DNA of 64,000 nucleotides from Candidatus Oxydemutatoraceae bacterium (lineage in GTDB: Bacteria > Pseudomonadota > Gammaproteobacteria > Poriferisulfidales > Oxydemutatoraceae): assembly GCA_965220085.1 (NCBI GenBank), contig CBDCOZ010000003.1:1088001-1152000 (forward strand). Reading direction: 5' to 3'. Within the stretch, counting starts at the first letter, position 1; each line of letters opens with the position of its first letter. The position numbers and the translations under genes were made by a program. The notes beneath the pieces are model-generated. The model saw only the letters and a program-made list of their open reading frames with translations. It made no database searches and had not been told where the DNA came from. Below are positions 1 through 64,000 of the stretch, one piece after another.

Positions 1-2
1 TT

Positions 3-3000
3 CTGATAACAAATGTCGGTGTTACCGGTTCGGTCGATTCGAGTTACGACACACACCCGCTTGGCGCGCCGATTTACAACTGGCACACGGGCGGGCTGGT
101 CGGCAACGTTAATAACAGCGCGATAGAAAACAGTTATTCCGCAGTGGCGGTCGCTGGCGGGGCGCGGGCCGGCTCTCTGCTCGGCTATGCCACGGATGCT
201 TCGGCGGTGCGCCGCAGCTATGCCACCGGCGCCGTATACGCCGACTCCGAGTCGGGCGGTCTGCTCGGACGGGACTTTGACAGCCAAGCGCATGGCACGG
301 TTGAGCATGCGTACGCGACCGGCTATGTGAACGTAACCCGTGGCTCGCTTGCCAGCAACGGAGGCGGCCTGATAGGCGTTCTGGGCAATGTGGCGCTCCG
401 CTACGGCTATGCCACCGGTCTGATTCACCCGGACAGTCAATCGAGCGGCGGTCTGGGCGGCAGCGTTGAGGCGAGCGCCGTGGCTGCCGCTGTCTATTGG
501 GATAGCGAGACCTCGGCCAAGACCAATGCGTTCGGGGAAGGCGCGCTCGCCGGCGTGAGCGGCAAGACCGCCGCCGAATTGCAAGCGCCGACGTCCTATG
601 CCGGCATCTATGCCGACTGGAACGCGGCCGATGCCGACGGCAATGCGACCGACTACTGGGACTTCGGAAACGCTTCGCAATACCCGGCGCTAAAGATTGA
701 CTTTGACAACGACGGCACGGCGAGTTGGCAAGAATTCGGCTATCAGTTGCGCGAAGGCCCGCGCTTGCGCGAGGGCCTGCAGCGCGTGACACGAGACGGG
801 ATTGCCTTTGACCTGAGATGGAGCGCGCCGGACACCTCGCACTGGGACAATCCGCCGCAGATCGACTACCGCATCTACCGTGACGGCGCGGCCTTGGACA
901 TCGGAGCCGATGACATCGCCGAGACCCGTGATGCGAACGGCGAGATTGTCTATTCTTATGCCGATACGGGTCTGTTTAACGGCACGGCGTATGCCTATCA
1001 CATCGCCGCGGTCGTCAATGGCGGCGAGGCGAGCCGCAGCGCGACCGCGGTTGAAGTTGACTACGACAGCGACGACGACGGTCTGATAGAGATTACGACG
1101 CTGGAACAACTCAACGCGGTGCGCTGGGACTTGAACGGCGACGGGACGCCCGCAACCGAAAATGCGGGGGAATATGCGCAAGCCTTCCCCGGCATCGCGG
1201 GCAATACGGGTTGCCCGGCCGCTTGCGTCGGCTACGAATTGCGCCGCGATCTGGACTTTGAAGACCCGCAGAGCTACGCCGCCGCCGACCCCTCGGCCTA
1301 TGGCTGGGTCGATGACCCTAACGATAGCGATACGGAAGAAGGTTGGGCGCCGATTGCCCCCGTTTCCATGGGCAACGACTTTGTCTCCTTCACGGCGACT
1401 TTCAACGGCAACGGTCATACGATTTACAACCTGTATCTCAGTAACGCAAATAATCAGGGTCTGTTCGGTTACGTCAGCGGCGCGGTATCCAACATCGGCG
1501 TCACCGGTTCGGCGCTGGGGTCGCCGTCCGGCTTTGTCGGCGGCACAGACGGTCAAAATATTATTCGGGCGTTGCGCTTCCTGCGAGGAGTAGGCGGTTT
1601 TGTCGGCGGCGTGGCGGCTCAGTTGGTGGAGGGCGGCGTGATAGAGAAATCTTACTCGGCGATGTCGGCGGACGGCAGCTCGGGGGTGGGTTCGTTGCTG
1701 GGTTTTCTCGACAGTGGCACGGTGCGATTGAGTTATGCGACCGGCGCGGTCGGCGCTTCTGCGGTCGGCGGCGGCGGCGGCAACGGCGGCTTGATTGGCA
1801 TGCAATCCGGCGTTGCCGGCAACGAGTTGGAGCATGTCTATGCGACCGGCTTTGTCGATACGGCGACCGCCGACGACTTTTTCGCCGGCGGTCTGATTGG
1901 CATTACGGGGGCGTTGCAACCGCGATACGCTTATGCCACCGCCTTGGTCGGCGGCGCCGGAACGGTCGGCGCGATCGCCGCTTCCGCCCCCGACGATTTC
2001 GCGGGCACGGCGGTCTATTGGGATGCCGAGACCGCGGACCGGAGCATCGTGTTTGATTCGGGAGCGAGCACCGCAACCGGCATCGCCAGCAAGACGAGCG
2101 CCGAATTGCAAGCGCCGACCGGCTATGACGGCATCTACGCCAACTGGAATAGCGACGGCAGCGATTACTGGGACTTCGGCAACGCCGAGCAATACCCGGC
2201 GCTAAAGATTGACTTTGACAACGACGGCATGGCGCGTTGGCAAGAATTCGGCTATCAGTTGCGCGAAGGCCCGCGCAACCTGACGGTTTCCGATGTCAGC
2301 GAGGGCTTTCGGACATTGCGCTGGAGCGCGCCCGACACCTCGCACTGGCCGCACAACCCGCCGGCTGTCACTTATGCCGTCTATCACGACGGGGCGGAGT
2401 TGAGCGGGGACATCACCGAGACGACCGATGCGAACGGCGATGTTGTCTACTCCTATGTCGACTCGGATGCCTTCGCCAACCTCGGTTATGGCTATCACGT
2501 TGCCGCGGTCGTGGGCGGCGGCGAGCCGAGTCGCAGCGCGATGGCATGGCGGATCGATTACGACCGCGACGACGATGGTCTGATAGACATCACGACACTG
2601 GAAGAGCTCAACGCAATCCGCTGGGACTTGGACGGCGACGCGGCGCCGGTGGCGAATGCAGATGCACATCTCTATGCGGCAGTGTTTCCCGGCATCTCCG
2701 GCCGCAGTTGCCCGGGTCGCGCTTGCGGCGGCTATGAATTGCTCAATGATTTGGACTTTGGCGATGCCGCCGACTACGCCTCGGGCGAAGTGAGAGCAGA
2801 GTGGACGAGCGGCATCGGGTGGTTATCGATCGGAGGCGCAGCGGACAGCTTCGCGACGACGTTTAACGGCAATGGTCATACGATTGCCAACCTGCATATC
2901 GACGATAGCACAAGGTCGCAAGGCTTGTTCGGTTACGTGAGCGGCACGGTGTCCAACCTCGGCGTGACCGGGGCGGTATCGGTCTTTGCCGGCGGCGGCA

Positions 3001-6000
3001 TTGCTGGCCAACTGAGCGGCGGCGCGATAGAGCGTTCTTATTCGGCGGTGTCGGCGAGCGGCAACAGAGCGATAGGTTCGTTGCTGGGTCTCCTTGCCCC
3101 TGGCACGGCGCGACTGAGTTATGCGACCGGCGTTGTCGGCGCCTCTGCGGGCAGCGGCGGCTTGCTCGGCGCCATTCGCGACCTTCCTGTCGGCAACGAA
3201 GCGGAGCATGTCTACGCGACCGGTTTTATCGATACGGCGGATGGCGATAACGTTGGCGGCGGTCTGATTGGCTTTCTCGGTCCGTTACGGTTGCAATACG
3301 CTTACGCCACCGCCTTGGTCGGCGGCAGCGGAGGGCAAAGCGGCGGTTTGGGCGGCGGCGAAGACGATGACTTTTCGGCGACAGCGGTGTATTGGGATAC
3401 CGAAGCATCGGGCCTGGCTGTGGCGACCCCGTCGGCGACTATGACCGGCGCTGAAGGACGGACCGCCGCCGAGTTGCAAGCGCCGACGACCTATGCCGGC
3501 ATCTACGCCGACTGGGACGAGGGCGGCGCCGCCGACTACTGGGACTTCGGCAGCGCTTCGCAATACCCGGCATTAAAGATTGACTTTGACAACGACGGCA
3601 CGGCGAGTTGGGAAGAATTCGGCTATCAGTTGCGCGAGGGCCCGCGCCTGCGCGAAGGCTTGCAACGCGTGACACAAGACAAGATTGACTTTGACCTGCG
3701 CTGGAGCGCGCCGGATACTTCGCACTGGGACAGCCCGCCGCAGATCAGTTACCGTATCTACCGTGACGGTTCGGCCTTGGAGATCGGGGCCGATGACATC
3801 GGCGAGACCCTCGATGCGAACGGCGATACTGTCTATTCCTATGCCGATGCGGGTCTGTCAGGCGACACTGTTCATATCTATCACATCGCCGCGGTCGTGG
3901 GCGGCGGCGAGCCGAGCCGCAGCGCGATTGTATTTGAAGCAGACTACGACCGCGACGACGACGGTCTGATAGAAATCAACACACTGGAACAACTCAACGC
4001 CATCCGCTGGGACCCGGACGGCGACGGAAAACCCGCGAACGCAAGCTCACGGACCTACGCGGAAGCCTTCCCCGGCATCACGGACAACACGGGTTGTCCG
4101 GACACTTGCGGCGGCTATGAGCTAATCAACGATTTGGACTTTGAAGACCCGCGCAGTTACGCCGTCGCCGACCCCTTGGACTATGACTGGATTGATAACC
4201 CCGACGATGGCAATGCGGAAGAAGGCTGGCCGCCGATTTCGGGCTTCACGGCGACTTTCAACGGCAACGGCCATGCCGTTTACAACCTGTATGTCAGCCG
4301 CAATGCAAACGACCAGGGCCTGTTCGGTTCCGTTAGCGGCACGATTACAAACATCGGCATCACCGGTTTGATCGTGTCCCCGGTTTTCTTTGCCGGCGGC
4401 TTGGCGGGCCAGTTGAACAACGGCGGCATGATAGAGAAATCTTACTCTGCGGTAGCGGTGGAAGACGGCATATGGAGCGGTTCCTTGGCGGGCATGATGA
4501 ACGGCGGCGCGGCGGTGCGACTGAGCTATGCGAGCGGTGTTGTCAACGCCTCTGCGAACGCCGGCGGCTTGCTGGGCGTCACTTTGGATGCGCTTATTCC
4601 TAACACGACCACAGAGACTTTGGAGCATGTCTATGCGACTGGCTTTGTGGATGCATCCGATGCCGGCAACGCCGGCGGCTTGACCGCCACAGTAGGGGCG
4701 TTGCGACTGAAATATATCTATGCTACCGCCTTGGTGAGCGGCAGCGGGGAGGGGAGCAGCGGTTTGGGCGGCTATGACGAAGCAGGCTTCGCAGCGACGG
4801 CGGTATATTGGGATACCGAGACCTCGAACCAGAGTGTCGGGGTTGCCACACGCTCGGGGATGCCTGTGACCGGCGTTGAAGGCAAGACGACCGCCGAGTT
4901 GCAAGCGCCGACGACCTACACCGGCATCTACGCCAACTGGGACGAAGGCGACACCGCCGACTACTGGGACTTCGGCACCGCGGAACAATACCCGGCATTG
5001 AAGATTGACTTTGACAACAACGATATGGCGAGATGGCAGGAGTTCGGTTATCAATTACGCGAAGGCCCGCAAAATGTGGAAATCTCCGCCGCCAGCGCTA
5101 CCGGCATAACACTGAGTTGGACTGCGCCCGATACCTCGCACTGGGACAACCCGCCGTCGGTGACTTACGCCCTCTACCGTGACGGCGCGCCCTTGAGCCT
5201 TGCCGCCGATGCCATCGCCGAGACTGCCGATGCGAACGGCGATGTTGTCTATTCCTATGCCGATTTGGGCGCATCCGCCGACACCGCGTATCGCTACCAC
5301 ATCGCCGCAACCGTTAACGGCGGCGAGCCGAGTCGTTCCTATGTGTTTGCCGGACGGCTGGGGGTGACGGACAGAGACGCCGCCTTAAACACAATTGCCG
5401 AGAGCGGTACGACGGGCACGGCGGTTTCGGGGTTGCGGTTGTCGGTAACAGAGATGGGCGCGGCGCCGTTTGGCGACGTGATTTGGGGTTTGGATGATCC
5501 GACCGACACCTTCGGGATCAGCGCTGCCAGCGCCGAGATCGGCTTGCTCGCGAGTGACACGCTGGATTACGCAAGCACGCGAACTTATTCCGTAGCGGTG
5601 ACGGCAACGCTGGACGGAACGGAATTGCCCCCGCTGCCACTGACGATAAACGTTTTGAATGACATAGAGAATGTTCGGGTTCAGGATGACGACCCGTCGC
5701 CGAACCGGGTTCTTGAGAACACGCCGATAGACACGCCGATATCGGGCTTGTCGCCGGCGGCGTATGAAATGCCCGCTTCCGGCGGGTCTGTCGAGTTGGA
5801 ACAAGCGACATGGAGCTTGGCGGATAATGCCGATTTTGACCCGTACACGGGCGGCATATTTGCGATTGATGCCGCCGCCGGCACATTAACTTTGGTCGCT
5901 GCGGCGGATTACGAAACCTCGTCGCAACATTCTGTGTGGGCGGTCGCCGCCGTAACGCATCCCATAACAGGCGATGTGTTGCGAGGAGGCGAGCGCTTTG

Positions 6001-7865
6001 AGGTGCGGGTTGTCAACATACCGGAGACGTTGACGATTATGGATGGCGACCCCGCCGCCAACACCATCGCCGAGAATGCGACAACCGGCACGGCGGTGAC
6101 CGGCATCATCCTGAGCGCAAGCGAAGGCAACTTGCCCTTGACCGGCGGCGAAGACTTCCGATGGGAGTTGACAGATACCGCCGCCGACCTGTTCGCGATT
6201 GACCCTGTTAGCGGCGAGATAACATTAGTTGCGAGTGGCATGCTGAACTACGAAGATATCGGCGCTCGCACCCATAGCGTGACGGTGCGGGCTGTGGCAG
6301 GCACCGTGGTATCCGATGACTTGGAGCTGACGATAAGCGTTTTGAATGTGCCGGATACCTTGACGATTATTGATAGCGATATGAACGCCAATACCATCGC
6401 CGAGAACGCGACGACGGGCACCGAGGTGGCGGGCATCGATTTGACGGCGACCGATGAGGGTGGCAATACCGTAAGCAGCGCGACCTGGAGCCTGACCGAC
6501 TCGAATGAGCCCGCCTTGTTTGCGATAGCGACCGACACGGGCGCAATCACTTTGATTGCGAGCGACAGACTGGACCACGAAACCGCGCCCACGCATAGCG
6601 TAATAGTAACCGCCGCCGCCGCCGGTTATCAGTCTGCCACAGCGACATTGACAATCAACGTGACGAATGCGCTGGAGAAGCTGACGATAGCGAACAGCGG
6701 CAACGGTGTGATAGAGATTGCCGAGGGTGCGCCGACCGGCACAGCGGTGCCGGGCATTAATCTGGTCGCGACCGACGAGAATGACGAACCGGTAACCGAC
6801 CTGATTTGGCGCCTGACCGATAGCGCCGGCGACTTGTTTGCGATTGCGTCTGACACGGGCGTGATTAGCGTAAACCGGGCTTTGATTTTTGAGATGAGCA
6901 CAAGCCATAGCATAACGGCACAGGCCAGCTCGCAGACTGTGGTGTCTGATGCGCTAACACTGGAAATCAATGTGCTGAGCGCAGAAGCTTGCGCGGCTTT
7001 GACGCCTGCGCAATTTTTTAACGGAACGGCTTGCGTTGATTTTGCTGTCTGTGTTGAGCCGGCGACATTAGACGAAACGGAGAATACGTGCACGGTGCCG
7101 AAGTTGCGGATTGTTGCCGACACGGCGACGATAGCGGAGAACGCGACGACGGGCACCGAGGTAGCGGGCATCGATTTGACGGCGACCGATGAGGGTGGCA
7201 ATACCGTAAGCAGCGCGACCTGGAGCCTGACCGACTCGAATGAGCCCGCCTTGTTTGCGATAGCGACCGACGCGGGCGCAATCACTTTGATTGCGAGCGA
7301 CAGACTGGACCACGAAACTACGCCCACGCATAGCGTAATAGTAACCGCCGCCGCCGCCGGTTATCAGTCTGCCACAGCGACATTGACAATCAACGTGACG
7401 AATGCGCTGGAGAAGCTGACGATAGCGAACAGCGGCAACGGTGTGATAGAGATTGCCGAGGGTGCGCCGACCGGCACAGCGGTGCCGGGCATTAATCTGG
7501 TCGCGACCGACGAGAATGACGAACCGGTAACCGACCTGATTTGGCGCCTGACCGATAGCGCCGGCGACTTGTTTGCGATTGCGTCTGACACGGGCGTGAT
7601 TAGCGTAAACCGGGCTTTGATTTTTGAGATGAGCACAAGCCATAGCATAACGGCACAGGCCAGCTCGCAGACTGTGGTGTCTGATGCGCTAACACTGGAA
7701 ATCAATGTGCTGAGCGCAGAAGCTTGCGCGGCTTTGACGCCGGCGCAATTTTTTAACGGAACGGCTTGCGTTGATTTTGCTGTCTGTGTTGAGCCGGCGA
7801 CGACGAAACGGAGAATACGTGCACGGTGCCGAAGTTGCGGATTGTTGCCGACACGGCGACGATAG
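3..7865 (+). CDS. Giant secreted adhesin-like protein, N-terminal part (5' end lies before the window): repeated GLUG-type beta-helix + FN3-like modules, then cadherin-like repeats; continues into 7826..12172 across a frameshift near 7800
   Basis: Frame open from base 3. Four ~450-500 aa modules (first partial) with DYDxDDDGLIEITTLEQLNAxRWDxDGDG...GYEL..DLDF, GGLxG/YATG repeats and WSAPDTSHW..YxYxD..YHIAAVVxGGE; later IAENAxxGT..FAID..LDYE cadherin motifs. Confidence 0.85.
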   Translation: MITNVGVTGSVDSSYDTHPLGAPIYNWHTGGLVGNVNNSAIENSYSAVAVAGGARAGSLLGYATDASAVRRSYATGAVYADSESGGLLGRDFDSQAHGTVEHAYATGYVNVTRGSLASNGGGLIGVLGNVALRYGYATGLIHPDSQSSGGLGGSVEASAVAAAVYWDSETSAKTNAFGEGALAGVSGKTAAELQAPTSYAGIYADWNAADADGNATDYWDFGNASQYPALKIDFDNDGTASWQEFGYQLREGPRLREGLQRVTRDGIAFDLRWSAPDTSHWDNPPQIDYRIYRDGAALDIGADDIAETRDANGEIVYSYADTGLFNGTAYAYHIAAVVNGGEASRSATAVEVDYDSDDDGLIEITTLEQLNAVRWDLNGDGTPATENAGEYAQAFPGIAGNTGCPAACVGYELRRDLDFEDPQSYAAADPSAYGWVDDPNDSDTEEGWAPIAPVSMGNDFVSFTATFNGNGHTIYNLYLSNANNQGLFGYVSGAVSNIGVTGSALGSPSGFVGGTDGQNIIRALRFLRGVGGFVGGVAAQLVEGGVIEKSYSAMSADGSSGVGSLLGFLDSGTVRLSYATGAVGASAVGGGGGNGGLIGMQSGVAGNELEHVYATGFVDTATADDFFAGGLIGITGALQPRYAYATALVGGAGTVGAIAASAPDDFAGTAVYWDAETADRSIVFDSGASTATGIASKTSAELQAPTGYDGIYANWNSDGSDYWDFGNAEQYPALKIDFDNDGMARWQEFGYQLREGPRNLTVSDVSEGFRTLRWSAPDTSHWPHNPPAVTYAVYHDGAELSGDITETTDANGDVVYSYVDSDAFANLGYGYHVAAVVGGGEPSRSAMAWRIDYDRDDDGLIDITTLEELNAIRWDLDGDAAPVANADAHLYAAVFPGISGRSCPGRACGGYELLNDLDFGDAADYASGEVRAEWTSGIGWLSIGGAADSFATTFNGNGHTIANLHIDDSTRSQGLFGYVSGTVSNLGVTGAVSVFAGGGIAGQLSGGAIERSYSAVSASGNRAIGSLLGLLAPGTARLSYATGVVGASAGSGGLLGAIRDLPVGNEAEHVYATGFIDTADGDNVGGGLIGFLGPLRLQYAYATALVGGSGGQSGGLGGGEDDDFSATAVYWDTEASGLAVATPSATMTGAEGRTAAELQAPTTYAGIYADWDEGGAADYWDFGSASQYPALKIDFDNDGTASWEEFGYQLREGPRLREGLQRVTQDKIDFDLRWSAPDTSHWDSPPQISYRIYRDGSALEIGADDIGETLDANGDTVYSYADAGLSGDTVHIYHIAAVVGGGEPSRSAIVFEADYDRDDDGLIEINTLEQLNAIRWDPDGDGKPANASSRTYAEAFPGITDNTGCPDTCGGYELINDLDFEDPRSYAVADPLDYDWIDNPDDGNAEEGWPPISGFTATFNGNGHAVYNLYVSRNANDQGLFGSVSGTITNIGITGLIVSPVFFAGGLAGQLNNGGMIEKSYSAVAVEDGIWSGSLAGMMNGGAAVRLSYASGVVNASANAGGLLGVTLDALIPNTTTETLEHVYATGFVDASDAGNAGGLTATVGALRLKYIYATALVSGSGEGSSGLGGYDEAGFAATAVYWDTETSNQSVGVATRSGMPVTGVEGKTTAELQAPTTYTGIYANWDEGDTADYWDFGTAEQYPALKIDFDNNDMARWQEFGYQLREGPQNVEISAASATGITLSWTAPDTSHWDNPPSVTYALYRDGAPLSLAADAIAETADANGDVVYSYADLGASADTAYRYHIAATVNGGEPSRSYVFAGRLGVTDRDAALNTIAESGTTGTAVSGLRLSVTEMGAAPFGDVIWGLDDPTDTFGISAASAEIGLLASDTLDYASTRTYSVAVTATLDGTELPPLPLTINVLNDIENVRVQDDDPSPNRVLENTPIDTPISGLSPAAYEMPASGGSVELEQATWSLADNADFDPYTGGIFAIDAAAGTLTLVAAADYETSSQHSVWAVAAVTHPITGDVLRGGERFEVRVVNIPETLTIMDGDPAANTIAENATTGTAVTGIILSASEGNLPLTGGEDFRWELTDTAADLFAIDPVSGEITLVASGMLNYEDIGARTHSVTVRAVAGTVVSDDLELTISVLNVPDTLTIIDSDMNANTIAENATTGTEVAGIDLTATDEGGNTVSSATWSLTDSNEPALFAIATDTGAITLIASDRLDHETAPTHSVIVTAAAAGYQSATATLTINVTNALEKLTIANSGNGVIEIAEGAPTGTAVPGINLVATDENDEPVTDLIWRLTDSAGDLFAIASDTGVISVNRALIFEMSTSHSITAQASSQTVVSDALTLEINVLSAEACAALTPAQFFNGTACVDFAVCVEPATLDETENTCTVPKLRIVADTATIAENATTGTEVAGIDLTATDEGGNTVSSATWSLTDSNEPALFAIATDAGAITLIASDRLDHETTPTHSVIVTAAAAGYQSATATLTINVTNALEKLTIANSGNGVIEIAEGAPTGTAVPGINLVATDENDEPVTDLIWRLTDSAGDLFAIASDTGVISVNRALIFEMSTSHSITAQASSQTVVSDALTLEINVLSAEACAALTPAQFFNGTACVDFAVCVEPATTKRRIRARCRSCGLLPTRRR

Positions 7866-9471
7866 CGGAGAACGCGACGACGGGCACCGAGGTAGACTGG
7901 ACCACGAAACTGGACGCGACCACGCATAGCGTAATAGTAACCGCCGTAACCGCCGCCGGTTATCAGTCTGCCACAGCGACATTGACAATCAACGTGACGA
8001 ATGCGCTGGAGAAGCTGACGATAGCGAACAGCGGCAACGGTGTGATAGAGATTGCCGAGGGTGCGCCGACCGGCACAGCGGTGCCGGGCATTAATCTGGT
8101 CGCGACCGACGAGAATGACGAACCGGTAACCGACCTGATTTGGCGCCTGACCGATAGCGCCGGCGACTTGTTTGCGATTGCGTCTGACACGGGCGTGATT
8201 AGCGTAAACCGGGCTTTGATTTTTGAGATGAGCACAAGCCATAGCATAACGGCACAGGCCAGCTCGCAGACTGTGGTGTCTGATGCGCTAACACTGGAAA
8301 TCAATGTGCTGAGCGCAGAAGCTTGCGCGGCTTTGACGCCGGCGCAATTTTTTAACGGAACGGCTTGCGTTGATTTTGCTGTCTGTGTTGAGCCGGCGAC
8401 ATTAGACGAAACGGAGAATACGTGCACGGTGCCGAAGTTGCGGATTGTTGCCGACACGGCGACGATAGCGGAGAACGCGACGACGGGCACCGAGGTAGCG
8501 GGCATCGATTTGACGGCGACCGACGAGGGTGGCAATACCGTAAGTAGCGCGACCTGGAGCCTGACCGACTCGAATGAGCCCGCCTTGTTTGCGATAGCGA
8601 CCGACACGGGCGCAATCACTTTGATTGCGAGCGACAGACTGGACCACGAAACCACGCCCACGCATAGCGTAATAGTAACCGCCGAAGCCGACGGTTATCA
8701 GTCTGCCACAGCGACATTGACAATCAACGTGACGAATGCGCTGGAGAAGCTGACGATAGCGAACAGCGGCAACGGTGTGATAGAGATTGCCGAGGGTGCG
8801 CCGACCGGCACAGCGGTGCCGGGCATTAATCTGGTCGCGACCGACGAGAATGACGAACCGGTAACCGACCTGATTTGGCGCCTGACCGATAGCGCCGGCG
8901 ACTTGTTTGCGATTGCGTCTGACACGGGCGTGATTAGCGTAAACCGGGCTTTGATTTTTGAGATGAGCACAAGCCATAGCATAACGGCACAGGCCAGCTC
9001 GCAGACTGTGGTGTCTGATGCGCTAACACTGGAAATCAATGTGCTGAGCGCAGAAGCTTGCGCGGCTTTGACGCCGGCGCAATTTTTTAACGGAACGGCT
9101 TGCGTTGATTTTGCTGTCTGTGTTGAGCCGGCGACATTAGACGAAACGGAGAATACGTGCACGGTGCCGAAGTTGCGGATTGTTGCCGACACGGCGACGA
9201 TAGCGGAGAACGCGACGACGGGCACCGAGGTGGCGGGCATCGATTTGACGGCGACCGACGAGGGTGGCAATACCGTAAGCAGCGCGACCTGGAGCCTGAC
9301 CGACTCGAATGAGCCCGCCTTGTTTGCGATAGCGACCGACACGGGCGCAATCACTTTGATTGCGAGCGACAGACTGGACCACGAAACCACGCCCACGCAT
9401 AGCGTAACGGTAACCGCCGCCGCCGCCGGTTATCAGTCTGCCACAGCGACATTGACAATCAACGTGACGAA
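6392..9471 (+). repeat. Near-identical 735-bp (245 aa) intragenic tandem repeat, about 4.3 copies, one copy internally shortened by 136 bp
   Basis: Identical landmarks recur at 6629, 7364, 7963, 8698 and 9433. Unit = two cadherin-like domains plus a Cys module CAALTPAQFFNGTACVDFAVCVEPATLDETENTC. Confidence 0.9.
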
Positions 9472-12172
9472 TGTGCTGGAGGAGTTGATGATATCCGACG
9501 GCGATACGGATGCCGCGACGATATCGGAGGCGGCGACCGTCGGTTCCACGCTAACGGGCGTGGCCTTGACAGTCTCGGTGGAGGAAGGAGGAACGATTCC
9601 GGATTTAGCCTGGAGATTGTCGCGCAATCCGAACGAAGCGTTCGCAATAGCCTCGACCAATGGCGCGATTACGTTGGCACAAGCGGGCGTATTGGATTTT
9701 GAGACGGCTCCGAGCATAGACCTAGAGGTCGTAGCGAAACCGCTGAATATAAGGACCGAAGTGCCGGAGTCAGACCCATTCACAATCACGGTGACGGTGA
9801 CGAATGCCTTGGAGACGCTGACCGTCGCAGACAGCAATACCGACGACAATACAATCGCCGAGAACGCGGCGACGGGCACCGCGGTAGCGGGTATCACTTT
9901 GATCGCGAGCGAAGGCAACACTGCCGTGACCGGAGTGGACTGGAGTTTGGCGAGCACCCCAACCGGTCTGTTCGCGATAGATGGCGACGGCGTAATCCGC
10001 TTGGTTGCCGGCGGCAGTTTGGATTTTGAGACCTCGCCGACCGCCGCAGTGATGGTGCGAGCCGAAAAAGACGGAATCACTTCGCCGGCGGTTGAACTGA
10101 CGATAGCGGTTGAGGACGCGCCGGAGATCTTGACGATTAACAGGCCGGATACCTTGGCGATTATGGATAGCGACCCTGCCGCCAACACCATCGCCGAGAA
10201 CGCGGCGACCGGCACGACGGTGACCGGCATCACCCTGCAAGCCCGCGATGAAGCGGGCGCTACGGTGAGTGTTGCGATCTGGAGCGTAGTAAGTACCCCG
10301 ACCGATCTGTTTACGATAGATGCCGGCGGCGCTGTCAGGCTGACCGCCTCAAACACCTTGAATTACGAGATATCCACGAGCCACACGATAGAAGTGCGGG
10401 CTACGGCTGACGGCATACAGTCCGACGCATTGTCCCTGATTATCCTGGTGACCGACTTTGATGAGACGATTGTTCCGCCGACCGTAAGCGACACCGACCC
10501 CGCCTTAAACACGATCGCCGAGAACAGTGCGACGGGCACGGCGGTTTCGGGGTTGCGGTTGTCGGTAACAGAGATGGGCGCGGCGCCGTTTGGCGACGTG
10601 ATTTGGGGTTTGGATGATCCGACCGACACCTTCGGGATTGGCGCTGTCAGCGCCGAGATCGGTTTGCTCGCGAGCGGTGCGCTGGATTACGCAAGTACGC
10701 GAACCTATTCCGTAACAGTGACGGCAACGCTGGACGGGGCAGAATTGCCCTCGCTGACACTGACGATAAACGTTTTGAATGACATAGAGAATGTTCGGGT
10801 TCAAGATGACGACCCGTCGCCGAACCGGGTTCTTGAGAACGCGCCGATTGATACGCCGATATCGGGCCTGTCGCTGGCGGCGTATGAAATGCCCGCTTCC
10901 GGCGGGTCTGTCGAGTTGGAACAAGTGACATGGAGCTTGGCGGATAATGCCGATTTTGACCCGTACACGGGCGGCGTATTTGCGATCGATGCCGCCAGCG
11001 GCGAATTAACTTTGGCCGTTGCGGCGGATTACGAAACATCATCGCAACATTCTGTGTGGGCGGTCGCCGCCGTAACGCATCCCATAACGGGCGATGTGTT
11101 GCGCGGCGGCGAGCGCTTTGAAATACGGGTTGTCAACATACCGGAGACGTTGACGATTATGGATGGCGACCCCGCCGCGAACACCATCGCCGAGAATGCG
11201 GCGACCGACACGGCGGTGACCGGCATCGCCTTGCAAGCAAGCGAAGGCGATCTGCCTCTGACTGGCGGCATAGACTTTATATGGGGGCTGAGCGATGCCG
11301 CGGGCGGTCTGTTCGCGATTGACCCCGATAGCGGCGTAGTCACGGTGGCGGGCGCATTGAATTTTGAGACCGCGCCGACGCATACGATAATCGCACAGGC
11401 ATCAACCGGCACGGTCAGCGACACGATAGAACTGACCATCGACGTAACGGATGTTGATGATGTCCCGCCGCCGCAGCTTGTCTACACGGCGACGATAGCG
11501 GAGGACGCAACGACGGGCACGGCGGTAGCGGGTGTGACACTGACGGCACAGGTTGCCGACGGCACAGCCGCAGGCAGCGCCGTGAGATGGTACCTGCTCG
11601 ACTCAAACGACCCCGACTTGTTCGCAATAAGTCGCGCCACCGGCGTCATCACTTTGGTTGCGAGCGGCATGCTGGACTACGAGACCGCGCGCCGCCATCG
11701 CGTAATGGTAACCGCCGTAGCCGACGGTTACGAGTCCGTCACAGCGCCGCTGATGATACGCGTGACCAATGTGCTGGAGAGATTGACGATTACAAACAGC
11801 GGCAGCGGTGCGATAGAAATTGCCGAGAATGCGCCGACCGGCACGGTGGCGCTGGCGGCCACGGATCTGACGGTGCGCGATGAGGGCAATCGCGCGGTCA
11901 GCGGAGTAATCTGGAGCGTAGCGAGCGCCCCGACCGGTTTGTTTGCGATTGACCCCGCTAACGGCGAGGTGACGGTGGCGGGCGCGATGGATTACGAGGC
12001 ATCAACCGGCCACACGGTAATCGTGCGGGCGACAAAAGACGCTGTGGTATCCAATGACCTGAGTCTGACAATAGAGGTTTTGAACGACCCGACTGATGAC
12101 GGTGGCACCGGGCCGTCCGACCCGGTGCTCAGACTCCGCCTGCGCCTATTCCTGGAGGGCCCGTTACGATGA
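7826..12172 (+). CDS. C-terminal part of the giant cadherin-repeat protein, ending in LRLRLRLFLEGPLR
   Basis: Same 245-aa repeat unit as the upstream ORF; many cadherin motifs; no signal peptide; a 4-nt loss (gacattagacgaa to gacgacgaa) near 7800 explains the frame change. Confidence 0.85.
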   Translation: MPKLRIVADTATIAENATTGTEVDWTTKLDATTHSVIVTAVTAAGYQSATATLTINVTNALEKLTIANSGNGVIEIAEGAPTGTAVPGINLVATDENDEPVTDLIWRLTDSAGDLFAIASDTGVISVNRALIFEMSTSHSITAQASSQTVVSDALTLEINVLSAEACAALTPAQFFNGTACVDFAVCVEPATLDETENTCTVPKLRIVADTATIAENATTGTEVAGIDLTATDEGGNTVSSATWSLTDSNEPALFAIATDTGAITLIASDRLDHETTPTHSVIVTAEADGYQSATATLTINVTNALEKLTIANSGNGVIEIAEGAPTGTAVPGINLVATDENDEPVTDLIWRLTDSAGDLFAIASDTGVISVNRALIFEMSTSHSITAQASSQTVVSDALTLEINVLSAEACAALTPAQFFNGTACVDFAVCVEPATLDETENTCTVPKLRIVADTATIAENATTGTEVAGIDLTATDEGGNTVSSATWSLTDSNEPALFAIATDTGAITLIASDRLDHETTPTHSVTVTAAAAGYQSATATLTINVTNVLEELMISDGDTDAATISEAATVGSTLTGVALTVSVEEGGTIPDLAWRLSRNPNEAFAIASTNGAITLAQAGVLDFETAPSIDLEVVAKPLNIRTEVPESDPFTITVTVTNALETLTVADSNTDDNTIAENAATGTAVAGITLIASEGNTAVTGVDWSLASTPTGLFAIDGDGVIRLVAGGSLDFETSPTAAVMVRAEKDGITSPAVELTIAVEDAPEILTINRPDTLAIMDSDPAANTIAENAATGTTVTGITLQARDEAGATVSVAIWSVVSTPTDLFTIDAGGAVRLTASNTLNYEISTSHTIEVRATADGIQSDALSLIILVTDFDETIVPPTVSDTDPALNTIAENSATGTAVSGLRLSVTEMGAAPFGDVIWGLDDPTDTFGIGAVSAEIGLLASGALDYASTRTYSVTVTATLDGAELPSLTLTINVLNDIENVRVQDDDPSPNRVLENAPIDTPISGLSLAAYEMPASGGSVELEQVTWSLADNADFDPYTGGVFAIDAASGELTLAVAADYETSSQHSVWAVAAVTHPITGDVLRGGERFEIRVVNIPETLTIMDGDPAANTIAENAATDTAVTGIALQASEGDLPLTGGIDFIWGLSDAAGGLFAIDPDSGVVTVAGALNFETAPTHTIIAQASTGTVSDTIELTIDVTDVDDVPPPQLVYTATIAEDATTGTAVAGVTLTAQVADGTAAGSAVRWYLLDSNDPDLFAISRATGVITLVASGMLDYETARRHRVMVTAVADGYESVTAPLMIRVTNVLERLTITNSGSGAIEIAENAPTGTVALAATDLTVRDEGNRAVSGVIWSVASAPTGLFAIDPANGEVTVAGAMDYEASTGHTVIVRATKDAVVSNDLSLTIEVLNDPTDDGGTGPSDPVLRLRLRLFLEGPLR

Positions 12173-12340
12173 ACCTAAGCCGTTCCCTCCGAGCCGATGG
12201 TATGTTACGCCACAAACAATTGAGCATTGTTCGCGCACCCATTAAGAAGCCACGAGGGGAGAGCAATCACGTTATTCGCTTTCGTGCAAAGCCCCCGCGA
12301 AAGGAGTGGCAAAGGGGCGGACAGCGCGCCATCGCGCGAC
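12173..12340 (+). repeat. Conserved post-stop element (copy 1) with imperfect CACAAACAA-n7-TTGTTxG palindrome
   Basis: Aligns by eye with 22813-22965, 24133-24300 and 27740-27840. Confidence 0.75.
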
Positions 12341-12650
12341 TGATTGCCGAAACCTTTCTCGGCAAGACAGACCCGGCGCTCATGGACAACGGCTCCGAGT
12401 TCTGCGGCGCGTTTGATCGCTGCCCGCAACAAGCTCTCCGCCGCCGCCGCACCTATCCCTAATGCCCGAAAATGAAGGCTCAAGGAATGTTTTAACCGCG
12501 CGCTTCGGGAATGGTTTGCAGAGTTTGAAGAGGGTTTGTTGCTGACCGATATGCGGACATTTAATGATTGTCGATAGGCCATCTGTTATGGTTTGATACT
12601 CAACGACCGCGCTATAGACTGAAATTTCAAGCGCTTACGACACACAATAT
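12335..12650 (+). pseudogene. Degenerate DDE integrase-core transposase remnant (IS481/IS3-like)
   Basis: Broken translation MDNGSEFCGAFD...RTYP*CPKM...ECFNRALREWF...LWFDTQRPR resembles the rve motifs DNGSEF / SPxxN / ERFNRTL / YNxxRPH. Confidence 0.7.
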
Positions 12651-12684
12651 TTGCCTCAGGCATCCGATATGTCATGGCATCAAA

Positions 12685-12875
12685 GGGAATTATATGCCTG
12701 TGTATGCAAAACATCCTATCAGTCCGCAATCCTAAAATTGACTCCAGCCATTTCACTGCTTTGTGCTCTGTTTCATCTTATGCAGTTCAAATAATCCGAT
12801 TGTCTTTGCCTTTCTCTTTGTCATTGAAATACCCCTGTTTAATGGTCTAATTGCATACACAGGCATATAATTCCC
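12685..12875. mobile_element. 191-bp MITE, IS1595-family derived
   Basis: Perfect 25-bp terminal inverted repeats GGGAATTATATGCCTGTGTATGCAA (12685-12709 and 12851-12875); 8-bp target duplication GCATCAAA (12677-12684 and 12876-12883); minus-strand interior has an RBS and MTKRKAKTIGLFELHK...AVKWLESI, like an IS1595 transposase N-terminus. Confidence 0.85.
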
Positions 12876-12924
12876 GCATCAAACACATTTCCCGACATTT
12901 TAGTATAATGGGAGACATTTTAAT

Positions 12925-15900
12925 TTGATCACAAAGATCTGCGGAGATCGCCAGTTGCATATGATAATTAAGTCCCGCTTTACAAGGCGTCTGCTTCCAT
13001 CCCTGCCATTCAAACGGTCGTTCACAACAACGTCACTTGCCTTAGCCTTTGTCGTTTTGCTATTCCATGCATCCGCTACGGCACAGGCTCCGATAGATTA
13101 TGACATCGACGACGACGGTCTGATAGGAATCACGACATTGGAACAGCTCAACGCGGTCCGGTTTGATCTTCTTGACAGTGATGGGATACCTACCTCCGAC
13201 GCGCCGGCATACAGGGAAGCATTCCCGAACGCCCTTGTCGGCATGGGTTGCCCGGACATTTGCGGCGGCTATGAATTGCTGAATGATTTGGACTTTGACG
13301 ATGCCGCCGACTACGCCTCGGGCACAGTGAACACGGACTGGACGAGCGGCAGCGGCTGGGAGCCGATTGGCAGATTTGGCATAACCCTTGCCAGTGTATT
13401 CAACGGCAACGGTCATACCATCTACAATCTGCATATCAACCGTTCCGCGGATTTTCAGGGTCTGTTTGGCACCGTCGGCAAGGATGCTCTGATAACAAAT
13501 GTCGGCGTCACCGGTTCGGTCAATGCGGGCGGGTATTCGCGTGTCGGCGGACTGGTCAGCGGCATTGATAAAAGCGCGATAGAAAGCAGTTATTCCGCGG
13601 TAGCGGTTGAGGGCGGAGCGTATTCCGGTTCTTTGCTTGGCTTTATGACGGATTCCGCGGCCGTTGCTTCGTCTGTGCGCCGGAGCTATGTCACCGGCTC
13701 CGTATACGCCGGCGCCGACTCTGGCGGTCTGCTCGGGCAGGACTTTCATAGTCAAGCGCAAGGCACGATTGAGCATACTTATGCGACCGGTTATGTGGAC
13801 TTGACCCGTACCGGCAGCCATGCAAGAGGCGGCGGCCTGATAGGCAATCTGGGCAATATGGCGCTCCGCTACAGCTATGCCACCGGTCTGATTCATCCGG
13901 GCAGTCAATCAGGCGGCGGTCTGGGCGGCGTCGTTGATGCTACCCATGTGGCTATCAATGTCTATGCTGCGGCTACCGCTGTCTATTGGGATAGCGAGAC
14001 TTCGGCCAAGACCAATGCGCTCGGAAGAGGCGCGCTCGCCGGCATTAGCGCCAAGACCACCGCCGAGTTGCAAGCGCCGACGACCTATACCGGCATCTAC
14101 GCCGACTGGGACGCAGCCGATGCCGCCGGTGATGCGACCGACTACTGGGACTTCGGCGCCGCGAACCAATACCCGGCGCTGAAGATTGACTTTAACAACG
14201 ATGACATCGCGAGCTGGCAAGAATTTGGCTATCAGTTGCGCGAAGGCCCGACAGTGACGACAACCGACACCTCCGTGCCGGGAACTTTGAGTTGGAGAGC
14301 GCCGGACACCTCGCACTGGGATGACCCGCCGCCGGTTACGTATAACATCTATCGCGACGGTATACTCTTGAGCCTTGCCGCCGATGCCATCACCGAGACC
14401 GTTGATGCGGACGGCGAGGTTACCTATTCCTATGCCGATGCGAGTCTGCTCCCCGACACGGTTTATACCTATCACATCGCCGCAGTCGTCAACGGCGGCG
14501 AGCCAAGTCGTTCCAGTCCGTTTGTCAGACGACCGGAGGCTAAGAACATGCCGGATGCATTGACGGTTGTCGATAGCAATGCCGCCGCCAATACCATCGC
14601 CGAGAACGCAACATCCGGCACGGCGGTGACTGGCATCGCCCTGCAAGCGAGAGAAGGCGGCCTGCCTCTGACCGATGGCGCGGGTCTCACATGGACGCTG
14701 ATCGACAATGCCGGCGGTCTGTTTGCGATTGCCACCGACACCGGTGTGGTCACGGCGGCGGGCGCATTGAATTACGAGATGGCTATGAGGCACACGATAA
14801 CGGCGCAGGCTTCAACCGGCGCTGTCGCCGGCGCCCTGACTCTGGCGATAACGGTTGAGAATGTGGCGGAGAGTTTGACGGTTGCGGATGACGATCCGAG
14901 CGCGAACCGCATCGCCGAGAATTCCATAGCCGGCACGGCGGTGACCGGCATCGCCCTGCAAGCGAGAGAAGGCGACCTGCTTCTGACCGGCGGCAAAGAC
15001 TTTCTCTGGATGTTGATCGACAATGCCAACGGTCTGTTTAAGATTGCCACCGACACCGGTGTGGTCACGGCGGCGGGCGCACTGAATTACGAGACGGCTA
15101 TGAGGCACACGATAACGGCGCAGGCTTCAACCGGCGCTGTCGTCAGCGCCCTGACTCTGGCGATAACGGTTGAGAATGTGGCGGAGAGTTTGACGGTTGC
15201 GGATGACGATCCGAGCGCGAACCGCATCGCCGAGAATTCCGCAGCCGGCACGGCGGTGACCGGCATCGCCCTGCAAGCGAGAGAAGGCGACCTGCTTCTG
15301 ACCGGCGGCAAAGACTTTCTCTGGATGTTGATCGACAATGCCGGCGGTCTGTTTAAGATTGCCACCGACACCGGTGTGGTCACGGCGGCGGGCGCATTGG
15401 ATTACGAGACGACTATGAGGCACACGATAACGGCGCAGGCTTCGACCGGCGCTGTCGTCAGCGCCCTGACTCTGGCGATAACGGTTGAGAATGCGCCGGA
15501 GAGTCTGATGATTGCGGATGACGATCCGAGCGCGAACCGCATCGCCGAGAATGCGGTGGCGAATATGCCGGTAACCGGAATCGCCTTGGAAGCCCGCGAC
15601 GAAGCGGGCGTTGCGGTGAGCGCCGTGACTTGGAGCGTAGCGAGCGCATCGAGCGATTTATTTGTGATTAACCCCGATAGCGGCGAGGTGACCGTGGCGG
15701 GCGCCTTGGATTACGAGACATCCATGAGTCACACGATAGAGGTGCGGGGCGAGGCGGACGGCATGCTGCCAGGCGCATTGTCGCTGACCATTACGGTGAC
15801 CGACTTTGACGAGACGATTATCCCGCCGACCGTGACCGACGCCGACCCCGCCGTCAACACCATCGCCGAGAACAGCACGGACACGGCAGTCGCCGGGATA

Positions 15901-17787
15901 ATGCTGGCGGTGATGCGAGGCGGCGCCCAGCTAAGCGACATCACATGGATACTGACCGACGATGCCGACGACCTGTTCGTGATTGCCACCGACACCGGCG
16001 TCATCAAAACCGCGACCGATCGCGCGCCGGATTACGAAGCGGCTGTGAGACATGACGTGACGGCGGTCGCCATCGCCTCCGACGGCAGCATCGTCGCACT
16101 CGATCTGACGATAGATGTGCGGAATGTGCCGGAGAGCCTGACGATTGCGGATAACGATCCGAGCGCGAACCGCATCGCCGAGAATTCCGCAGTCGGCGCG
16201 GCGGTGACCGGCATCGATCTGCAAGCGCGCGAAGATGAGCTGCTTCTGGCCGACGGCGCGGGTTTCATGTGGGAGCTGACCGATACCGCCGGCGGTCTGT
16301 TCGCGATTGCCACCGACACCGGTGTGGTCACGGTGGCGGGCGCATTGGATTACGAGAGTACGCCGACCCATAGCATAACCGCGCGGGCTGTGGCGGGCGC
16401 TGTGGTGTCTGATGCCTTGGCGCTGATGATTGCTGTCTTGGATGCGCCGGATGCATTGACGATTGCGGATAGCGATTCGAGCGCGAACCGCATCGCCGAG
16501 AATTCCGCAGTCGGCGCGGCGGTGACCGGCATCGCGCTGCAAGCGCGCGACGAGGACGACAATGAGGCAAGCGGGGTGACCTGGAGCGTAACGAGCGCCT
16601 CGGGCGATTTATTTGTGATTAACCCCGATAGCGGCGAGGTGACCGTGGCGGGCGCGCTGGATTACGAGAGTGCGCCGACCCATGACGTGACGGTGCGGGC
16701 TGCTGCGGGCACCGTGGTATCCGATGACTTGGCGCTGACGATACGCGTTTTGAATGTGCCGGAGACGCTGATAGTGGCAAACAGCGGCAGCGGCGCGGAG
16801 ATTGCCGAGGATGCGCGGGTCGGCACAGAGGTGCCGGGCATCGCCCTGACCGCAAGAGAAGGCGGAGTGCGTCTGGTCGGCGGCAAAGACTTCCTCTGGG
16901 ATCTGAGCTACAATGCCGGCGGCCTGTTTGCGATTGACCCCGATAGCGGCGCGGTCACGGTGGCAGGCGCATTGAATTTTGAGACCGCGCAGACGCATAC
17001 GATCATCGCGCGGGCATCAACCGGGACGGTCAGCGGCGCGATAGGGCTGACCATCGTCGTAACGGATGTTGATGATGTCCCGCCGCCGCAACAGGTTGCC
17101 TACACGGCGACGATAGCGGAGGACGCAACGACGGGCACGGCGGTAGCGGGCGTGACGCTGACGGCACAGGTTGCCGGCGGCGCTGCCGTAGGCAGCGCCG
17201 TGAGGTGGTATCTGGCCGACTCAAACAATCCCGACTTGTTCGCGATAAGCCGCGCTACCGGCATCATCACTTTGGCTGCGAGCGACAGGCTGGACTACGA
17301 GACCGCGCCCCGCCATCGCGTAATGATAACCGCCGCCGCCGACGGTTATGAGTCCGTCACAGAGCCCCTGATGATACGCGTGACCAATGTATTGGAGAGC
17401 TTGGCGATTGCCGATAGCGATGCCATGACCAATACGGTTGCGGAGAATGCGGCGGTCGGCACGACGGTGACCGGCATCACGCTGACGGTGCGCGACGAGG
17501 CCAATCGCGCGGTAAACGGGGTGATCTGGAGCGTAGCGAGCACATCGAGCGATTTATTTGTGATCAACCCCGATAGCGGCGAGGTGACCGTGGCGGGCGC
17601 GCTGGATTATGAGGCTTCCTCCAACCACTTGGTAATCGCGCGGGCCGCAAAAGACGCCGTGGTATCCAATGACCTGAAGCTGACAATAGAGGTTTTGAAC
17701 GACCCGAATGATGACGATGGCGCCGGGCCGTTTGAACCGGCGCTCAGACTCCGCCTGCGGCTGTTCCTGGAAGGCCCGTTGCGATAA
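12925..17787 (+). CDS. Secreted adhesin-like protein: signal peptide, one GLUG/FN3 module, about 10 cadherin-like repeats, C-terminal LRLRLRLFLEGPLR (start may be ATG 12961)
   Basis: 1620-aa ORF; signal-like SLALAFVVLLFHASATA-Q; DYDIDDDGLI module; repeated IAEN..FAI..LDYE. Confidence 0.9.
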   Translation: MITKICGDRQLHMIIKSRFTRRLLPSLPFKRSFTTTSLALAFVVLLFHASATAQAPIDYDIDDDGLIGITTLEQLNAVRFDLLDSDGIPTSDAPAYREAFPNALVGMGCPDICGGYELLNDLDFDDAADYASGTVNTDWTSGSGWEPIGRFGITLASVFNGNGHTIYNLHINRSADFQGLFGTVGKDALITNVGVTGSVNAGGYSRVGGLVSGIDKSAIESSYSAVAVEGGAYSGSLLGFMTDSAAVASSVRRSYVTGSVYAGADSGGLLGQDFHSQAQGTIEHTYATGYVDLTRTGSHARGGGLIGNLGNMALRYSYATGLIHPGSQSGGGLGGVVDATHVAINVYAAATAVYWDSETSAKTNALGRGALAGISAKTTAELQAPTTYTGIYADWDAADAAGDATDYWDFGAANQYPALKIDFNNDDIASWQEFGYQLREGPTVTTTDTSVPGTLSWRAPDTSHWDDPPPVTYNIYRDGILLSLAADAITETVDADGEVTYSYADASLLPDTVYTYHIAAVVNGGEPSRSSPFVRRPEAKNMPDALTVVDSNAAANTIAENATSGTAVTGIALQAREGGLPLTDGAGLTWTLIDNAGGLFAIATDTGVVTAAGALNYEMAMRHTITAQASTGAVAGALTLAITVENVAESLTVADDDPSANRIAENSIAGTAVTGIALQAREGDLLLTGGKDFLWMLIDNANGLFKIATDTGVVTAAGALNYETAMRHTITAQASTGAVVSALTLAITVENVAESLTVADDDPSANRIAENSAAGTAVTGIALQAREGDLLLTGGKDFLWMLIDNAGGLFKIATDTGVVTAAGALDYETTMRHTITAQASTGAVVSALTLAITVENAPESLMIADDDPSANRIAENAVANMPVTGIALEARDEAGVAVSAVTWSVASASSDLFVINPDSGEVTVAGALDYETSMSHTIEVRGEADGMLPGALSLTITVTDFDETIIPPTVTDADPAVNTIAENSTDTAVAGIMLAVMRGGAQLSDITWILTDDADDLFVIATDTGVIKTATDRAPDYEAAVRHDVTAVAIASDGSIVALDLTIDVRNVPESLTIADNDPSANRIAENSAVGAAVTGIDLQAREDELLLADGAGFMWELTDTAGGLFAIATDTGVVTVAGALDYESTPTHSITARAVAGAVVSDALALMIAVLDAPDALTIADSDSSANRIAENSAVGAAVTGIALQARDEDDNEASGVTWSVTSASGDLFVINPDSGEVTVAGALDYESAPTHDVTVRAAAGTVVSDDLALTIRVLNVPETLIVANSGSGAEIAEDARVGTEVPGIALTAREGGVRLVGGKDFLWDLSYNAGGLFAIDPDSGAVTVAGALNFETAQTHTIIARASTGTVSGAIGLTIVVTDVDDVPPPQQVAYTATIAEDATTGTAVAGVTLTAQVAGGAAVGSAVRWYLADSNNPDLFAISRATGIITLAASDRLDYETAPRHRVMITAAADGYESVTEPLMIRVTNVLESLAIADSDAMTNTVAENAAVGTTVTGITLTVRDEANRAVNGVIWSVASTSSDLFVINPDSGEVTVAGALDYEASSNHLVIARAAKDAVVSNDLKLTIEVLNDPNDDDGAGPFEPALRLRLRLFLEGPLR
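14590..15550 (+). repeat. 315-bp (105 aa) tandem cadherin-domain repeat, about 3 copies
   Basis: Near-identical units offset by 315 bp (e.g. 14772 vs 15087). Confidence 0.85.
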
Positions 17788-18264
17788 GCCTAAGTTCCCG
17801 TGCTCCCGCCCCTTTTATTGTTCCCTTCGCGAGGGCATTGGCTTGCCCGCTCATTTTACGATCTTACAATCGTGGCGCGCCGAACGGCTTCCCTTGTCCC
17901 GCCCCGCGCGCCATCGCGCGACCGGTTGCCGATGCGCCCGAAGATGCGCCGGGCGCGCGACCCCGCGTCGTCACGGCGCGCCGCAATGCAAGCCCTGTCT
18001 TGGCAAGGGTTTCAAGGCCGCGCATCCCGGGCATTGCCATGGATACCGCGCGACGGTTTATTCAAGGCCGGGGCCGCTATCTGCTTGCCGCCGCGGATTT
18101 GCATAACCGGTTTGGTTTTGCTATCGCCGCCTATCGCGGCAATCGCGCCGCCGTTGCCTTCTTGCTTTTGACACTGCGCCACGGTGTTGTTAGTATGCGC
18201 TGAGTTTTGCGAGGGTCGGAATATGAAGTCGCCGACATTTGACATATGAAACTGTCTTGTACGG

Positions 18265-21200
18265 ATGGAACTTGAGCGACACATTGCAAATCGTATGCCT
18301 CGCGCAACCGCTTCTTTCCTTCGCCTGTTGCCGAAAGCGAGCGCGCTTGTTTTGGCGCTCGCGGTCTTGCTCTTCCGCGCATCCGCCATGGCACAGCAGG
18401 CGGACTATGACAGCGACAACAACAACCTGATAGACATCACGACAGCGGAGCAACTCAACGCGATGCGCTACGACCTTGACGGCGACGGGATGCCCGGCGC
18501 CGGCACGCAGACATACGCGGAGGCGTTTGTCAATGCCGTTGACGGCATGGGTTGCGCGTCCGATTGCATCGGTTATGAGTTGCTGAATGATCTGGACTTT
18601 GACGATGCTGCCGACTATGCCTCGGGCACAGTGAACGCGGACTGGACGAGCGGCGCGGGCTGGGCGCCGATTGGCAGCCTTGGCAAAAACTTTGCCGCCG
18701 TATTCAACGGCAACGGTCATGCCGTCCGCAACCTGCGTATCAGCCGCGCCGCGCACTTCCAGAGCCTGTTTGGCATCGTCGGCGAAGATGCTCTGATTAC
18801 AAATGTCGGCGTCACCGGATCGGTCAATGCGCGCGGTTTTTGGTTTGCGGGCGGACTGGTCGGCGGCGTTGATAAAAGCGCGATAGAAAACAGTTATTCC
18901 GCGGTGGCGGTCGAGGGCGGGGCGCAGTCCGGCTCTCTGCTCGGCTATGCCACGGATGCTTCGGCTGTGCGCCGCAGCTATGCCACCGGCGCCGTATACG
19001 CCGACTCCGAATCGGGCGGTCTGCTCGGGCGAGACTTTGACAGCCAAGCGCATGGCACGGTTGAGCACACTTATGCGACCGGCTATGTGGACGTGACCCG
19101 TGGCGGCGGCCTGATAGGCGTTCTGGGCAATGTGGCGCTCCGCTACGGCTATGCCACCGGTCTGATTCACCCGGGCAACCAATCGAGCGGCGGTCTGGGC
19201 GGCAGCGTTGAGGCGGGCGCCGTGGCTGCCGCTGTCTATTGGGATAGCGAGACCTCGGCCAAGACCAATGCGTTCGGGGAAGGCGCGCTCGCCGGCGTGA
19301 GCGGCAAGACCGCCGCCGAATTGCAAGCGCCGACGTCCTATGCCGGCATCTATGCCGACTGGAACGCGACCGATGCCGACGGCAATGCGACCGACTACTG
19401 GGACTTCGGCAACGCGAACCAATACCCGGCGCTAAAGATTGACTTTGACAACGACGGCACGGCGAGTTGGCAGGAGTTCGGCTATCAGTTGCGCGAAGGC
19501 CCGCGCCTGCGCGAAGGCCTGCAGCGCGTGACACGAGACAGGATTGCCTTTGACCTGAGATGGAGCGCGCCGGACACCTCGCACTGGGACAATCCGCCGC
19601 AGATCGACTACCGCATCTACCGTGACGGCGCGGCCTTGGACATCGGAGCCGATGACATCGCCGAGACCCGCGCTGCGAACGGCGAGATTGTCTATTCCTA
19701 TGCCGATGCGGGTCTGCTCGCAGACACTGTTTATGCCTATCACATCGCCGCGGTCGTGGGCGGCGGCGAGCCGAGCCGCAGCGCGACCGCGTTTGAAGTT
19801 GATTACGACAGAGACGACGACGGTCTGATAGAGATTACGACACTGGAACAACTCAGCGCAATCCGCTGGGACTTGGACGGCGACGGGAAGCCCGACGAAA
19901 GTGCGCGGGAATACGCGCAAGCCTTCCCCGGCATCACGGACAGCGCGGGTTGCCCGGACACCTGCAACGGCTACGAATTGCGCCGCGATCTGGACTTTGA
20001 CGATGCCGCCAGCTACGCTTCGGGATCGGTGAACACGGCATGGACGAGCGGCGTCGGTTGGTTGCCGATTGGCACCGTTTTCACGGAGAGCTTCGCGGCG
20101 ACTTTCAACGGCAACGGTCATGCCATTTACAACCTGTATGTCAATAGCGCCGAACGTTACCGAAGCTTGTTCGGCGTCGTTAACGGCGTGATATCAAACA
20201 TCGGCGTCACCGGTTCGGTCTCATCCACAGGCTCCTTTATCGGCGGCTTGGCGGGTGTGCTGGCCGGTTTTGGCATGATAGAAAAATCCTACTCGGCGGT
20301 ATCGGTGGAAGCCGACGCATCGGGCGGTTCCTTGGCGGGTTGGGTTTCCGCTAGCACGGTGCGACTGAGTTATGCGAGCGGTGTTGTCAACGCCTCTGCG
20401 AGCGCCGGCGGCTTGCTGGGCCATATTTTCCTCACATCTGCCCACCGCGCAGAAATAGAGCATGTCTATGCGACCGGTTTTGTCAATGCAACGGGCGACG
20501 ACAATTCTGTCGGCGGTTTGCTTGGCTTTCCGGGGCAGGCGCGCCTGAAATACGCTTATGCCACCGCCTTGGTTGCCCCCTCGGGCGGCGGTTTGAGCGG
20601 CGACGATACCGATGATTTTTCGGCGACAGCGGCATATTGGGATATCGAGGCATCGGACCGGGCTACCGCAACTCCGTCGGCGGCCATAGATGGCGTTGAG
20701 GGCAAGGCCACCGCCAAACTACAGGCGCCGACGGCCTATGCCGGCATCTACGCCGACTGGGACGAGGGCAACGCCGCCGATTACTGGGACTTCGGCGCCG
20801 CGAACCAATACCCGGCGTTGAATATTGACTTTGACAACGACGGCATGGCGAGTTGGCAAGAATTCGGCTATCAGTTACGCGAAGGCCCGGCAGTGGCGAC
20901 AACCGACACATCCGCGGGAGTTTTGAGTTGGAGCGCGCCGGATACCTCGCACTGGCCGCGCGACCCGCCGTCTGTCGGCTACGCCATCTATCGCAACGGT
21001 GCGCCCTTGCGCCTTGCCGCCGATGCCATCGCCAAGACCGCCGATGCCAACGGCGATGTTGTCTACTCCTATGTTGACCCGGATGCATCCGCCGACAGCG
21101 CTTATCGCTACCACATTGCCGCAACCGTCAACGGCGGCGAGGCGAGTCGTTCCGGCGCGTCTGATGCGCCGGAGAGCCTGACGATTGCGGATAGCAATGA

Positions 21201-22812
21201 TGCTGCCAATGCCATCGCCGAGAATGCGGCGGTCGGCACGGCGGTGACTGGCATCGCTCTGAGCGCAAGCGACGAAGCAGGCAATGCGGTGAGCGCTGTG
21301 ACCTGGAGCATAGCGAGCGCCCCGACCGGTTTGTTCGCGATAGATGCCGACGGCGTTGTCAGGCTGGCCGCTTCGGATGCCTTGGATTACGAGAGCACGC
21401 CAACCCATAGCATAACCGCGCGGGCTGTGGCGGGCGCCGTGGTATCCAATGACTTGTCGCTGACGATAAGCGTTTTGAATGTGCCGAAGAGCCTGACGAT
21501 TGCGGATAGCAATGATGCCGCCAATGCCATCGCCGAGAATGCGGCGGTCGGCACGGCGGTGACTGGCATCGCTCTGAGCGCAAGCGACGAAGCAGGCAAT
21601 GCGGTGAGCGCTGTGACCTGGAGCATAGCGAGCGCCCCGACCAATCTGTTCGCGATAGATGCCGACGGCGTTGTCAGGCTGGCCGCTTCGGATGCCTTGG
21701 ATCACGAGAGTGCGCCGATCCATAGCGTGACCGCGCGGGCTATGGCGGGCGCCGTGGTATCCAATGACTTGTCGCTGACGATAAGCGTTTTGAATGTGCC
21801 GAAGAGCCTGACGATTGCGGATAGCAATGATGCCGCCAATGCCATCGCCGAGAATGCGGCGGTCGGCACGGCGGTGACTGGCATCGCTCTGAGCGCAAGC
21901 GACGAAGCAGGCAATGCGGTGAGCGCTGTGACCTGGAGCATAGCGAGCGCTCCGACCAATCTGTTCGCGATAGATGCCGACGGCGTTGTCAGGCTGGCCG
22001 CTTCGGATGCCTTGGATTACGAGAGTGCGCCGACCCATAGCGTGACCGCGCAAGCCTCAACCGGCAGTGTCAGCGCCACGATAGAACTGGCCATCGCCGT
22101 AACGGATGTTGATGAGACCCCGCCGCCGCAGCTTGTCTACACAGCGATAGTAGCGGAGTCGGCGACGGCGGGCACGGCGATAGCGGGCGTGACACTGGCT
22201 ACACAGGCTGTCGATGGCGCTGTGACATGGAGCCTGAGCGACCCGAACGACCCCGACTTGTTTGCGATAAGCGCCGACGGCGTAATCACTTTGATTGCGA
22301 GCGGCGCGCTGGATTACGAAGATGCCGATGCCCGCATCCATCGCGTGATGGTAACCGCCGAAGCTGACGGCGAGGAGCTCGTCACGATGCCGCTGACGAT
22401 ACGCGTGACCAATGTGCTGGAGGCATTGACGATTGTCGATAGCGATGCCACGACCAATGCGGTTGCGGAGAATGCGGCGATTGGCACGACGGTGACCGGC
22501 ATCACGCTGACGGTGCGCGATGAGGGCGATCGCGCGGTCGGCGGAGTGACTTGGAGCATAGCGAGCGTTCCGAGCGACTTGTTCGCGATTGATTCCGCAA
22601 GCGGCGAGGTGACCTTGGCGGGCGCGCCGGATTACGAGACATCGACCGCCCACGCGGTAATCGCGCGGGCGACAAAAGACGCCGTGGTATCCGATGATTT
22701 GAGGCTGACAATAGCGATTACGAAGGACCCGACTGACGACGACGGCACGGAGCCGTCCGAACCGGCGCTCAAACTCCGCCTGCGTCTCTTCCTGGAAGGG
22801 CCGTTGCGATAA
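18265..22812 (+). CDS. Secreted adhesin-like protein: signal peptide, two GLUG/FN3 modules, about 5 cadherin-like repeats, C-terminal LKLRLRLFLEGPLR
   Basis: 1515-aa ORF; signal-like ALVLALAVLLFRASAMA-Q; same module motifs as its neighbours. Confidence 0.9.
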   Translation: MELERHIANRMPRATASFLRLLPKASALVLALAVLLFRASAMAQQADYDSDNNNLIDITTAEQLNAMRYDLDGDGMPGAGTQTYAEAFVNAVDGMGCASDCIGYELLNDLDFDDAADYASGTVNADWTSGAGWAPIGSLGKNFAAVFNGNGHAVRNLRISRAAHFQSLFGIVGEDALITNVGVTGSVNARGFWFAGGLVGGVDKSAIENSYSAVAVEGGAQSGSLLGYATDASAVRRSYATGAVYADSESGGLLGRDFDSQAHGTVEHTYATGYVDVTRGGGLIGVLGNVALRYGYATGLIHPGNQSSGGLGGSVEAGAVAAAVYWDSETSAKTNAFGEGALAGVSGKTAAELQAPTSYAGIYADWNATDADGNATDYWDFGNANQYPALKIDFDNDGTASWQEFGYQLREGPRLREGLQRVTRDRIAFDLRWSAPDTSHWDNPPQIDYRIYRDGAALDIGADDIAETRAANGEIVYSYADAGLLADTVYAYHIAAVVGGGEPSRSATAFEVDYDRDDDGLIEITTLEQLSAIRWDLDGDGKPDESAREYAQAFPGITDSAGCPDTCNGYELRRDLDFDDAASYASGSVNTAWTSGVGWLPIGTVFTESFAATFNGNGHAIYNLYVNSAERYRSLFGVVNGVISNIGVTGSVSSTGSFIGGLAGVLAGFGMIEKSYSAVSVEADASGGSLAGWVSASTVRLSYASGVVNASASAGGLLGHIFLTSAHRAEIEHVYATGFVNATGDDNSVGGLLGFPGQARLKYAYATALVAPSGGGLSGDDTDDFSATAAYWDIEASDRATATPSAAIDGVEGKATAKLQAPTAYAGIYADWDEGNAADYWDFGAANQYPALNIDFDNDGMASWQEFGYQLREGPAVATTDTSAGVLSWSAPDTSHWPRDPPSVGYAIYRNGAPLRLAADAIAKTADANGDVVYSYVDPDASADSAYRYHIAATVNGGEASRSGASDAPESLTIADSNDAANAIAENAAVGTAVTGIALSASDEAGNAVSAVTWSIASAPTGLFAIDADGVVRLAASDALDYESTPTHSITARAVAGAVVSNDLSLTISVLNVPKSLTIADSNDAANAIAENAAVGTAVTGIALSASDEAGNAVSAVTWSIASAPTNLFAIDADGVVRLAASDALDHESAPIHSVTARAMAGAVVSNDLSLTISVLNVPKSLTIADSNDAANAIAENAAVGTAVTGIALSASDEAGNAVSAVTWSIASAPTNLFAIDADGVVRLAASDALDYESAPTHSVTAQASTGSVSATIELAIAVTDVDETPPPQLVYTAIVAESATAGTAIAGVTLATQAVDGAVTWSLSDPNDPDLFAISADGVITLIASGALDYEDADARIHRVMVTAEADGEELVTMPLTIRVTNVLEALTIVDSDATTNAVAENAAIGTTVTGITLTVRDEGDRAVGGVTWSIASVPSDLFAIDSASGEVTLAGAPDYETSTAHAVIARATKDAVVSDDLRLTIAITKDPTDDDGTEPSEPALKLRLRLFLEGPLR
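21170..22050 (+). repeat. 315-bp tandem cadherin-domain repeat, about 3 copies
   Basis: SLTIADSNDAANAIAENAAVGT unit occurs three times, nearly identical in DNA. Confidence 0.85.
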
Positions 22813-22965
22813 GCCGGAGCCGTCCTTGAGCCGACAATCTCAGAAGCCACAAACAATTGAGTGTTGTTTGTGTGCCGCCTCCCTCCGTCAGGGGAGGGTG
22901 ATTACGTTGTCTGCGTTCGCGCAAAAGCCCCCCGCAAAGGAAGCGGCAAAGGGACAGACGGCATG
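22813..22965 (+). repeat. Conserved post-stop element with perfect CACAAACAA-ttgagtg-TTGTTTGTG hairpin
   Basis: 9-bp inverted repeat at about 22848-22872; flanks align with the copies after 12172, 24132 and 27739. Confidence 0.75.
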
Positions 22966-23118
22966 GGGGAGCAATGGGCCGGGAGGGGTGCGCGATGTAT
23001 TGCTAGCACTCATATTTTTAGCGGATTCTGACGTTAGGAGGTAGTGTCATATATAATCAGAGCTTTGCAAGGAGACAAACAAGGATTCTAAGTCGCCGAC
23101 ACATTGACATATAGATTT

Positions 23119-24132
23119 ATGCGGATAGAGCCCGAACAATACATTAACAAGTTGCGTGTTTCGCGTAACTCTCCCTTCCCTCGCCCGTTACCAAAAACAA
23201 GCGCGCTTGTTTTGGCGCTCGTGGTTTTGCTCTTCTCCGTATCCGCTCTTGCGAAACAACCCGCGCAACTATCGATCGACTTTGACGACAACGACGCGAA
23301 TACGGCAGTCGGTACGCCGGTCACGGCGACGGACGCATCGGATTTTGAAACCGCACAGGCGCATACGACAACGGCGCCAAATAGAGCGGTATCAGATCCG
23401 CGGTTCCCAATCACCGTCGCAACGGCCCTGCCACAGCTACAGATTACCTACATAGCGGTGGTAGCGGAGTCGGCAACGACGGGCACGACGATAGCGGAGG
23501 TAACGCTGGCACAGGTTGCCGATAGCGATGCCGCAAGCAGCGCGACATGGAGCCTGAGCGACCCGAACGAACCCGACTTGTTCGCAATAAGCAGCGCCAG
23601 CGGCGTAATCACGCTGATTGCGGGCGGCACGCTGGATTACGAGACATTAACGCAACACATAGTAATGGTGCGAGCCGAAGCCGACGGTGAGGAACTCATC
23701 ACAGTGCCGCTGACGATACGCGTGACCAATGTGCTGGAGGCATTGATGATTGACGATAGCGATGCCACGACCAATACGGTTGCGGAGAATGCGGCGGCCG
23801 GCACGACGGTGACCGGCATCGCGCTGACGGTGCGCGATGAGGGCGATCGCGCGGTCGGCGGAGTGACCTGGAACGTAGCGGGCGCCCCGGCCGACCTGTT
23901 CACGGTAGATGCCGACGGCGCTATCAGGCTGGCTACTTCGGGCGCCTTGGATTACGAGGCATCAACCGCCCACGCGGTAATCGTGCGGGCGACAAAAGAC
24001 GCCGTGGTATCCAATGACCTGGGACTGACGATAGAGGTTACGAACGACCCGACCGACGACGACGGCACAGAGCCGTCCGAACCGGCGCTCAGAATCCGCC
24101 TGCGCCTCTTCCTGGAAGGCCCGTTGCGATAA
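23119..24132 (+). CDS. Short secreted cadherin-like protein (two domains plus a collapsed fragment), C-terminal LRIRLRLFLEGPLR
   Basis: Leader homologous to that of the 18265 gene (SALVLALVVLLFSVSALA); C-terminal ~230 aa closely similar to the 18265 gene end. Confidence 0.8.
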   Translation: MRIEPEQYINKLRVSRNSPFPRPLPKTSALVLALVVLLFSVSALAKQPAQLSIDFDDNDANTAVGTPVTATDASDFETAQAHTTTAPNRAVSDPRFPITVATALPQLQITYIAVVAESATTGTTIAEVTLAQVADSDAASSATWSLSDPNEPDLFAISSASGVITLIAGGTLDYETLTQHIVMVRAEADGEELITVPLTIRVTNVLEALMIDDSDATTNTVAENAAAGTTVTGIALTVRDEGDRAVGGVTWNVAGAPADLFTVDADGAIRLATSGALDYEASTAHAVIVRATKDAVVSNDLGLTIEVTNDPTDDDGTEPSEPALRIRLRLFLEGPLR

Positions 24133-24384
24133 GCTTAAATTGTTCCCCGAGCCGACAATTCAAGGAGCCGCAAACAATTGAGCATTGTTTGTGTGTCGCC
24201 TCGCTCCCGCGAGGGGGAGAGCGCTCACATCGTCCGCTTTCGCGCAAAGCTCCCGCGAAGGGAGTGGCAAAGGCAGACAGCGCGCCATCGCACGACTGAG
24301 CGACCACACCACGGACCGAAGTTTCAAAAACCCATGACACACACAACATTTGCCTCAGGTGTCCGATATGTTATGGCATCAAAC
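24133..24384 (+). repeat. Conserved post-stop element; internally deleted sister of 12173-12684, without the MITE
   Basis: Shares the 5' part and the 3' part (cacacaaYatttgcctcagg..tccgatatgtYatggcatcaaa) with 12173-12684, lacks the transposase-like middle, and has a single GCATCAAA. Confidence 0.8.
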
Positions 24385-24455
24385 ATGTCCAATATGTCTT
24401 GTCTTGGCATCATGCATAGCGCTCCGGTTCATGGGGTCTGTGATAAAATCCCCGA

Positions 24456-25802
24456 ATGGCTTTTTCCGTTAAAATTAATAACCTTGGTAAGATTACCGAG
24501 AAACCGATTGTGGTAGGGGGGTTGACCGTATTGGCCGGCCCTAATGCCACAGGCAAAACCTTCTTTTCCAAGGCGCTTTATTCCGTGTTTGACGCGATGA
24601 ACGCAAACCATACGCTAGTGGCGATTCAAGGACTTGCGCGTCCATTGCGACAGTATCTGCAGATACTGACGAGGATGCCGGAGTTTGAAAAAAACACGGC
24701 ACTGGACTCAATAAAAGCCCAATTCAAACAGTTGGAAAGATTATGTGCACCGCTTTCCGGCACAGACGATGAAATTGCCGCCGTTGAGGAAATGCATCCA
24801 AAACTCTCCGGCGCTGTGAAGGAAATTGTTCGTGCCTATGGGGAGGTGCGACCCGCCATTGATAAAGTTAAAGGAATTGGCATTCGCGAAAACATTCTTG
24901 ATCTAAGTGATTCCGGTATCAAGGATTTGAAGGAATTAACGAATCTTTCGTCGGAGGAAGTAGTGCTTAAAGGATTTAAGCGGGCTCTCGGTCGCAACCT
25001 AAGAGGCAATTTCCAGACTGCAAGATTAACGGATTTGCGGGGAAATTCGGATGAGGACACCTTCATCCAAATAGAGGGCGTAGGAAGAATTGCGATTGAT
25101 GGAAATCACTTGCAGAGTGACATTGAGCCCGCCGGGCTGGCACGGTTGCAGAAATACTCCAGAGTGATTTATCTGGAGTCGCCTATTCATTGGAAATTGA
25201 GGGGAGCGCTCAAGCAGTACGCCCCGCGCTTTCGGCATTTCGGGGGGAGTTTGAATATCCCCAAATATTTCACCGACTTGGATGCCGCGCTGAACGACGA
25301 ATATTCCGGCGAGGTTGCTTTTCCAGAGTTGCTTCAAGAGTTGATTACGGATGTTTTGCAAGGGAAAATGGTTATTGCCGAAAGTGGCGAATTGCAATTC
25401 GCAGAAAATGGTCAAGCGCGTCCGTTCTCCCTGCCCATGACGGCTACCGGCATGGTAAACCTCGGTATTCTGGGGATGTTGATTGAAAGGAAAATCATTG
25501 ACAAGGGCGCGTTTCTTTTCATTGACGAGCCCGAGGCCAACCTTCACCCGAAGTGGCAAGCGGAGATGATTCGTGTTCTCTTTGAGTTGGCACAAGGCGG
25601 CGTTCATGTCGTCATAGCCACGCATAGTCCTGACATCGCAGAGCGTTTATCCGCACTGGCGAAGCAGAATCCGGGCTCCGAGGACATGATTGCCCTGAAT
25701 CATTTTTCATCGGAAGGCGTGGAAAGCAATGAGAAAAACTTTGACAAAAAAATGGGAGCTATCATAAAAGAGTTGACGGATGCTTTTTCCACTCCTACGT
25801 GA
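24456..25802 (+). CDS. ABC-type AAA ATPase (AAA_15/AAA_21-like), putative defence ATPase
   Basis: N-terminal Walker A GPNATGKT, signature-like TATGM, Walker B/D-loop FIDEPEANLHP, H-loop ATHS. Confidence 0.85.
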   Translation: MAFSVKINNLGKITEKPIVVGGLTVLAGPNATGKTFFSKALYSVFDAMNANHTLVAIQGLARPLRQYLQILTRMPEFEKNTALDSIKAQFKQLERLCAPLSGTDDEIAAVEEMHPKLSGAVKEIVRAYGEVRPAIDKVKGIGIRENILDLSDSGIKDLKELTNLSSEEVVLKGFKRALGRNLRGNFQTARLTDLRGNSDEDTFIQIEGVGRIAIDGNHLQSDIEPAGLARLQKYSRVIYLESPIHWKLRGALKQYAPRFRHFGGSLNIPKYFTDLDAALNDEYSGEVAFPELLQELITDVLQGKMVIAESGELQFAENGQARPFSLPMTATGMVNLGILGMLIERKIIDKGAFLFIDEPEANLHPKWQAEMIRVLFELAQGGVHVVIATHSPDIAERLSALAKQNPGSEDMIALNHFSSEGVESNEKNFDKKMGAIIKELTDAFSTPT

Positions 25803-25818
25803 TGAATCAGGAATAGAT

Positions 25819-26376
25819 GTGATGGAGGATTTGGCTGAGTTTCTGGAACCGATTAGGATACAAGACCACGACGATCCGATTGGGGAAGCATATAAAATGG
25901 ACGGTTGCGCCCCGGCTCCAAGCATGCGCAAACGCGCCGGTTTGGGCACACTGCATTGTTGTGACTATGTGCGCATAGACGGAGAAAAAACCATCCTCAT
26001 TGAAGACACTCAATTGGGTAAAACCATGGTGCGCTTGCAAGAAAAATATGATTCCATGGAAAAAGAAAAAAGGGAGGAATATATTCGGGAGCGCATTAAG
26101 AGTGAAAATTGCCTGAAAGTTTATGGTTCGCTTCTGGTCTTATGCCGCTTGGACAAATGGTCGGAGCATCGCGAATTTATACTTGTGAGTAGCGATGGCA
26201 GCGAAGCGATTTTTTTGCAAAACAGGAATCCGAATAACGAACTGCAAGCAGCAATCCGAGAAGAATTATGCGGTGAGCAATCGAGTGTCAGAGGGGCGTT
26301 GCAAGGGGGCGGATCGGTAAAAGATGTAAGAGTGATAAGTGTTGACAAACTGCGGGATATACTGAGGGGCAATTGA
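25819..26376 (+). CDS. Hypothetical protein, possible PD-(D/E)xK-like nuclease partner of the ATPase
   Basis: Starts just after the ATPase; CDY...LIEDT loosely resembles a PD..(D/E)xK core; start codon uncertain. Confidence 0.6.
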   Translation: MMEDLAEFLEPIRIQDHDDPIGEAYKMDGCAPAPSMRKRAGLGTLHCCDYVRIDGEKTILIEDTQLGKTMVRLQEKYDSMEKEKREEYIRERIKSENCLKVYGSLLVLCRLDKWSEHREFILVSSDGSEAIFLQNRNPNNELQAAIREELCGEQSSVRGALQGGGSVKDVRVISVDKLRDILRGN

Positions 26377-26510
26377 TTCTGGGTTCCTTGTGGGGCAACG
26401 AGCTTTGCTCGCCAGAGGGGGAGGAGGAGCGGACTTTGATGAGTTCCATAAAGACATAGTTCGCATCCCTCTTTGTTGCCGACAAAGTGCATGCTCAGGG
26501 GGGTCGCCAT

Positions 26511-27659
26511 CTACTCTGTGCATCGCGCATGTCTTGCCCGAATTGCCTCTATACGGCGCTTGGCTTCGTCTTGTGCCTTCACTAAGTCTCTGGGAGACAA
26601 CCCAGACAGCGATTTGTCGAGAGCATCCCGGTATTCCCTCGACATCTCAAACCCATTCGCCACCGCAATGGAAATCCAGATATACGCCTCCTTGTAGTTT
26701 TGTGGAACACTTTTGCCATCGAAATACATCCCTCCAAGACCAGCTTGTGCGTCAGCAGCGTTTCCCCATTCGGCAGCCCTCCGAACCCACTTCACTGCTT
26801 CAGCACCATCTCGATAAACATCTGGCCCCTTGGCATATATCGCTCCAAGAAGGACTTGCGCCTGAGCGTTTCCCTGTTCGGCAGCGCGTCTGGCCCATTT
26901 CTCTTCTTCCGCATAATCTTGCGTGTCACCCTCGCTGTCGGAATACATCGAGGCGAGAAGATATTGCGCTACAGCAAGTCCCTGCTTGGCGGCATAGCTA
27001 TACCACTTCATCGCTTGCGTATCATCTGGCATGATGCCTAAACCATATTGATACATTGCGCCGATACTGGCTTGCGCTACAGCAAGTCCCTGCTCGGCAG
27101 CGAGCTGATACCATTTATATGCTTCCGCATAATCTTGCTCAGTGCCCCGACCGGCACCATGCATCTGGCCGAGATCAAATTGTGCATCAGCATCCCCTCC
27201 TTTCGCCTTCTCCATGATTTCGTTGAAAGACTCACTTGGCGGGATTGTCTTGCCTATTGTTAGGTGGTCGTTATCTACTACTCTGATGTGGTTAACCTTG
27301 CATTCCTTCAGAGGGCATAATTCAATGGATAATCCAAAGGGTTTTATTTCAGTATCCATAGTGGCTATGTTGAGAATCTTGATTTTTTCTTCAGGAAGCT
27401 CGGGACATTTAATACCCAATAAGAATGCCAATGGAATGGCGGAGATGGCTCCTGCGATGTACATCAGGCTTTTGGGGATACCAAATAATTTGGCAATCCA
27501 TAGAAGGGAAAAGATAACCGCTACCGTAGCGACCAAAAAGATCAGGAAAGGTGAGTTGAAGAACCATAGAAGGAAAGAGGCAACAGCAAGCAACGCCAAG
27601 CGCAACTCCATTGGTTGTACTAGAAAAAATTTGAACATTTTTTTGATGAATGATGGCAT
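26511..27659 (-). CDS. Membrane-anchored Sel1-like repeat protein
   Basis: About three N-terminal hydrophobic helices; about five 36-aa repeats AQxxLGxMYxxGxGxxQDYxEAxKWYxxAAEQG. Confidence 0.85.
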   Translation of the reverse strand: MPSFIKKMFKFFLVQPMELRLALLAVASFLLWFFNSPFLIFLVATVAVIFSLLWIAKLFGIPKSLMYIAGAISAIPLAFLLGIKCPELPEEKIKILNIATMDTEIKPFGLSIELCPLKECKVNHIRVVDNDHLTIGKTIPPSESFNEIMEKAKGGDADAQFDLGQMHGAGRGTEQDYAEAYKWYQLAAEQGLAVAQASIGAMYQYGLGIMPDDTQAMKWYSYAAKQGLAVAQYLLASMYSDSEGDTQDYAEEEKWARRAAEQGNAQAQVLLGAIYAKGPDVYRDGAEAVKWVRRAAEWGNAADAQAGLGGMYFDGKSVPQNYKEAYIWISIAVANGFEMSREYRDALDKSLSGLSPRDLVKAQDEAKRRIEAIRARHARCTE

Positions 27660-27691
27660 CGTATATTCCTTTGATGTGGAGGGGTACCAGT

Positions 27692-27840
27692 ATGCCATAC
27701 CCTGATGTGCGCCTCTTCCTGGAAGGGCCGTTACGATAAACCTAAGCCGTTCCCCGAGCCGACAATCTCAGAAGCCACAAACAATTGAGTACTGTTTGTG
27801 TACCATCTCTCTCCCTCCCCCCGCGAGGGGGGAGTGCGGT
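27692..27840 (+). other. Orphan copy of the C-terminal tag (micro-ORF MPYPDVRLFLEGPLR*, 27692-27739) followed by the conserved post-stop element
   Basis: tgcgcctcttcctggaagggccgttacgataa matches the adhesin gene ends; the downstream sequence matches 22813 onward and 24133 onward. Confidence 0.8.
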
Positions 27841-27912
27841 TAGCGCAAGCACGGAGCTTGCTCGCCTTGTGCGGCGGAGTCAAGCACAGAAGTCCCTTGC
27901 GTATGCTCTGCG

Positions 27913-29028
27913 TCAGACAATCCGGTGGGCGCGCAACAGGTATTCGTCGCTTTGCATTTCATGCAGCCGGCTTTGGGCGCGTTTGAATATCTCGCCGAGT
28001 TCGCCTTCGCGATACAGATTGTCAATCGTTGTTTCAGCCGAGAGAATCAGAGCCACATTGCGGTCATAGAATTCGTCGATCAGATGAATAAACCGGCGCG
28101 CTTTGTCGTCGCACAGATAAAATTCGGGCACACCCGACACGATGACCGTGTCATAGCAGTTGGCGATAGCGATATAGTCTTTTGCCGAACGGGGGCCGCC
28201 GCAAATGTGCTCAAAGTCAAACCATATCGTATTGTGAATCTTGTTCTCGATCGCTATTTTGCGATTATTGACAGTGACCGCTTTCGCATCGTGTCGGCTC
28301 GGGTCATATCCTGTCTCGCGCAGGAAGAATTTTTCTTCCAGCAGCCGATAGGTGTTATTGCTATGCGGGCAGAAGTAGGTGCCGGCTTTGCGCATATGCT
28401 TGGCGCGGAAATCCTCGCCGCAATCCAGATGGATGGCGTCGGTGTATGCTTCGAGCAATGCGATAGCGGGGGCGAAGCGTTCGTATTGCAAACCGCCCTT
28501 GTACAGGTCTTGCGGCGGCGTGTTTGATGTGACGACCAGCGCCATATCGCGCTCAAACAACCCTTTGAGAAACCGGTTCATGAGCATCGCGTCGACGATA
28601 TTCGTGATGTGAAACTCATCGATGCATAAGACTTTTGTGCGGCGGGAAAAATACGAAGCGACCGCTTCGACCGGGTCGGGTTGTCGGCGGCAGGATTGCA
28701 GCAACTCGTGCACTTCTTCCATAAAACGGTAAAAGTGCATTCGTTGCTTTTCGTTGTGCTCGAGCGATTCAAAGAATATGTCCATCAGAAAGGTCTTGCC
28801 GCTTCCGATGTTGCCCCAGAGAAAAATCCCTCTGGGCGGCGGCGCACACAGCCGGCGCTTGGCTCCGAACCATTTTTTCCAACGCGGCGTGTCGGATGAT
28901 TGTGTCAGCCTGTCCGACAGATCTTGAAACCTGTCTATGACTATGCGTTGCCGGTCATTGGGCCGGTGTCCCATCTGTTTCAGGGCGTCTTCGTATATAT
29001 GTGTCAGTCGGGACATCTTGGCTGGCAT
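27913..29028 (-). CDS. zapE: Cell division ATPase ZapE (AFG1 family); start uncertain
   Basis: GIFLWGNIGSGKTFLMD, LCIDEF, TSNxxPxDLYxxGLQ, ARRFIxLIDEFYD, FxRxxSRLxEMQS. Confidence 0.92.
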   Translation of the reverse strand: MPAKMSRLTHIYEDALKQMGHRPNDRQRIVIDRFQDLSDRLTQSSDTPRWKKWFGAKRRLCAPPPRGIFLWGNIGSGKTFLMDIFFESLEHNEKQRMHFYRFMEEVHELLQSCRRQPDPVEAVASYFSRRTKVLCIDEFHITNIVDAMLMNRFLKGLFERDMALVVTSNTPPQDLYKGGLQYERFAPAIALLEAYTDAIHLDCGEDFRAKHMRKAGTYFCPHSNNTYRLLEEKFFLRETGYDPSRHDAKAVTVNNRKIAIENKIHNTIWFDFEHICGGPRSAKDYIAIANCYDTVIVSGVPEFYLCDDKARRFIHLIDEFYDRNVALILSAETTIDNLYREGELGEIFKRAQSRLHEMQSDEYLLRAHRIV

Positions 29029-29107
29029 GGTGTTTTGCGGATAATGCTGATTGAAATGGTACGGGAGATTAAAATGTTCGCGTGTTTTCACGTGTTAAAA
29101 TTATACA

Positions 29108-30067
29108 ATGCAACATCATATTGACTATTTGGACTTTGAGCAACCGATCGCGGAGATTGACCTTAAATTGGAAGAACTCAAGCGCTTATCCGGCAACGAC
29201 GATTTGAATCTGGATCGCGAAATTGCGCAACTGGAAAAGAAGCGCGAGAAACTGGTTACCAATATCTATTCAAATTTGAGCGAATGGCAAATCGTCCGCA
29301 TTGCCCGTCATCCCAAGCGTCCGCACACCTCCGATTATATCGAACGCCTGATGACTGACTTTGAGGAACTGCACGGCGACCGGCAGTACGCCGATGACGC
29401 GTCCGTCATCGCCGGTATCGGCCGTCTCGGCGAGCGCTCTGTGGCGGTCGTCGGCCATCAGAAGGGGCGCGATACGGATGAAAAGATCCGGCGCAATTTC
29501 GGCATGCCGAGGCCGGAAGCCTATCGCAAAGCGGCGCGCATCTTTCGCCTTGCCGAACGTTTCGCGATGCCGATCATAACCTTTGTCGATACCCCGGGCG
29601 CGTATCCGGGGATTGACGCGGAAGAGAGAAACCAGAGCGCTGCGATTGCCGAGAACCTGCGCCTGATGTCCGCGCTGGAAGCGCCGATTATCAGCGTGGT
29701 AATCGGCGAGGGCGGTTCCGGCGGCGCATTGGCGATTGCGGTGTGCGATTACCTGTTCATGTTGCAGCACAGCATCTATTCGGTCATCTCCCCCGAAGGT
29801 TGCGCCTCTATTCTGTGGAAGAGCGCGGACAAAGCCGCTCAGGCCGCTCAGGCCATGTCGATCACATCGGACAAGCTGAAACAGTTGGAACTGGTTGACG
29901 AAATTGTCCCGGAGCCGCTCGGCGGCGCGCATTGCGATGCGGATAGCGCTTGCGCCCTGTTGCGGCCGCTCTTGCGCAAACAACTGGACAGCTTGTCGGA
30001 AATGCCCATTGATAAGTTGCTTGAGAGGCGTTACGAGCGCCTCACCGATGTCGGCCGCTTTAAGTAA
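29108..30067 (+). CDS. accA: Acetyl-CoA carboxylase carboxyltransferase alpha subunit
   Basis: YLDFEQPI, ARHPxRP, RNFGMPRPE, DTPGAYPGIxAEERNQS, GEGGSGGA. Confidence 0.98.
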   Translation: MQHHIDYLDFEQPIAEIDLKLEELKRLSGNDDLNLDREIAQLEKKREKLVTNIYSNLSEWQIVRIARHPKRPHTSDYIERLMTDFEELHGDRQYADDASVIAGIGRLGERSVAVVGHQKGRDTDEKIRRNFGMPRPEAYRKAARIFRLAERFAMPIITFVDTPGAYPGIDAEERNQSAAIAENLRLMSALEAPIISVVIGEGGSGGALAIAVCDYLFMLQHSIYSVISPEGCASILWKSADKAAQAAQAMSITSDKLKQLELVDEIVPEPLGGAHCDADSACALLRPLLRKQLDSLSEMPIDKLLERRYERLTDVGRFK

Positions 30068-30088
30068 GCGCGCCCCCCCGCAGGCAAT

Positions 30089-31423
30089 ATGATGAGCGAT
30101 AAAAACAAACTTGTCGATCGCGACCGAGCGCTCGCTTTCCCGCACCCGACATCCCCGAAAGAATTTATTGCCGCCGCGTTTAAGCGGCTGCAAGATGTGT
30201 TGCTGCTGACGCACAGCAAACGCATCGTGCTGGCTTATAGCGGCGGGTTGGATTCCAATGTGTTGCTGGATGTGCTCCGGCGTTTTGCGCGCGAGCAAGC
30301 GCCCGCGCTTGAGTTGCTTGCGGTACATATCAATCACGGCATCAGCGACGATGCCGATCGCTGGCAAGCGGCTTGCGAGAGCCGGGCGGCGCGGCTCGGA
30401 GTGCCGCTGGTGACAGAGCGCATTGAGATACCGCACAGCGCCAATGTTGAAGCGATTGCGCGCGAACATCGTTATCGCGCGCTCAGACGGCATCTCGTTG
30501 CAAACTCTGTGTTGTGCGCGGCACACCATCGCGCCGATCAGGCGGAAACCGTATTGCTCCGCCTCCTGCGCGGCGCCGGGCCGGCGGGTCTCTCGGCGAT
30601 GGCGGGCATATCGCGCTTTGCCCCCGGCTGGTTGGCGAGACCGTTGCTCGACCAGTCGCGCGATACGATTCGCGCCTACGCGCAGGCCGAAAACATCAAC
30701 TGGTCGGAGGATGAAAGCAATCGCAACACGGATTACTCGCGCAACCACATTCGCCGCCGAGTCATGCCGTTGCTCAAAACAAAGTGGCCCGGGTGCGATG
30801 CGACCCTCGCGCGGGCGGCGCGTCACCAGTCCGCGGCACAGGCAACCCTTGAAGCCGAAAGCCGGCGTTGGTTGGGCCGCTGTCTGGTCGGGAAAATGCT
30901 ATCGCGCAAAGCCTGTCGCGCGGTGCCTGCGATACGCCGCAATCCGGTTTTGCGAGCGTGGATCACATCGCATGGCGTCGCCGCGCCCGATGAGCAAAAG
31001 CTCATGACTCTGTGGCATAAGCTGATTGCGGGCGATGCGCAAAACGGAGCGGCGGTTGCGTGGTCCGGAGTGACGTTTCGTTTTTATCGCGGTTTGTTGT
31101 ACTTGGCAAAGATGCCCGAACACAAGGCCCCGCAAGACGACATCCGCTGGCAACGCGGCGCCGATATCAAAGTTCCCGAGCTCGGCATAACGCTTTATTG
31201 GCGTGATCTTGTGCGCCAAGCGCCGGAGTTGGAAAAGAGCGATGTCAGCCTGCGCTTTCGCAGCGGCAATGAGCTCTGCGGATACGCCGGCGGATGCCGC
31301 CGCCGCAGCTTGAAGAAACTCTTCCAGCAGAACGGAATTCCGCCGTGGGAGAGAAAGAACATACCGCTGATATATGCCGACGACAAACTCCGCCTGGTAT
31401 GGAATGTGGCGAGTTGCAAATGA
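30089..31423 (+). CDS. tilS: tRNA(Ile)-lysidine synthetase
   Basis: SGGLDS PP-loop, HxxDQAET, RNHIR, C-terminal LKKLFQ..IPPWER; follows accA. Confidence 0.95.
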   Translation: MMSDKNKLVDRDRALAFPHPTSPKEFIAAAFKRLQDVLLLTHSKRIVLAYSGGLDSNVLLDVLRRFAREQAPALELLAVHINHGISDDADRWQAACESRAARLGVPLVTERIEIPHSANVEAIAREHRYRALRRHLVANSVLCAAHHRADQAETVLLRLLRGAGPAGLSAMAGISRFAPGWLARPLLDQSRDTIRAYAQAENINWSEDESNRNTDYSRNHIRRRVMPLLKTKWPGCDATLARAARHQSAAQATLEAESRRWLGRCLVGKMLSRKACRAVPAIRRNPVLRAWITSHGVAAPDEQKLMTLWHKLIAGDAQNGAAVAWSGVTFRFYRGLLYLAKMPEHKAPQDDIRWQRGADIKVPELGITLYWRDLVRQAPELEKSDVSLRFRSGNELCGYAGGCRRRSLKKLFQQNGIPPWERKNIPLIYADDKLRLVWNVASCK

Positions 31424-31447
31424 TTGCCGTTTCCGCCGCCGCAATAG

Positions 31448-33927
<2,480 letters not shown>

Positions 33928-33948
33928 GCCGAAGAAAACTTAGAAACT

Positions 33949-35238
33949 ATGAAAGCTATTTCTGACATCCGGGCGCGCGAGATCATTGACTCGCGCGGTA
34001 ACCCGACGGTTGAAGCCGATGTGATCGTCGGCGATGTATGCGGTCGCGCGGCGGTTCCGTCCGGCGCGTCAACGGGCGCGCTGGAGGCGATCGAGTTGCG
34101 CGACGGGGATGCCGCGCGCTTCAAAGGCAAAGGGGTTCTCAAGGCGGTTGATAATGTCAATACGAAGATTCGGGATGCGTTGGTCGGCACGGACATAGAC
34201 GATCAGGCGGCGATTGACCGCGCGATGATCGCTTTGGACGGCAGCAAAGACAAGGGGCGACTCGGCGCGAATGCCGTGCTTGCCGTATCGCTTGCGGCAG
34301 CAAAAGCCGCCGCGGCGCTGCGCTCGGTTCCCCTTTATCGCCATCTTGCCGACGGCAGGCAACCGCTGTTGCCGGCGCCGTTAATCAATATCCTGAACGG
34401 CGGGTCTCACGCCGACAACAGCGTTGACTTGCAAGAATTCATGATTGTGCCGGTCGGCGCGGGAAGTTTCGGCGATGCGGTTCGGGCGGGCGCGGAAGTG
34501 TTTGCTTCTTTGCGCGGCATTCTCAAGAAGCAAGGGCTTAGCACGGCGGTGGGCGACGAAGGGGGCGTCGCGCCCAACCTGCCGTCTAATGAATCCGCGA
34601 TCGATATCATTTTGGAAGCGATTCAGGTTGCGGGTTATTCGCCCGGGAAGGACATATGGCTTGCGTTGGATGTGGCCAGTTCGGAATTCTTTGCCGACGG
34701 CAAGTACCATCTGCAATCCGAAAATGCGCAATACAGCGCCGCCGAATTCGTTGACTACCTGGCTGACTGGGTCGGGAAATATCCGATTTTATCGATTGAA
34801 GACGCCCTGTCCGAGACCGACTGGGACGGTTGGAAACTATTGACCGAAAAGCTCGGGGACAAGGCACAGCTTGTCGGTGACGATTTGTTTGTGACCAATG
34901 TCGATTTGATCAAGAAAGGCATCGATATGGGAGTCGCCAATTCGGTTTTGGTCAAGCCGAACCAAATCGGCACCTTGACCGAGACGCTGGAGGCAATCGC
35001 GATTGCGACGGAAGCCGCCTACAGCTGTGTTATTTCTCATCGCTCGGGCGAGACGGAGGACGTAACGATTGCGGACTTTGCGGTAGCGAGCGCGGTCGGT
35101 CAGATCAAAACAGGTTCCCTTTCCCGTACCGATCGGGTGGCGAAATACAATCAACTCCTGCGCATAGAAGAAGAACTCGGCGCGGCTGCCCGCTTTGAGC
35201 CGGCGCAAGTGTTCAAGCGGTTTCTGCGCTCACATTAA
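33949..35238 (+). CDS. eno: Enolase
   Basis: [53 protein letters not shown]. Confidence 0.99.
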
Positions 35239-35247
35239 TCTCTGTTG

Positions 35248-36357
35248 ATGCCTGCCAGCCCTATTCCCGATATTGTAGAAGCGATTCGCGCCGGGCGTCC
35301 GGTCATCGTGCTCGATGACGAAGGGCGCGAAAATGAAGGCGATTTGATAGTCGCCGCCGAGTTGGCGACTCCGGAGCATATCAATTTTATGTCCAAGCAC
35401 GGGCGCGGCTTAATCTGTTTGGCATTGAGCAGCGAGCGCTGCGACTATCTCAATCTGCCGCTGATGGTCAAGGACACCGATTTTCACAAGACGACGAACT
35501 TTACCGTATCGATCGAAGCGTGCAAGGGCGTCACCACGGGCATCTCGGCGCAAGATCGCGCGCATACGATTCGGGTTGCCACCGCCGCCGATACGCAGCC
35601 CGAAGATATCACCCAACCGGGGCATGTGTTCCCGCTGATGGAGCAGCCCGGCGGAGTATTGGCGCGTGCCGGTCATACCGAGGCGGGTTGTGATTTGGCG
35701 CGACTTGCCGGTTTCGGGCCGGCGGCGGTGATTGTTGAGATTCTTAACGATGATGGCAGCATGGCGCGGCGTCCCGAGCTTGAAACTTTTGCCCGCGAGC
35801 ACGATCTCAAGATTTGTACCGTGGAGGACTTGATCCGTTATCGCATTGAGCACGGGAAGACCGTAGTATCGCTTCTGTCCGCACCGGTAAAGACGCAATA
35901 CGGCGAATTTGTATTGCATGCGTATGACGATCTGGCTAATCGGGTTGTACATCTCGCTTTAGTTAAAGGAAATATAAAAAGGAATGAGCCGACTCTGGTG
36001 CGGGTGCATGTGGAAAACGCTTTATACGATGCGTTTGGCATAATCGCACCGCAACCGAGATGGTCAATAGAGAGCGTTATGCAATATGTTTCCAAACAAG
36101 ACTGCGCATCAGCAGTTGTTTTTCTGCGTTTGCCGGAGAGCGACGGTGAGATTCGCAACCGCCTCTCGACAATTGCATCAAAAGAGCGACAGCAAGCGGA
36201 TGATAACAATGAAAGGGAGCGTTGGACGCTGGGTATCGGCAGCCAGATTTTGAATGAACTCGGCGTCGGCAAGATGCGCTTGATGAGCACGCCGCAAAAG
36301 TTTCACGGCCTCGGCGGCTTCGGCTTATCGGTGGAAAGTTATGTCAAAGAAGCATAA
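35248..36357 (+). CDS. ribB: 3,4-dihydroxy-2-butanone-4-phosphate synthase fused to a degenerate GTP cyclohydrolase II-like domain (RibBX type)
   Basis: DDEGRENEGD, FTVSIE, TTGISAxDR, RAGHTEA; the C-domain reads RVHVEN and lacks the RibA zinc-binding Cys motif. Confidence 0.93.
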   Translation: MPASPIPDIVEAIRAGRPVIVLDDEGRENEGDLIVAAELATPEHINFMSKHGRGLICLALSSERCDYLNLPLMVKDTDFHKTTNFTVSIEACKGVTTGISAQDRAHTIRVATAADTQPEDITQPGHVFPLMEQPGGVLARAGHTEAGCDLARLAGFGPAAVIVEILNDDGSMARRPELETFAREHDLKICTVEDLIRYRIEHGKTVVSLLSAPVKTQYGEFVLHAYDDLANRVVHLALVKGNIKRNEPTLVRVHVENALYDAFGIIAPQPRWSIESVMQYVSKQDCASAVVFLRLPESDGEIRNRLSTIASKERQQADDNNERERWTLGIGSQILNELGVGKMRLMSTPQKFHGLGGFGLSVESYVKEA

Positions 36358-36823
36358 GGAACATAACGCGCTGCCCGACGGCAGCGGCCTGCATATCGCT
36401 ATCGTTGCGGCCAAATACAACCGCAAGATAACCGATGCGATGGTTGCGAGCGCCGAGCATGCTTTGGCAGCGCGCAAAGTCGCGCGCACGGAGGTATGGC
36501 GTGTCCCGGGTGTTTTTGAGATTCCTTTGGCGGTACGGCAGTTGCTCAAAGATAAGGGCTGCGACGGGGTCGTCGCGCTCGGTTGTGTGATTCGCGGTGA
36601 GACCGCGCATTTTGATCAGATCGTTTCATCCTGCACGCGCGGCATACAAAAGGTGTCGCTTGATTCGGGCATTCCTGTCGGGCACGGTATCTTAGCGGTT
36701 GAAAACGAAGCGCAAGCTTTGGTGCGCTGTCAAGCGGGCGGTGATCACGACCGTGCCGCCGAAGCGGCTGTGGCGGTTTTGGAACTCGCCCGCCTGTTCA
36801 AGGAAATGCCGAATGGCGGATGA
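36341..36823 (+). CDS. ribH: Lumazine synthase
   Basis: VPGVFEIP, LGCVIRGETAHF, PVGHGIL. Confidence 0.96.
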   Translation: MSKKHKEHNALPDGSGLHIAIVAAKYNRKITDAMVASAEHALAARKVARTEVWRVPGVFEIPLAVRQLLKDKGCDGVVALGCVIRGETAHFDQIVSSCTRGIQKVSLDSGIPVGHGILAVENEAQALVRCQAGGDHDRAAEAAVAVLELARLFKEMPNGG

Positions 36824-38186
36824 TCGGCAAGAATTCTTTCATGCCCGCAGCCGCGCCCGGCGGCTTGCGATGCAGGCGCTATACCAATGGCAGATTACGG
36901 CGGGTGATATCAATGAGATTGCCAAGCAGTTTGAGAGCGACGACGGCTACGACAAGGTCAATCAGAAGCATTTTCAAGCGTTGCTGCATGCAGCCGCGCA
37001 GCGGGAATTTGATACGCAGATTGAAGCCTGCATGGATGTCTCTATTAAGAAACTTGACCCGATTGAATGGGCGATTATTTGCAATGCGGCATATGAGATT
37101 ACCCACTGTGATGATATTGACGCTGCTGTCGCCATTACCGAAGCAGTCCGGCTGGCAAAGAAGTTCGGCGGAGAGAACAGCTACAAATTTGTTAACGGTG
37201 TGCTGAACAAACTTGCGGGGCGACAATCGTCGGCAAGTGAGGAAAATCTGATAAAAAAGTACTTTGAAAAGGCCTGTGGTGAAGAGGTCGCACTTGGCAT
37301 CGGCGATGACGCCGCTGTCATAAGCGGTATTCGCGACAATCTGCTTGTGTCAACCGATACCATGGTGGAAGGGGTGCACTTTGAGAAAGAAGATGATGCG
37401 AGCGATGTGGGATACAAAGCGCTGGCTGCCGCCCTGAGTGATTTGGCCGCGATGGGTGCGGATCCTAAGTGGGCCCTGCTCGCTGTGAGTTTGCCACAAG
37501 CGGACGAGCAATGGATTGAACGCTTTGCCGATGGTTTTTTCACAGTGGCAAAAAAGTATGGAGTGGACTTGATTGGCGGCGATACGACACGCGGCCCTTT
37601 GACCATCACCGTGCAAGTGCTTGGAGTGGCACAGTCAAAATATATGACCCGTGGTAGTGCGCAGAGCGGTCAGGGTGTTTATGTGACCGGTGCGGTAGCG
37701 GCGATAGCTTTGGCCGCCCTGCATGCGGATGAGATATCAAAGTGCGGGGCACAGTCGATGGCGCAGTGTCTGGAAAGACAGAAGCGGCCTGATCCGCGTA
37801 TTGATGCGGGGAAAATTATTGCTCAGTATGCGAGCGCGGCAACTGATACATCGGACGGATTGCTAATAGACCTTACGCATATATTGTCGGCAAGCGGAGT
37901 CGGTGCGACCGTTGAAATACAGAATCTGCCATTTGTTGATGGCTACCAACAGTGTTGCTCTGATATCGGCGGCATCCTTGAAATATTAACTTATGGCGGG
38001 GATTTTGAATTGCTGTTTGCGATGGATGAGAAACATTATCCCGACTTGCAGAAGGCATTGTCTGAGGTATCAATCACAGCAACACAAATTGCCACCATAG
38101 AAGACGCTTCCGGCTTGCGTTGCACCTTCAATGGTGAAGCTGTCACGTTGCCGGACCCGCTTGGATATGACCACTTCCGGCGGTAA
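36813..38186 (+). CDS. nusB-thiL: NusB-ThiL fusion (antitermination factor + thiamine-monophosphate kinase)
   Basis: RSRARRLAMQALYQW...EAVRLAKKFG..SYKFVNGVL runs without a stop into EENLIKKYF..GIGDDAA..DTMVEGVHF..SDLAAMGA..GGDTT..DTSDGL..GYDHF. Confidence 0.88.
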   Translation: MADDRQEFFHARSRARRLAMQALYQWQITAGDINEIAKQFESDDGYDKVNQKHFQALLHAAAQREFDTQIEACMDVSIKKLDPIEWAIICNAAYEITHCDDIDAAVAITEAVRLAKKFGGENSYKFVNGVLNKLAGRQSSASEENLIKKYFEKACGEEVALGIGDDAAVISGIRDNLLVSTDTMVEGVHFEKEDDASDVGYKALAAALSDLAAMGADPKWALLAVSLPQADEQWIERFADGFFTVAKKYGVDLIGGDTTRGPLTITVQVLGVAQSKYMTRGSAQSGQGVYVTGAVAAIALAALHADEISKCGAQSMAQCLERQKRPDPRIDAGKIIAQYASAATDTSDGLLIDLTHILSASGVGATVEIQNLPFVDGYQQCCSDIGGILEILTYGGDFELLFAMDEKHYPDLQKALSEVSITATQIATIEDASGLRCTFNGEAVTLPDPLGYDHFRR

Positions 38187-38676
38187 ATATCAGTGGATGC
38201 GTGACCCCGATATAAAATTTCTCTTCAGCAATCCGGTGCATTGGGTATCCCTCGGTCTCGGTGCCGGATTATCGCCTGTCGCCCCGGGTACTTTGGGCAC
38301 CGTGGTCGGCGTCGGGCTGTACTTTCTTGTCTCCGAGTGGTCATTACCACTTTACTTGCTTCTCGTTGCGGTATTATTCTTTGCAGGTTGTCTCGCAGCC
38401 GGTTTCACTTCCCGTAAGTTGGGAGCCCATGACCACGGGAGCATTGTAATCGATGAGATTGTCGGTATGCTGCTGGCATTAGCCCACTGTCCGGCGGGCC
38501 TTGGCTGGGTGTTGCTCGCTTTTTTGCTATTCCGCGCTCTGGATATTTTGAAACCGTGGCCGATAGGGGTTATCGACCGGCGCGCGCCCGGCGGCGCGGG
38601 CATCATGCTTGATGATTTGGCGGCGGGCGCCTATGCTTTGATCGCAATTCAAACAGCAAATTTTCTGACCGCATGA
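38167..38676 (+). CDS. pgpA: Phosphatidylglycerophosphatase A (start 38167 or 38197)
   Basis: GLSPVAPGTLGT, DHGSIVIDEIVG, FRxLDILKPWPI, GIMLDDLAAG. Confidence 0.95.
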   Translation: MTTSGGKYQWMRDPDIKFLFSNPVHWVSLGLGAGLSPVAPGTLGTVVGVGLYFLVSEWSLPLYLLLVAVLFFAGCLAAGFTSRKLGAHDHGSIVIDEIVGMLLALAHCPAGLGWVLLAFLLFRALDILKPWPIGVIDRRAPGGAGIMLDDLAAGAYALIAIQTANFLTA

Positions 38677-40076
38677 GTAACGCCGACAATATCCGCACCC
38701 GTTTCGCGCCCAGCCCGACCGGCTTCTTGCATATAGGCGGCGCGCGCACGGCGCTTTTCTCATGGCTTTATGCGCGTCATCACGGCGGCTCTTTTGTGCT
38801 TCGCATAGAGGACACGGACGAAGCGCGTTCCAGTCCGGAGTTGAGCCGCAGCATACTGGAGGCATTGGCATGGCTTGGCATCGACCACGATGAGGAAGTG
38901 ATCTATCAGAGCGAGCGGCGCGCGCGTTATGCCGAAGCGGTCACACAGTTACTGGACGAAGGCAAAGCCTATCGCTGCTATTGCACCCGCTCCGAATTGG
39001 AAGCGCTGCGCGCCGAACAGATAGCCGCCAAACAAAAGCCGCGCTATGACGGCCGCTGCCGCACCCGCGCTTCGCCGCGACCGGGCGTTGATCCGGTTAT
39101 TCGTTTTATCACCCCGCGGCAAGGTAGCGTCGTATTTGATGACCGCGTGCGCGGGCGCGTACAAACGGAGAATGCGGAACTCGATGATCTCGTTATCATG
39201 CGCGCCGACGGCGCGCCGACCTATAACTTTTCCGTTGTGATTGACGATGCGGATATGCGAATCAGCCATGTCGTGCGGGGCGATGACCACCTCAGCAACA
39301 CCCCGCGCCAGATTCATATCCAAAAGGCTCTTGCCATCGCGCAACCGGCCTATGCGCATTTGCCGATGATTCTGGATGCGGACGGCAAGCGCATGTCAAA
39401 GCGGGACGGCGCGATCAGCGTCGAATATTACCGCGAGCGCGGTTATCTGCCGCAAGCCTTGCTCAATTATCTGGTGCGTTTAGGGTGGTCGCGCGGCAAT
39501 CAGGAAATATTTTCATTGCAGGAGATGATCGATTGTTTTGACTTGGGCGCAGTCAGCTCTTCGGCTGCCGCTGTCAACCCGGATAAACTGGACTGGCTCA
39601 ACTCGCACTACCTGAATGAGATGCCGATTGACGAGTTGGTTGATTCATTTACCGCACAGCTCAATGTGCTTGGCTGGGATACGGCGGGAGGGCCGTCACC
39701 CGCTACGGTTATCCCGCTATTGCGCGAACGATATAAAACCGTCGTCGCAATGGCCGAGGGCAGCCAATTTCTTTATTGCGATGAGGCGGGGAGCGATGGC
39801 CGGGACGCAAGCCGGTATCTGACGCCCGACACGCGTCGGTTGCTTGAATACGCGTTGTCCGAGTTTGCAAAAGTTGATTGCTGGCAAGAGGACGCCTTGA
39901 AGCGGACGCTCAAATCCATTCTGGCGACGTTGGATATCGGCATGGGAAAACTGGGCAAGCCTTTGCGTGCTATTTTGACCGCCGGCGCGGCCGCTCCCGA
40001 CCTGGCGCTGACGATGGAGTGGATTGGCAAGCGCCGTTGTCTGGCCCGCATTGCGGCGGCTCTCAAAGAGCGCTAA
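38673..40076 (+). CDS. gltX: Glutamate--tRNA ligase
   Basis: RFAPSPTGFLHIGG, LRIEDTD, RGDDHLSNT, RMSKR. Confidence 0.97.
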   Translation: MSNADNIRTRFAPSPTGFLHIGGARTALFSWLYARHHGGSFVLRIEDTDEARSSPELSRSILEALAWLGIDHDEEVIYQSERRARYAEAVTQLLDEGKAYRCYCTRSELEALRAEQIAAKQKPRYDGRCRTRASPRPGVDPVIRFITPRQGSVVFDDRVRGRVQTENAELDDLVIMRADGAPTYNFSVVIDDADMRISHVVRGDDHLSNTPRQIHIQKALAIAQPAYAHLPMILDADGKRMSKRDGAISVEYYRERGYLPQALLNYLVRLGWSRGNQEIFSLQEMIDCFDLGAVSSSAAAVNPDKLDWLNSHYLNEMPIDELVDSFTAQLNVLGWDTAGGPSPATVIPLLRERYKTVVAMAEGSQFLYCDEAGSDGRDASRYLTPDTRRLLEYALSEFAKVDCWQEDALKRTLKSILATLDIGMGKLGKPLRAILTAGAAAPDLALTMEWIGKRRCLARIAAALKER

Positions 40077-40091
40077 GCGGCGCCCGGATCA

Positions 40092-40721
40092 TCATTCGCC
40101 ATCGTCCTCAACCGCCGTGATATATGCCAGAATGCCGATGGCGGGATGATCCAGATAATGCAACTCGCCCTCACCCAGTATCTTTTTGATGTGGATTGAG
40201 ATCGGGGATCTCTGACCCGACAAAGAATCGGTTAATTGGGGTTCTTTTTCAAACGATGCATCGTATTGGAAATCAAGCCGCAATTGAAAATAACGTTCGT
40301 AACTGGCCCACGCTATTCCCTTTAACAACCCTTTGACCGGTTCGGGCACGATATTGATATGTTTCGCCTGCGCCCGGGAGTAGGGCGGCTGTTGCCAGAC
40401 GATGTGATACAAGACCTCAAACTGATCCGAGTCCTCAAACTTTTGTGCCTCTGCGTTCAGATGAAACCGGCTCGTGTCCGCAACGATATGCGTTTCGCTG
40501 TCTGATGACGCTTTGAATATATCAAGCGCCGCCTGTTGCAAGCGGTACTCAAGGTTCGGGTTGATTACCTTCTCCAGTTGATCCAACTGCGTGTCAGAGT
40601 GCTTTACGATTAACAATTCAAGCTGATATGCTTTTGCCGCTTCTTGTGCGGTTGACGGAACTGAGAGTACGCTCAAAACGAGGAGCAACGCCGATAGGTA
40701 TTTCTTGCCGGGCTTTGTCAT
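40092..40721 (-). CDS. Secreted CsiV-like peptidoglycan-binding protein
   Basis: Signal peptide, YQLELLI, VLYHxxWQQP, ELHYLDHPAIGIL; lies directly downstream of mfd, as csiV-like genes often do. Confidence 0.75.
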   Translation of the reverse strand: MTKPGKKYLSALLLVLSVLSVPSTAQEAAKAYQLELLIVKHSDTQLDQLEKVINPNLEYRLQQAALDIFKASSDSETHIVADTSRFHLNAEAQKFEDSDQFEVLYHIVWQQPPYSRAQAKHINIVPEPVKGLLKGIAWASYERYFQLRLDFQYDASFEKEPQLTDSLSGQRSPISIHIKKILGEGELHYLDHPAIGILAYITAVEDDGE

Positions 40722-40764
40722 GTGTTTATTGTAATGCGTGTGTCCAATCCGTGCCAGCGGTGAT

Positions 40765-43700
40765 TTATGCGCGAACGGACTCAATAAACCGGATGAGCTT
40801 GTCATGGAGCGATTCAATCGTCTCCTTGTCCCGGTCCCTGAGCAGCAGAGATTGATTGCCGTAGAGCTGATAATCCCCGGGCTTGTCGGACACCAGCGAC
40901 AATAACTTGTCCGTATCAATCTTGGTATTTTCATCAAAGCGTATCCTGAGTCCGTCGGCCGTCTTTTTTGCTTCGGTGATATTCGCTTTGCGGCATTGTA
41001 TTCGCAGCGCGGCATTTTTGAACAGGTTCGTCAAATAGGGCGGCGGCTCCCCGAAGCGATCCCGCATCTCGGATTCCATTTCACGGATGGCGCCGTCGTC
41101 TTCCAGAGCGGCAATCTTGCGATACAGAATCAGACGCAGATTCACATCCGGCAAATAGTCATCCGGTATCAGCGCGGGTTCGCCGAGATCGATTTCGGTG
41201 ACCGTATCGAGCGGCTTGTCTATGTTGAACTCCTTGTCGGTTTTTAACACTTCGATCGCGCGGTTCAGCAAGCGGTTATACATGGCAAAACCGACCTCGT
41301 GAATATGCCCGCTTTGTTCCTTGCCCAACAACTCGCCGGCGCCCCGAATCTCCAAGTCTTGCAATGCCAAAGTGAGCCCGACACCCAAGTCTTTCAACGC
41401 TTCAATCGCTTCCAGTCGGCGCAGCGCATCCGGCGTCAATTCCGCTTTCGGCGGAATGAGCATATAGGCGTAGGCCGAGTGATGCGACCGCCCGATGCGC
41501 CCGCGCAATTGATGCAGTTGCGCGAGACCGAAATGATCGGCGCGGTTGATAATCATCGTATTGGCAGTCGGTATGTCTATGCCGTTTTCTATGATGGTCG
41601 TACACACCAGAACATTGCTCTTTTGGCTGTAGAAATCGAGCATAGATTTTTCCAGCGTATGTTCGCGCATCGCTCCGTGGGCGATTGAAATACGCGCTTC
41701 CGGCAGCAAGTCTCGCAACCGTTCGGCGATATCGTCTATCGTCTCGATGCGGTTATGGACAAAATATATTTGCCCGCCGCGGCGAATCTCGCGCTGGCAA
41801 GCTTCGCGAAGGAGCGCGTCATCCCATTGCTTGATAAAAGTTTTTATCGCATGGCGGCGCGCCGGCGGAGTGGATATGATGGTGATGTCGCGGAGCTTGT
41901 TCAAGGACATATTGAGGGTGCGCGGAATCGGGGTGGCGGTGAGCATAAGGACATCGGTTTTGGCGTATAAAGCCTTGATTTTCTCCTTGTTTTTCACCCC
42001 GAAGCGATGCTCTTCATCGACCACGATCAAGGCCAGTCTGCGGAAGCGGATATTGTTTTGCAACAGTTTGTGGGTGCCGACCACGATATCTACCGAGCCG
42101 TCTTTGATACCCGCAATCGTGCTTTTCTGACTCTTGGGCGTATTGAAGCGCGACAGCATCTCAACCCTGACCGGGTATCCGGAAAAGCGGTTATGGAATG
42201 TTTCAAAGTGTTGGCGCGCCAACAAAGTGGTCGGAGTCAATACCGCGACCTGATAGCCGCTGTGCGCGGCGATAAACATTCCCCGCATGGCGACCTCGGT
42301 TTTGCCGAAACCGACATCGCCGCAGATCACGCGGTCCATCGGTCTTGGCGATTGCATATCCGACAATATCTCGTCAATCGCTTTCTTCTGATCGGCTGTC
42401 TCTTCGTAAGGAAAGGTCGAAGCGAACAGATGGTATTCGGGGGTATCGGTTTGAAAGCGGAAGCCGCGCAGAGTCGCCCGCCGCGCCTGCGTGTCCAGCA
42501 GTTCGGCGGCAATGTCCGCCGCTTTCTGTGCCGCTTTGCGCTTGGCCGCATCCCATTGCTTGGCGCCGAGCTTGTGCAGCGGCGCATCGATCGCATCGCC
42601 GACGGCATAGCGGCTCAACAGGCGCAAGGCCGCGATCGGAACATAGAGCTTGTCGTTATCGGCATACTCGATCACGCAGAACTCGGATACCGCGCCCGAC
42701 ACTTCCAGTATTTCAAGACCGAGAAAGCGCCCGATACCGTGTTGCTCGTGTGCGACAGGGCAGCCGATTTCCAGATCGTTGATGTTTTTGATTATCAACT
42801 CGGCATTGTGCGCGCGTCGCGCGTCGCGTTTTTGTCGCGCGATATGTCGTCCGAGGACTTTGTGGTCGGGTATCAGAGCGATTCCTTCCTGCGCCAGAAT
42901 CACGCCGTCGTGTAAGTTGCCGGGGCATATTCCCGTCTTGCAGTCATCGGCGACGAATTGTTGCCAGCTTTTAACGCTGCGCGGTTTTGCTTTTAAGTCG
43001 GTCAGCAGTTTCAGAATCTGTTCGCGATAGCTCGGCGATTCGGAGGCAAATAAGATGCGCCCGTCAAAGTTGTCTATAAAATCCCGCAGGTTGCGGGTGG
43101 GTTCTTGCAAACCGGCATCCAGCGCGACCGGCGGCAGGAAACGATATGCCGCCTCGCCCGTCTCCTCTTTGAAGCGGGACAGCCGTATCATTCCGAACTT
43201 CTCCAGATGGCGTTTGATTTCATCGGCAGTATGGCAGAGCCTGTCCACAGCAAGCAACGGCCAGCGCCGGTCATCGTTGAGTTGTTCGTAGCGGTCGCTT
43301 ACATACGCCCGGTAGCGCTCGATGTCGTGATCGATAGTTTCATCACAGATGACCACGCAATCTTGACGGATGTATTCCGGCAGGCTGCTGAGCTCCTCAA
43401 AAAACAATGGCAGATAGGACTCTATCCCGTCCGGCACGATGCCCTCGCTGACTTCCCGATAGACAAGAGATTCGGCGGGCGTCTGATGAAACTCGGTTCT
43501 GAAGCGGCTGCGAAAGAATTCAATCGCTTGCTTCGTGAAAGGATGCTCCCGTGACGGCAGCACCCGAACCGACTCCGTGTTTCTTTTTGAAAGCTGGGTG
43601 GCGGGGTCAAAGAAACGCAAGGTTTCTATCTGTTCGTCAAACAGATCCATGCGCACGGGGCAGTCGCTTCCCGCCGGAAAGAAATCTATGATTGAGCCGC

Positions 43701-44184
43701 GTATCGCGTAATCGCTCGGGTTGGAAACCTGCGATACTTTTTCATACCCGACCTCGTTAAGACGCTGGCGAAAGGCGTCAATATTAATCCGGTCGCCGCA
43801 CTGCAAACGGAATGTATGCTTGGCGATGAAGTCCGGCGGAGGCAGTCGCTGCAACAAGCTCGCGATCGTGGCGATACAGATACCGTGTTCAAAGCGCGGC
43901 AGATGCGCCAATGTCCTCAGGCGCTCGGCAGAGATGTCCTTATGCGGCGACAGCTTGTCGTACGGCAAAGTCTCCCAATCGGGGAAGCTGATGACAGGGA
44001 GGCCGTCGGGACAAAAGAAGCGCAACTCATCCTCTATTTGCGCCAACACGCTCGCATCGGCAACGAGTAACAAAACCGGCAGCCGATGCTCCGCGAGCAA
44101 CCGCGCGATAGAGTAGGCGGCGCTGCAACCGTACAGTTGCGACCAGTGTATGGGAGAGCCCCGATTGGGAAGTGCGATTCTCAT
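40765..44184 (-). CDS. mfd: Transcription-repair coupling factor
   Basis: FPDWETLPYD, HGIGRFLGL, GDVGFGKTEVAMR, DEEHRFGV, TATPIPRTL, QLHQLRGRIGRS. Confidence 0.98.
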   Translation of the reverse strand: MRIALPNRGSPIHWSQLYGCSAAYSIARLLAEHRLPVLLLVADASVLAQIEDELRFFCPDGLPVISFPDWETLPYDKLSPHKDISAERLRTLAHLPRFEHGICIATIASLLQRLPPPDFIAKHTFRLQCGDRINIDAFRQRLNEVGYEKVSQVSNPSDYAIRGSIIDFFPAGSDCPVRMDLFDEQIETLRFFDPATQLSKRNTESVRVLPSREHPFTKQAIEFFRSRFRTEFHQTPAESLVYREVSEGIVPDGIESYLPLFFEELSSLPEYIRQDCVVICDETIDHDIERYRAYVSDRYEQLNDDRRWPLLAVDRLCHTADEIKRHLEKFGMIRLSRFKEETGEAAYRFLPPVALDAGLQEPTRNLRDFIDNFDGRILFASESPSYREQILKLLTDLKAKPRSVKSWQQFVADDCKTGICPGNLHDGVILAQEGIALIPDHKVLGRHIARQKRDARRAHNAELIIKNINDLEIGCPVAHEQHGIGRFLGLEILEVSGAVSEFCVIEYADNDKLYVPIAALRLLSRYAVGDAIDAPLHKLGAKQWDAAKRKAAQKAADIAAELLDTQARRATLRGFRFQTDTPEYHLFASTFPYEETADQKKAIDEILSDMQSPRPMDRVICGDVGFGKTEVAMRGMFIAAHSGYQVAVLTPTTLLARQHFETFHNRFSGYPVRVEMLSRFNTPKSQKSTIAGIKDGSVDIVVGTHKLLQNNIRFRRLALIVVDEEHRFGVKNKEKIKALYAKTDVLMLTATPIPRTLNMSLNKLRDITIISTPPARRHAIKTFIKQWDDALLREACQREIRRGGQIYFVHNRIETIDDIAERLRDLLPEARISIAHGAMREHTLEKSMLDFYSQKSNVLVCTTIIENGIDIPTANTMIINRADHFGLAQLHQLRGRIGRSHHSAYAYMLIPPKAELTPDALRRLEAIEALKDLGVGLTLALQDLEIRGAGELLGKEQSGHIHEVGFAMYNRLLNRAIEVLKTDKEFNIDKPLDTVTEIDLGEPALIPDDYLPDVNLRLILYRKIAALEDDGAIREMESEMRDRFGEPPPYLTNLFKNAALRIQCRKANITEAKKTADGLRIRFDENTKIDTDKLLSLVSDKPGDYQLYGNQSLLLRDRDKETIESLHDKLIRFIESVRA

Positions 44185-44205
44185 GGCGCCCGTATTTTAG
44201 CCAAT

Positions 44206-44232
44206 AAAAAGGCGGGGAGTCCCCGCCTTTTT
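44206..44232. terminator. Rho-independent terminator downstream of fccB (bidirectional form)
   Basis: AAAAAGGCGGGG-agt-CCCCGCCTTTTT perfect hairpin with A/T tails. Confidence 0.88.
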
Positions 44233-44252
44233 ACCCGCCTATCGCCGAGTAA

Positions 44253-45539
44253 CTAGCCGAACATATCGGCTGTCACATTGGCAAACCAACTGTATGCATA
44301 CTGCACTTCCCGCTTCAGCGCATCAGGCGACGCATCGCTCGGGGTCAGTCCGCCGGCCACTTTCTTAATCGCGCTTTTATCGTCCGCCAGACGATAAACC
44401 GCCGCCACCGAAACGCCGTAGTCCGTGCCCGCTATGCTATAGCAGGTATTGACATAGGAGGGCGTAGGCGCGGGCTTCTCTTGCAACGAAGCGACGACCG
44501 CCGCCGCGCACACTTTTGCTTCGGAATTCGCGGCATAGCCCGATTTCGGCAAACCGGTCGCAATGCTGGCATCGCCGACGATGTAAGTCCCCGAGTGCTT
44601 GACCGATTCAAAGGTGCCAAGGTGAACCGGGCACCAACCGGAATCGTCGGCACAGCCGGAAACCTGAGCGATGTGTCCGGCCTTCTGCGGCGGGATGACA
44701 TTGATTACATCGCCTTCAAAGTCGTCAAGCTCGGTTGAGACAGTCATTTTTGCGGGATTGACCGCAACCACGCCGCCGCCCGTGTCGGAACCCGGCAACC
44801 ACTCGATCATATCGCCGTAGAGTTCTTTCCAAGCTTTCGTGAACAAGCCTTGCTTTGAAAATTTGTCTTTTGCGTCAATCACCAAAATTTTTGATTTCGG
44901 TTTATGCGCTTTGAAGTAATGGGCAATCTGACACGCTCTCTCGTAAGGCCCCGGCGGGCAACGGAAAGGGTTAGCAGGCACGGTAATGATTACGGTACCG
45001 CCGTCTTTCATGCCTTCCAGTTGTCGCCGAAGGAGCGCGGTCTGTTCGCCCGCCTTGTACGCATGCGGCATCCTTTCGGGCGCGGCTTCGTTATAGCCTT
45101 CGATCGCATTCCACTTGAAGTCAATGCCGGGCGACAGAACCAGCCGGTCAAACGAAAATTTCCCGTCGCCGGCTGTGACCATTTTCTTGCGATGATCAAC
45201 CGCTATCGCTTCGGCATGAACGACATTAATCCCGTGGCCGCTCAGCCCTTCGTATGAAAAGCGCAACGATTCGATGCTGCGGTCGCCGCCAATCACCTCA
45301 TTGCTCATAAAGCAAGTGTGGTAATGCTCATTGCGTTCAATCAAGACGACATCGATCGTCCGATCCATCATCTTGATGTACTTGGCGGCGATAGCGCCGC
45401 CGGCGCCGCCGCCGACGACCACTGCTTTCTTCGGCGCGCCAAAGGCAATCTGCGGAAAGCCGACACCGGCAACGGCGCCGATAGCCGCAACGCTGCCCGA
45501 AGCTTTAATAAATGTGCGTCTGTTTAATTTTGTCACCAT
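44253..45539 (-). CDS. fccB: Flavocytochrome c sulfide dehydrogenase, flavoprotein subunit
   Basis: Tat signal [47 protein letters not shown]. Confidence 0.93.
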
Positions 45540-45550
45540 CTTCTTCCCCC

Positions 45551-46243
45551 TCACTTAACGCTTGCGTAATAATTTAACAAATCCAGAATGCCATCCTTGC
45601 CTTCGCTCTCCTGCAACTCCCTGAGCGCCTTTTTCATCTTCTTCGGCATATCGCGATTGCCTTCCATGTAGTCATGCAGGGTATAGCGCAGATAGGGCAT
45701 CCACTGTCCCGCCAGTATGCCAACATCGTCTTCGGGCGACAGGCCGCCGTCCTCGTGGCATTTATCGCAGTATTCTTCGTGCAGGCTCTCGCCGGAGGCA
45801 ACCCGCGACTTGTCAAAGCCTTGCATCACCGGCACATGCTCGCTGTCGGAGAACACAGCCGCCATGACTTTGATCTCTTCAAGGGTATAGCCTTTTGCAA
45901 TCCGCCCCATAATCGTACTGTAGCGGCTCAAGGCCTCCGCATCTTCGTACTTCTTATCTTTGCCGAGCTCCTCCATCGCCTTTGCCAACCCCTCGGGGTC
46001 ATCGTGATACTTATAGGCAAGCATCGCCCCGACGAAGTAGTTCTCGGTCAGGCCGGCCAGCGACGGAATGGCGGGCCCCTGGCTCACGCCGCCAGGGCCG
46101 TGACAAGCAACGCAAGTATTAGTCAGCATGTCGGCGGTAGCCATTTTGCCATCGTCCATTTTGCCCCCGTGTTTATCCGCATAAGCGGATGTGAAACAGA
46201 GCATTCCTGTAAACAGGATTAGTAGAAAAACAAACCGTTTCAT
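45551..46243 (-). CDS. fccA: Diheme cytochrome c subunit of flavocytochrome c
   Basis: Signal peptide, CVACH and [16 protein letters not shown]; directly upstream of fccB. Confidence 0.88.
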
Positions 46244-46438
46244 TTATATCCCCCTTGAACCAGTCACGCAAAATCACAAATTCTTAAATAGCGAATGAGC
46301 TTTGTGACTGTCATTAAGTAATGTGCGCAAATAACACTCGGTTATTTGCGGACTGTTTATTGAGGCTCATAGTACATAGGACAATTACCGTTGTCAATGC
46401 TGGCAACGGCGACTCGCGCAAAGCAAGGCGGGGCGGGA

Positions 46439-46996
46439 TTATTGCGAGCGAAGCGATATGTCTTTTGCCGGTTTCTTCGGCTTCTTCGGCTCCTTATGGG
46501 CGACTCCAGTGTGGCAACCGATGCAGTTTTCTCCCTCTGCGTGCGCCCGCTTATGTTTTTTGCGCGCGGTCCTGTCCTGCTCATCAAAGTCCATCGCCTC
46601 AAACACATGACAGGATTTGCATTCGCGCGCATCGCTCGCTTCCATTTTTGCCCACACCCTGTTCGCCATCGCCCACCGATGCGCTTCAAACTTTTCCTTG
46701 CTGTCAATCGTTCCGAGAATCTCATGCCAAACATCTTTGGCAGCCATCAGCTTAGCGTGCAGTTTCGGAAACACCGGATTAGGCACATGGCAATCATGAC
46801 ATTCGGCGCGGACACCGGATGCGTTGGAGTAATGGATTGAGTCCTCCCATTCTTTTTTGACCCATTGCATTGAATGACACGAGGTGCAAAATTCAGTTGA
46901 GTTAGTCGCTTCCAGTGTGACGGAAAAGCCAACCGTGAGAAAAATTCCGGGCAACAATATGCCGAGCAACAGAATAGTGAGTATTAAAGTGCGCAT
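46439..46996 (-). CDS. NapC/NirT-family membrane-anchored tetraheme cytochrome c
   Basis: N-terminal TM helix; CTSCH, CHDCH, CKSCH, CIGCH; SIHYSNASGVRA. Confidence 0.92.
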   Translation of the reverse strand: MRTLILTILLLGILLPGIFLTVGFSVTLEATNSTEFCTSCHSMQWVKKEWEDSIHYSNASGVRAECHDCHVPNPVFPKLHAKLMAAKDVWHEILGTIDSKEKFEAHRWAMANRVWAKMEASDARECKSCHVFEAMDFDEQDRTARKKHKRAHAEGENCIGCHTGVAHKEPKKPKKPAKDISLRSQ

Positions 46997-47212
46997 TGGG
47001 TTGTTTCCGTACAAAATTATAGCCACATGAGCCGTGATAATGCAAGCCGAGCGGCAAATCGGGGCTTGAGCGCAAACTCCGCACTGGCGCCGGCCACACG
47101 CTCCCCTCGCGGGAGAGTTGGCGTAGTTACGCTATGCCGGAGGGGGAGCGTTGTCGGCGAAGCGCTCCCTCTGCCGGCGCGAACAGGATACGGCACAGTC
47201 TCAAACGCAGAG

Positions 47213-48584
47213 TCACATAAATGCAACTATCAAAGTCGCCAACCCAAGCGCGGTTGCCACAAGCCATTTTATGTTTTTTGTTGTCGGCTCAGCCATGTCT
47301 TTTTTTGATTTCTAACCCGCACTTGGCAAACGCTTCTTTAATCGCTGATTCGCACTTGGCCAAATCTTCCCCGGTCGCTGGCTTGGCTAACTTCCTTTTC
47401 AACTGAGTTGATTCTTTAATCGCTGATTCGCGCTTGGCCAAATCTTTCTTGGTCGCTGGCTTGGCTGACTTTTTTTTCAATCGAGTCGCTTTTTCTTTGA
47501 TCGCTGATTCAAACTTGGCCAAATCTTTCCTGGTCACTGACTTGGCTAACTTTTTTTTCAATCGATTCGCTTTTTCTTTGATCGCTGACTCAAACTTGGC
47601 CAAATCTTTCTTGGTCGCTGACCTGACTAACTTTTTTTCCAACTGATCCAATTCTTCTTTGATCGCTGATTCAAACTTGGCCAAATCTTTCCTGGTCGCT
47701 GACTTGGCTGACTTTTTTTTCAACTGAGTTAATTCTCTTTTGATCGCTGATTCAAATCTGGCCAAATCTTTCTTGGTCGCTAACTTGGCTGACTTTTTTC
47801 TCAACCGAACCAATTCTTTTTTGATCGCTAACTCAAACTTGGCAAACTCTTTTTTGGTCGCTGGCCTGGCCACCGCTTCTTTAATCGCTAACGCACATCT
47901 GGCCAAATCTTCCTTGGTCGCTAACGTGGCTAACACTTCTTGCAACTTGGCAAACTCTTCTCTGGTCACTGACTCAGCCCATGCTTCTTTGATCACTGCT
48001 TCAAACTTGGCAAAATCTTCTTGGGTCGCCGACTTGGCTAACGCTTCTTTCAACCGAGCCAATTCCTTTTTCAACTGCGCCAACTCTTCTTCGATCGCCG
48101 ACCCAAGCTTAGCCAATGCTTCTTTGATTGCTGCTTCAAACTGGGCAAACTCTTCTTTGGTCATTGACTTGGCTGACTCTTTTTTCAACTGCGCCAATGC
48201 TTCTTTGGCCGCCGATTCAAACTTGGCAAACGCTTCTTTGATTTCCGACTCAAACTTGGCAAACCCCTTGGTCGCTGACTTGGCTAACTCTTTTTTCAAC
48301 TGAGCCAATGCTTTTTTCATCGCTAACTCAAACTTGGCCAACTCTTCCTCGGTCGCTAACTCGTCTAATGCTCTTCTGAGCGCTAACTCAAACCTGACAA
48401 ATGCCTCTCTCGTTGCCAGAGCGCTCAGACGTTTGCGCAACTGTGTCAATTGCTTGTTGGCAATCGCGCGCGCTTTCTGTTTGTCAAAGCCCGCGGCGGT
48501 CAAGTTGCGGGCAGAGTCATCAGTGACCTCCGCCGCATCTTCCGCTTTTAAGTTTTTAGATTTCTTCATCATCATCCTCTGCAT
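47213..48584 (-). CDS. DUF1640/CCDC90-like coiled-coil repeat protein; C-terminal membrane anchor is out of frame at an A7 run (assembled ORF ends at 47289)
   Basis: LTAAGFDKQKARAI head, many ATKxDLAKFESAIKE repeats (~27 aa); removing one base at 47300-47306 gives ...EIKKDMAEPTTKNIKWLVATALGLATLIVAFM*. Confidence 0.75.
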
Positions 48585-48811
48585 TGCATAGTAATATTAA
48601 TTTGGAGGCTATGGTCAAATAGCCTTGTTTCGGATAGTAGCGCCAATTCAAGGGCTATGGTCAACCGAATAGAACAGGCGGTATCAAACACCTGACGAAC
48701 GGTCTAATTAACCCAGTTGTTTGTGGCTTCTTAGGGATAGTTACCGCCGGACTGCCCGCCAGTCAGCCCCAAGGGAACGTGTGGCGCAAGTCCCGCGAGG
48801 GATTGCTCGCG

Positions 48812-50672
48812 CTATCGCAGCGGGCCTTCCAGAAAGAGGCGCAGCCGCAAGCGCAGGTTGGGTATGGCAACGCAAGCGGGCCAGGTTCCGAGGTATCCGT
48901 CGCCGCAGATGCATTCGGTTGCGCCGCCAGTGTTGTGGTCGGGCGGGTATCCGCCGGGGGCGTTTCCGTCAAGGTCGCAGTTTGCGACAAAGTCGTCGGT
49001 GTTTCCGCTGACAACAACATTGGGATGGTCATTGGCGTTTGGAAAGTTCGGAGGGTCGCCGAAAAGTTCGGCGCAAGCAGTCTTGTCGGAAGTTCCGTGA
49101 ATCAGACAATCCGTGTCGGTGGTGCGGATTGCTTGGTCGGCGCCATACAGGAGATATGGAATGCTGCAAAATGCGTCTGGGGAGTTCAAGAGAACAAGCC
49201 AGTTCGCGTTTTGGCAGTCCATAACCGTCTGCGTGGCGGCGGAAGGAAGACATATGGAAGAATCGCTCGCAGTGACAAGGGTTTGTCCCGCCGGACATCC
49301 GCAAGGAGTTGGTTTCGGTATCGTATGTTGTTCCTGTCGGGCATCCGTAAGAGTTGGTTTCGGAGGAGTAAGTCTGTATGCCGGGGCATTCGCAGGAGTC
49401 GGTTCCGGTGTCGTATGTTGTTCCCGTCGGGCATCCGCAAGAGTTGGTTTCGGAGGAGTAGGTCTGTATGCCGGGGCATTCGCATGAGTCGGTTTCGGTA
49501 TCATATGTTGTTCTGGCGGGACATCCGCAAGAGTTGGTTTCGGAGGAGTAGGTCTGTATGCCGGGGCATTCGCAGGAGTGGGTTTCGGGGTCGTATGTCG
49601 CGTCTGTCGGGACATCCGCATGAGTGGGTTTCGGGGTCGTATGTCGCGTCTGTCGGGCATTCGCAGTCAGCGGGGTTGGCACCGATGACATTGCATTCGC
49701 AGTCGGTCGGGGAGAATTTCATGTCGTGGGTGGCGGCCCATGTGACAAAGGCGGCGGTCGGCTCCGCCCAACCGAGGCATTGGCATTCGCGGTGATCGGA
49801 GTGGTACCGGGCGAGCGAATTTTCGTCGCCGCATCGGCGCCCGTTGCATCTCTGATATTGTCCGCTTGTCCCATCGTTTCTTGAAAAGCTATAGCGGGCG
49901 CAGATGCCGGTGTCATCGCTTTGTATTCCGCAGAAGCTCAGCGTTCCGTCGCCGATGCTGATGAAGCGATCCTCGGTGCTAATGCGGTGGCAGGTGTCGT
50001 AGGCGTAAAGGTGGTCGGGCGTCACGCAGGTGACCCGAGTCGGGCTGTGGGTGCCGGTCCAGACGCCGGTTCGTTGCGCGAAGACGCTGTATCCGTGCGC
50101 GCGTCCGGCGGGGCAGGCGGCGCGCCGCTATTGTTGTGGGTGCGGTCGTAGGAGTATCGGACGCCCTCGTGCTTGTAGCCGCGGGAGTAAATAGGGTCGG
50201 TGATGGCCTGGGGGCCCGAGGGGATGACATCGCCGACCGGGTTGTTGACGGAGTTGACGGCGATGATATGCCATCGGTAGCAATTTCCCCAAGATTGGCC
50301 GGATGAGGAGGGTGTTCGCACGGCCGTGTAAAACTTCTCCGGGTCGGTAATGAGTTCTCCGCTGCCGCTGGTGATTCGCCATTGTCCCGGGGTGAGTTCG
50401 TCGCACCGGGTGGGGTATGCGTTAGGGGGCGTGACAGGCACCTCGTCTTTGCTGAGAGACCGGTGTTGGGAGCGGTAGATGTAGTATCCGATGATGGGCG
50501 ACCCCCCGTCGGAGACGGGCGGGCGCCATCGGATGGTGAATGCCTCTTTGGCGAAGTCGGCCTCAATGACGCGGGTGATGCGGGGCTTTCCGGGCGCGGT
50601 TTGGGCTTGCGCGGCGGAGACGGCGGCGATTGCCGCAAAGAGGATGACGGAGAGTGCGAGGGCAGTCGTCAT
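48812..50672 (-). pseudogene. Secreted FN3 + Cys-rich repeat protein with C-terminal LRLRLRLFLEGPLR, split by about three frameshifts (real decay or assembly error)
   Basis: Signal MTTALALSVILFAAIAAVSAAQAQ; FN3 WRPPVSDGGSPIIGYYI; coding sense passes through ORFs 50022..50672, 49501..50025, 49029..49691 and 48812..49660, with shifts near 50120, 49610 and 49305. Confidence 0.75.
49296..49665 (-). repeat. 45/90-bp tandem repeat encoding 15-aa CxCP...Y...ETxS units
   Basis: catccgYaagagttggttt recurs at about 49341, 49431 and 49521; translation CGCPTGTTYDTGTDSCECPGIQTYSSETNS. Confidence 0.85.
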
Positions 50673-50869
50673 CGCGCCCTTCGTCGGAAAAGTGCGGAAG
50701 ACAGAAGCTGAAATCCAGACCTGTGCGCAAAACCCTCATTGTGCGCCAATTATATCAAACCCCCGGCGCCGGCTTCGTTCGCGCACAGAGCATCACCCCG
50801 CTCCGGTGTGCTTGCGGGGATGGCGCGAGAGGAGCGTTATGGGGCACAGTGGTGGGAGCACAAACAGTA

Positions 50870-51006
50870 GTAGGAGCACAAACAACACTCAGTTGTTTGT
50901 GGCTTCTTGAGTTGTTTGTGGCTTCTTAGGGTAGTTACCGCCAGACTGCCCGCCAGTCAGCCCCCAAGAAGCGTGCGGCGCAAGTCCTGCGAGGGGATTG
51001 CTCGCG
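50870..51006 (-). repeat. Post-stop element shared with 48715-48811, ending in duplicated AGAAGCCACAAACAAC and a CACAAACAA/TTGTTTGTG hairpin
   Basis: About 100 bp of strong similarity between the regions downstream of the 48812 and 51007 genes; same core as the plus-strand copies. Confidence 0.8.
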
Positions 51007-51666
51007 CTATCGCAACGGGCCTTCCAGAAAGAGACGCAGCCGCAAGCGCGGGCCCGGTGTGCAGCTCGGCCAGTCGCCGAAGTGCGAGCCCGGATTGCAT
51101 ACGCATTCGGTTGCGCCGTTCCGGTTGATGTCTGGATAGCCGCCGGGGACATTTCCGTCTCGGTCGCAATTTGCCACAAAGAACTTGCTGGTACCGACAA
51201 AGGGTCGGACGGCGGGGTGGTCCGCCGCTTTCGGAAAAACCGGCGGGTCGCCGTACATATCCGTACAGGCAATACCGCTCCCGCTTCCCAAAACAATGTT
51301 GCAGTCATTAGCGGTAATGCTAGCTGTTCTTGTCCCAAGGTTGGAGGGAATCAAACAAATCATGTTTCCCAGAAAGTACTGCGCCCCTGTCGCTTCGCGT
51401 CCGTCCCATCCCGCGTCTTCGCAGGCGTCCAGAATCGAGACGAAGGCGTTGTCAAAGCATCTGGTGTTCATTTCCTCAAGGAAATGGGGGGAAGTGACTC
51501 GGGTTTGCCCTTGTGGGCAGATAGTTTGGCAAATGCCGCGAACATTTTCCTGCCCTGCCGGACACATCGTTTGCGCTTGTGCGCTGTTTGCGACGAACGC
51601 GAAAGTTATTGCCGCGCAAATCCCGCAAATTTTAAGGGGGTCAGTATTAATAAGTTGTCGTTTCAT
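51007..51666 (-). CDS. Secreted Cys-rich protein with C-terminal RLRLRLFLEGPLR
   Basis: RBS GGAG before ATG 51666; signal ..AAITFAFVANSAQAQ; about 11 Cys in the mature part; homologous to the C-terminal domain of the 48812 gene. Confidence 0.85.
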   Translation of the reverse strand: MKRQLINTDPLKICGICAAITFAFVANSAQAQTMCPAGQENVRGICQTICPQGQTRVTSPHFLEEMNTRCFDNAFVSILDACEDAGWDGREATGAQYFLGNMICLIPSNLGTRTASITANDCNIVLGSGSGIACTDMYGDPPVFPKAADHPAVRPFVGTSKFFVANCDRDGNVPGGYPDINRNGATECVCNPGSHFGDWPSCTPGPRLRLRLFLEGPLR

Positions 51667-51807
51667 CGTATTTCTCCTAATGGTTTTTGATTCGTGAACG
51701 CGGTTGCGCAATGAGCGCTTCCGCCCCAAAGACCTCTACAAGTGTCTTCACATCCTGTCTCATCCTCGCGCGCCTCATAACACTCTCCTTCTCCGTAGTT
51801 ACTCGCG

Positions 51808-52923
51808 CTATCGCAACGGGCCTTCCAGAAAGAGGCGTAGCCGCAAGCGCAGACTTGAGTCGGACCTGCCTTCCACAGGAAGGCCGATGCTGCATCGCTC
51901 CTCGGATGCCGGCATGGAGTGCTGGTCCTTGAAGGAGGCGCATACGCGAAGGTATTTTCCGGCATGGGTGGCACGAGGCGTGAAGCCGGAGGTGAGGCCG
52001 CCCGTTGTTGTGGTACCCGCTATATCGCTGTAAGCGCCGACTACAGAGGTGCCGCTAGAGGGGGCATCGGCCTCTTGCCACTTCCAGCCCAGAGTGCTTG
52101 TATCAATGCCATTTCCATCAGCCACGCCATAGATGGAAGCCGTCAGCGGCGCATTGGCGGCATATGAAACGCCCGTACTGCCCGTCACCGTGGGCGCACC
52201 CTGGGCGGGAATCTGCGAGGTTTCCCCTCTGACCAGATTGATGGTAACGGTGCCATGCGAACTATAGGTGTTGATATCGTCGAAACTGTAGCCGCGATAA
52301 GCGAAACTAGCATAGTCAGGGGTGACAGAAATGGCATCAGGGGGAGGCACATAGTACACACTTCCCACATCATTGAGGGAAAAGTCGCCAGGGGTGAATC
52401 GAGTGTTGATGCGGGAACGGTTCTGTTTCTTCTGACCAATATGCCACGGTCAGGCAAAGTAACCAATTCCACGACGAAATCACTTCTGGTGGCGGTGCTA
52501 CCATTCGCATCCTTGAAGGCAAAGTCGTTTAACTGAAAGACGTAGGCACCGACCCCAATTCCGACATCAATGCTGGTATTCTGGGCGGCGGGGATGCCGC
52601 TTGTCTGGGCCGAGGCGCAGGTTGCGCCCAATGCCAGGGGCAGTAGCAACAGGCAACGCGTGGCGGTTCTGGACATAGCCCCGTCGGTCGGTACTACCGC
52701 TCGTGCGGGCGCAAAAAGCGCCACAAACCGTCGCCGCAACGAAAGCCCGAGCCCGGGTGCCCCCGGGGCGTGCGACCGCTTTGCGGATGGCGGGTTGCGA
52801 TATGCGGGTGATAAAAAGCGGGTGAAGAGGCGATACGGCGAAACGCCGATAAACCCTTTACTTACAAGGCTAGGGGGGGGGGGGGGGGGGGGGGGTAACA
52901 GTATTAAAAATATGTCGAGTCAT
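51808..52923 (-). pseudogene. Secreted beta-rich (Ig/cadherin-like) protein with C-terminal LRLRLRLFLEGPLR; interrupted at a poly-C tract and by a second frameshift near 52410
   Basis: GAGGAG RBS + ATG 52923; signal-like LLLLPLALGATCASAQ; YVFQLNDFAFKD..LVTLPDRG then GAPTVTG..LTASIYGVADGNG..WKWQ..GKYLRVCASFKD across ORFs 52185..52739 and 51808..52368. Confidence 0.7.
52873..52895 (+). repeat. G23 homopolymer (C23 on the coding strand), candidate phase-variation tract
   Basis: Directly visible; begins in codon 10 after ATG 52923. Confidence 0.85.
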
Positions 52924-52982
52924 AGTATTACTCCTCACAGTCTGAATTTAGCGAATGTAGCTGTACAACAAGTGCTGTGTGC

Positions 52983-53206
52983 TCTGCCACAAAGTACAAG
53001 TCATTTGCAAGATCTGAGTTGTTCATTGTTTCCCTCATTTAATGTACTCTATCACAAAGTGCAAGTCATTTGCAAGAACTGAATTGTTCATTGTTTCTCT
53101 CATTTAATGTACTCTATCACAAAGTACAAGTCATTTGCAAGAACTGAATTGTTCATTGTTTCCCTCATTTAGCGTACTCTACCACAGAGTACAAGTCATT
53201 TGCAAG
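52983..53206. repeat. AT-rich 65-bp tandem repeat, about 3.4 copies, intergenic
   Basis: cacaaagtacaagtcatttgcaag starts at 52988, 53053, 53118 and 53183; the intervening sequence is also near-identical. Confidence 0.92.
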
Positions 53207-53412
53207 TGCCTTTTGTATCCTGTCTTACCCGCCCAAAGATGTCGGTGATGGCCAAGACGATGATGCCGCCACACGGCGGTTGAGAGAGGCGGCTGAAAAC
53301 GAGCCGAACCCCGATATATGAGAAGGCTTGGGGCGCTTATAGAGAATATAAGAAAGGCGGGTAGAATAGCGCACTTATGCAGAGAGGAATCCAAGCGTGA
53401 AAATACAGTGCT

Positions 53413-55167
53413 ATGAGTCGATATTGCAAAAGTGATTTAAATCCGGAACCGATTCTTGCGGCAGCGAAACGGTGGCGCGACGATTGTTTGTTAGGGGACG
53501 GTTCTGTATTTGGTGATGAGAAAGTTTGGACTCATGAAAACCTTGCACGATTACACCAAGCCTTTACAGAGAACCTGATAGAAGGTCGCCGAAGCTTTTT
53601 TGATAAGTTTGAAGAACAACTGAGAGACACTTCCGAGAGCGTCAAGCATCTGGCGGCCGAAATGTACTGGGCGATGCAACTGTCTCCGGTCAAGCTTATC
53701 AAACCCTCTACCAAGCGCGAAAATATCATGCGGATATTGCAGTGGGGGAACTCGGAACTCGATGAATCACATCCGATGCTGACAGATGAGGTATTACACG
53801 GGCTTGGCAATCCCGGAAGAGGGTTTGCCAATTATATGTGGAAGGAACTCATATTCTTCATGGACTTCATGCAGAAATTTAAGGGCTTGGGCAGAGATGA
53901 GCAGAGCGCTTTGTGCGCAGATGGCTGGGAGTTTGCAGAGTGGCTGGAGGGTTTTCAAGAGCATAGGACTCGCCAGTTTCGGCACATGACTCTGTTCTTA
54001 CTGTTCCCTGACGACTTTGAACGTACTTTTTCGTCTCGCGCGAAACGTAAGATGATTCAGAAATATGATGGGATGACTCTCAAGGAAAGTAAGAGCATTC
54101 CGCGCCCGGAAGTTGACCGCAGGGTGAAGGCGGTGCGCGAGAGGCTGGAGGGGCGTTTCAAGAGGGAGTTTGATTTTTATGAACCGGATATCAGAGAAGA
54201 GTGGGACCCGTCGGAGCCTCAGCCAAAGCCATCGGCAACATTAACGGTGGGGGACGGGGAAGAACTTGCCCCATCGGACGGGGAATTATTCCTTGACGAG
54301 GAGGAGATAGAAAAAATCACAAATGCTTTGCGTACCCGCAAGAATATTATTCTCGAAGGCCCGCCCGGAACCGGCAAGACATTCGCCGCCTCCCGACTTG
54401 CCTACCGGCTCTTCGGCAAGAAGGACAGCAGTTGTATTCGGACAGTCCAGTTTCATCCCAACTACTCGTATGAGGATTTTATGGTCGGTTATCGCCCGTC
54501 AGAGTCGGGGTTTAAGCTCAAGCCCGGCGTCTTCTTGGAGTTTTGTAAGAAAGCGGCAGGCGACCCGCAACAGAAGTATGTCTTGATTATAGATGAGTTT
54601 AATCGTGCCAATGTCACATCGGTATTCGGCGAACTGATGATGCTGATCGAGCACGACAAACGCGGGAAAGATTATGCAATACCGCTGGCTTATTCCGACG
54701 GCGCTCCTGATTCTGACGATGCCCTTGGTCACAGCTTTTATGTGCCCGAAAATTTGTATGTCATCGGCACGATGAATACCGCCGACCGCTCGCTTGCTAT
54801 GGTGGATTACGCACTGCGGCGCCGCTTCCAATTCTTTGAGATCACACCGTGCTTCAACGACAAGTTTCGTGAATTCTTTGTCCGGCAAGGCGGGGATGAG
54901 GAGATGGCCAAAGCCATCTGTGGCAAGTTGAAAGAATTAAACAAAGTGATTGCCGATGATGCATCTCTCGGATTCGGGTTTGAAATCGGTCACAGCTATT
55001 TTTGTCCTGCAGGCGACAACAGCAGCGAGGACGATTACGATTGGGAAGGCTGGTATCAATCGGTTATTGATCAGAGTATCGCCCCGTTGTTGCAAGAGTA
55101 TTGGTTTGACTCGCGCGAAACAGCCAAGGCTGCGATAGCCAAGCTTGATCTGGAGACAGATACCTGA
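53413..55167 (+). CDS. mcrB: McrB-family AAA+ GTPase with an unrecognised N-terminal domain
   Basis: GPPGTGKT, VQFHPNYSYEDF, IIDEFNRAN, McrB signature MNTADRS, ALRRRF, IGHSYF. Confidence 0.92.
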   Translation: MSRYCKSDLNPEPILAAAKRWRDDCLLGDGSVFGDEKVWTHENLARLHQAFTENLIEGRRSFFDKFEEQLRDTSESVKHLAAEMYWAMQLSPVKLIKPSTKRENIMRILQWGNSELDESHPMLTDEVLHGLGNPGRGFANYMWKELIFFMDFMQKFKGLGRDEQSALCADGWEFAEWLEGFQEHRTRQFRHMTLFLLFPDDFERTFSSRAKRKMIQKYDGMTLKESKSIPRPEVDRRVKAVRERLEGRFKREFDFYEPDIREEWDPSEPQPKPSATLTVGDGEELAPSDGELFLDEEEIEKITNALRTRKNIILEGPPGTGKTFAASRLAYRLFGKKDSSCIRTVQFHPNYSYEDFMVGYRPSESGFKLKPGVFLEFCKKAAGDPQQKYVLIIDEFNRANVTSVFGELMMLIEHDKRGKDYAIPLAYSDGAPDSDDALGHSFYVPENLYVIGTMNTADRSLAMVDYALRRRFQFFEITPCFNDKFREFFVRQGGDEEMAKAICGKLKELNKVIADDASLGFGFEIGHSYFCPAGDNSSEDDYDWEGWYQSVIDQSIAPLLQEYWFDSRETAKAAIAKLDLETDT

Positions 55168-56249
55168 AGATTCCAATCCAAAACATCTACTTCCTGCTCT
55201 GCTATGCGTGGAACTGCTTGCCGCAGGGCGATGTCATCCGACGCTCAAACCTCCCCAATGACAGAATCATAAACCTGCTGGCGCATGTCTTGCATGAGGC
55301 GATTGCCAACTTGCTCAAGCACGGGTTGGAGCGCCGATTTAATGTTGTCCGTGAGACGACCGACCGCATTCGCGGCAAGATTGATTTGGATGAGTCCATT
55401 AAGCAAGGCTTGATACAAGGGCAGAACCTCATCTGCATCGTGCCAACCCTGAGTCATAACACGGCCGCTAACCGCGTCCTCAAAAGCACCCTGGCAGCAT
55501 TGATTGCCCAACCGGATTTGGATCCGAAGTTGAAGCAACAACTCATTGAACTGTCTCGCCGCTTCAAGGAAATTCCCGCATCCGATTCGGTCGCGACCGA
55601 CTTGAGAAGAGTGGTCGTACACCGCAACAACAGGCTTTATCGGTTGGCCATATCGCTATGTCGTCTGTGGTGGGAGCGCTGGCTGGCGCGGGATGAGGAC
55701 GGTGTGCATCAGTTTCCGGATTTTGAGCGCGATGAGCGCAAGATGCGCGAGTTGTTTGAAAAGTTTGTGCGGAATTTTTATTGCATACATCTGTCGGATG
55801 ATGCGGGTGCGCCCATAATAAGATGGCAGGCGACAGGCTCGGAAGAGAACCTCAAACTGATGCCGGAGATGAGAACCGATGTCGTCATTACCGGCGCGGA
55901 TTATCGTCTGGTGATAGACACTAAATTTACCGGATCAACCCAATGGCATCGCGAAACAGAAAAAGCAAAATCGGGTTACCTCTATCAGATATTTGCCTAC
56001 GTGATGAACATGCGCAACGATGACCGATTCGCCGCTCTGCCGTTAGCGGGCGTATTGCTGCACCCGGTTATCGAGGGCGAAAGAGACATAGAAGTGGAAA
56101 TTCTCGGTAGCCCGATAGCCGTCAAGCATCTCAACCTCGCGATGGATTGGCAAGCGATTGAAGAGCGGCTGCTGGCAATCCATCGGCGGGAGATGGAACG
56201 AGCGCGAGCAACTGCAACAACGATTCCGCCCGCGCAAAAATATGCATAA
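55164..56249 (+). CDS. mcrC: McrC-family restriction nuclease subunit (probable CTG start)
   Basis: (M)KIPIQNIYFLLCYAW, IRGKID, LFEKFVRNFY, MRTDV..VIDTKF, YLYQIFAY. Confidence 0.9.
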   Translation: MKIPIQNIYFLLCYAWNCLPQGDVIRRSNLPNDRIINLLAHVLHEAIANLLKHGLERRFNVVRETTDRIRGKIDLDESIKQGLIQGQNLICIVPTLSHNTAANRVLKSTLAALIAQPDLDPKLKQQLIELSRRFKEIPASDSVATDLRRVVVHRNNRLYRLAISLCRLWWERWLARDEDGVHQFPDFERDERKMRELFEKFVRNFYCIHLSDDAGAPIIRWQATGSEENLKLMPEMRTDVVITGADYRLVIDTKFTGSTQWHRETEKAKSGYLYQIFAYVMNMRNDDRFAALPLAGVLLHPVIEGERDIEVEILGSPIAVKHLNLAMDWQAIEERLLAIHRREMERARATATTIPPAQKYA

Positions 56250-56260
56250 AATAAGCAGCA

Positions 56261-59200
56261 ATGCAGTATATTAAAAACGGACCAGATATACCCGATGAGC
56301 TAATTGAAGCGCAACAAAAGAGTGAGGTAATTTTTATCTGCGGCGCAGGAGTTTCAATAAACTCTGGCTTACCAGATTTCAAAGGGTTGGTAAGCAAAAT
56401 TTATGAATCCCTAGATTTGGATATAGAACAAAACCAGGCAGAAAAATTAAGCTTTGATAAAGGGCAATATGACAAAGTTTTATTTCTCCTAGAGAGAAGA
56501 TTAACAAATGGTCGGAAAAGAATAGAAGCAGAAGTTAACAGCATACTTGGCAAAAGCCCAACCTGTCGTAATATTCATAATGCACTTTTAACATTATCTC
56601 GTGATGGAAATAATGAACCTTACTTAATCACTACAAATTTTGATGAGCATTTTGAAAAGTGTAACCCTAAGATCCCAAGTCTCTCACCACAAGCCTTGAT
56701 TCAATTTCCTCCTCCCGCAGGCATAATCCATTTACATGGAAAGATAAGAGAAGAGGGTATGGTTTTAACTTTTGCTGACACCTCTGATGCATATTTACAA
56801 AGTGGGTGGGCAAAACGGTTTCTAAATAAGGTTGCAAGATGGAAGAGTATTGTTTTTGTTGGGTTTTCTGGTGAGGATCCCTATTTTCAACTTTTAATGG
56901 CAGCCATTTCACAAGATAGAAAGTGGGCTAAAGGCATGCCATCAGCTTACGCTTTCAGTTCTAATAAAGAAAAAATCTTATGGGATATGTTTGATGTAGA
57001 AGTTATAGAGTATACATCGAACGATGCCCATTCCTTATTAAACGAAACACTCATTGAATGGGTTCATCATGCAAATGATAAAAGCGCATGGGAAGAGAAT
57101 GCTTTAAGATACTTGCTACAAAAGAAACCTGCGGAGCATAACGAACTAGAAAAAAATCAATTTGAGTTTTTAATTACAGAACACGGAAAAATTCCTGATG
57201 GAACCAATCCTTTCCCAGAATGGTGGTCAACAATAAAAACCTTACAGTTGCCACCAGACTCTATTATTCCATGGGTTATGCAAAACCTAGAAAATCCCGA
57301 TATGGTTAAAGCTTTTGTTAAGCATCCAATTGAAGGAACGCAATTCATCTCTAAGTTTGAAGATAGATTTATAGAACAAGAAAGAAAGATAAAAGAACCA
57401 TATCGACAAGCTTGGAAACTACTTATCCATCAGGCAAAGCAATATAGGTTAGAAGACATGGAGTATTTTGATAAGTGGTGTAAGTTGAAGCAACGTATGC
57501 AAAATGGGGAATATGGAAGTGAGGTAATAGATGGGATAGTAAAAGTCATCACCCCTACCCTCAATATAACGCCCCCACTTTCCCTGTATGATTCTCTGAG
57601 TGAGCAAGAGGAAGAACAAAACAATAATATGTCTCTTTATGATCTTATGCGCTGTGAATTTAGGACTTCTTCATACATTAAAGCAAGAGAAATTCTGCAA
57701 GCATGGACGCCTACAGATTCACAAGAAACTTTGAGGCTATGTCGCAGACTGACAGAGCGAATGGTTGAAATGCTAGAATTTGCTCAAGAGCAGAGGATAG
57801 ATTGGACAGTGTACATTCCATCAATTGAACAGCATTCTCAAAACAGATGCTACAAGGATGGCTTTTATCAGATTGTCCGCTTGACGACTGGCATTTGGCA
57901 AACATTAGATAAAGAATATGCATTGAAAATTTCCTCTCGTTGGCGAGAGCGTAGAAATATAAATTTAATGCAAAGAATGTTTCTTTATGCCCTCACAGAA
58001 GAAAAGGAGTGGTTTCCGGCAAAGGAAGCTGCAGATGAATTATTAAATATGGATGAGAAAATATTCTGGGGTCTGCGTAGTAGGGGTAGCATTTGTAGCA
58101 TTTGGGTTCTGTATAGTGGGGGTAGCGTAAAAAAAGAAATAGCAACGCTACTAGAGAAGCACTGGGATGAATTCCCGCAAGAACAAAAAGGTAAATTAGA
58201 AGAAAAAATTCTTAAGGGCCCTCCGCGTGAGAAGTTTGAAAGTCTCCCACAAGAAAAAGCAGATGAATATCATGAAGTTGAAATTCTCGAAAAGTTGCGT
58301 GCTATTAAGAATCTATCTGAAGAAACTCAGAAGAGAAAACTTGAACTAGAAAAGAAGCATCCAAATCATCCAGAATGGCAAACTAAATTTAACGAATTCG
58401 ACCATGGAATCTTTCGCGGAGACCAAGGAGATCCTGAAGAACTAGATGCCTTGCCCGCAGAGAAACGCATAGAAAAAGCGAGAGAATTACAAAGAGTCGA
58501 TTTTGATCAACATGATATCTGGCTTAAATATTGCCGCCATGACCCTAGAGGTGCTTTAGAAGCTCTAAAAGCAGAAGCGCAAAAACAAGAATGGCCGGAA
58601 GCAAAGTGGCGCCATTTTTTCTGGACAAGTGACACATGGAAAAACTTCAATTTTGAGGAAGAATCAAAAAAGCAACTTATTGCAGACGTTGCAGAAGCGA
58701 TAAAGGGGATACCAGATAAAAACCTAGTGCTCTTTGTTGATAGCCCTGCTTCTTGGTTTCGAAATTTGTTGACACATTTTGATGAAAAGCAACGGCTTTC
58801 TCTCTGGCATAAAATGATGGGTGCATTAGAACTTCGTGACGAAAGTAACGAGCCACCTGATGCTTATGGAGTTGCTATAAATCGTGCTGAAGGGAAATTG
58901 ACCGAAGTCGTTTTTTCATGGTGTGGCAGTCGCAACAAAAATCAGGGATTTGAAGATAAAATCAGACCGCTGATGGATAAGCTTGTAAGCCTAGGGGGTT
59001 ACAGTGGTGCCTTGGTAAGGGCAACCATGATGCCGTTTTTGGACTATCTTTACCATACCGAACCTGACTGGACGGAGAAACATATCTTACCTTGGTTAAA
59101 AGAAAGCCACCCAATGCGCTGGGCTTTATGGGATGGGTATAAATATAATAAGTATCTTCCCAGAGAAGAACTATTTAACAAAATGAAGCCGGATATATTA

Positions 59201-59806
59201 ACGGCAATTGATGCAGATAATACTAACGAAGACGGATATGGGGAGAGCAATATAAAACACCGCCTCATTTATACGCTCATACAAATATTATTCTTTAGAC
59301 AAGAGCCAGACTATGCTCTGGAGGCAAAGGAAATACGTCAAAGGTTAAGAAAGGTGGATGATGAAACACGATGCAACGTTCTAAGAAATTTACGACATGG
59401 TCTAGGGAGCCAAACTGACAAGGATAAAAAAGAAAGCATAATAAAATGTTTTTTTGAACAGGTTTGGCCATTGGATGCTGAATTTATAGAGGGCAGTCTA
59501 AATGAAATGTTCTTTTTTCTGACACGCATGGAAGATTCTTTCCCGGCAGCTTTAGAAGCCACAAAGGGTTTTCTCCGTCCAATGAAAGACAGCTCCCAGT
59601 TTTATAACCTTGAACATGCCAATCTACACCAAAGATTTCCAGAGGATGTCCTCACGCTTCTTGATTCAGTCATAGGCAAGGAAACTCGTATTAGAGACTA
59701 TGAGGGAGATAAAATAAAAAACATACTTGATTCCATTGTGGAAAGCAGACCTGACCTGAAACAGGATAACCGCTATCAAAGATTACGCAGATATATACGT
59801 CACTAG
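56261..59806 (+). CDS. Large SIR2-domain protein, Dsr1-like anti-phage NADase candidate
   Basis: NGPDIPDEL..VIFICGAGVS..GLPDF, ITTNFD, HLHG, FVGFSGEDP; ~900-aa helical C-terminal region; clearly AT-rich versus flanks. Confidence 0.85.
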   Translation: MQYIKNGPDIPDELIEAQQKSEVIFICGAGVSINSGLPDFKGLVSKIYESLDLDIEQNQAEKLSFDKGQYDKVLFLLERRLTNGRKRIEAEVNSILGKSPTCRNIHNALLTLSRDGNNEPYLITTNFDEHFEKCNPKIPSLSPQALIQFPPPAGIIHLHGKIREEGMVLTFADTSDAYLQSGWAKRFLNKVARWKSIVFVGFSGEDPYFQLLMAAISQDRKWAKGMPSAYAFSSNKEKILWDMFDVEVIEYTSNDAHSLLNETLIEWVHHANDKSAWEENALRYLLQKKPAEHNELEKNQFEFLITEHGKIPDGTNPFPEWWSTIKTLQLPPDSIIPWVMQNLENPDMVKAFVKHPIEGTQFISKFEDRFIEQERKIKEPYRQAWKLLIHQAKQYRLEDMEYFDKWCKLKQRMQNGEYGSEVIDGIVKVITPTLNITPPLSLYDSLSEQEEEQNNNMSLYDLMRCEFRTSSYIKAREILQAWTPTDSQETLRLCRRLTERMVEMLEFAQEQRIDWTVYIPSIEQHSQNRCYKDGFYQIVRLTTGIWQTLDKEYALKISSRWRERRNINLMQRMFLYALTEEKEWFPAKEAADELLNMDEKIFWGLRSRGSICSIWVLYSGGSVKKEIATLLEKHWDEFPQEQKGKLEEKILKGPPREKFESLPQEKADEYHEVEILEKLRAIKNLSEETQKRKLELEKKHPNHPEWQTKFNEFDHGIFRGDQGDPEELDALPAEKRIEKARELQRVDFDQHDIWLKYCRHDPRGALEALKAEAQKQEWPEAKWRHFFWTSDTWKNFNFEEESKKQLIADVAEAIKGIPDKNLVLFVDSPASWFRNLLTHFDEKQRLSLWHKMMGALELRDESNEPPDAYGVAINRAEGKLTEVVFSWCGSRNKNQGFEDKIRPLMDKLVSLGGYSGALVRATMMPFLDYLYHTEPDWTEKHILPWLKESHPMRWALWDGYKYNKYLPREELFNKMKPDILTAIDADNTNEDGYGESNIKHRLIYTLIQILFFRQEPDYALEAKEIRQRLRKVDDETRCNVLRNLRHGLGSQTDKDKKESIIKCFFEQVWPLDAEFIEGSLNEMFFFLTRMEDSFPAALEATKGFLRPMKDSSQFYNLEHANLHQRFPEDVLTLLDSVIGKETRIRDYEGDKIKNILDSIVESRPDLKQDNRYQRLRRYIRH

Positions 59807-59891
59807 TGTCATAGCCTCATACATACAATTTGATTTCGTAAATTGCTATGTTATTATGGCTTCGTTCTTTTATCAGCGTGAGGTCAAGACA

Positions 59892-60833
59892 ATGTATCCT
59901 TTCAAAAGTGTCAAAAGTATTTTTCTGGCATTAGTTGTGCTTGCTTTATTAGCCGGCTGTGCCAGCCAGCAACCCCGCTTTTCAGAAGCGGCAATGAAAA
60001 AACAAACCGCGACAGGCGTTGCAATAAAGCCCAGCGAAGCGGGACGCGCGATGACCCCGTCTGTGGAATATATCCGCGTAAAAATGGAGCGGAGCATTTT
60101 TCTGGATCCCCCCGAAGGCAATACGGATACTTATTTGCGTATTCGTGACACTTCCGGACGCGACTGGGGAATTGAGTTGGAGAGAGTGGTAGAGCAGGAG
60201 ATGCGCAGACAGGGGTTCAGGGTGGTAAAGAATGCCAAGAATGCGGCTTATTCTCTTCATGTCAACGTGCTGTTCGCGGATGAGGCTTCGGCAGCCGAGA
60301 TTGCTCAGCTGGATGAAACGGAGTATGGGCAAAGCATTACCGGGATTCTTGGTTCTAGTCTGGTCGGCGCCGCTGTCGGCGGCTTGGGCGGAGGGATTAT
60401 TGATGACGGAGGCATTGGGGGTGTGGCCGCCGGCGCCGTAGTGGGCGCGGTAGCCGGCGGAGTGGCGAATACACTGCGCAACAAAGAGCGGGATGAATTG
60501 CTCAAAGCCAAGCAGGAAACAAAGTTCTTTTCTGTAGTCGCCGACATTGAGGTTCGCGAGAGAATTAAGAGCGGCATTATCAAGCGAGAGCACAAGGCTA
60601 CCAGAAAAACGACGAAGGAAGCCGAGTCCCATGCTGACCTTGCGGATAGCAGAGATTCGGGCGGTCAGACAATTACGCAGGCCAGCACGGAAGTCTCCGA
60701 GGGGGAGACGAGCACTTGGAAGCGGCACCAGACCCGGATGGTTGGCAAGTCAAAGGGGAAGTTGGTTGTCTTTGAAGATGTTCAAGGCGACTTTGCTATG
60801 AAGATAGCCAAGTCTTTGGCCGGGGTGTTCTAA
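59892..60833 (+). CDS. TraT-like (complement resistance/surface exclusion) lipoprotein
   Basis: Lipobox LAGC; MERSIFLDP..YLRIRDTSG; glycine zipper; VADIEVRER; WKRHQTR. Confidence 0.75.
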   Translation: MYPFKSVKSIFLALVVLALLAGCASQQPRFSEAAMKKQTATGVAIKPSEAGRAMTPSVEYIRVKMERSIFLDPPEGNTDTYLRIRDTSGRDWGIELERVVEQEMRRQGFRVVKNAKNAAYSLHVNVLFADEASAAEIAQLDETEYGQSITGILGSSLVGAAVGGLGGGIIDDGGIGGVAAGAVVGAVAGGVANTLRNKERDELLKAKQETKFFSVVADIEVRERIKSGIIKREHKATRKTTKEAESHADLADSRDSGGQTITQASTEVSEGETSTWKRHQTRMVGKSKGKLVVFEDVQGDFAMKIAKSLAGVF

Positions 60834-60844
60834 AGCAGAGAAGT

Positions 60845-61267
60845 TTGTACAAGAATTATTTCACTTTGTTGTGCGCGGTCTCGGTTTGCCTTGGTTGTAG
60901 CGCTCAGGCTTACAAGCAGATTTCGTGGACGCATCCCGTTGGCAACGACTGGGATATAGACTCTGCTATTTGCTTGGAGCATTCTGATGTGCTTACCGAA
61001 GCTGATCGGGAGGAGATAAAAAGGATCGAAGAGTCTGCGAAAAGCAGTCAACAATCCGCGCGGCGCATGGCGGATAATTACGAACTTAATAAATCTATTC
61101 AGCAATTACAAGGCGTTCCTGTTGATAAGGATTTGGACTTGGCTATGGATATCGTAACCGGAGTGATTTCTTTTGCAGCGGCTGCCGAGGGACAAACTGC
61201 CGAGGGGGTGGTCAGGGAAAATAAATTTGTTGCTTGTCTGGAAGAGAGAGGGTGGAGCAGAAATTAA
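60845..61267 (+). CDS. Hypothetical lipoprotein
   Basis: TTG start 11 nt after the TraT-like stop; CLGC lipobox-like; D.AIC...ACLEERGW Cys pair. Confidence 0.65.
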   Translation: MYKNYFTLLCAVSVCLGCSAQAYKQISWTHPVGNDWDIDSAICLEHSDVLTEADREEIKRIEESAKSSQQSARRMADNYELNKSIQQLQGVPVDKDLDLAMDIVTGVISFAAAAEGQTAEGVVRENKFVACLEERGWSRN

Positions 61268-61760
61268 GTCGTGTCCGGTTTCATGGCGCTTTTGACGATT
61301 GGGCGGACGGATAACACCCGATGAACAGAAGGAGCTTTCTTGCCGTAATGCTTTAGAACGGGCATCGCGGCGCTTCTCAACAAACAATCATAAGCGCGGC
61401 GCCACGAGAAAATACTTTAACCATACTTTTAACCGCGTTCGTATCGGGGCTATCGTCAGTCCGGGCAGAACACAGTCTTAAGGTGCGGTTGCGCCTTTTC
61501 TTTGAGGCCTCCCTTAAAGCCTCCCTTTAAGCAAGGTCGGTAGCATTCCGGCCGACAGCCGCAACAGCGGCGCCTTCATCGGCTTATCCACCCGGTAAGA
61601 TTCACTCAATAAGATTCACTCAGTAGGATTACTGAATCAGGCACGCCCTCATCGTTTCCTTGAAGCGGGGGATAATCCGACTGCCAAGTCCTCGCTATTT
61701 CAAGGAACAGCCCCTAAGCCAATGATCTATCGTCGGATATAGCCCAAACTCAATAGCCAC

Positions 61761-61822
61761 TTGACAACTGTTTGAGAATAAGAACAATTCCTATCTATGA
61801 TAAATAAGAACTATTCTCATTC
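61761..61822 (+). promoter_or_regulatory. Sigma70 -35 box with tandem Fur-box-like sites
   Basis: TTGACA at 61761; AATAAGAACAATTCCTATC and AATAAGAACTATTCTCATT resemble the Fur consensus; upstream of an iron-uptake-type operon. Confidence 0.7.
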
Positions 61823-61863
61823 TTGTCTGTGATTTTAATCCCTCTATCAAAGGAGAACGAGTT

Positions 61864-63180
61864 ATGAATACAAAACCTACAATTACAAAAAAGCGCTCAT
61901 CGGGTTGCTTGAGTTTGCTTGCGATATCCATGGCGCTGTTATCTGTGTTTGCAGATAACGCCATCGCGCGGTCGCACGATGAAGTAGCCGATCTGAAGCA
62001 ATCGATGCAGGAGTTGAAAAAGCAACTTGAAGCGATGCAAAACCGCTTAAGCGAGATAGACGATACGGTCTCTCAAAACAGCGCAGCGGTTGAAGCAACC
62101 GCGGATGCGGTGCAGGAGTACGCCGACAAGCCGTCTGCTTTTGACAGGCTGTCCATCGGGGGTTACGGCGAACTGCATTACAACAATTACGACGTTGAAA
62201 GCGGCGAAGACAAAAAAGAGTTGGACTTCCACCGGTTCGTTTTGTTCTTCGGGTATGATTTCAGCGAGCAGTTGAAATTCTTTTCCGAGTTTGAGTTAGA
62301 GCACGCTTTGGCCGGCGAAGGCAAGGGCGGCGAAGTGGAGCTGGAACAGGCTTTTGTCGAATACAGCTTTGATGACTATAACGCCGCCCGTGTCGGGGTC
62401 TTTTTGCTGCCGGTCGGCATCATGAACGAGACCCACGAGCCGCCGACATTTTATGGCGTTGAGCGCAACACGATTGAGAATGTCATCATTCCGGCAACCT
62501 GGTGGGCCGGCGGTGTCGGCTATACCCACAGGTGGGACAACGGCCTCAGCTTTGACATATCCCTGCACGAAGGATTGAAGGCAGACCCTGCCGACGGCAC
62601 CGCGCGCATCAGAGGCGGCAGACAGAAAAGCGCGGAGGCCGATGCGGATGATTTGGCTACGACGGCGAGGCTGAAATACACCGGCGCGCCCGGTTTGGAA
62701 TTAGCGGCATCGCTTCAGTATCAGTCGGACATCACGCAAGAGAGCGGCGACGGTCTTGACGATGCTTATCTGACGGAACTTCACGCGATATATCATCGCG
62801 GGCCGTTTGGTTTGCGCGCGCTCTATGCCCGCTGGGATATGGACACCGAAGATGTCCCCGCGACGACGGCGGATGCCGATGGGAATGCCGTCGCGAACCC
62901 CGCTTTGGGAATCGAAACAAACGGCTATGACGAGCAAGAAGGTTGGTATGTTGAGCCGTCCTTCAGAATGTCCGATGCGTTCGGCGTATTTGCCCGCTAC
63001 GAAGATGTCGAAGGCGGGCGTTCGCGAGACGAGTTTGATCAGTGGATTGTCGGTTTTAACTATTGGCTGCATGAGGATGTGGTTCTCAAGGCCGACTATC
63101 TGGAGCGCGAACACGATAACGCCGCCGACAAAGGGAGAGACTTTGACGGTTTTAACCTCGGCTTCGGTTATCAATTCTGA
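61864..63180 (+). CDS. Outer-membrane porin with N-terminal coiled coil
   Basis: RBS AAGGAG; signal peptide; IGGYGELHYN, DFHRFVLF, ELEQA, HEPPTFYGVERN; terminal beta-signal GFGYQF. Confidence 0.88.
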   Translation: MNTKPTITKKRSSGCLSLLAISMALLSVFADNAIARSHDEVADLKQSMQELKKQLEAMQNRLSEIDDTVSQNSAAVEATADAVQEYADKPSAFDRLSIGGYGELHYNNYDVESGEDKKELDFHRFVLFFGYDFSEQLKFFSEFELEHALAGEGKGGEVELEQAFVEYSFDDYNAARVGVFLLPVGIMNETHEPPTFYGVERNTIENVIIPATWWAGGVGYTHRWDNGLSFDISLHEGLKADPADGTARIRGGRQKSAEADADDLATTARLKYTGAPGLELAASLQYQSDITQESGDGLDDAYLTELHAIYHRGPFGLRALYARWDMDTEDVPATTADADGNAVANPALGIETNGYDEQEGWYVEPSFRMSDAFGVFARYEDVEGGRSRDEFDQWIVGFNYWLHEDVVLKADYLEREHDNAADKGRDFDGFNLGFGYQF

Positions 63181-63312
63181 TTTCTTCCTTGTAAGAATAG
63201 TTACCTGTGCCCGCGCCATTATCCCCCGGTGCGGGCGCAGGCTAACTATCTCGCCTTATGCGCCTATACTGCGGTCGGTGATATGCGATTGAGACTCTTT
63301 GAAAGGGAAGAC

Positions 63313-63846
63313 GTGTCTAAGCCAACACCTCTTTACACGGTCGTTGCGTGTTGTTGCGCAATGATGCTTTTGCCGGGGACGGCAGCGGCGGCGGGCGGAG
63401 TGTATGAAGAGCCCGCCGCTTTCGTCAAACGCCATTTCAACGGCGCTCCTCCCAAGCCTTCCGTTCTGTATCCCGCGCCCGAACTCAAGCGGGAGATTAA
63501 ACGTGTTCTGGGACACAAATACAGCAAGTTCAGGATACGCTATTGGTTACAAGGCCGCCGCAGTGTTTGGATACTGGAAGAGATAGGCAAGGAGCGACCG
63601 ATTACCACCGGGTTTTCTATTGACACCGATCGTATTGCCGAAGTCAAGGTGCTCATTTTCCGCGAGAGCCGCGGGTGGGAAGTGCGATATGATTCGTTCG
63701 CCGATCAGTTCGCCGGCGCCAAGCTGACCGAATCGCTGGATTTGGACCGGCAAATTGATAACATAACCGGCGCGACATTATCGGTGCGCGCAGTAAGCAA
63801 GTTGGCAAGGCTTGCTCTGCTCTTGCACAGGACAGTGACCCAATGA
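63313..63846 (+). CDS. FMN-binding domain protein (start uncertain)
   Basis: EEIGKERPIT, FRESRGWEV, flavinylation motif DNITGATLS. Confidence 0.85.
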   Translation: MSKPTPLYTVVACCCAMMLLPGTAAAAGGVYEEPAAFVKRHFNGAPPKPSVLYPAPELKREIKRVLGHKYSKFRIRYWLQGRRSVWILEEIGKERPITTGFSIDTDRIAEVKVLIFRESRGWEVRYDSFADQFAGAKLTESLDLDRQIDNITGATLSVRAVSKLARLALLLHRTVTQ

Positions 63847-64000
63847 GAACATACCGCAGACTACACCGCGCACTGGGCATCAGCGCGGTGACTTTTTTGA
63901 TACTGTTTGCGATCACGGGCTTGCTGCTCCAACACGCTCCCCGCTTCAATCTGGATACAAGCTATGCGCCTGCCTCTATCGCTGAGTGGCTATACGGCAT
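63843..64000 (+). CDS. PepSY-associated TM helix protein (runs off the window end)
   Basis: ATGA overlap; MRTYRRLHRALGISAVTFLILFAITGLLLQH. Confidence 0.8.
   Translation, partial: MRTYRRLHRALGISAVTFLILFAITGLLLQHAPRFNLDTSYAPASIAEWLYG

Follow-up and report, generated by a model that had tools for sequence, protein, structure and literature searches.

Why should several exported proteins with different bodies, encoded in one 64-kb window (the whole 64,000-nucleotide stretch of DNA analysed here), all end in the same short peptide? A six-frame search of the window revealed ...RLRLRLFLEGPLR directly 5' of the stop codon at all seven places where a sequence-only reading of this DNA had put it, with stops at 12170-12172, 17785-17787, 22810-22812 and 24130-24132 on the + strand and at 48812-48814, 51007-51009 and 51808-51810 on the - strand, as well as an eighth copy (27707-27739, +) missing from that list. 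The first tag, LRLRLRLFLEGPLR with TGA (12128..12172, +), ends ORF 7826-12172, which bears cadherin repeats, overlaps the end of a 5'-open ORF (3-7865) and may be the latter's frameshifted continuation. Three further + strand tags, all followed by TAA, close ORFs with a Sec-type signal peptide: the tag at 17743..17787 ends ORF 12925-17787 (1620 aa; cadherin, DUF6923; signal peptide ending in ...FHASATAQA), LKLRLRLFLEGPLR at 22768..22812 ends ORF 18265-22812 (1515 aa; cadherin, GLUG), and LRIRLRLFLEGPLR at 24088..24132 ends ORF 23104-24132 (342 aa; two cadherin domains). On the - strand, where the stop is TAG throughout, tags at 48812..48856 and 51007..51048 (PRLRLRLFLEGPLR) end two Cys-rich ORFs lacking a Pfam match (48812-49660, 282 aa, and 51007-51729, the latter with the signal peptide MKRQLINTDPLKICGICAAITFAFVANSAQA), while the tag at 51808..51852 ends ORF 51808-52368. 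The eighth copy, VRLFLEGPLR with TAA, has only 23 open codons upstream and is one of 38 short gene-less remnants in the genome. As previously read, the window's DNA copies of the tag vary in synonymous positions, all three stop codons (TGA, TAA and TAG) occur behind them, and the window's housekeeping genes do not carry the tag.

We next considered the tag across the 2.49-Mb genome to which the window belongs (G000). Here, LRLR[LIV]FLEGPLR followed by a stop ends 185 ORFs of at least 150 codons, which make up 19.5% of the 2.49 Mb, with a tag length of 12-14 residues and FLEGPLR as the end. A degenerate DNA pattern for RLRxFLEGPLR-stop has 211 matches in the genome and none when the pattern is reversed; it has no match in 185,579 species genomes from which the window's own was left out. 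The tag thus occurs far above chance. The 185 copies comprise 159 distinct 36-nt cores encoding only 8 distinct 12-aa peptides, and codon differences outside position -8 are synonymous in 83,944 cases and nonsynonymous in 1,090 over 17,020 pairs (98.7% synonymous). Codon positions 1 and 2 of the tag carry about 2.0 bits of information and position 3 carries 0.6-1.5 bits; upstream of the tag the value is about 0.2 bits, and from 7 nt past the stop about 0. Conservation thus has a 3-nt periodicity and sharp borders. Because conservation is bounded by the tag and relaxed at the wobble positions, we conclude that the tag is under strong purifying selection as a peptide and not as a DNA repeat, which bears out genome-wide what had been proposed from the window.

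Is this signal already known? No sorting-signal model matched five tagged proteins searched against NCBIfam (E<=1) or seven searched against Pfam, and a literature search returned no paper for the exact strings FLEGPLR and LFLEGPL, and a single, unrelated paper for LEGPLR. The tag is therefore, as initially supposed, apparently an undescribed sorting or anchoring signal. It is not special to the window's genome: a tag profile revealed diverged forms (for example VFLEGPLQ, VFLEGALE, VFLGGMVR and VLLGGATR) at the ends of large secreted proteins in 17 of the 19 genomes of one gammaproteobacterial family (all but G008 and G001), compared with none of 34 genomes in three sister families and none of 398 other genomes of the class. 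The tag is limited to this one family, whose nearest named relatives are the sponge-associated 'Ca. Porisulfidus/Oxydemutator'. The family-wide pattern reads hydrophobic, R/K, hydrophobic, R/K, hydrophobic, F/Y/L, L, E/G/Q, G/S, any residue, hydrophobic, and closes with one or two residues before the C-terminus. The ends are constant within a genome and vary between genomes (EGPLR, EGPLQ, EGALE, EGAVIP, GGATR, GGMVR and QGALQ) and therefore fit a co-evolving protein reader; alternatively, uniformity within a genome could stem from recent gene-family expansion.

Which proteins carry the tag? Their bodies had been described as unrelated, but modules in common unite 181 of the 185 in one single-linkage BLAST cluster. 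Even so, the cargo is varied and includes cadherin, He_PIG and Calx-beta proteins, PPC-repeat proteins, subtilases (S8), S1 proteases and Cys-rich proteins without a Pfam match, and the largest tagged proteins reach 15,193 codons. The expected enrichment of signal peptides was seen by a crude heuristic, with Sec-type N-termini in 116/168 tagged versus 502/1545 untagged ORFs; in many of the tagged ORFs that the heuristic missed, a signal peptide is discernible downstream of an out-of-frame poly-C tract. By these predictions the tag sits on exported proteins, most of them beginning with a Sec signal peptide.

The frame of these signal peptides merits attention. Of the six window genes credited earlier with a Sec signal peptide, four have it in frame (those starting at 12925, 18265 and 23104, and 51007-51729 on the - strand). 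ORF 48812-49660 (-) has none in frame, and a different frame is open upstream of it, which makes a frameshift in this gene probable. For the tagged gene ending at 51808 (-), the start (MTRHIFNTV), a poly-C tract and the signal peptide lie upstream, to about 52923, in other frames than ORF 51808-52368: a 23-nt homopolymer at 52873..52895 (a run of C as the gene is read, of G on the + strand) immediately follows the start codon and puts the gene out of frame. This tract is a putative slipped-strand phase switch, and the presence of 5' poly-C tracts in about half of the tagged genes genome-wide suggests phase variation.

The placement of the tag within the protein is nearly invariant. In the genome, 212 of 217 RxRxFxEG matches end exactly three residues before the stop. 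A profile search of 1.84 billion proteins yielded 34 matches, one of them false and the other 33 all C-terminal (32 at the last residue and one a residue before it), and 20 of 21 tails checked in five further genomes end 0-2 residues past the profile. The tag had been taken as exclusively C-terminal, which holds for nearly all copies but not for three proteins with the tag near the N-terminus, arranged as signal peptide, tag and Gly/Ser linker (GGS). In an AlphaFold2 model of an FN3 domain with its tag, the domain folds and the tag is unstructured (pLDDT 55-58), which is weakly suggestive of a free tail.

A hint to function comes from a protease family with invariant His, Asp and Ser whose model resembles solved trypsin-fold structures (Foldseek E down to 8e-9; TM 0.59 for 1arb). 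Its members in G004, G007, G009, G011 and G015 end in the tag; those in G005, G012 and G017 and one G000 paralogue close with a run of Gly, then a hydrophobic helix, then a basic tail. Another G000 copy (C1:36355) lacks an anchor at the C-terminus and bears the tag after the signal peptide. The exchange recurs in PPC-repeat proteins. We call these tails GlyGly-CTERM-like from reading them, NCBIfam (E<=1) having given no match to the relatives' tails. The tag can thus take the place of a GlyGly-CTERM-like anchor, and because one protease family alternates between the two, the swap points to an anchoring role; alternation with an anchor of known type is the sort of evidence by which earlier sorting signals were defined. 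In Vibrio cholerae, GlyGly-CTERM holds VesB, a serine protease and type II secretion system (T2SS) substrate, at the surface, and VesB is otherwise released, according to one report (PMC6219818).

How does the tag compare with known systems? GlyGly-CTERM/rhombosortase resembles it in lying at the C-terminus of proteins that Gammaproteobacteria with a T2SS export by Sec, and in its use on a trypsin-fold serine protease such as VesB. By contrast, the tag lacks the Gly/Ser motif, hydrophobic helix and basic tail, and is far more numerous in G000 (185 versus two GlyGly-like tails noticed in a non-exhaustive count). G000 does encode a rhombosortase scoring above its cut-off; a tag of 12-14 residues cannot span the membrane, and therefore an intramembrane protease cannot be its reader. 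The C-terminal domain of the type IX secretion system (T9SS) is likewise a signal common to a very large number of varied secreted or surface proteins, adhesins and proteases among them, with hundreds of cargo proteins per genome, a scale comparable to that of the tag. However, it is a folded beta-sandwich of about 70-100 residues from a different phylum (Bacteroidota), and no Pfam or NCBIfam model of it matched the tagged proteins. PEP-CTERM/exosortase and LPXTG/sortase also rely on a short C-terminal motif on many exported proteins, lineage-limited and expanded in some genomes, but that motif must be followed by a transmembrane helix and basic tail, both absent from the tag, and acted on by a dedicated transpeptidase; neither a sortase nor an exosortase was found in G000. 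Finally, the donor-strand peptides of chaperone-usher and type V pili share with the tag a terminal strand in which about five alternating residues are hydrophobic and could fill a partner fold's groove. The likeness is in pattern only. The analysis identified neither an acceptor domain nor an usher or chaperone, the tagged proteins do not resemble pilins, and the second face of the tag strand (R-R-R-F-E) is invariant too.

We hold it to be very probable that the tag serves as some kind of signal, be it for sorting, anchoring or processing. Our preferred reading, to which we assign a probability of roughly 45%, is that tagged proteins would be exported by Sec, cross the outer membrane through the family's T2SS and then be retained on the cell surface by the tag, which would form an amphipathic strand, all Leu on one face and rich in Arg on the other, with EGPL-x as a short cap behind it, and dock non-covalently onto a co-evolving candidate receptor protein. 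If true, some 185 secreted proteins, whose genes fill a fifth of a sponge-symbiont-like genome, share one surface-sorting or anchoring tag. The sequence-only reading had proposed a beta-strand that would either be recognised by a translocon of the outer membrane or bind a surface scaffold by strand complementation. G000 offers few alternative routes of export or attachment: besides the lack of sortase and exosortase, it has a single Omp85-family protein and hence no candidate for a dedicated Omp85-type translocon (a ShlB/TpsB search gave no match, its controls being silent too). The T2SS component GspC is present in 19/19 family genomes versus 0/34 sister-family genomes; the T2SS is also found in G008 and G001, which gave no tag match, and its link to the tag rests on a single family-level split, that is one evolutionary event. 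T2SS export of proteins of up to 15,193 codons would be unusual, the usual route of giant adhesins being type I secretion. No reader or receptor of the tag was found in this analysis, and the fixed distance to the C-terminus fits recognition of a free carboxylate, in targeting or processing, at least as well as passive docking.

Such recognition could mean that the tag is an export signal rather than an anchor: a part of the secretion machinery, such as GspC through its PDZ domain, or a different periplasmic protein would read the free C-terminus and recruit the protein for outer-membrane translocation. We deem this unlikely, even though it accounts for the constant spacing and although GspC of G000 resembles a PDZ domain towards its C-terminus, in a region that diverges between genera (20-29% identity): TIGR01713 aligns with residues 3-258 of 259, scoring under its cut-off, and residues 227-282 weakly match the PDZ domains of DegP/MamE. 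The three proteins with an internal tag before GGS present no free carboxylate, tags finish with R, Q, E or P and not with the hydrophobic residue of canonical PDZ ligands, the PDZ-dependent information in Vibrio lies in the Ig fold of VesB and not in a terminal peptide, and in the protease family the tag is exchanged for an anchor, not for a known export signal.

To the same degree unlikely, in our estimate, is a sortase-like processing or ligation signal, in which a dedicated enzyme cleaves the tag or joins the protein covalently to a glycan or glycolipid. The candidates are two TPR-bearing genes that flank gspC in G000 (C3:448564-452066), adjoining the T2SS operon, one encoding a Wzy_C (O-antigen-ligase-like) protein with TPR, the other a membrane-anchored TPR protein with a retropepsin-like protease. 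The Wzy_C-TPR protein is full-length in 19/19 family genomes, with three weak partial matches in 34 others, and the TPR-retropepsin protein is found in 19/19 versus 0/34; strong matches to both are confined to the family, and by coordinates the genes adjoin gspC in genera g1, g2, g4, g5 and g6. Some C-terminal peptides are known to be read by TPR domains (PTS1 by PEX5, EEVD by Hop), and the 12 strictly invariant tag residues are typical of an enzyme recognition site. PTS1, at a constant distance to the free C-terminus, may serve as an analogy for a very short signal with fixed spacing, though it is a tripeptide from another domain of life and another compartment. Yet both TPR genes also occur in G008 and G001, which have no tag match, an obvious attachment site is missing, the tag being free of Ser, Thr, Lys and Cys, and, unlike in other sortase-type signals, no transmembrane helix holds the substrate at the membrane.

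Could the tag instead act on a host or matrix, its Arg-rich amphipathic strand binding sulfated host glycans or host membranes as a common adhesive end on every exported protein? The sponge association of the relatives and the adhesin-type repeats of the cargo are compatible with this, and the alternating basic and hydrophobic residues might suit polyanion binding. We nonetheless consider it quite improbable, as generic polyanion binding leaves the invariance of F-L-E-G-P-L and the genome-specific last residues unexplained, proteases and PPC proteins are tagged as well, and its exchange with an anchor of the cell surface speaks for the surface of the bacterium.

Least probable, and already disfavoured, is a reading mainly at the DNA level, by which the conserved 3' end would be a handle that lets surface-protein genes recombine or exchange cassettes, and the peptide a by-product: 22 of the 38 remnants do form tandem units of 54-168 nt and have another tag less than 1 kb upstream, but the copies differ by a mean of 6.2 nt per 36 nt, almost solely at synonymous sites, conservation is absent upstream and stops 6 nt past the stop codon, the peptide pattern is kept across genera with different DNA, and recombination would need no reading frame. 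Comparable remnants are present in relatives, and the 5' ends of tagged genes are likewise conserved, both of which a DNA handle would accommodate. Genome-wide, one ORF (P0030) fuses a cytoplasmic-looking N-terminus to a tagged 3' fragment.

The C-terminal peptide LRLR[LIV]FLEGPLR (the tag) is real and strongly selected, and appears to be a sorting tag not described before; it belongs to a single gammaproteobacterial family and is vastly multiplied in the source genome G000 (2.49 Mb in 3 contigs, 55.6% G+C, 99% complete), of which the window covers C3:1088001-1152000. The sequence-only reading had reported seven copies in the window. A six-frame search located ...RLRLRLFLEGPLR immediately 5' of the stop codon at all seven, along with an eighth copy that had been missed, VRLFLEGPLR-stop at 27707-27739 on the forward strand, which belongs to no gene. 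Of the 223 copies of LEG[PA]LR-stop in the whole genome, 185 end ORFs that are 150 codons or longer, and the other 38 are short remnants. The 185 tagged ORFs total 162,241 codons, or 19.5% of the genome; their median length is 445 codons and the longest reach 15,193, 14,215, 13,255 and 9,777. Allowing one-residue variants of the tag added just two more long ORFs in G000, ending in FLKGPLR and FLEDPLR.

The search pattern left positions -12 to -7, counted from the C-terminus, free to vary, and these are invariant or nearly so as L, R, L, R, [LIV] and F, with two to eight codons in use at each position. The 185 copies comprise 159 distinct 36-nt cores, differing by a mean of 6.2 nt between pairs, and these encode 8 distinct peptides; outside position -8, codon differences are overwhelmingly synonymous (83,944 versus 1,090 nonsynonymous). 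Information content is about 2 bits at the first and second codon positions of the tag and 0.6-1.5 bits at the third; upstream it averages about 0.2 bits across 30 nt, and starting 7 nt past the stop it is about 0. A degenerate DNA pattern of the tag matched 211 times in the genome and its reversed control not once. The suggestion that the peptide itself is under selection is thus borne out genome-wide: the conserved unit is the peptide, not a DNA repeat. Stop readthrough under another genetic code was dropped because all three stops are used (113 TAG, 48 TAA and 24 TGA after the 185 long ORFs) and the downstream sequence is unconserved.

The position of the peptide is terminal: in G000, 212 of 217 matches to RxRxFxEG end three residues short of a stop, and four are internal to ORFs of at least 100 codons. 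One of these four is a remnant without its stop that reads on into a ferredoxin-like gene. The other three form an N-terminal module in which the common signal peptide is followed by the tag, a GGS linker and the body, the latter being a trypsin-fold protease (C1:36355-38001) or PPC repeats (C1:23865-25292 and C3:1171407-1173515). All three N-tagged proteins are devoid of a C-terminal anchor. The AlphaFold2 model of the N-tagged protease has a mean pLDDT of 68.6, with low confidence in the tag region, where residues 31-50 have block means of 46-52 and residues 51-60 a mean of 32.

The cargo is exported. Most tagged ORFs carry a Sec-type signal peptide, ending in ...CAQAQA, and a crude heuristic found Sec-type N-termini in 116 of 168 tagged versus 502 of 1545 untagged ORFs; its permissive rule clearly inflates the second of these rates. 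All six tagged window genes with a visible 5' end had been described as having such signals; we found an in-frame signal peptide in four, the other two being frameshifted. Two tagged window genes appear broken: ORF 7826-12172 overlaps, in a different frame, the end of the 5'-open ORF 3-7865, and the upstream part of the reverse-strand gene ending at 48812 (region 48812-50672) is open in a different frame. The protein bodies had also been called unrelated, which is too strong, since modules are common to them and single-linkage clustering groups 181 of 185 together; the range is still diverse, spanning cadherin, He_PIG, Calx-beta, Big_9 and subtilase S8 domains as well as numerous Cys-rich proteins that Pfam does not match. 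Among the NCBI names seen on relatives' tagged proteins there were only 'hypothetical', 'fibronectin type III' and 'cadherin-like'.

The tag is restricted to a single family. The exact G000 form was found in none of 40 relatives and in none of 185,579 species genomes (its own genome left out), and we rejected it as a genus-only trait after diverged forms turned up in relatives. Large ORFs in other genera of the family end in the diverged forms VRVRVRVFLEGPLQ and LYLRVLLEGPLKE; LRIRSRVFLEGPLQ, IRLRIKLFLEGPLQ and IKLRIKVFLESSMQ; LRFRIRVFLEGALQ, LRLRIRVFLEGALE and VRIRVFLEGAVIP; KLRLRVFLGGMIR, VRLKVLLGGATR and VRLKVYLGGAVR; and LRVRVFLQGALQ. A profile built from 18 diverged tails was positive in 17 of the 19 family genomes, with at least 150 matches in G000, 64 in G009, 38 in G007, 26 in G016 and none in G008 and G001. 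The same profile matched 0 of 34 genomes in the order's three sister families; in a sample of the class it matched 2 of 400 scored genomes, both within its own family. At E<=0.001, a narrower profile had 34 hits among 1.84 billion representative proteins: 33 are C-terminal and the remaining one is a false internal repeat. The last residues of the tag, with EGPLR, EGPLQ, EGALE, EGAVIP, GGATR, GGMVR and QGALQ as its endings, are uniform inside one genome and different between genomes, and every tail examined has R, Q, E or P as its final residue. Judged by Mfd, at 54% identity, the closest relatives with a name are MAGs under the labels 'Candidatus Porisulfidus' and 'Candidatus Oxydemutator', and a tagged protein of one relative bears the NCBI label 'Candidatus Oxydemutatoraceae bacterium'; Oxydemutator thiolithooxidans is listed as a sponge (Stylissa) symbiont (PMC11685487). 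Relative G009 has tandem arrays at C1:284000-375000 and 2440000-2584000 that comprise some 30 genes, each roughly 3,300-3,600 codons long; the ones inspected begin with a trypsin-fold protease domain and close with the tag form KLRLR[VA]FLGGM[VI]R.

C-terminal sorting signals are known as a kind; what is new is the form seen here. The claim that the peptide is undescribed stood up against sorting-signal HMMs, as no NCBIfam or Pfam model covers it: NCBIfam at E<=1 returned no sorting-signal or CTD model for 5 tagged proteins, Pfam returned no model for the tag in 7, and Rfam gave 0 matches over the window. The strings FLEGPLR and LFLEGPL are absent from the literature searched, where LEGPLR occurs only in an unrelated context, and titles and abstracts on Porisulfidus and Oxydemutator, sponge-symbiont phase variation and sorting signals mention no such tag.

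The tag as a whole has no membrane-spanning stretch, basic tail or folded domain. Donor-strand complementation of the pilus type joins a terminal alternating-hydrophobic strand to an acceptor fold short of one strand; the alternating pattern is present in the tag (Leu at -14, -12, -10, -8 and -6), no acceptor came to light, and the tail is unstructured in an AlphaFold2 model of an FN3 domain with the tag. The outer-membrane beta-signal of BamA substrates is the last strand of a barrel and has an aromatic final residue, whereas the tag ends in R, Q, E or P and is borne by soluble repeat proteins and enzymes. T9SS CTDs are folded, about 70-100 residues long and covered by Por_Secre_tail-type models, but conservation of the tag spans only 12-14 residues. 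Autotransporters and other type V systems use a beta-barrel translocator domain at the C-terminus, or else a TpsB partner; Pfam detected no barrel domain in 27 tagged proteins, and G000 has one Omp85-family and one TolC-like protein (an ShlB search gave no match, its control being equally silent). Type I substrates of the RTX kind have no N-terminal Sec signal peptide, usually contain RTX repeats and keep their C-terminal signal, some 50 residues long, uncleaved, whereas most tagged proteins have Sec signal peptides and no RTX repeat family is among their Pfam hits. PEP-CTERM proteins combine a PEP motif with a transmembrane helix and a basic tail and are handled by exosortase (PF09721); the tag has neither motif nor helix, and exosortase has 0 matches in the 99% complete genome. 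LPXTG substrates of sortase (PF04203) likewise add a transmembrane helix and a basic tail to their motif, which is absent from the tag, and sortase has 0 matches in G000. GlyGly-CTERM, as described in PMC6219818, runs from a Gly/Ser-rich motif through a hydrophobic transmembrane segment to C-terminal basic residues, and the tag has no Gly run, membrane-spanning stretch or basic tail. G000 does encode a rhombosortase (TIGR03902, 93.7 bits against a cut-off of 84; C3:475041-475553), which presumably serves the few GlyGly-like proteins rather than the tag.

How the tag might function is suggested by its interchange with an anchor of known type. A protease family present in 11 of the 19 family genomes has invariant His, Asp and Ser residues and an AlphaFold2 model that matches trypsin-fold structures; phmmer with the N-tagged protease gave 0 hits among PDB sequences, the fold being recognised by fold search alone. 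Its members share ...DDSARPxY, after which come four kinds of ending: a Gly run, hydrophobic helix and basic tail (G005, G012, G017 and the G000 paralogue C3:1160881); the tag straight after the conserved end (G004); a long extension closed by the tag (G007, G009, G011 and G015); and a bare C-terminus combined with an N-terminal tag module (G000 C1:36355). The same swap is seen in PPC-repeat proteins, where C3:1167957-1169076 has a Gly-helix-basic tail and relatives with 40-50% identity over the repeats have an N-terminal tag. We read these tails as GlyGly-CTERM-like from the published description, the label being ours since NCBIfam gave 0 families on four relatives' proteases and its GlyGly-CTERM model was silent. 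In Vibrio cholerae, the same study reports, GlyGly-CTERM holds the serine protease VesB, a T2SS (type II secretion system) substrate, on the surface, and VesB lacking it is released (PMC6219818). Because the tag swaps with a GlyGly-like anchor, as a choice of anchor, it most likely does the surface-retention job of GlyGly-CTERM by other means.

Tagged proteins would leave via the T2SS, whose cluster in G000 (C3:452100-464000) is complete, with GspC, D, A, B, E, F, G and K recognised, and the tag, as an amphipathic strand, would dock onto a co-evolving receptor and so be retained at the surface. GspC is present in 19/19 family genomes versus 0/34 sister-family genomes; this split is the same as that of the tag, yet it is one evolutionary event only. 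Read as a strand, the tag shows Leu -14, -12, -10, -8, -6 and -2 on one face and R, R, R, F, E, P and R on the other. Since both faces and the E-G-P-L cap are invariant and the ends are genome-specific, we favour a protein reader over generic lipid or LPS binding, and since the distance to the C-terminus is fixed, a role in targeting or processing stays open. Complex prediction with alignments of the GspC PDZ region and the tag tail scored 0.00, giving no answer either way, and neighbourhoods of tagged genes in three relatives (G011, G012 and G017) held no common candidate machinery.

Leads for the reader are two proteins encoded immediately upstream of gspC (C3:448564-452066; locus L088:4564-8066), a membrane-anchored TPR protein with a retropepsin-like protease, whose gene is divergent, and a Wzy_C (O-antigen-ligase-like) TPR protein. 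Both genes are present in 19/19 family genomes, including the tag-negative G008 and G001, and lie next to gspC in 5/6 genera; among the 34 sister-family genomes the TPR-retropepsin gene is found in none and the Wzy_C-TPR gene has 3 weak partial matches. A bolder, rather improbable alternative is that they belong to a new diderm sorting system, in which both T2SS-adjacent TPR enzymes would read the tag as a beta-strand of 12 residues whose free C-terminus is fixed, and the exported protein would then be fixed to the surface, possibly covalently on glycolipid. The fixation of T9SS cargo to A-LPS offers an analogue of such glycolipid attachment. Such a system, if true, would display a phase-variable surface proteome that occupies a fifth of a sponge-associated symbiont's genome.

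The 5' ends of the tagged genes point to possible phase variation. C/G homopolymers of at least 7 nt were found there in 82 of 168 tagged versus 35 of 1545 untagged ORFs; these poly-C tracts are mostly 11-28 nt long, lie directly 3' of the start codon and read as poly-Pro. C/G runs of 8 nt or longer number 100 in the genome versus 48 A/T runs, the latter 9 nt at most. At the tract the reading frame is lost in many of the tagged genes, the window example being 52873-52895. Studies on Campylobacter and Neisseria describe homopolymeric G/C tracts as an established cause of phase variation (PMC8355987, PMC3786947), and the tracts here look like a large putative surface repertoire, phase-variable through slipped-strand events. 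Sequencing depth across 51700-53100 spikes at the tag, as expected of multi-copy sequence.

LPXTG, PEP-CTERM, GlyGly-CTERM and the T9SS CTD each led to dedicated envelope machinery; the tag has none of their defining parts, yet it is found on 185 proteins occupying 19.5% of the genome and is kept in diverged form across the family. Finding its reader would bring to light either a sorting enzyme of a new kind or a new mode of holding type II secretion substrates at the surface. A further use of the tag is as a one-line rule for listing the full surface repertoire of these uncultured symbionts, including giant adhesins as long as 15,193 codons and some 80 poly-C genes that may switch on and off, a repertoire that bears on how a symbiont interacts with its host or hides from it. 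A tag HMM would improve the annotation of relatives' tagged proteins.

The short remnants, the window copy at 27707-27739 among them, frequently cluster: 22 of 38 are found within 1 kb on the downstream side of another tag, arranged as tandem units of 54-168 nt, and the arrays are often just 3' of an intact tagged gene (C3:513722-514190, 908936-909440 and 648658-648946). Comparable 3' remnants exist in the relatives G009 and G012. Their tandem arrangement indicates that recombination or slippage around the tag occurs; neither explains its conservation. Several window tags are followed by an element that can form a hairpin, gccacaaacaattgag...tgtttgtgtg (~12205-12235, 22860-22890, 24180-24210 and 27785-27815 on the forward strand, and also 3' of reverse-strand tags). 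We rejected it as a component of the tag, as its core has 64 genome copies and follows only 7 of 223 tags; the same count makes it a small repeat or terminator in its own right.

Elsewhere in the window, a defence-type cluster at 53413-59806 consists of McrB-like (53413-55167) and McrC-like (55218-56249) genes, both under the curated cut-off, and a Dsr1-like sirtuin protein (56261-59806; 409 bits, under the cut-off of 1400). An ABC/AAA-type ATPase (24456-25802) has weak matches to a retron effector and PtuA. Adjacent reverse-strand genes at 44253-46243 encode a sulfide:quinone-reductase-like flavoprotein and a dihaem PdsA-like cytochrome, both weak, sub-threshold assignments that are in keeping with a sulfur-oxidising lifestyle.
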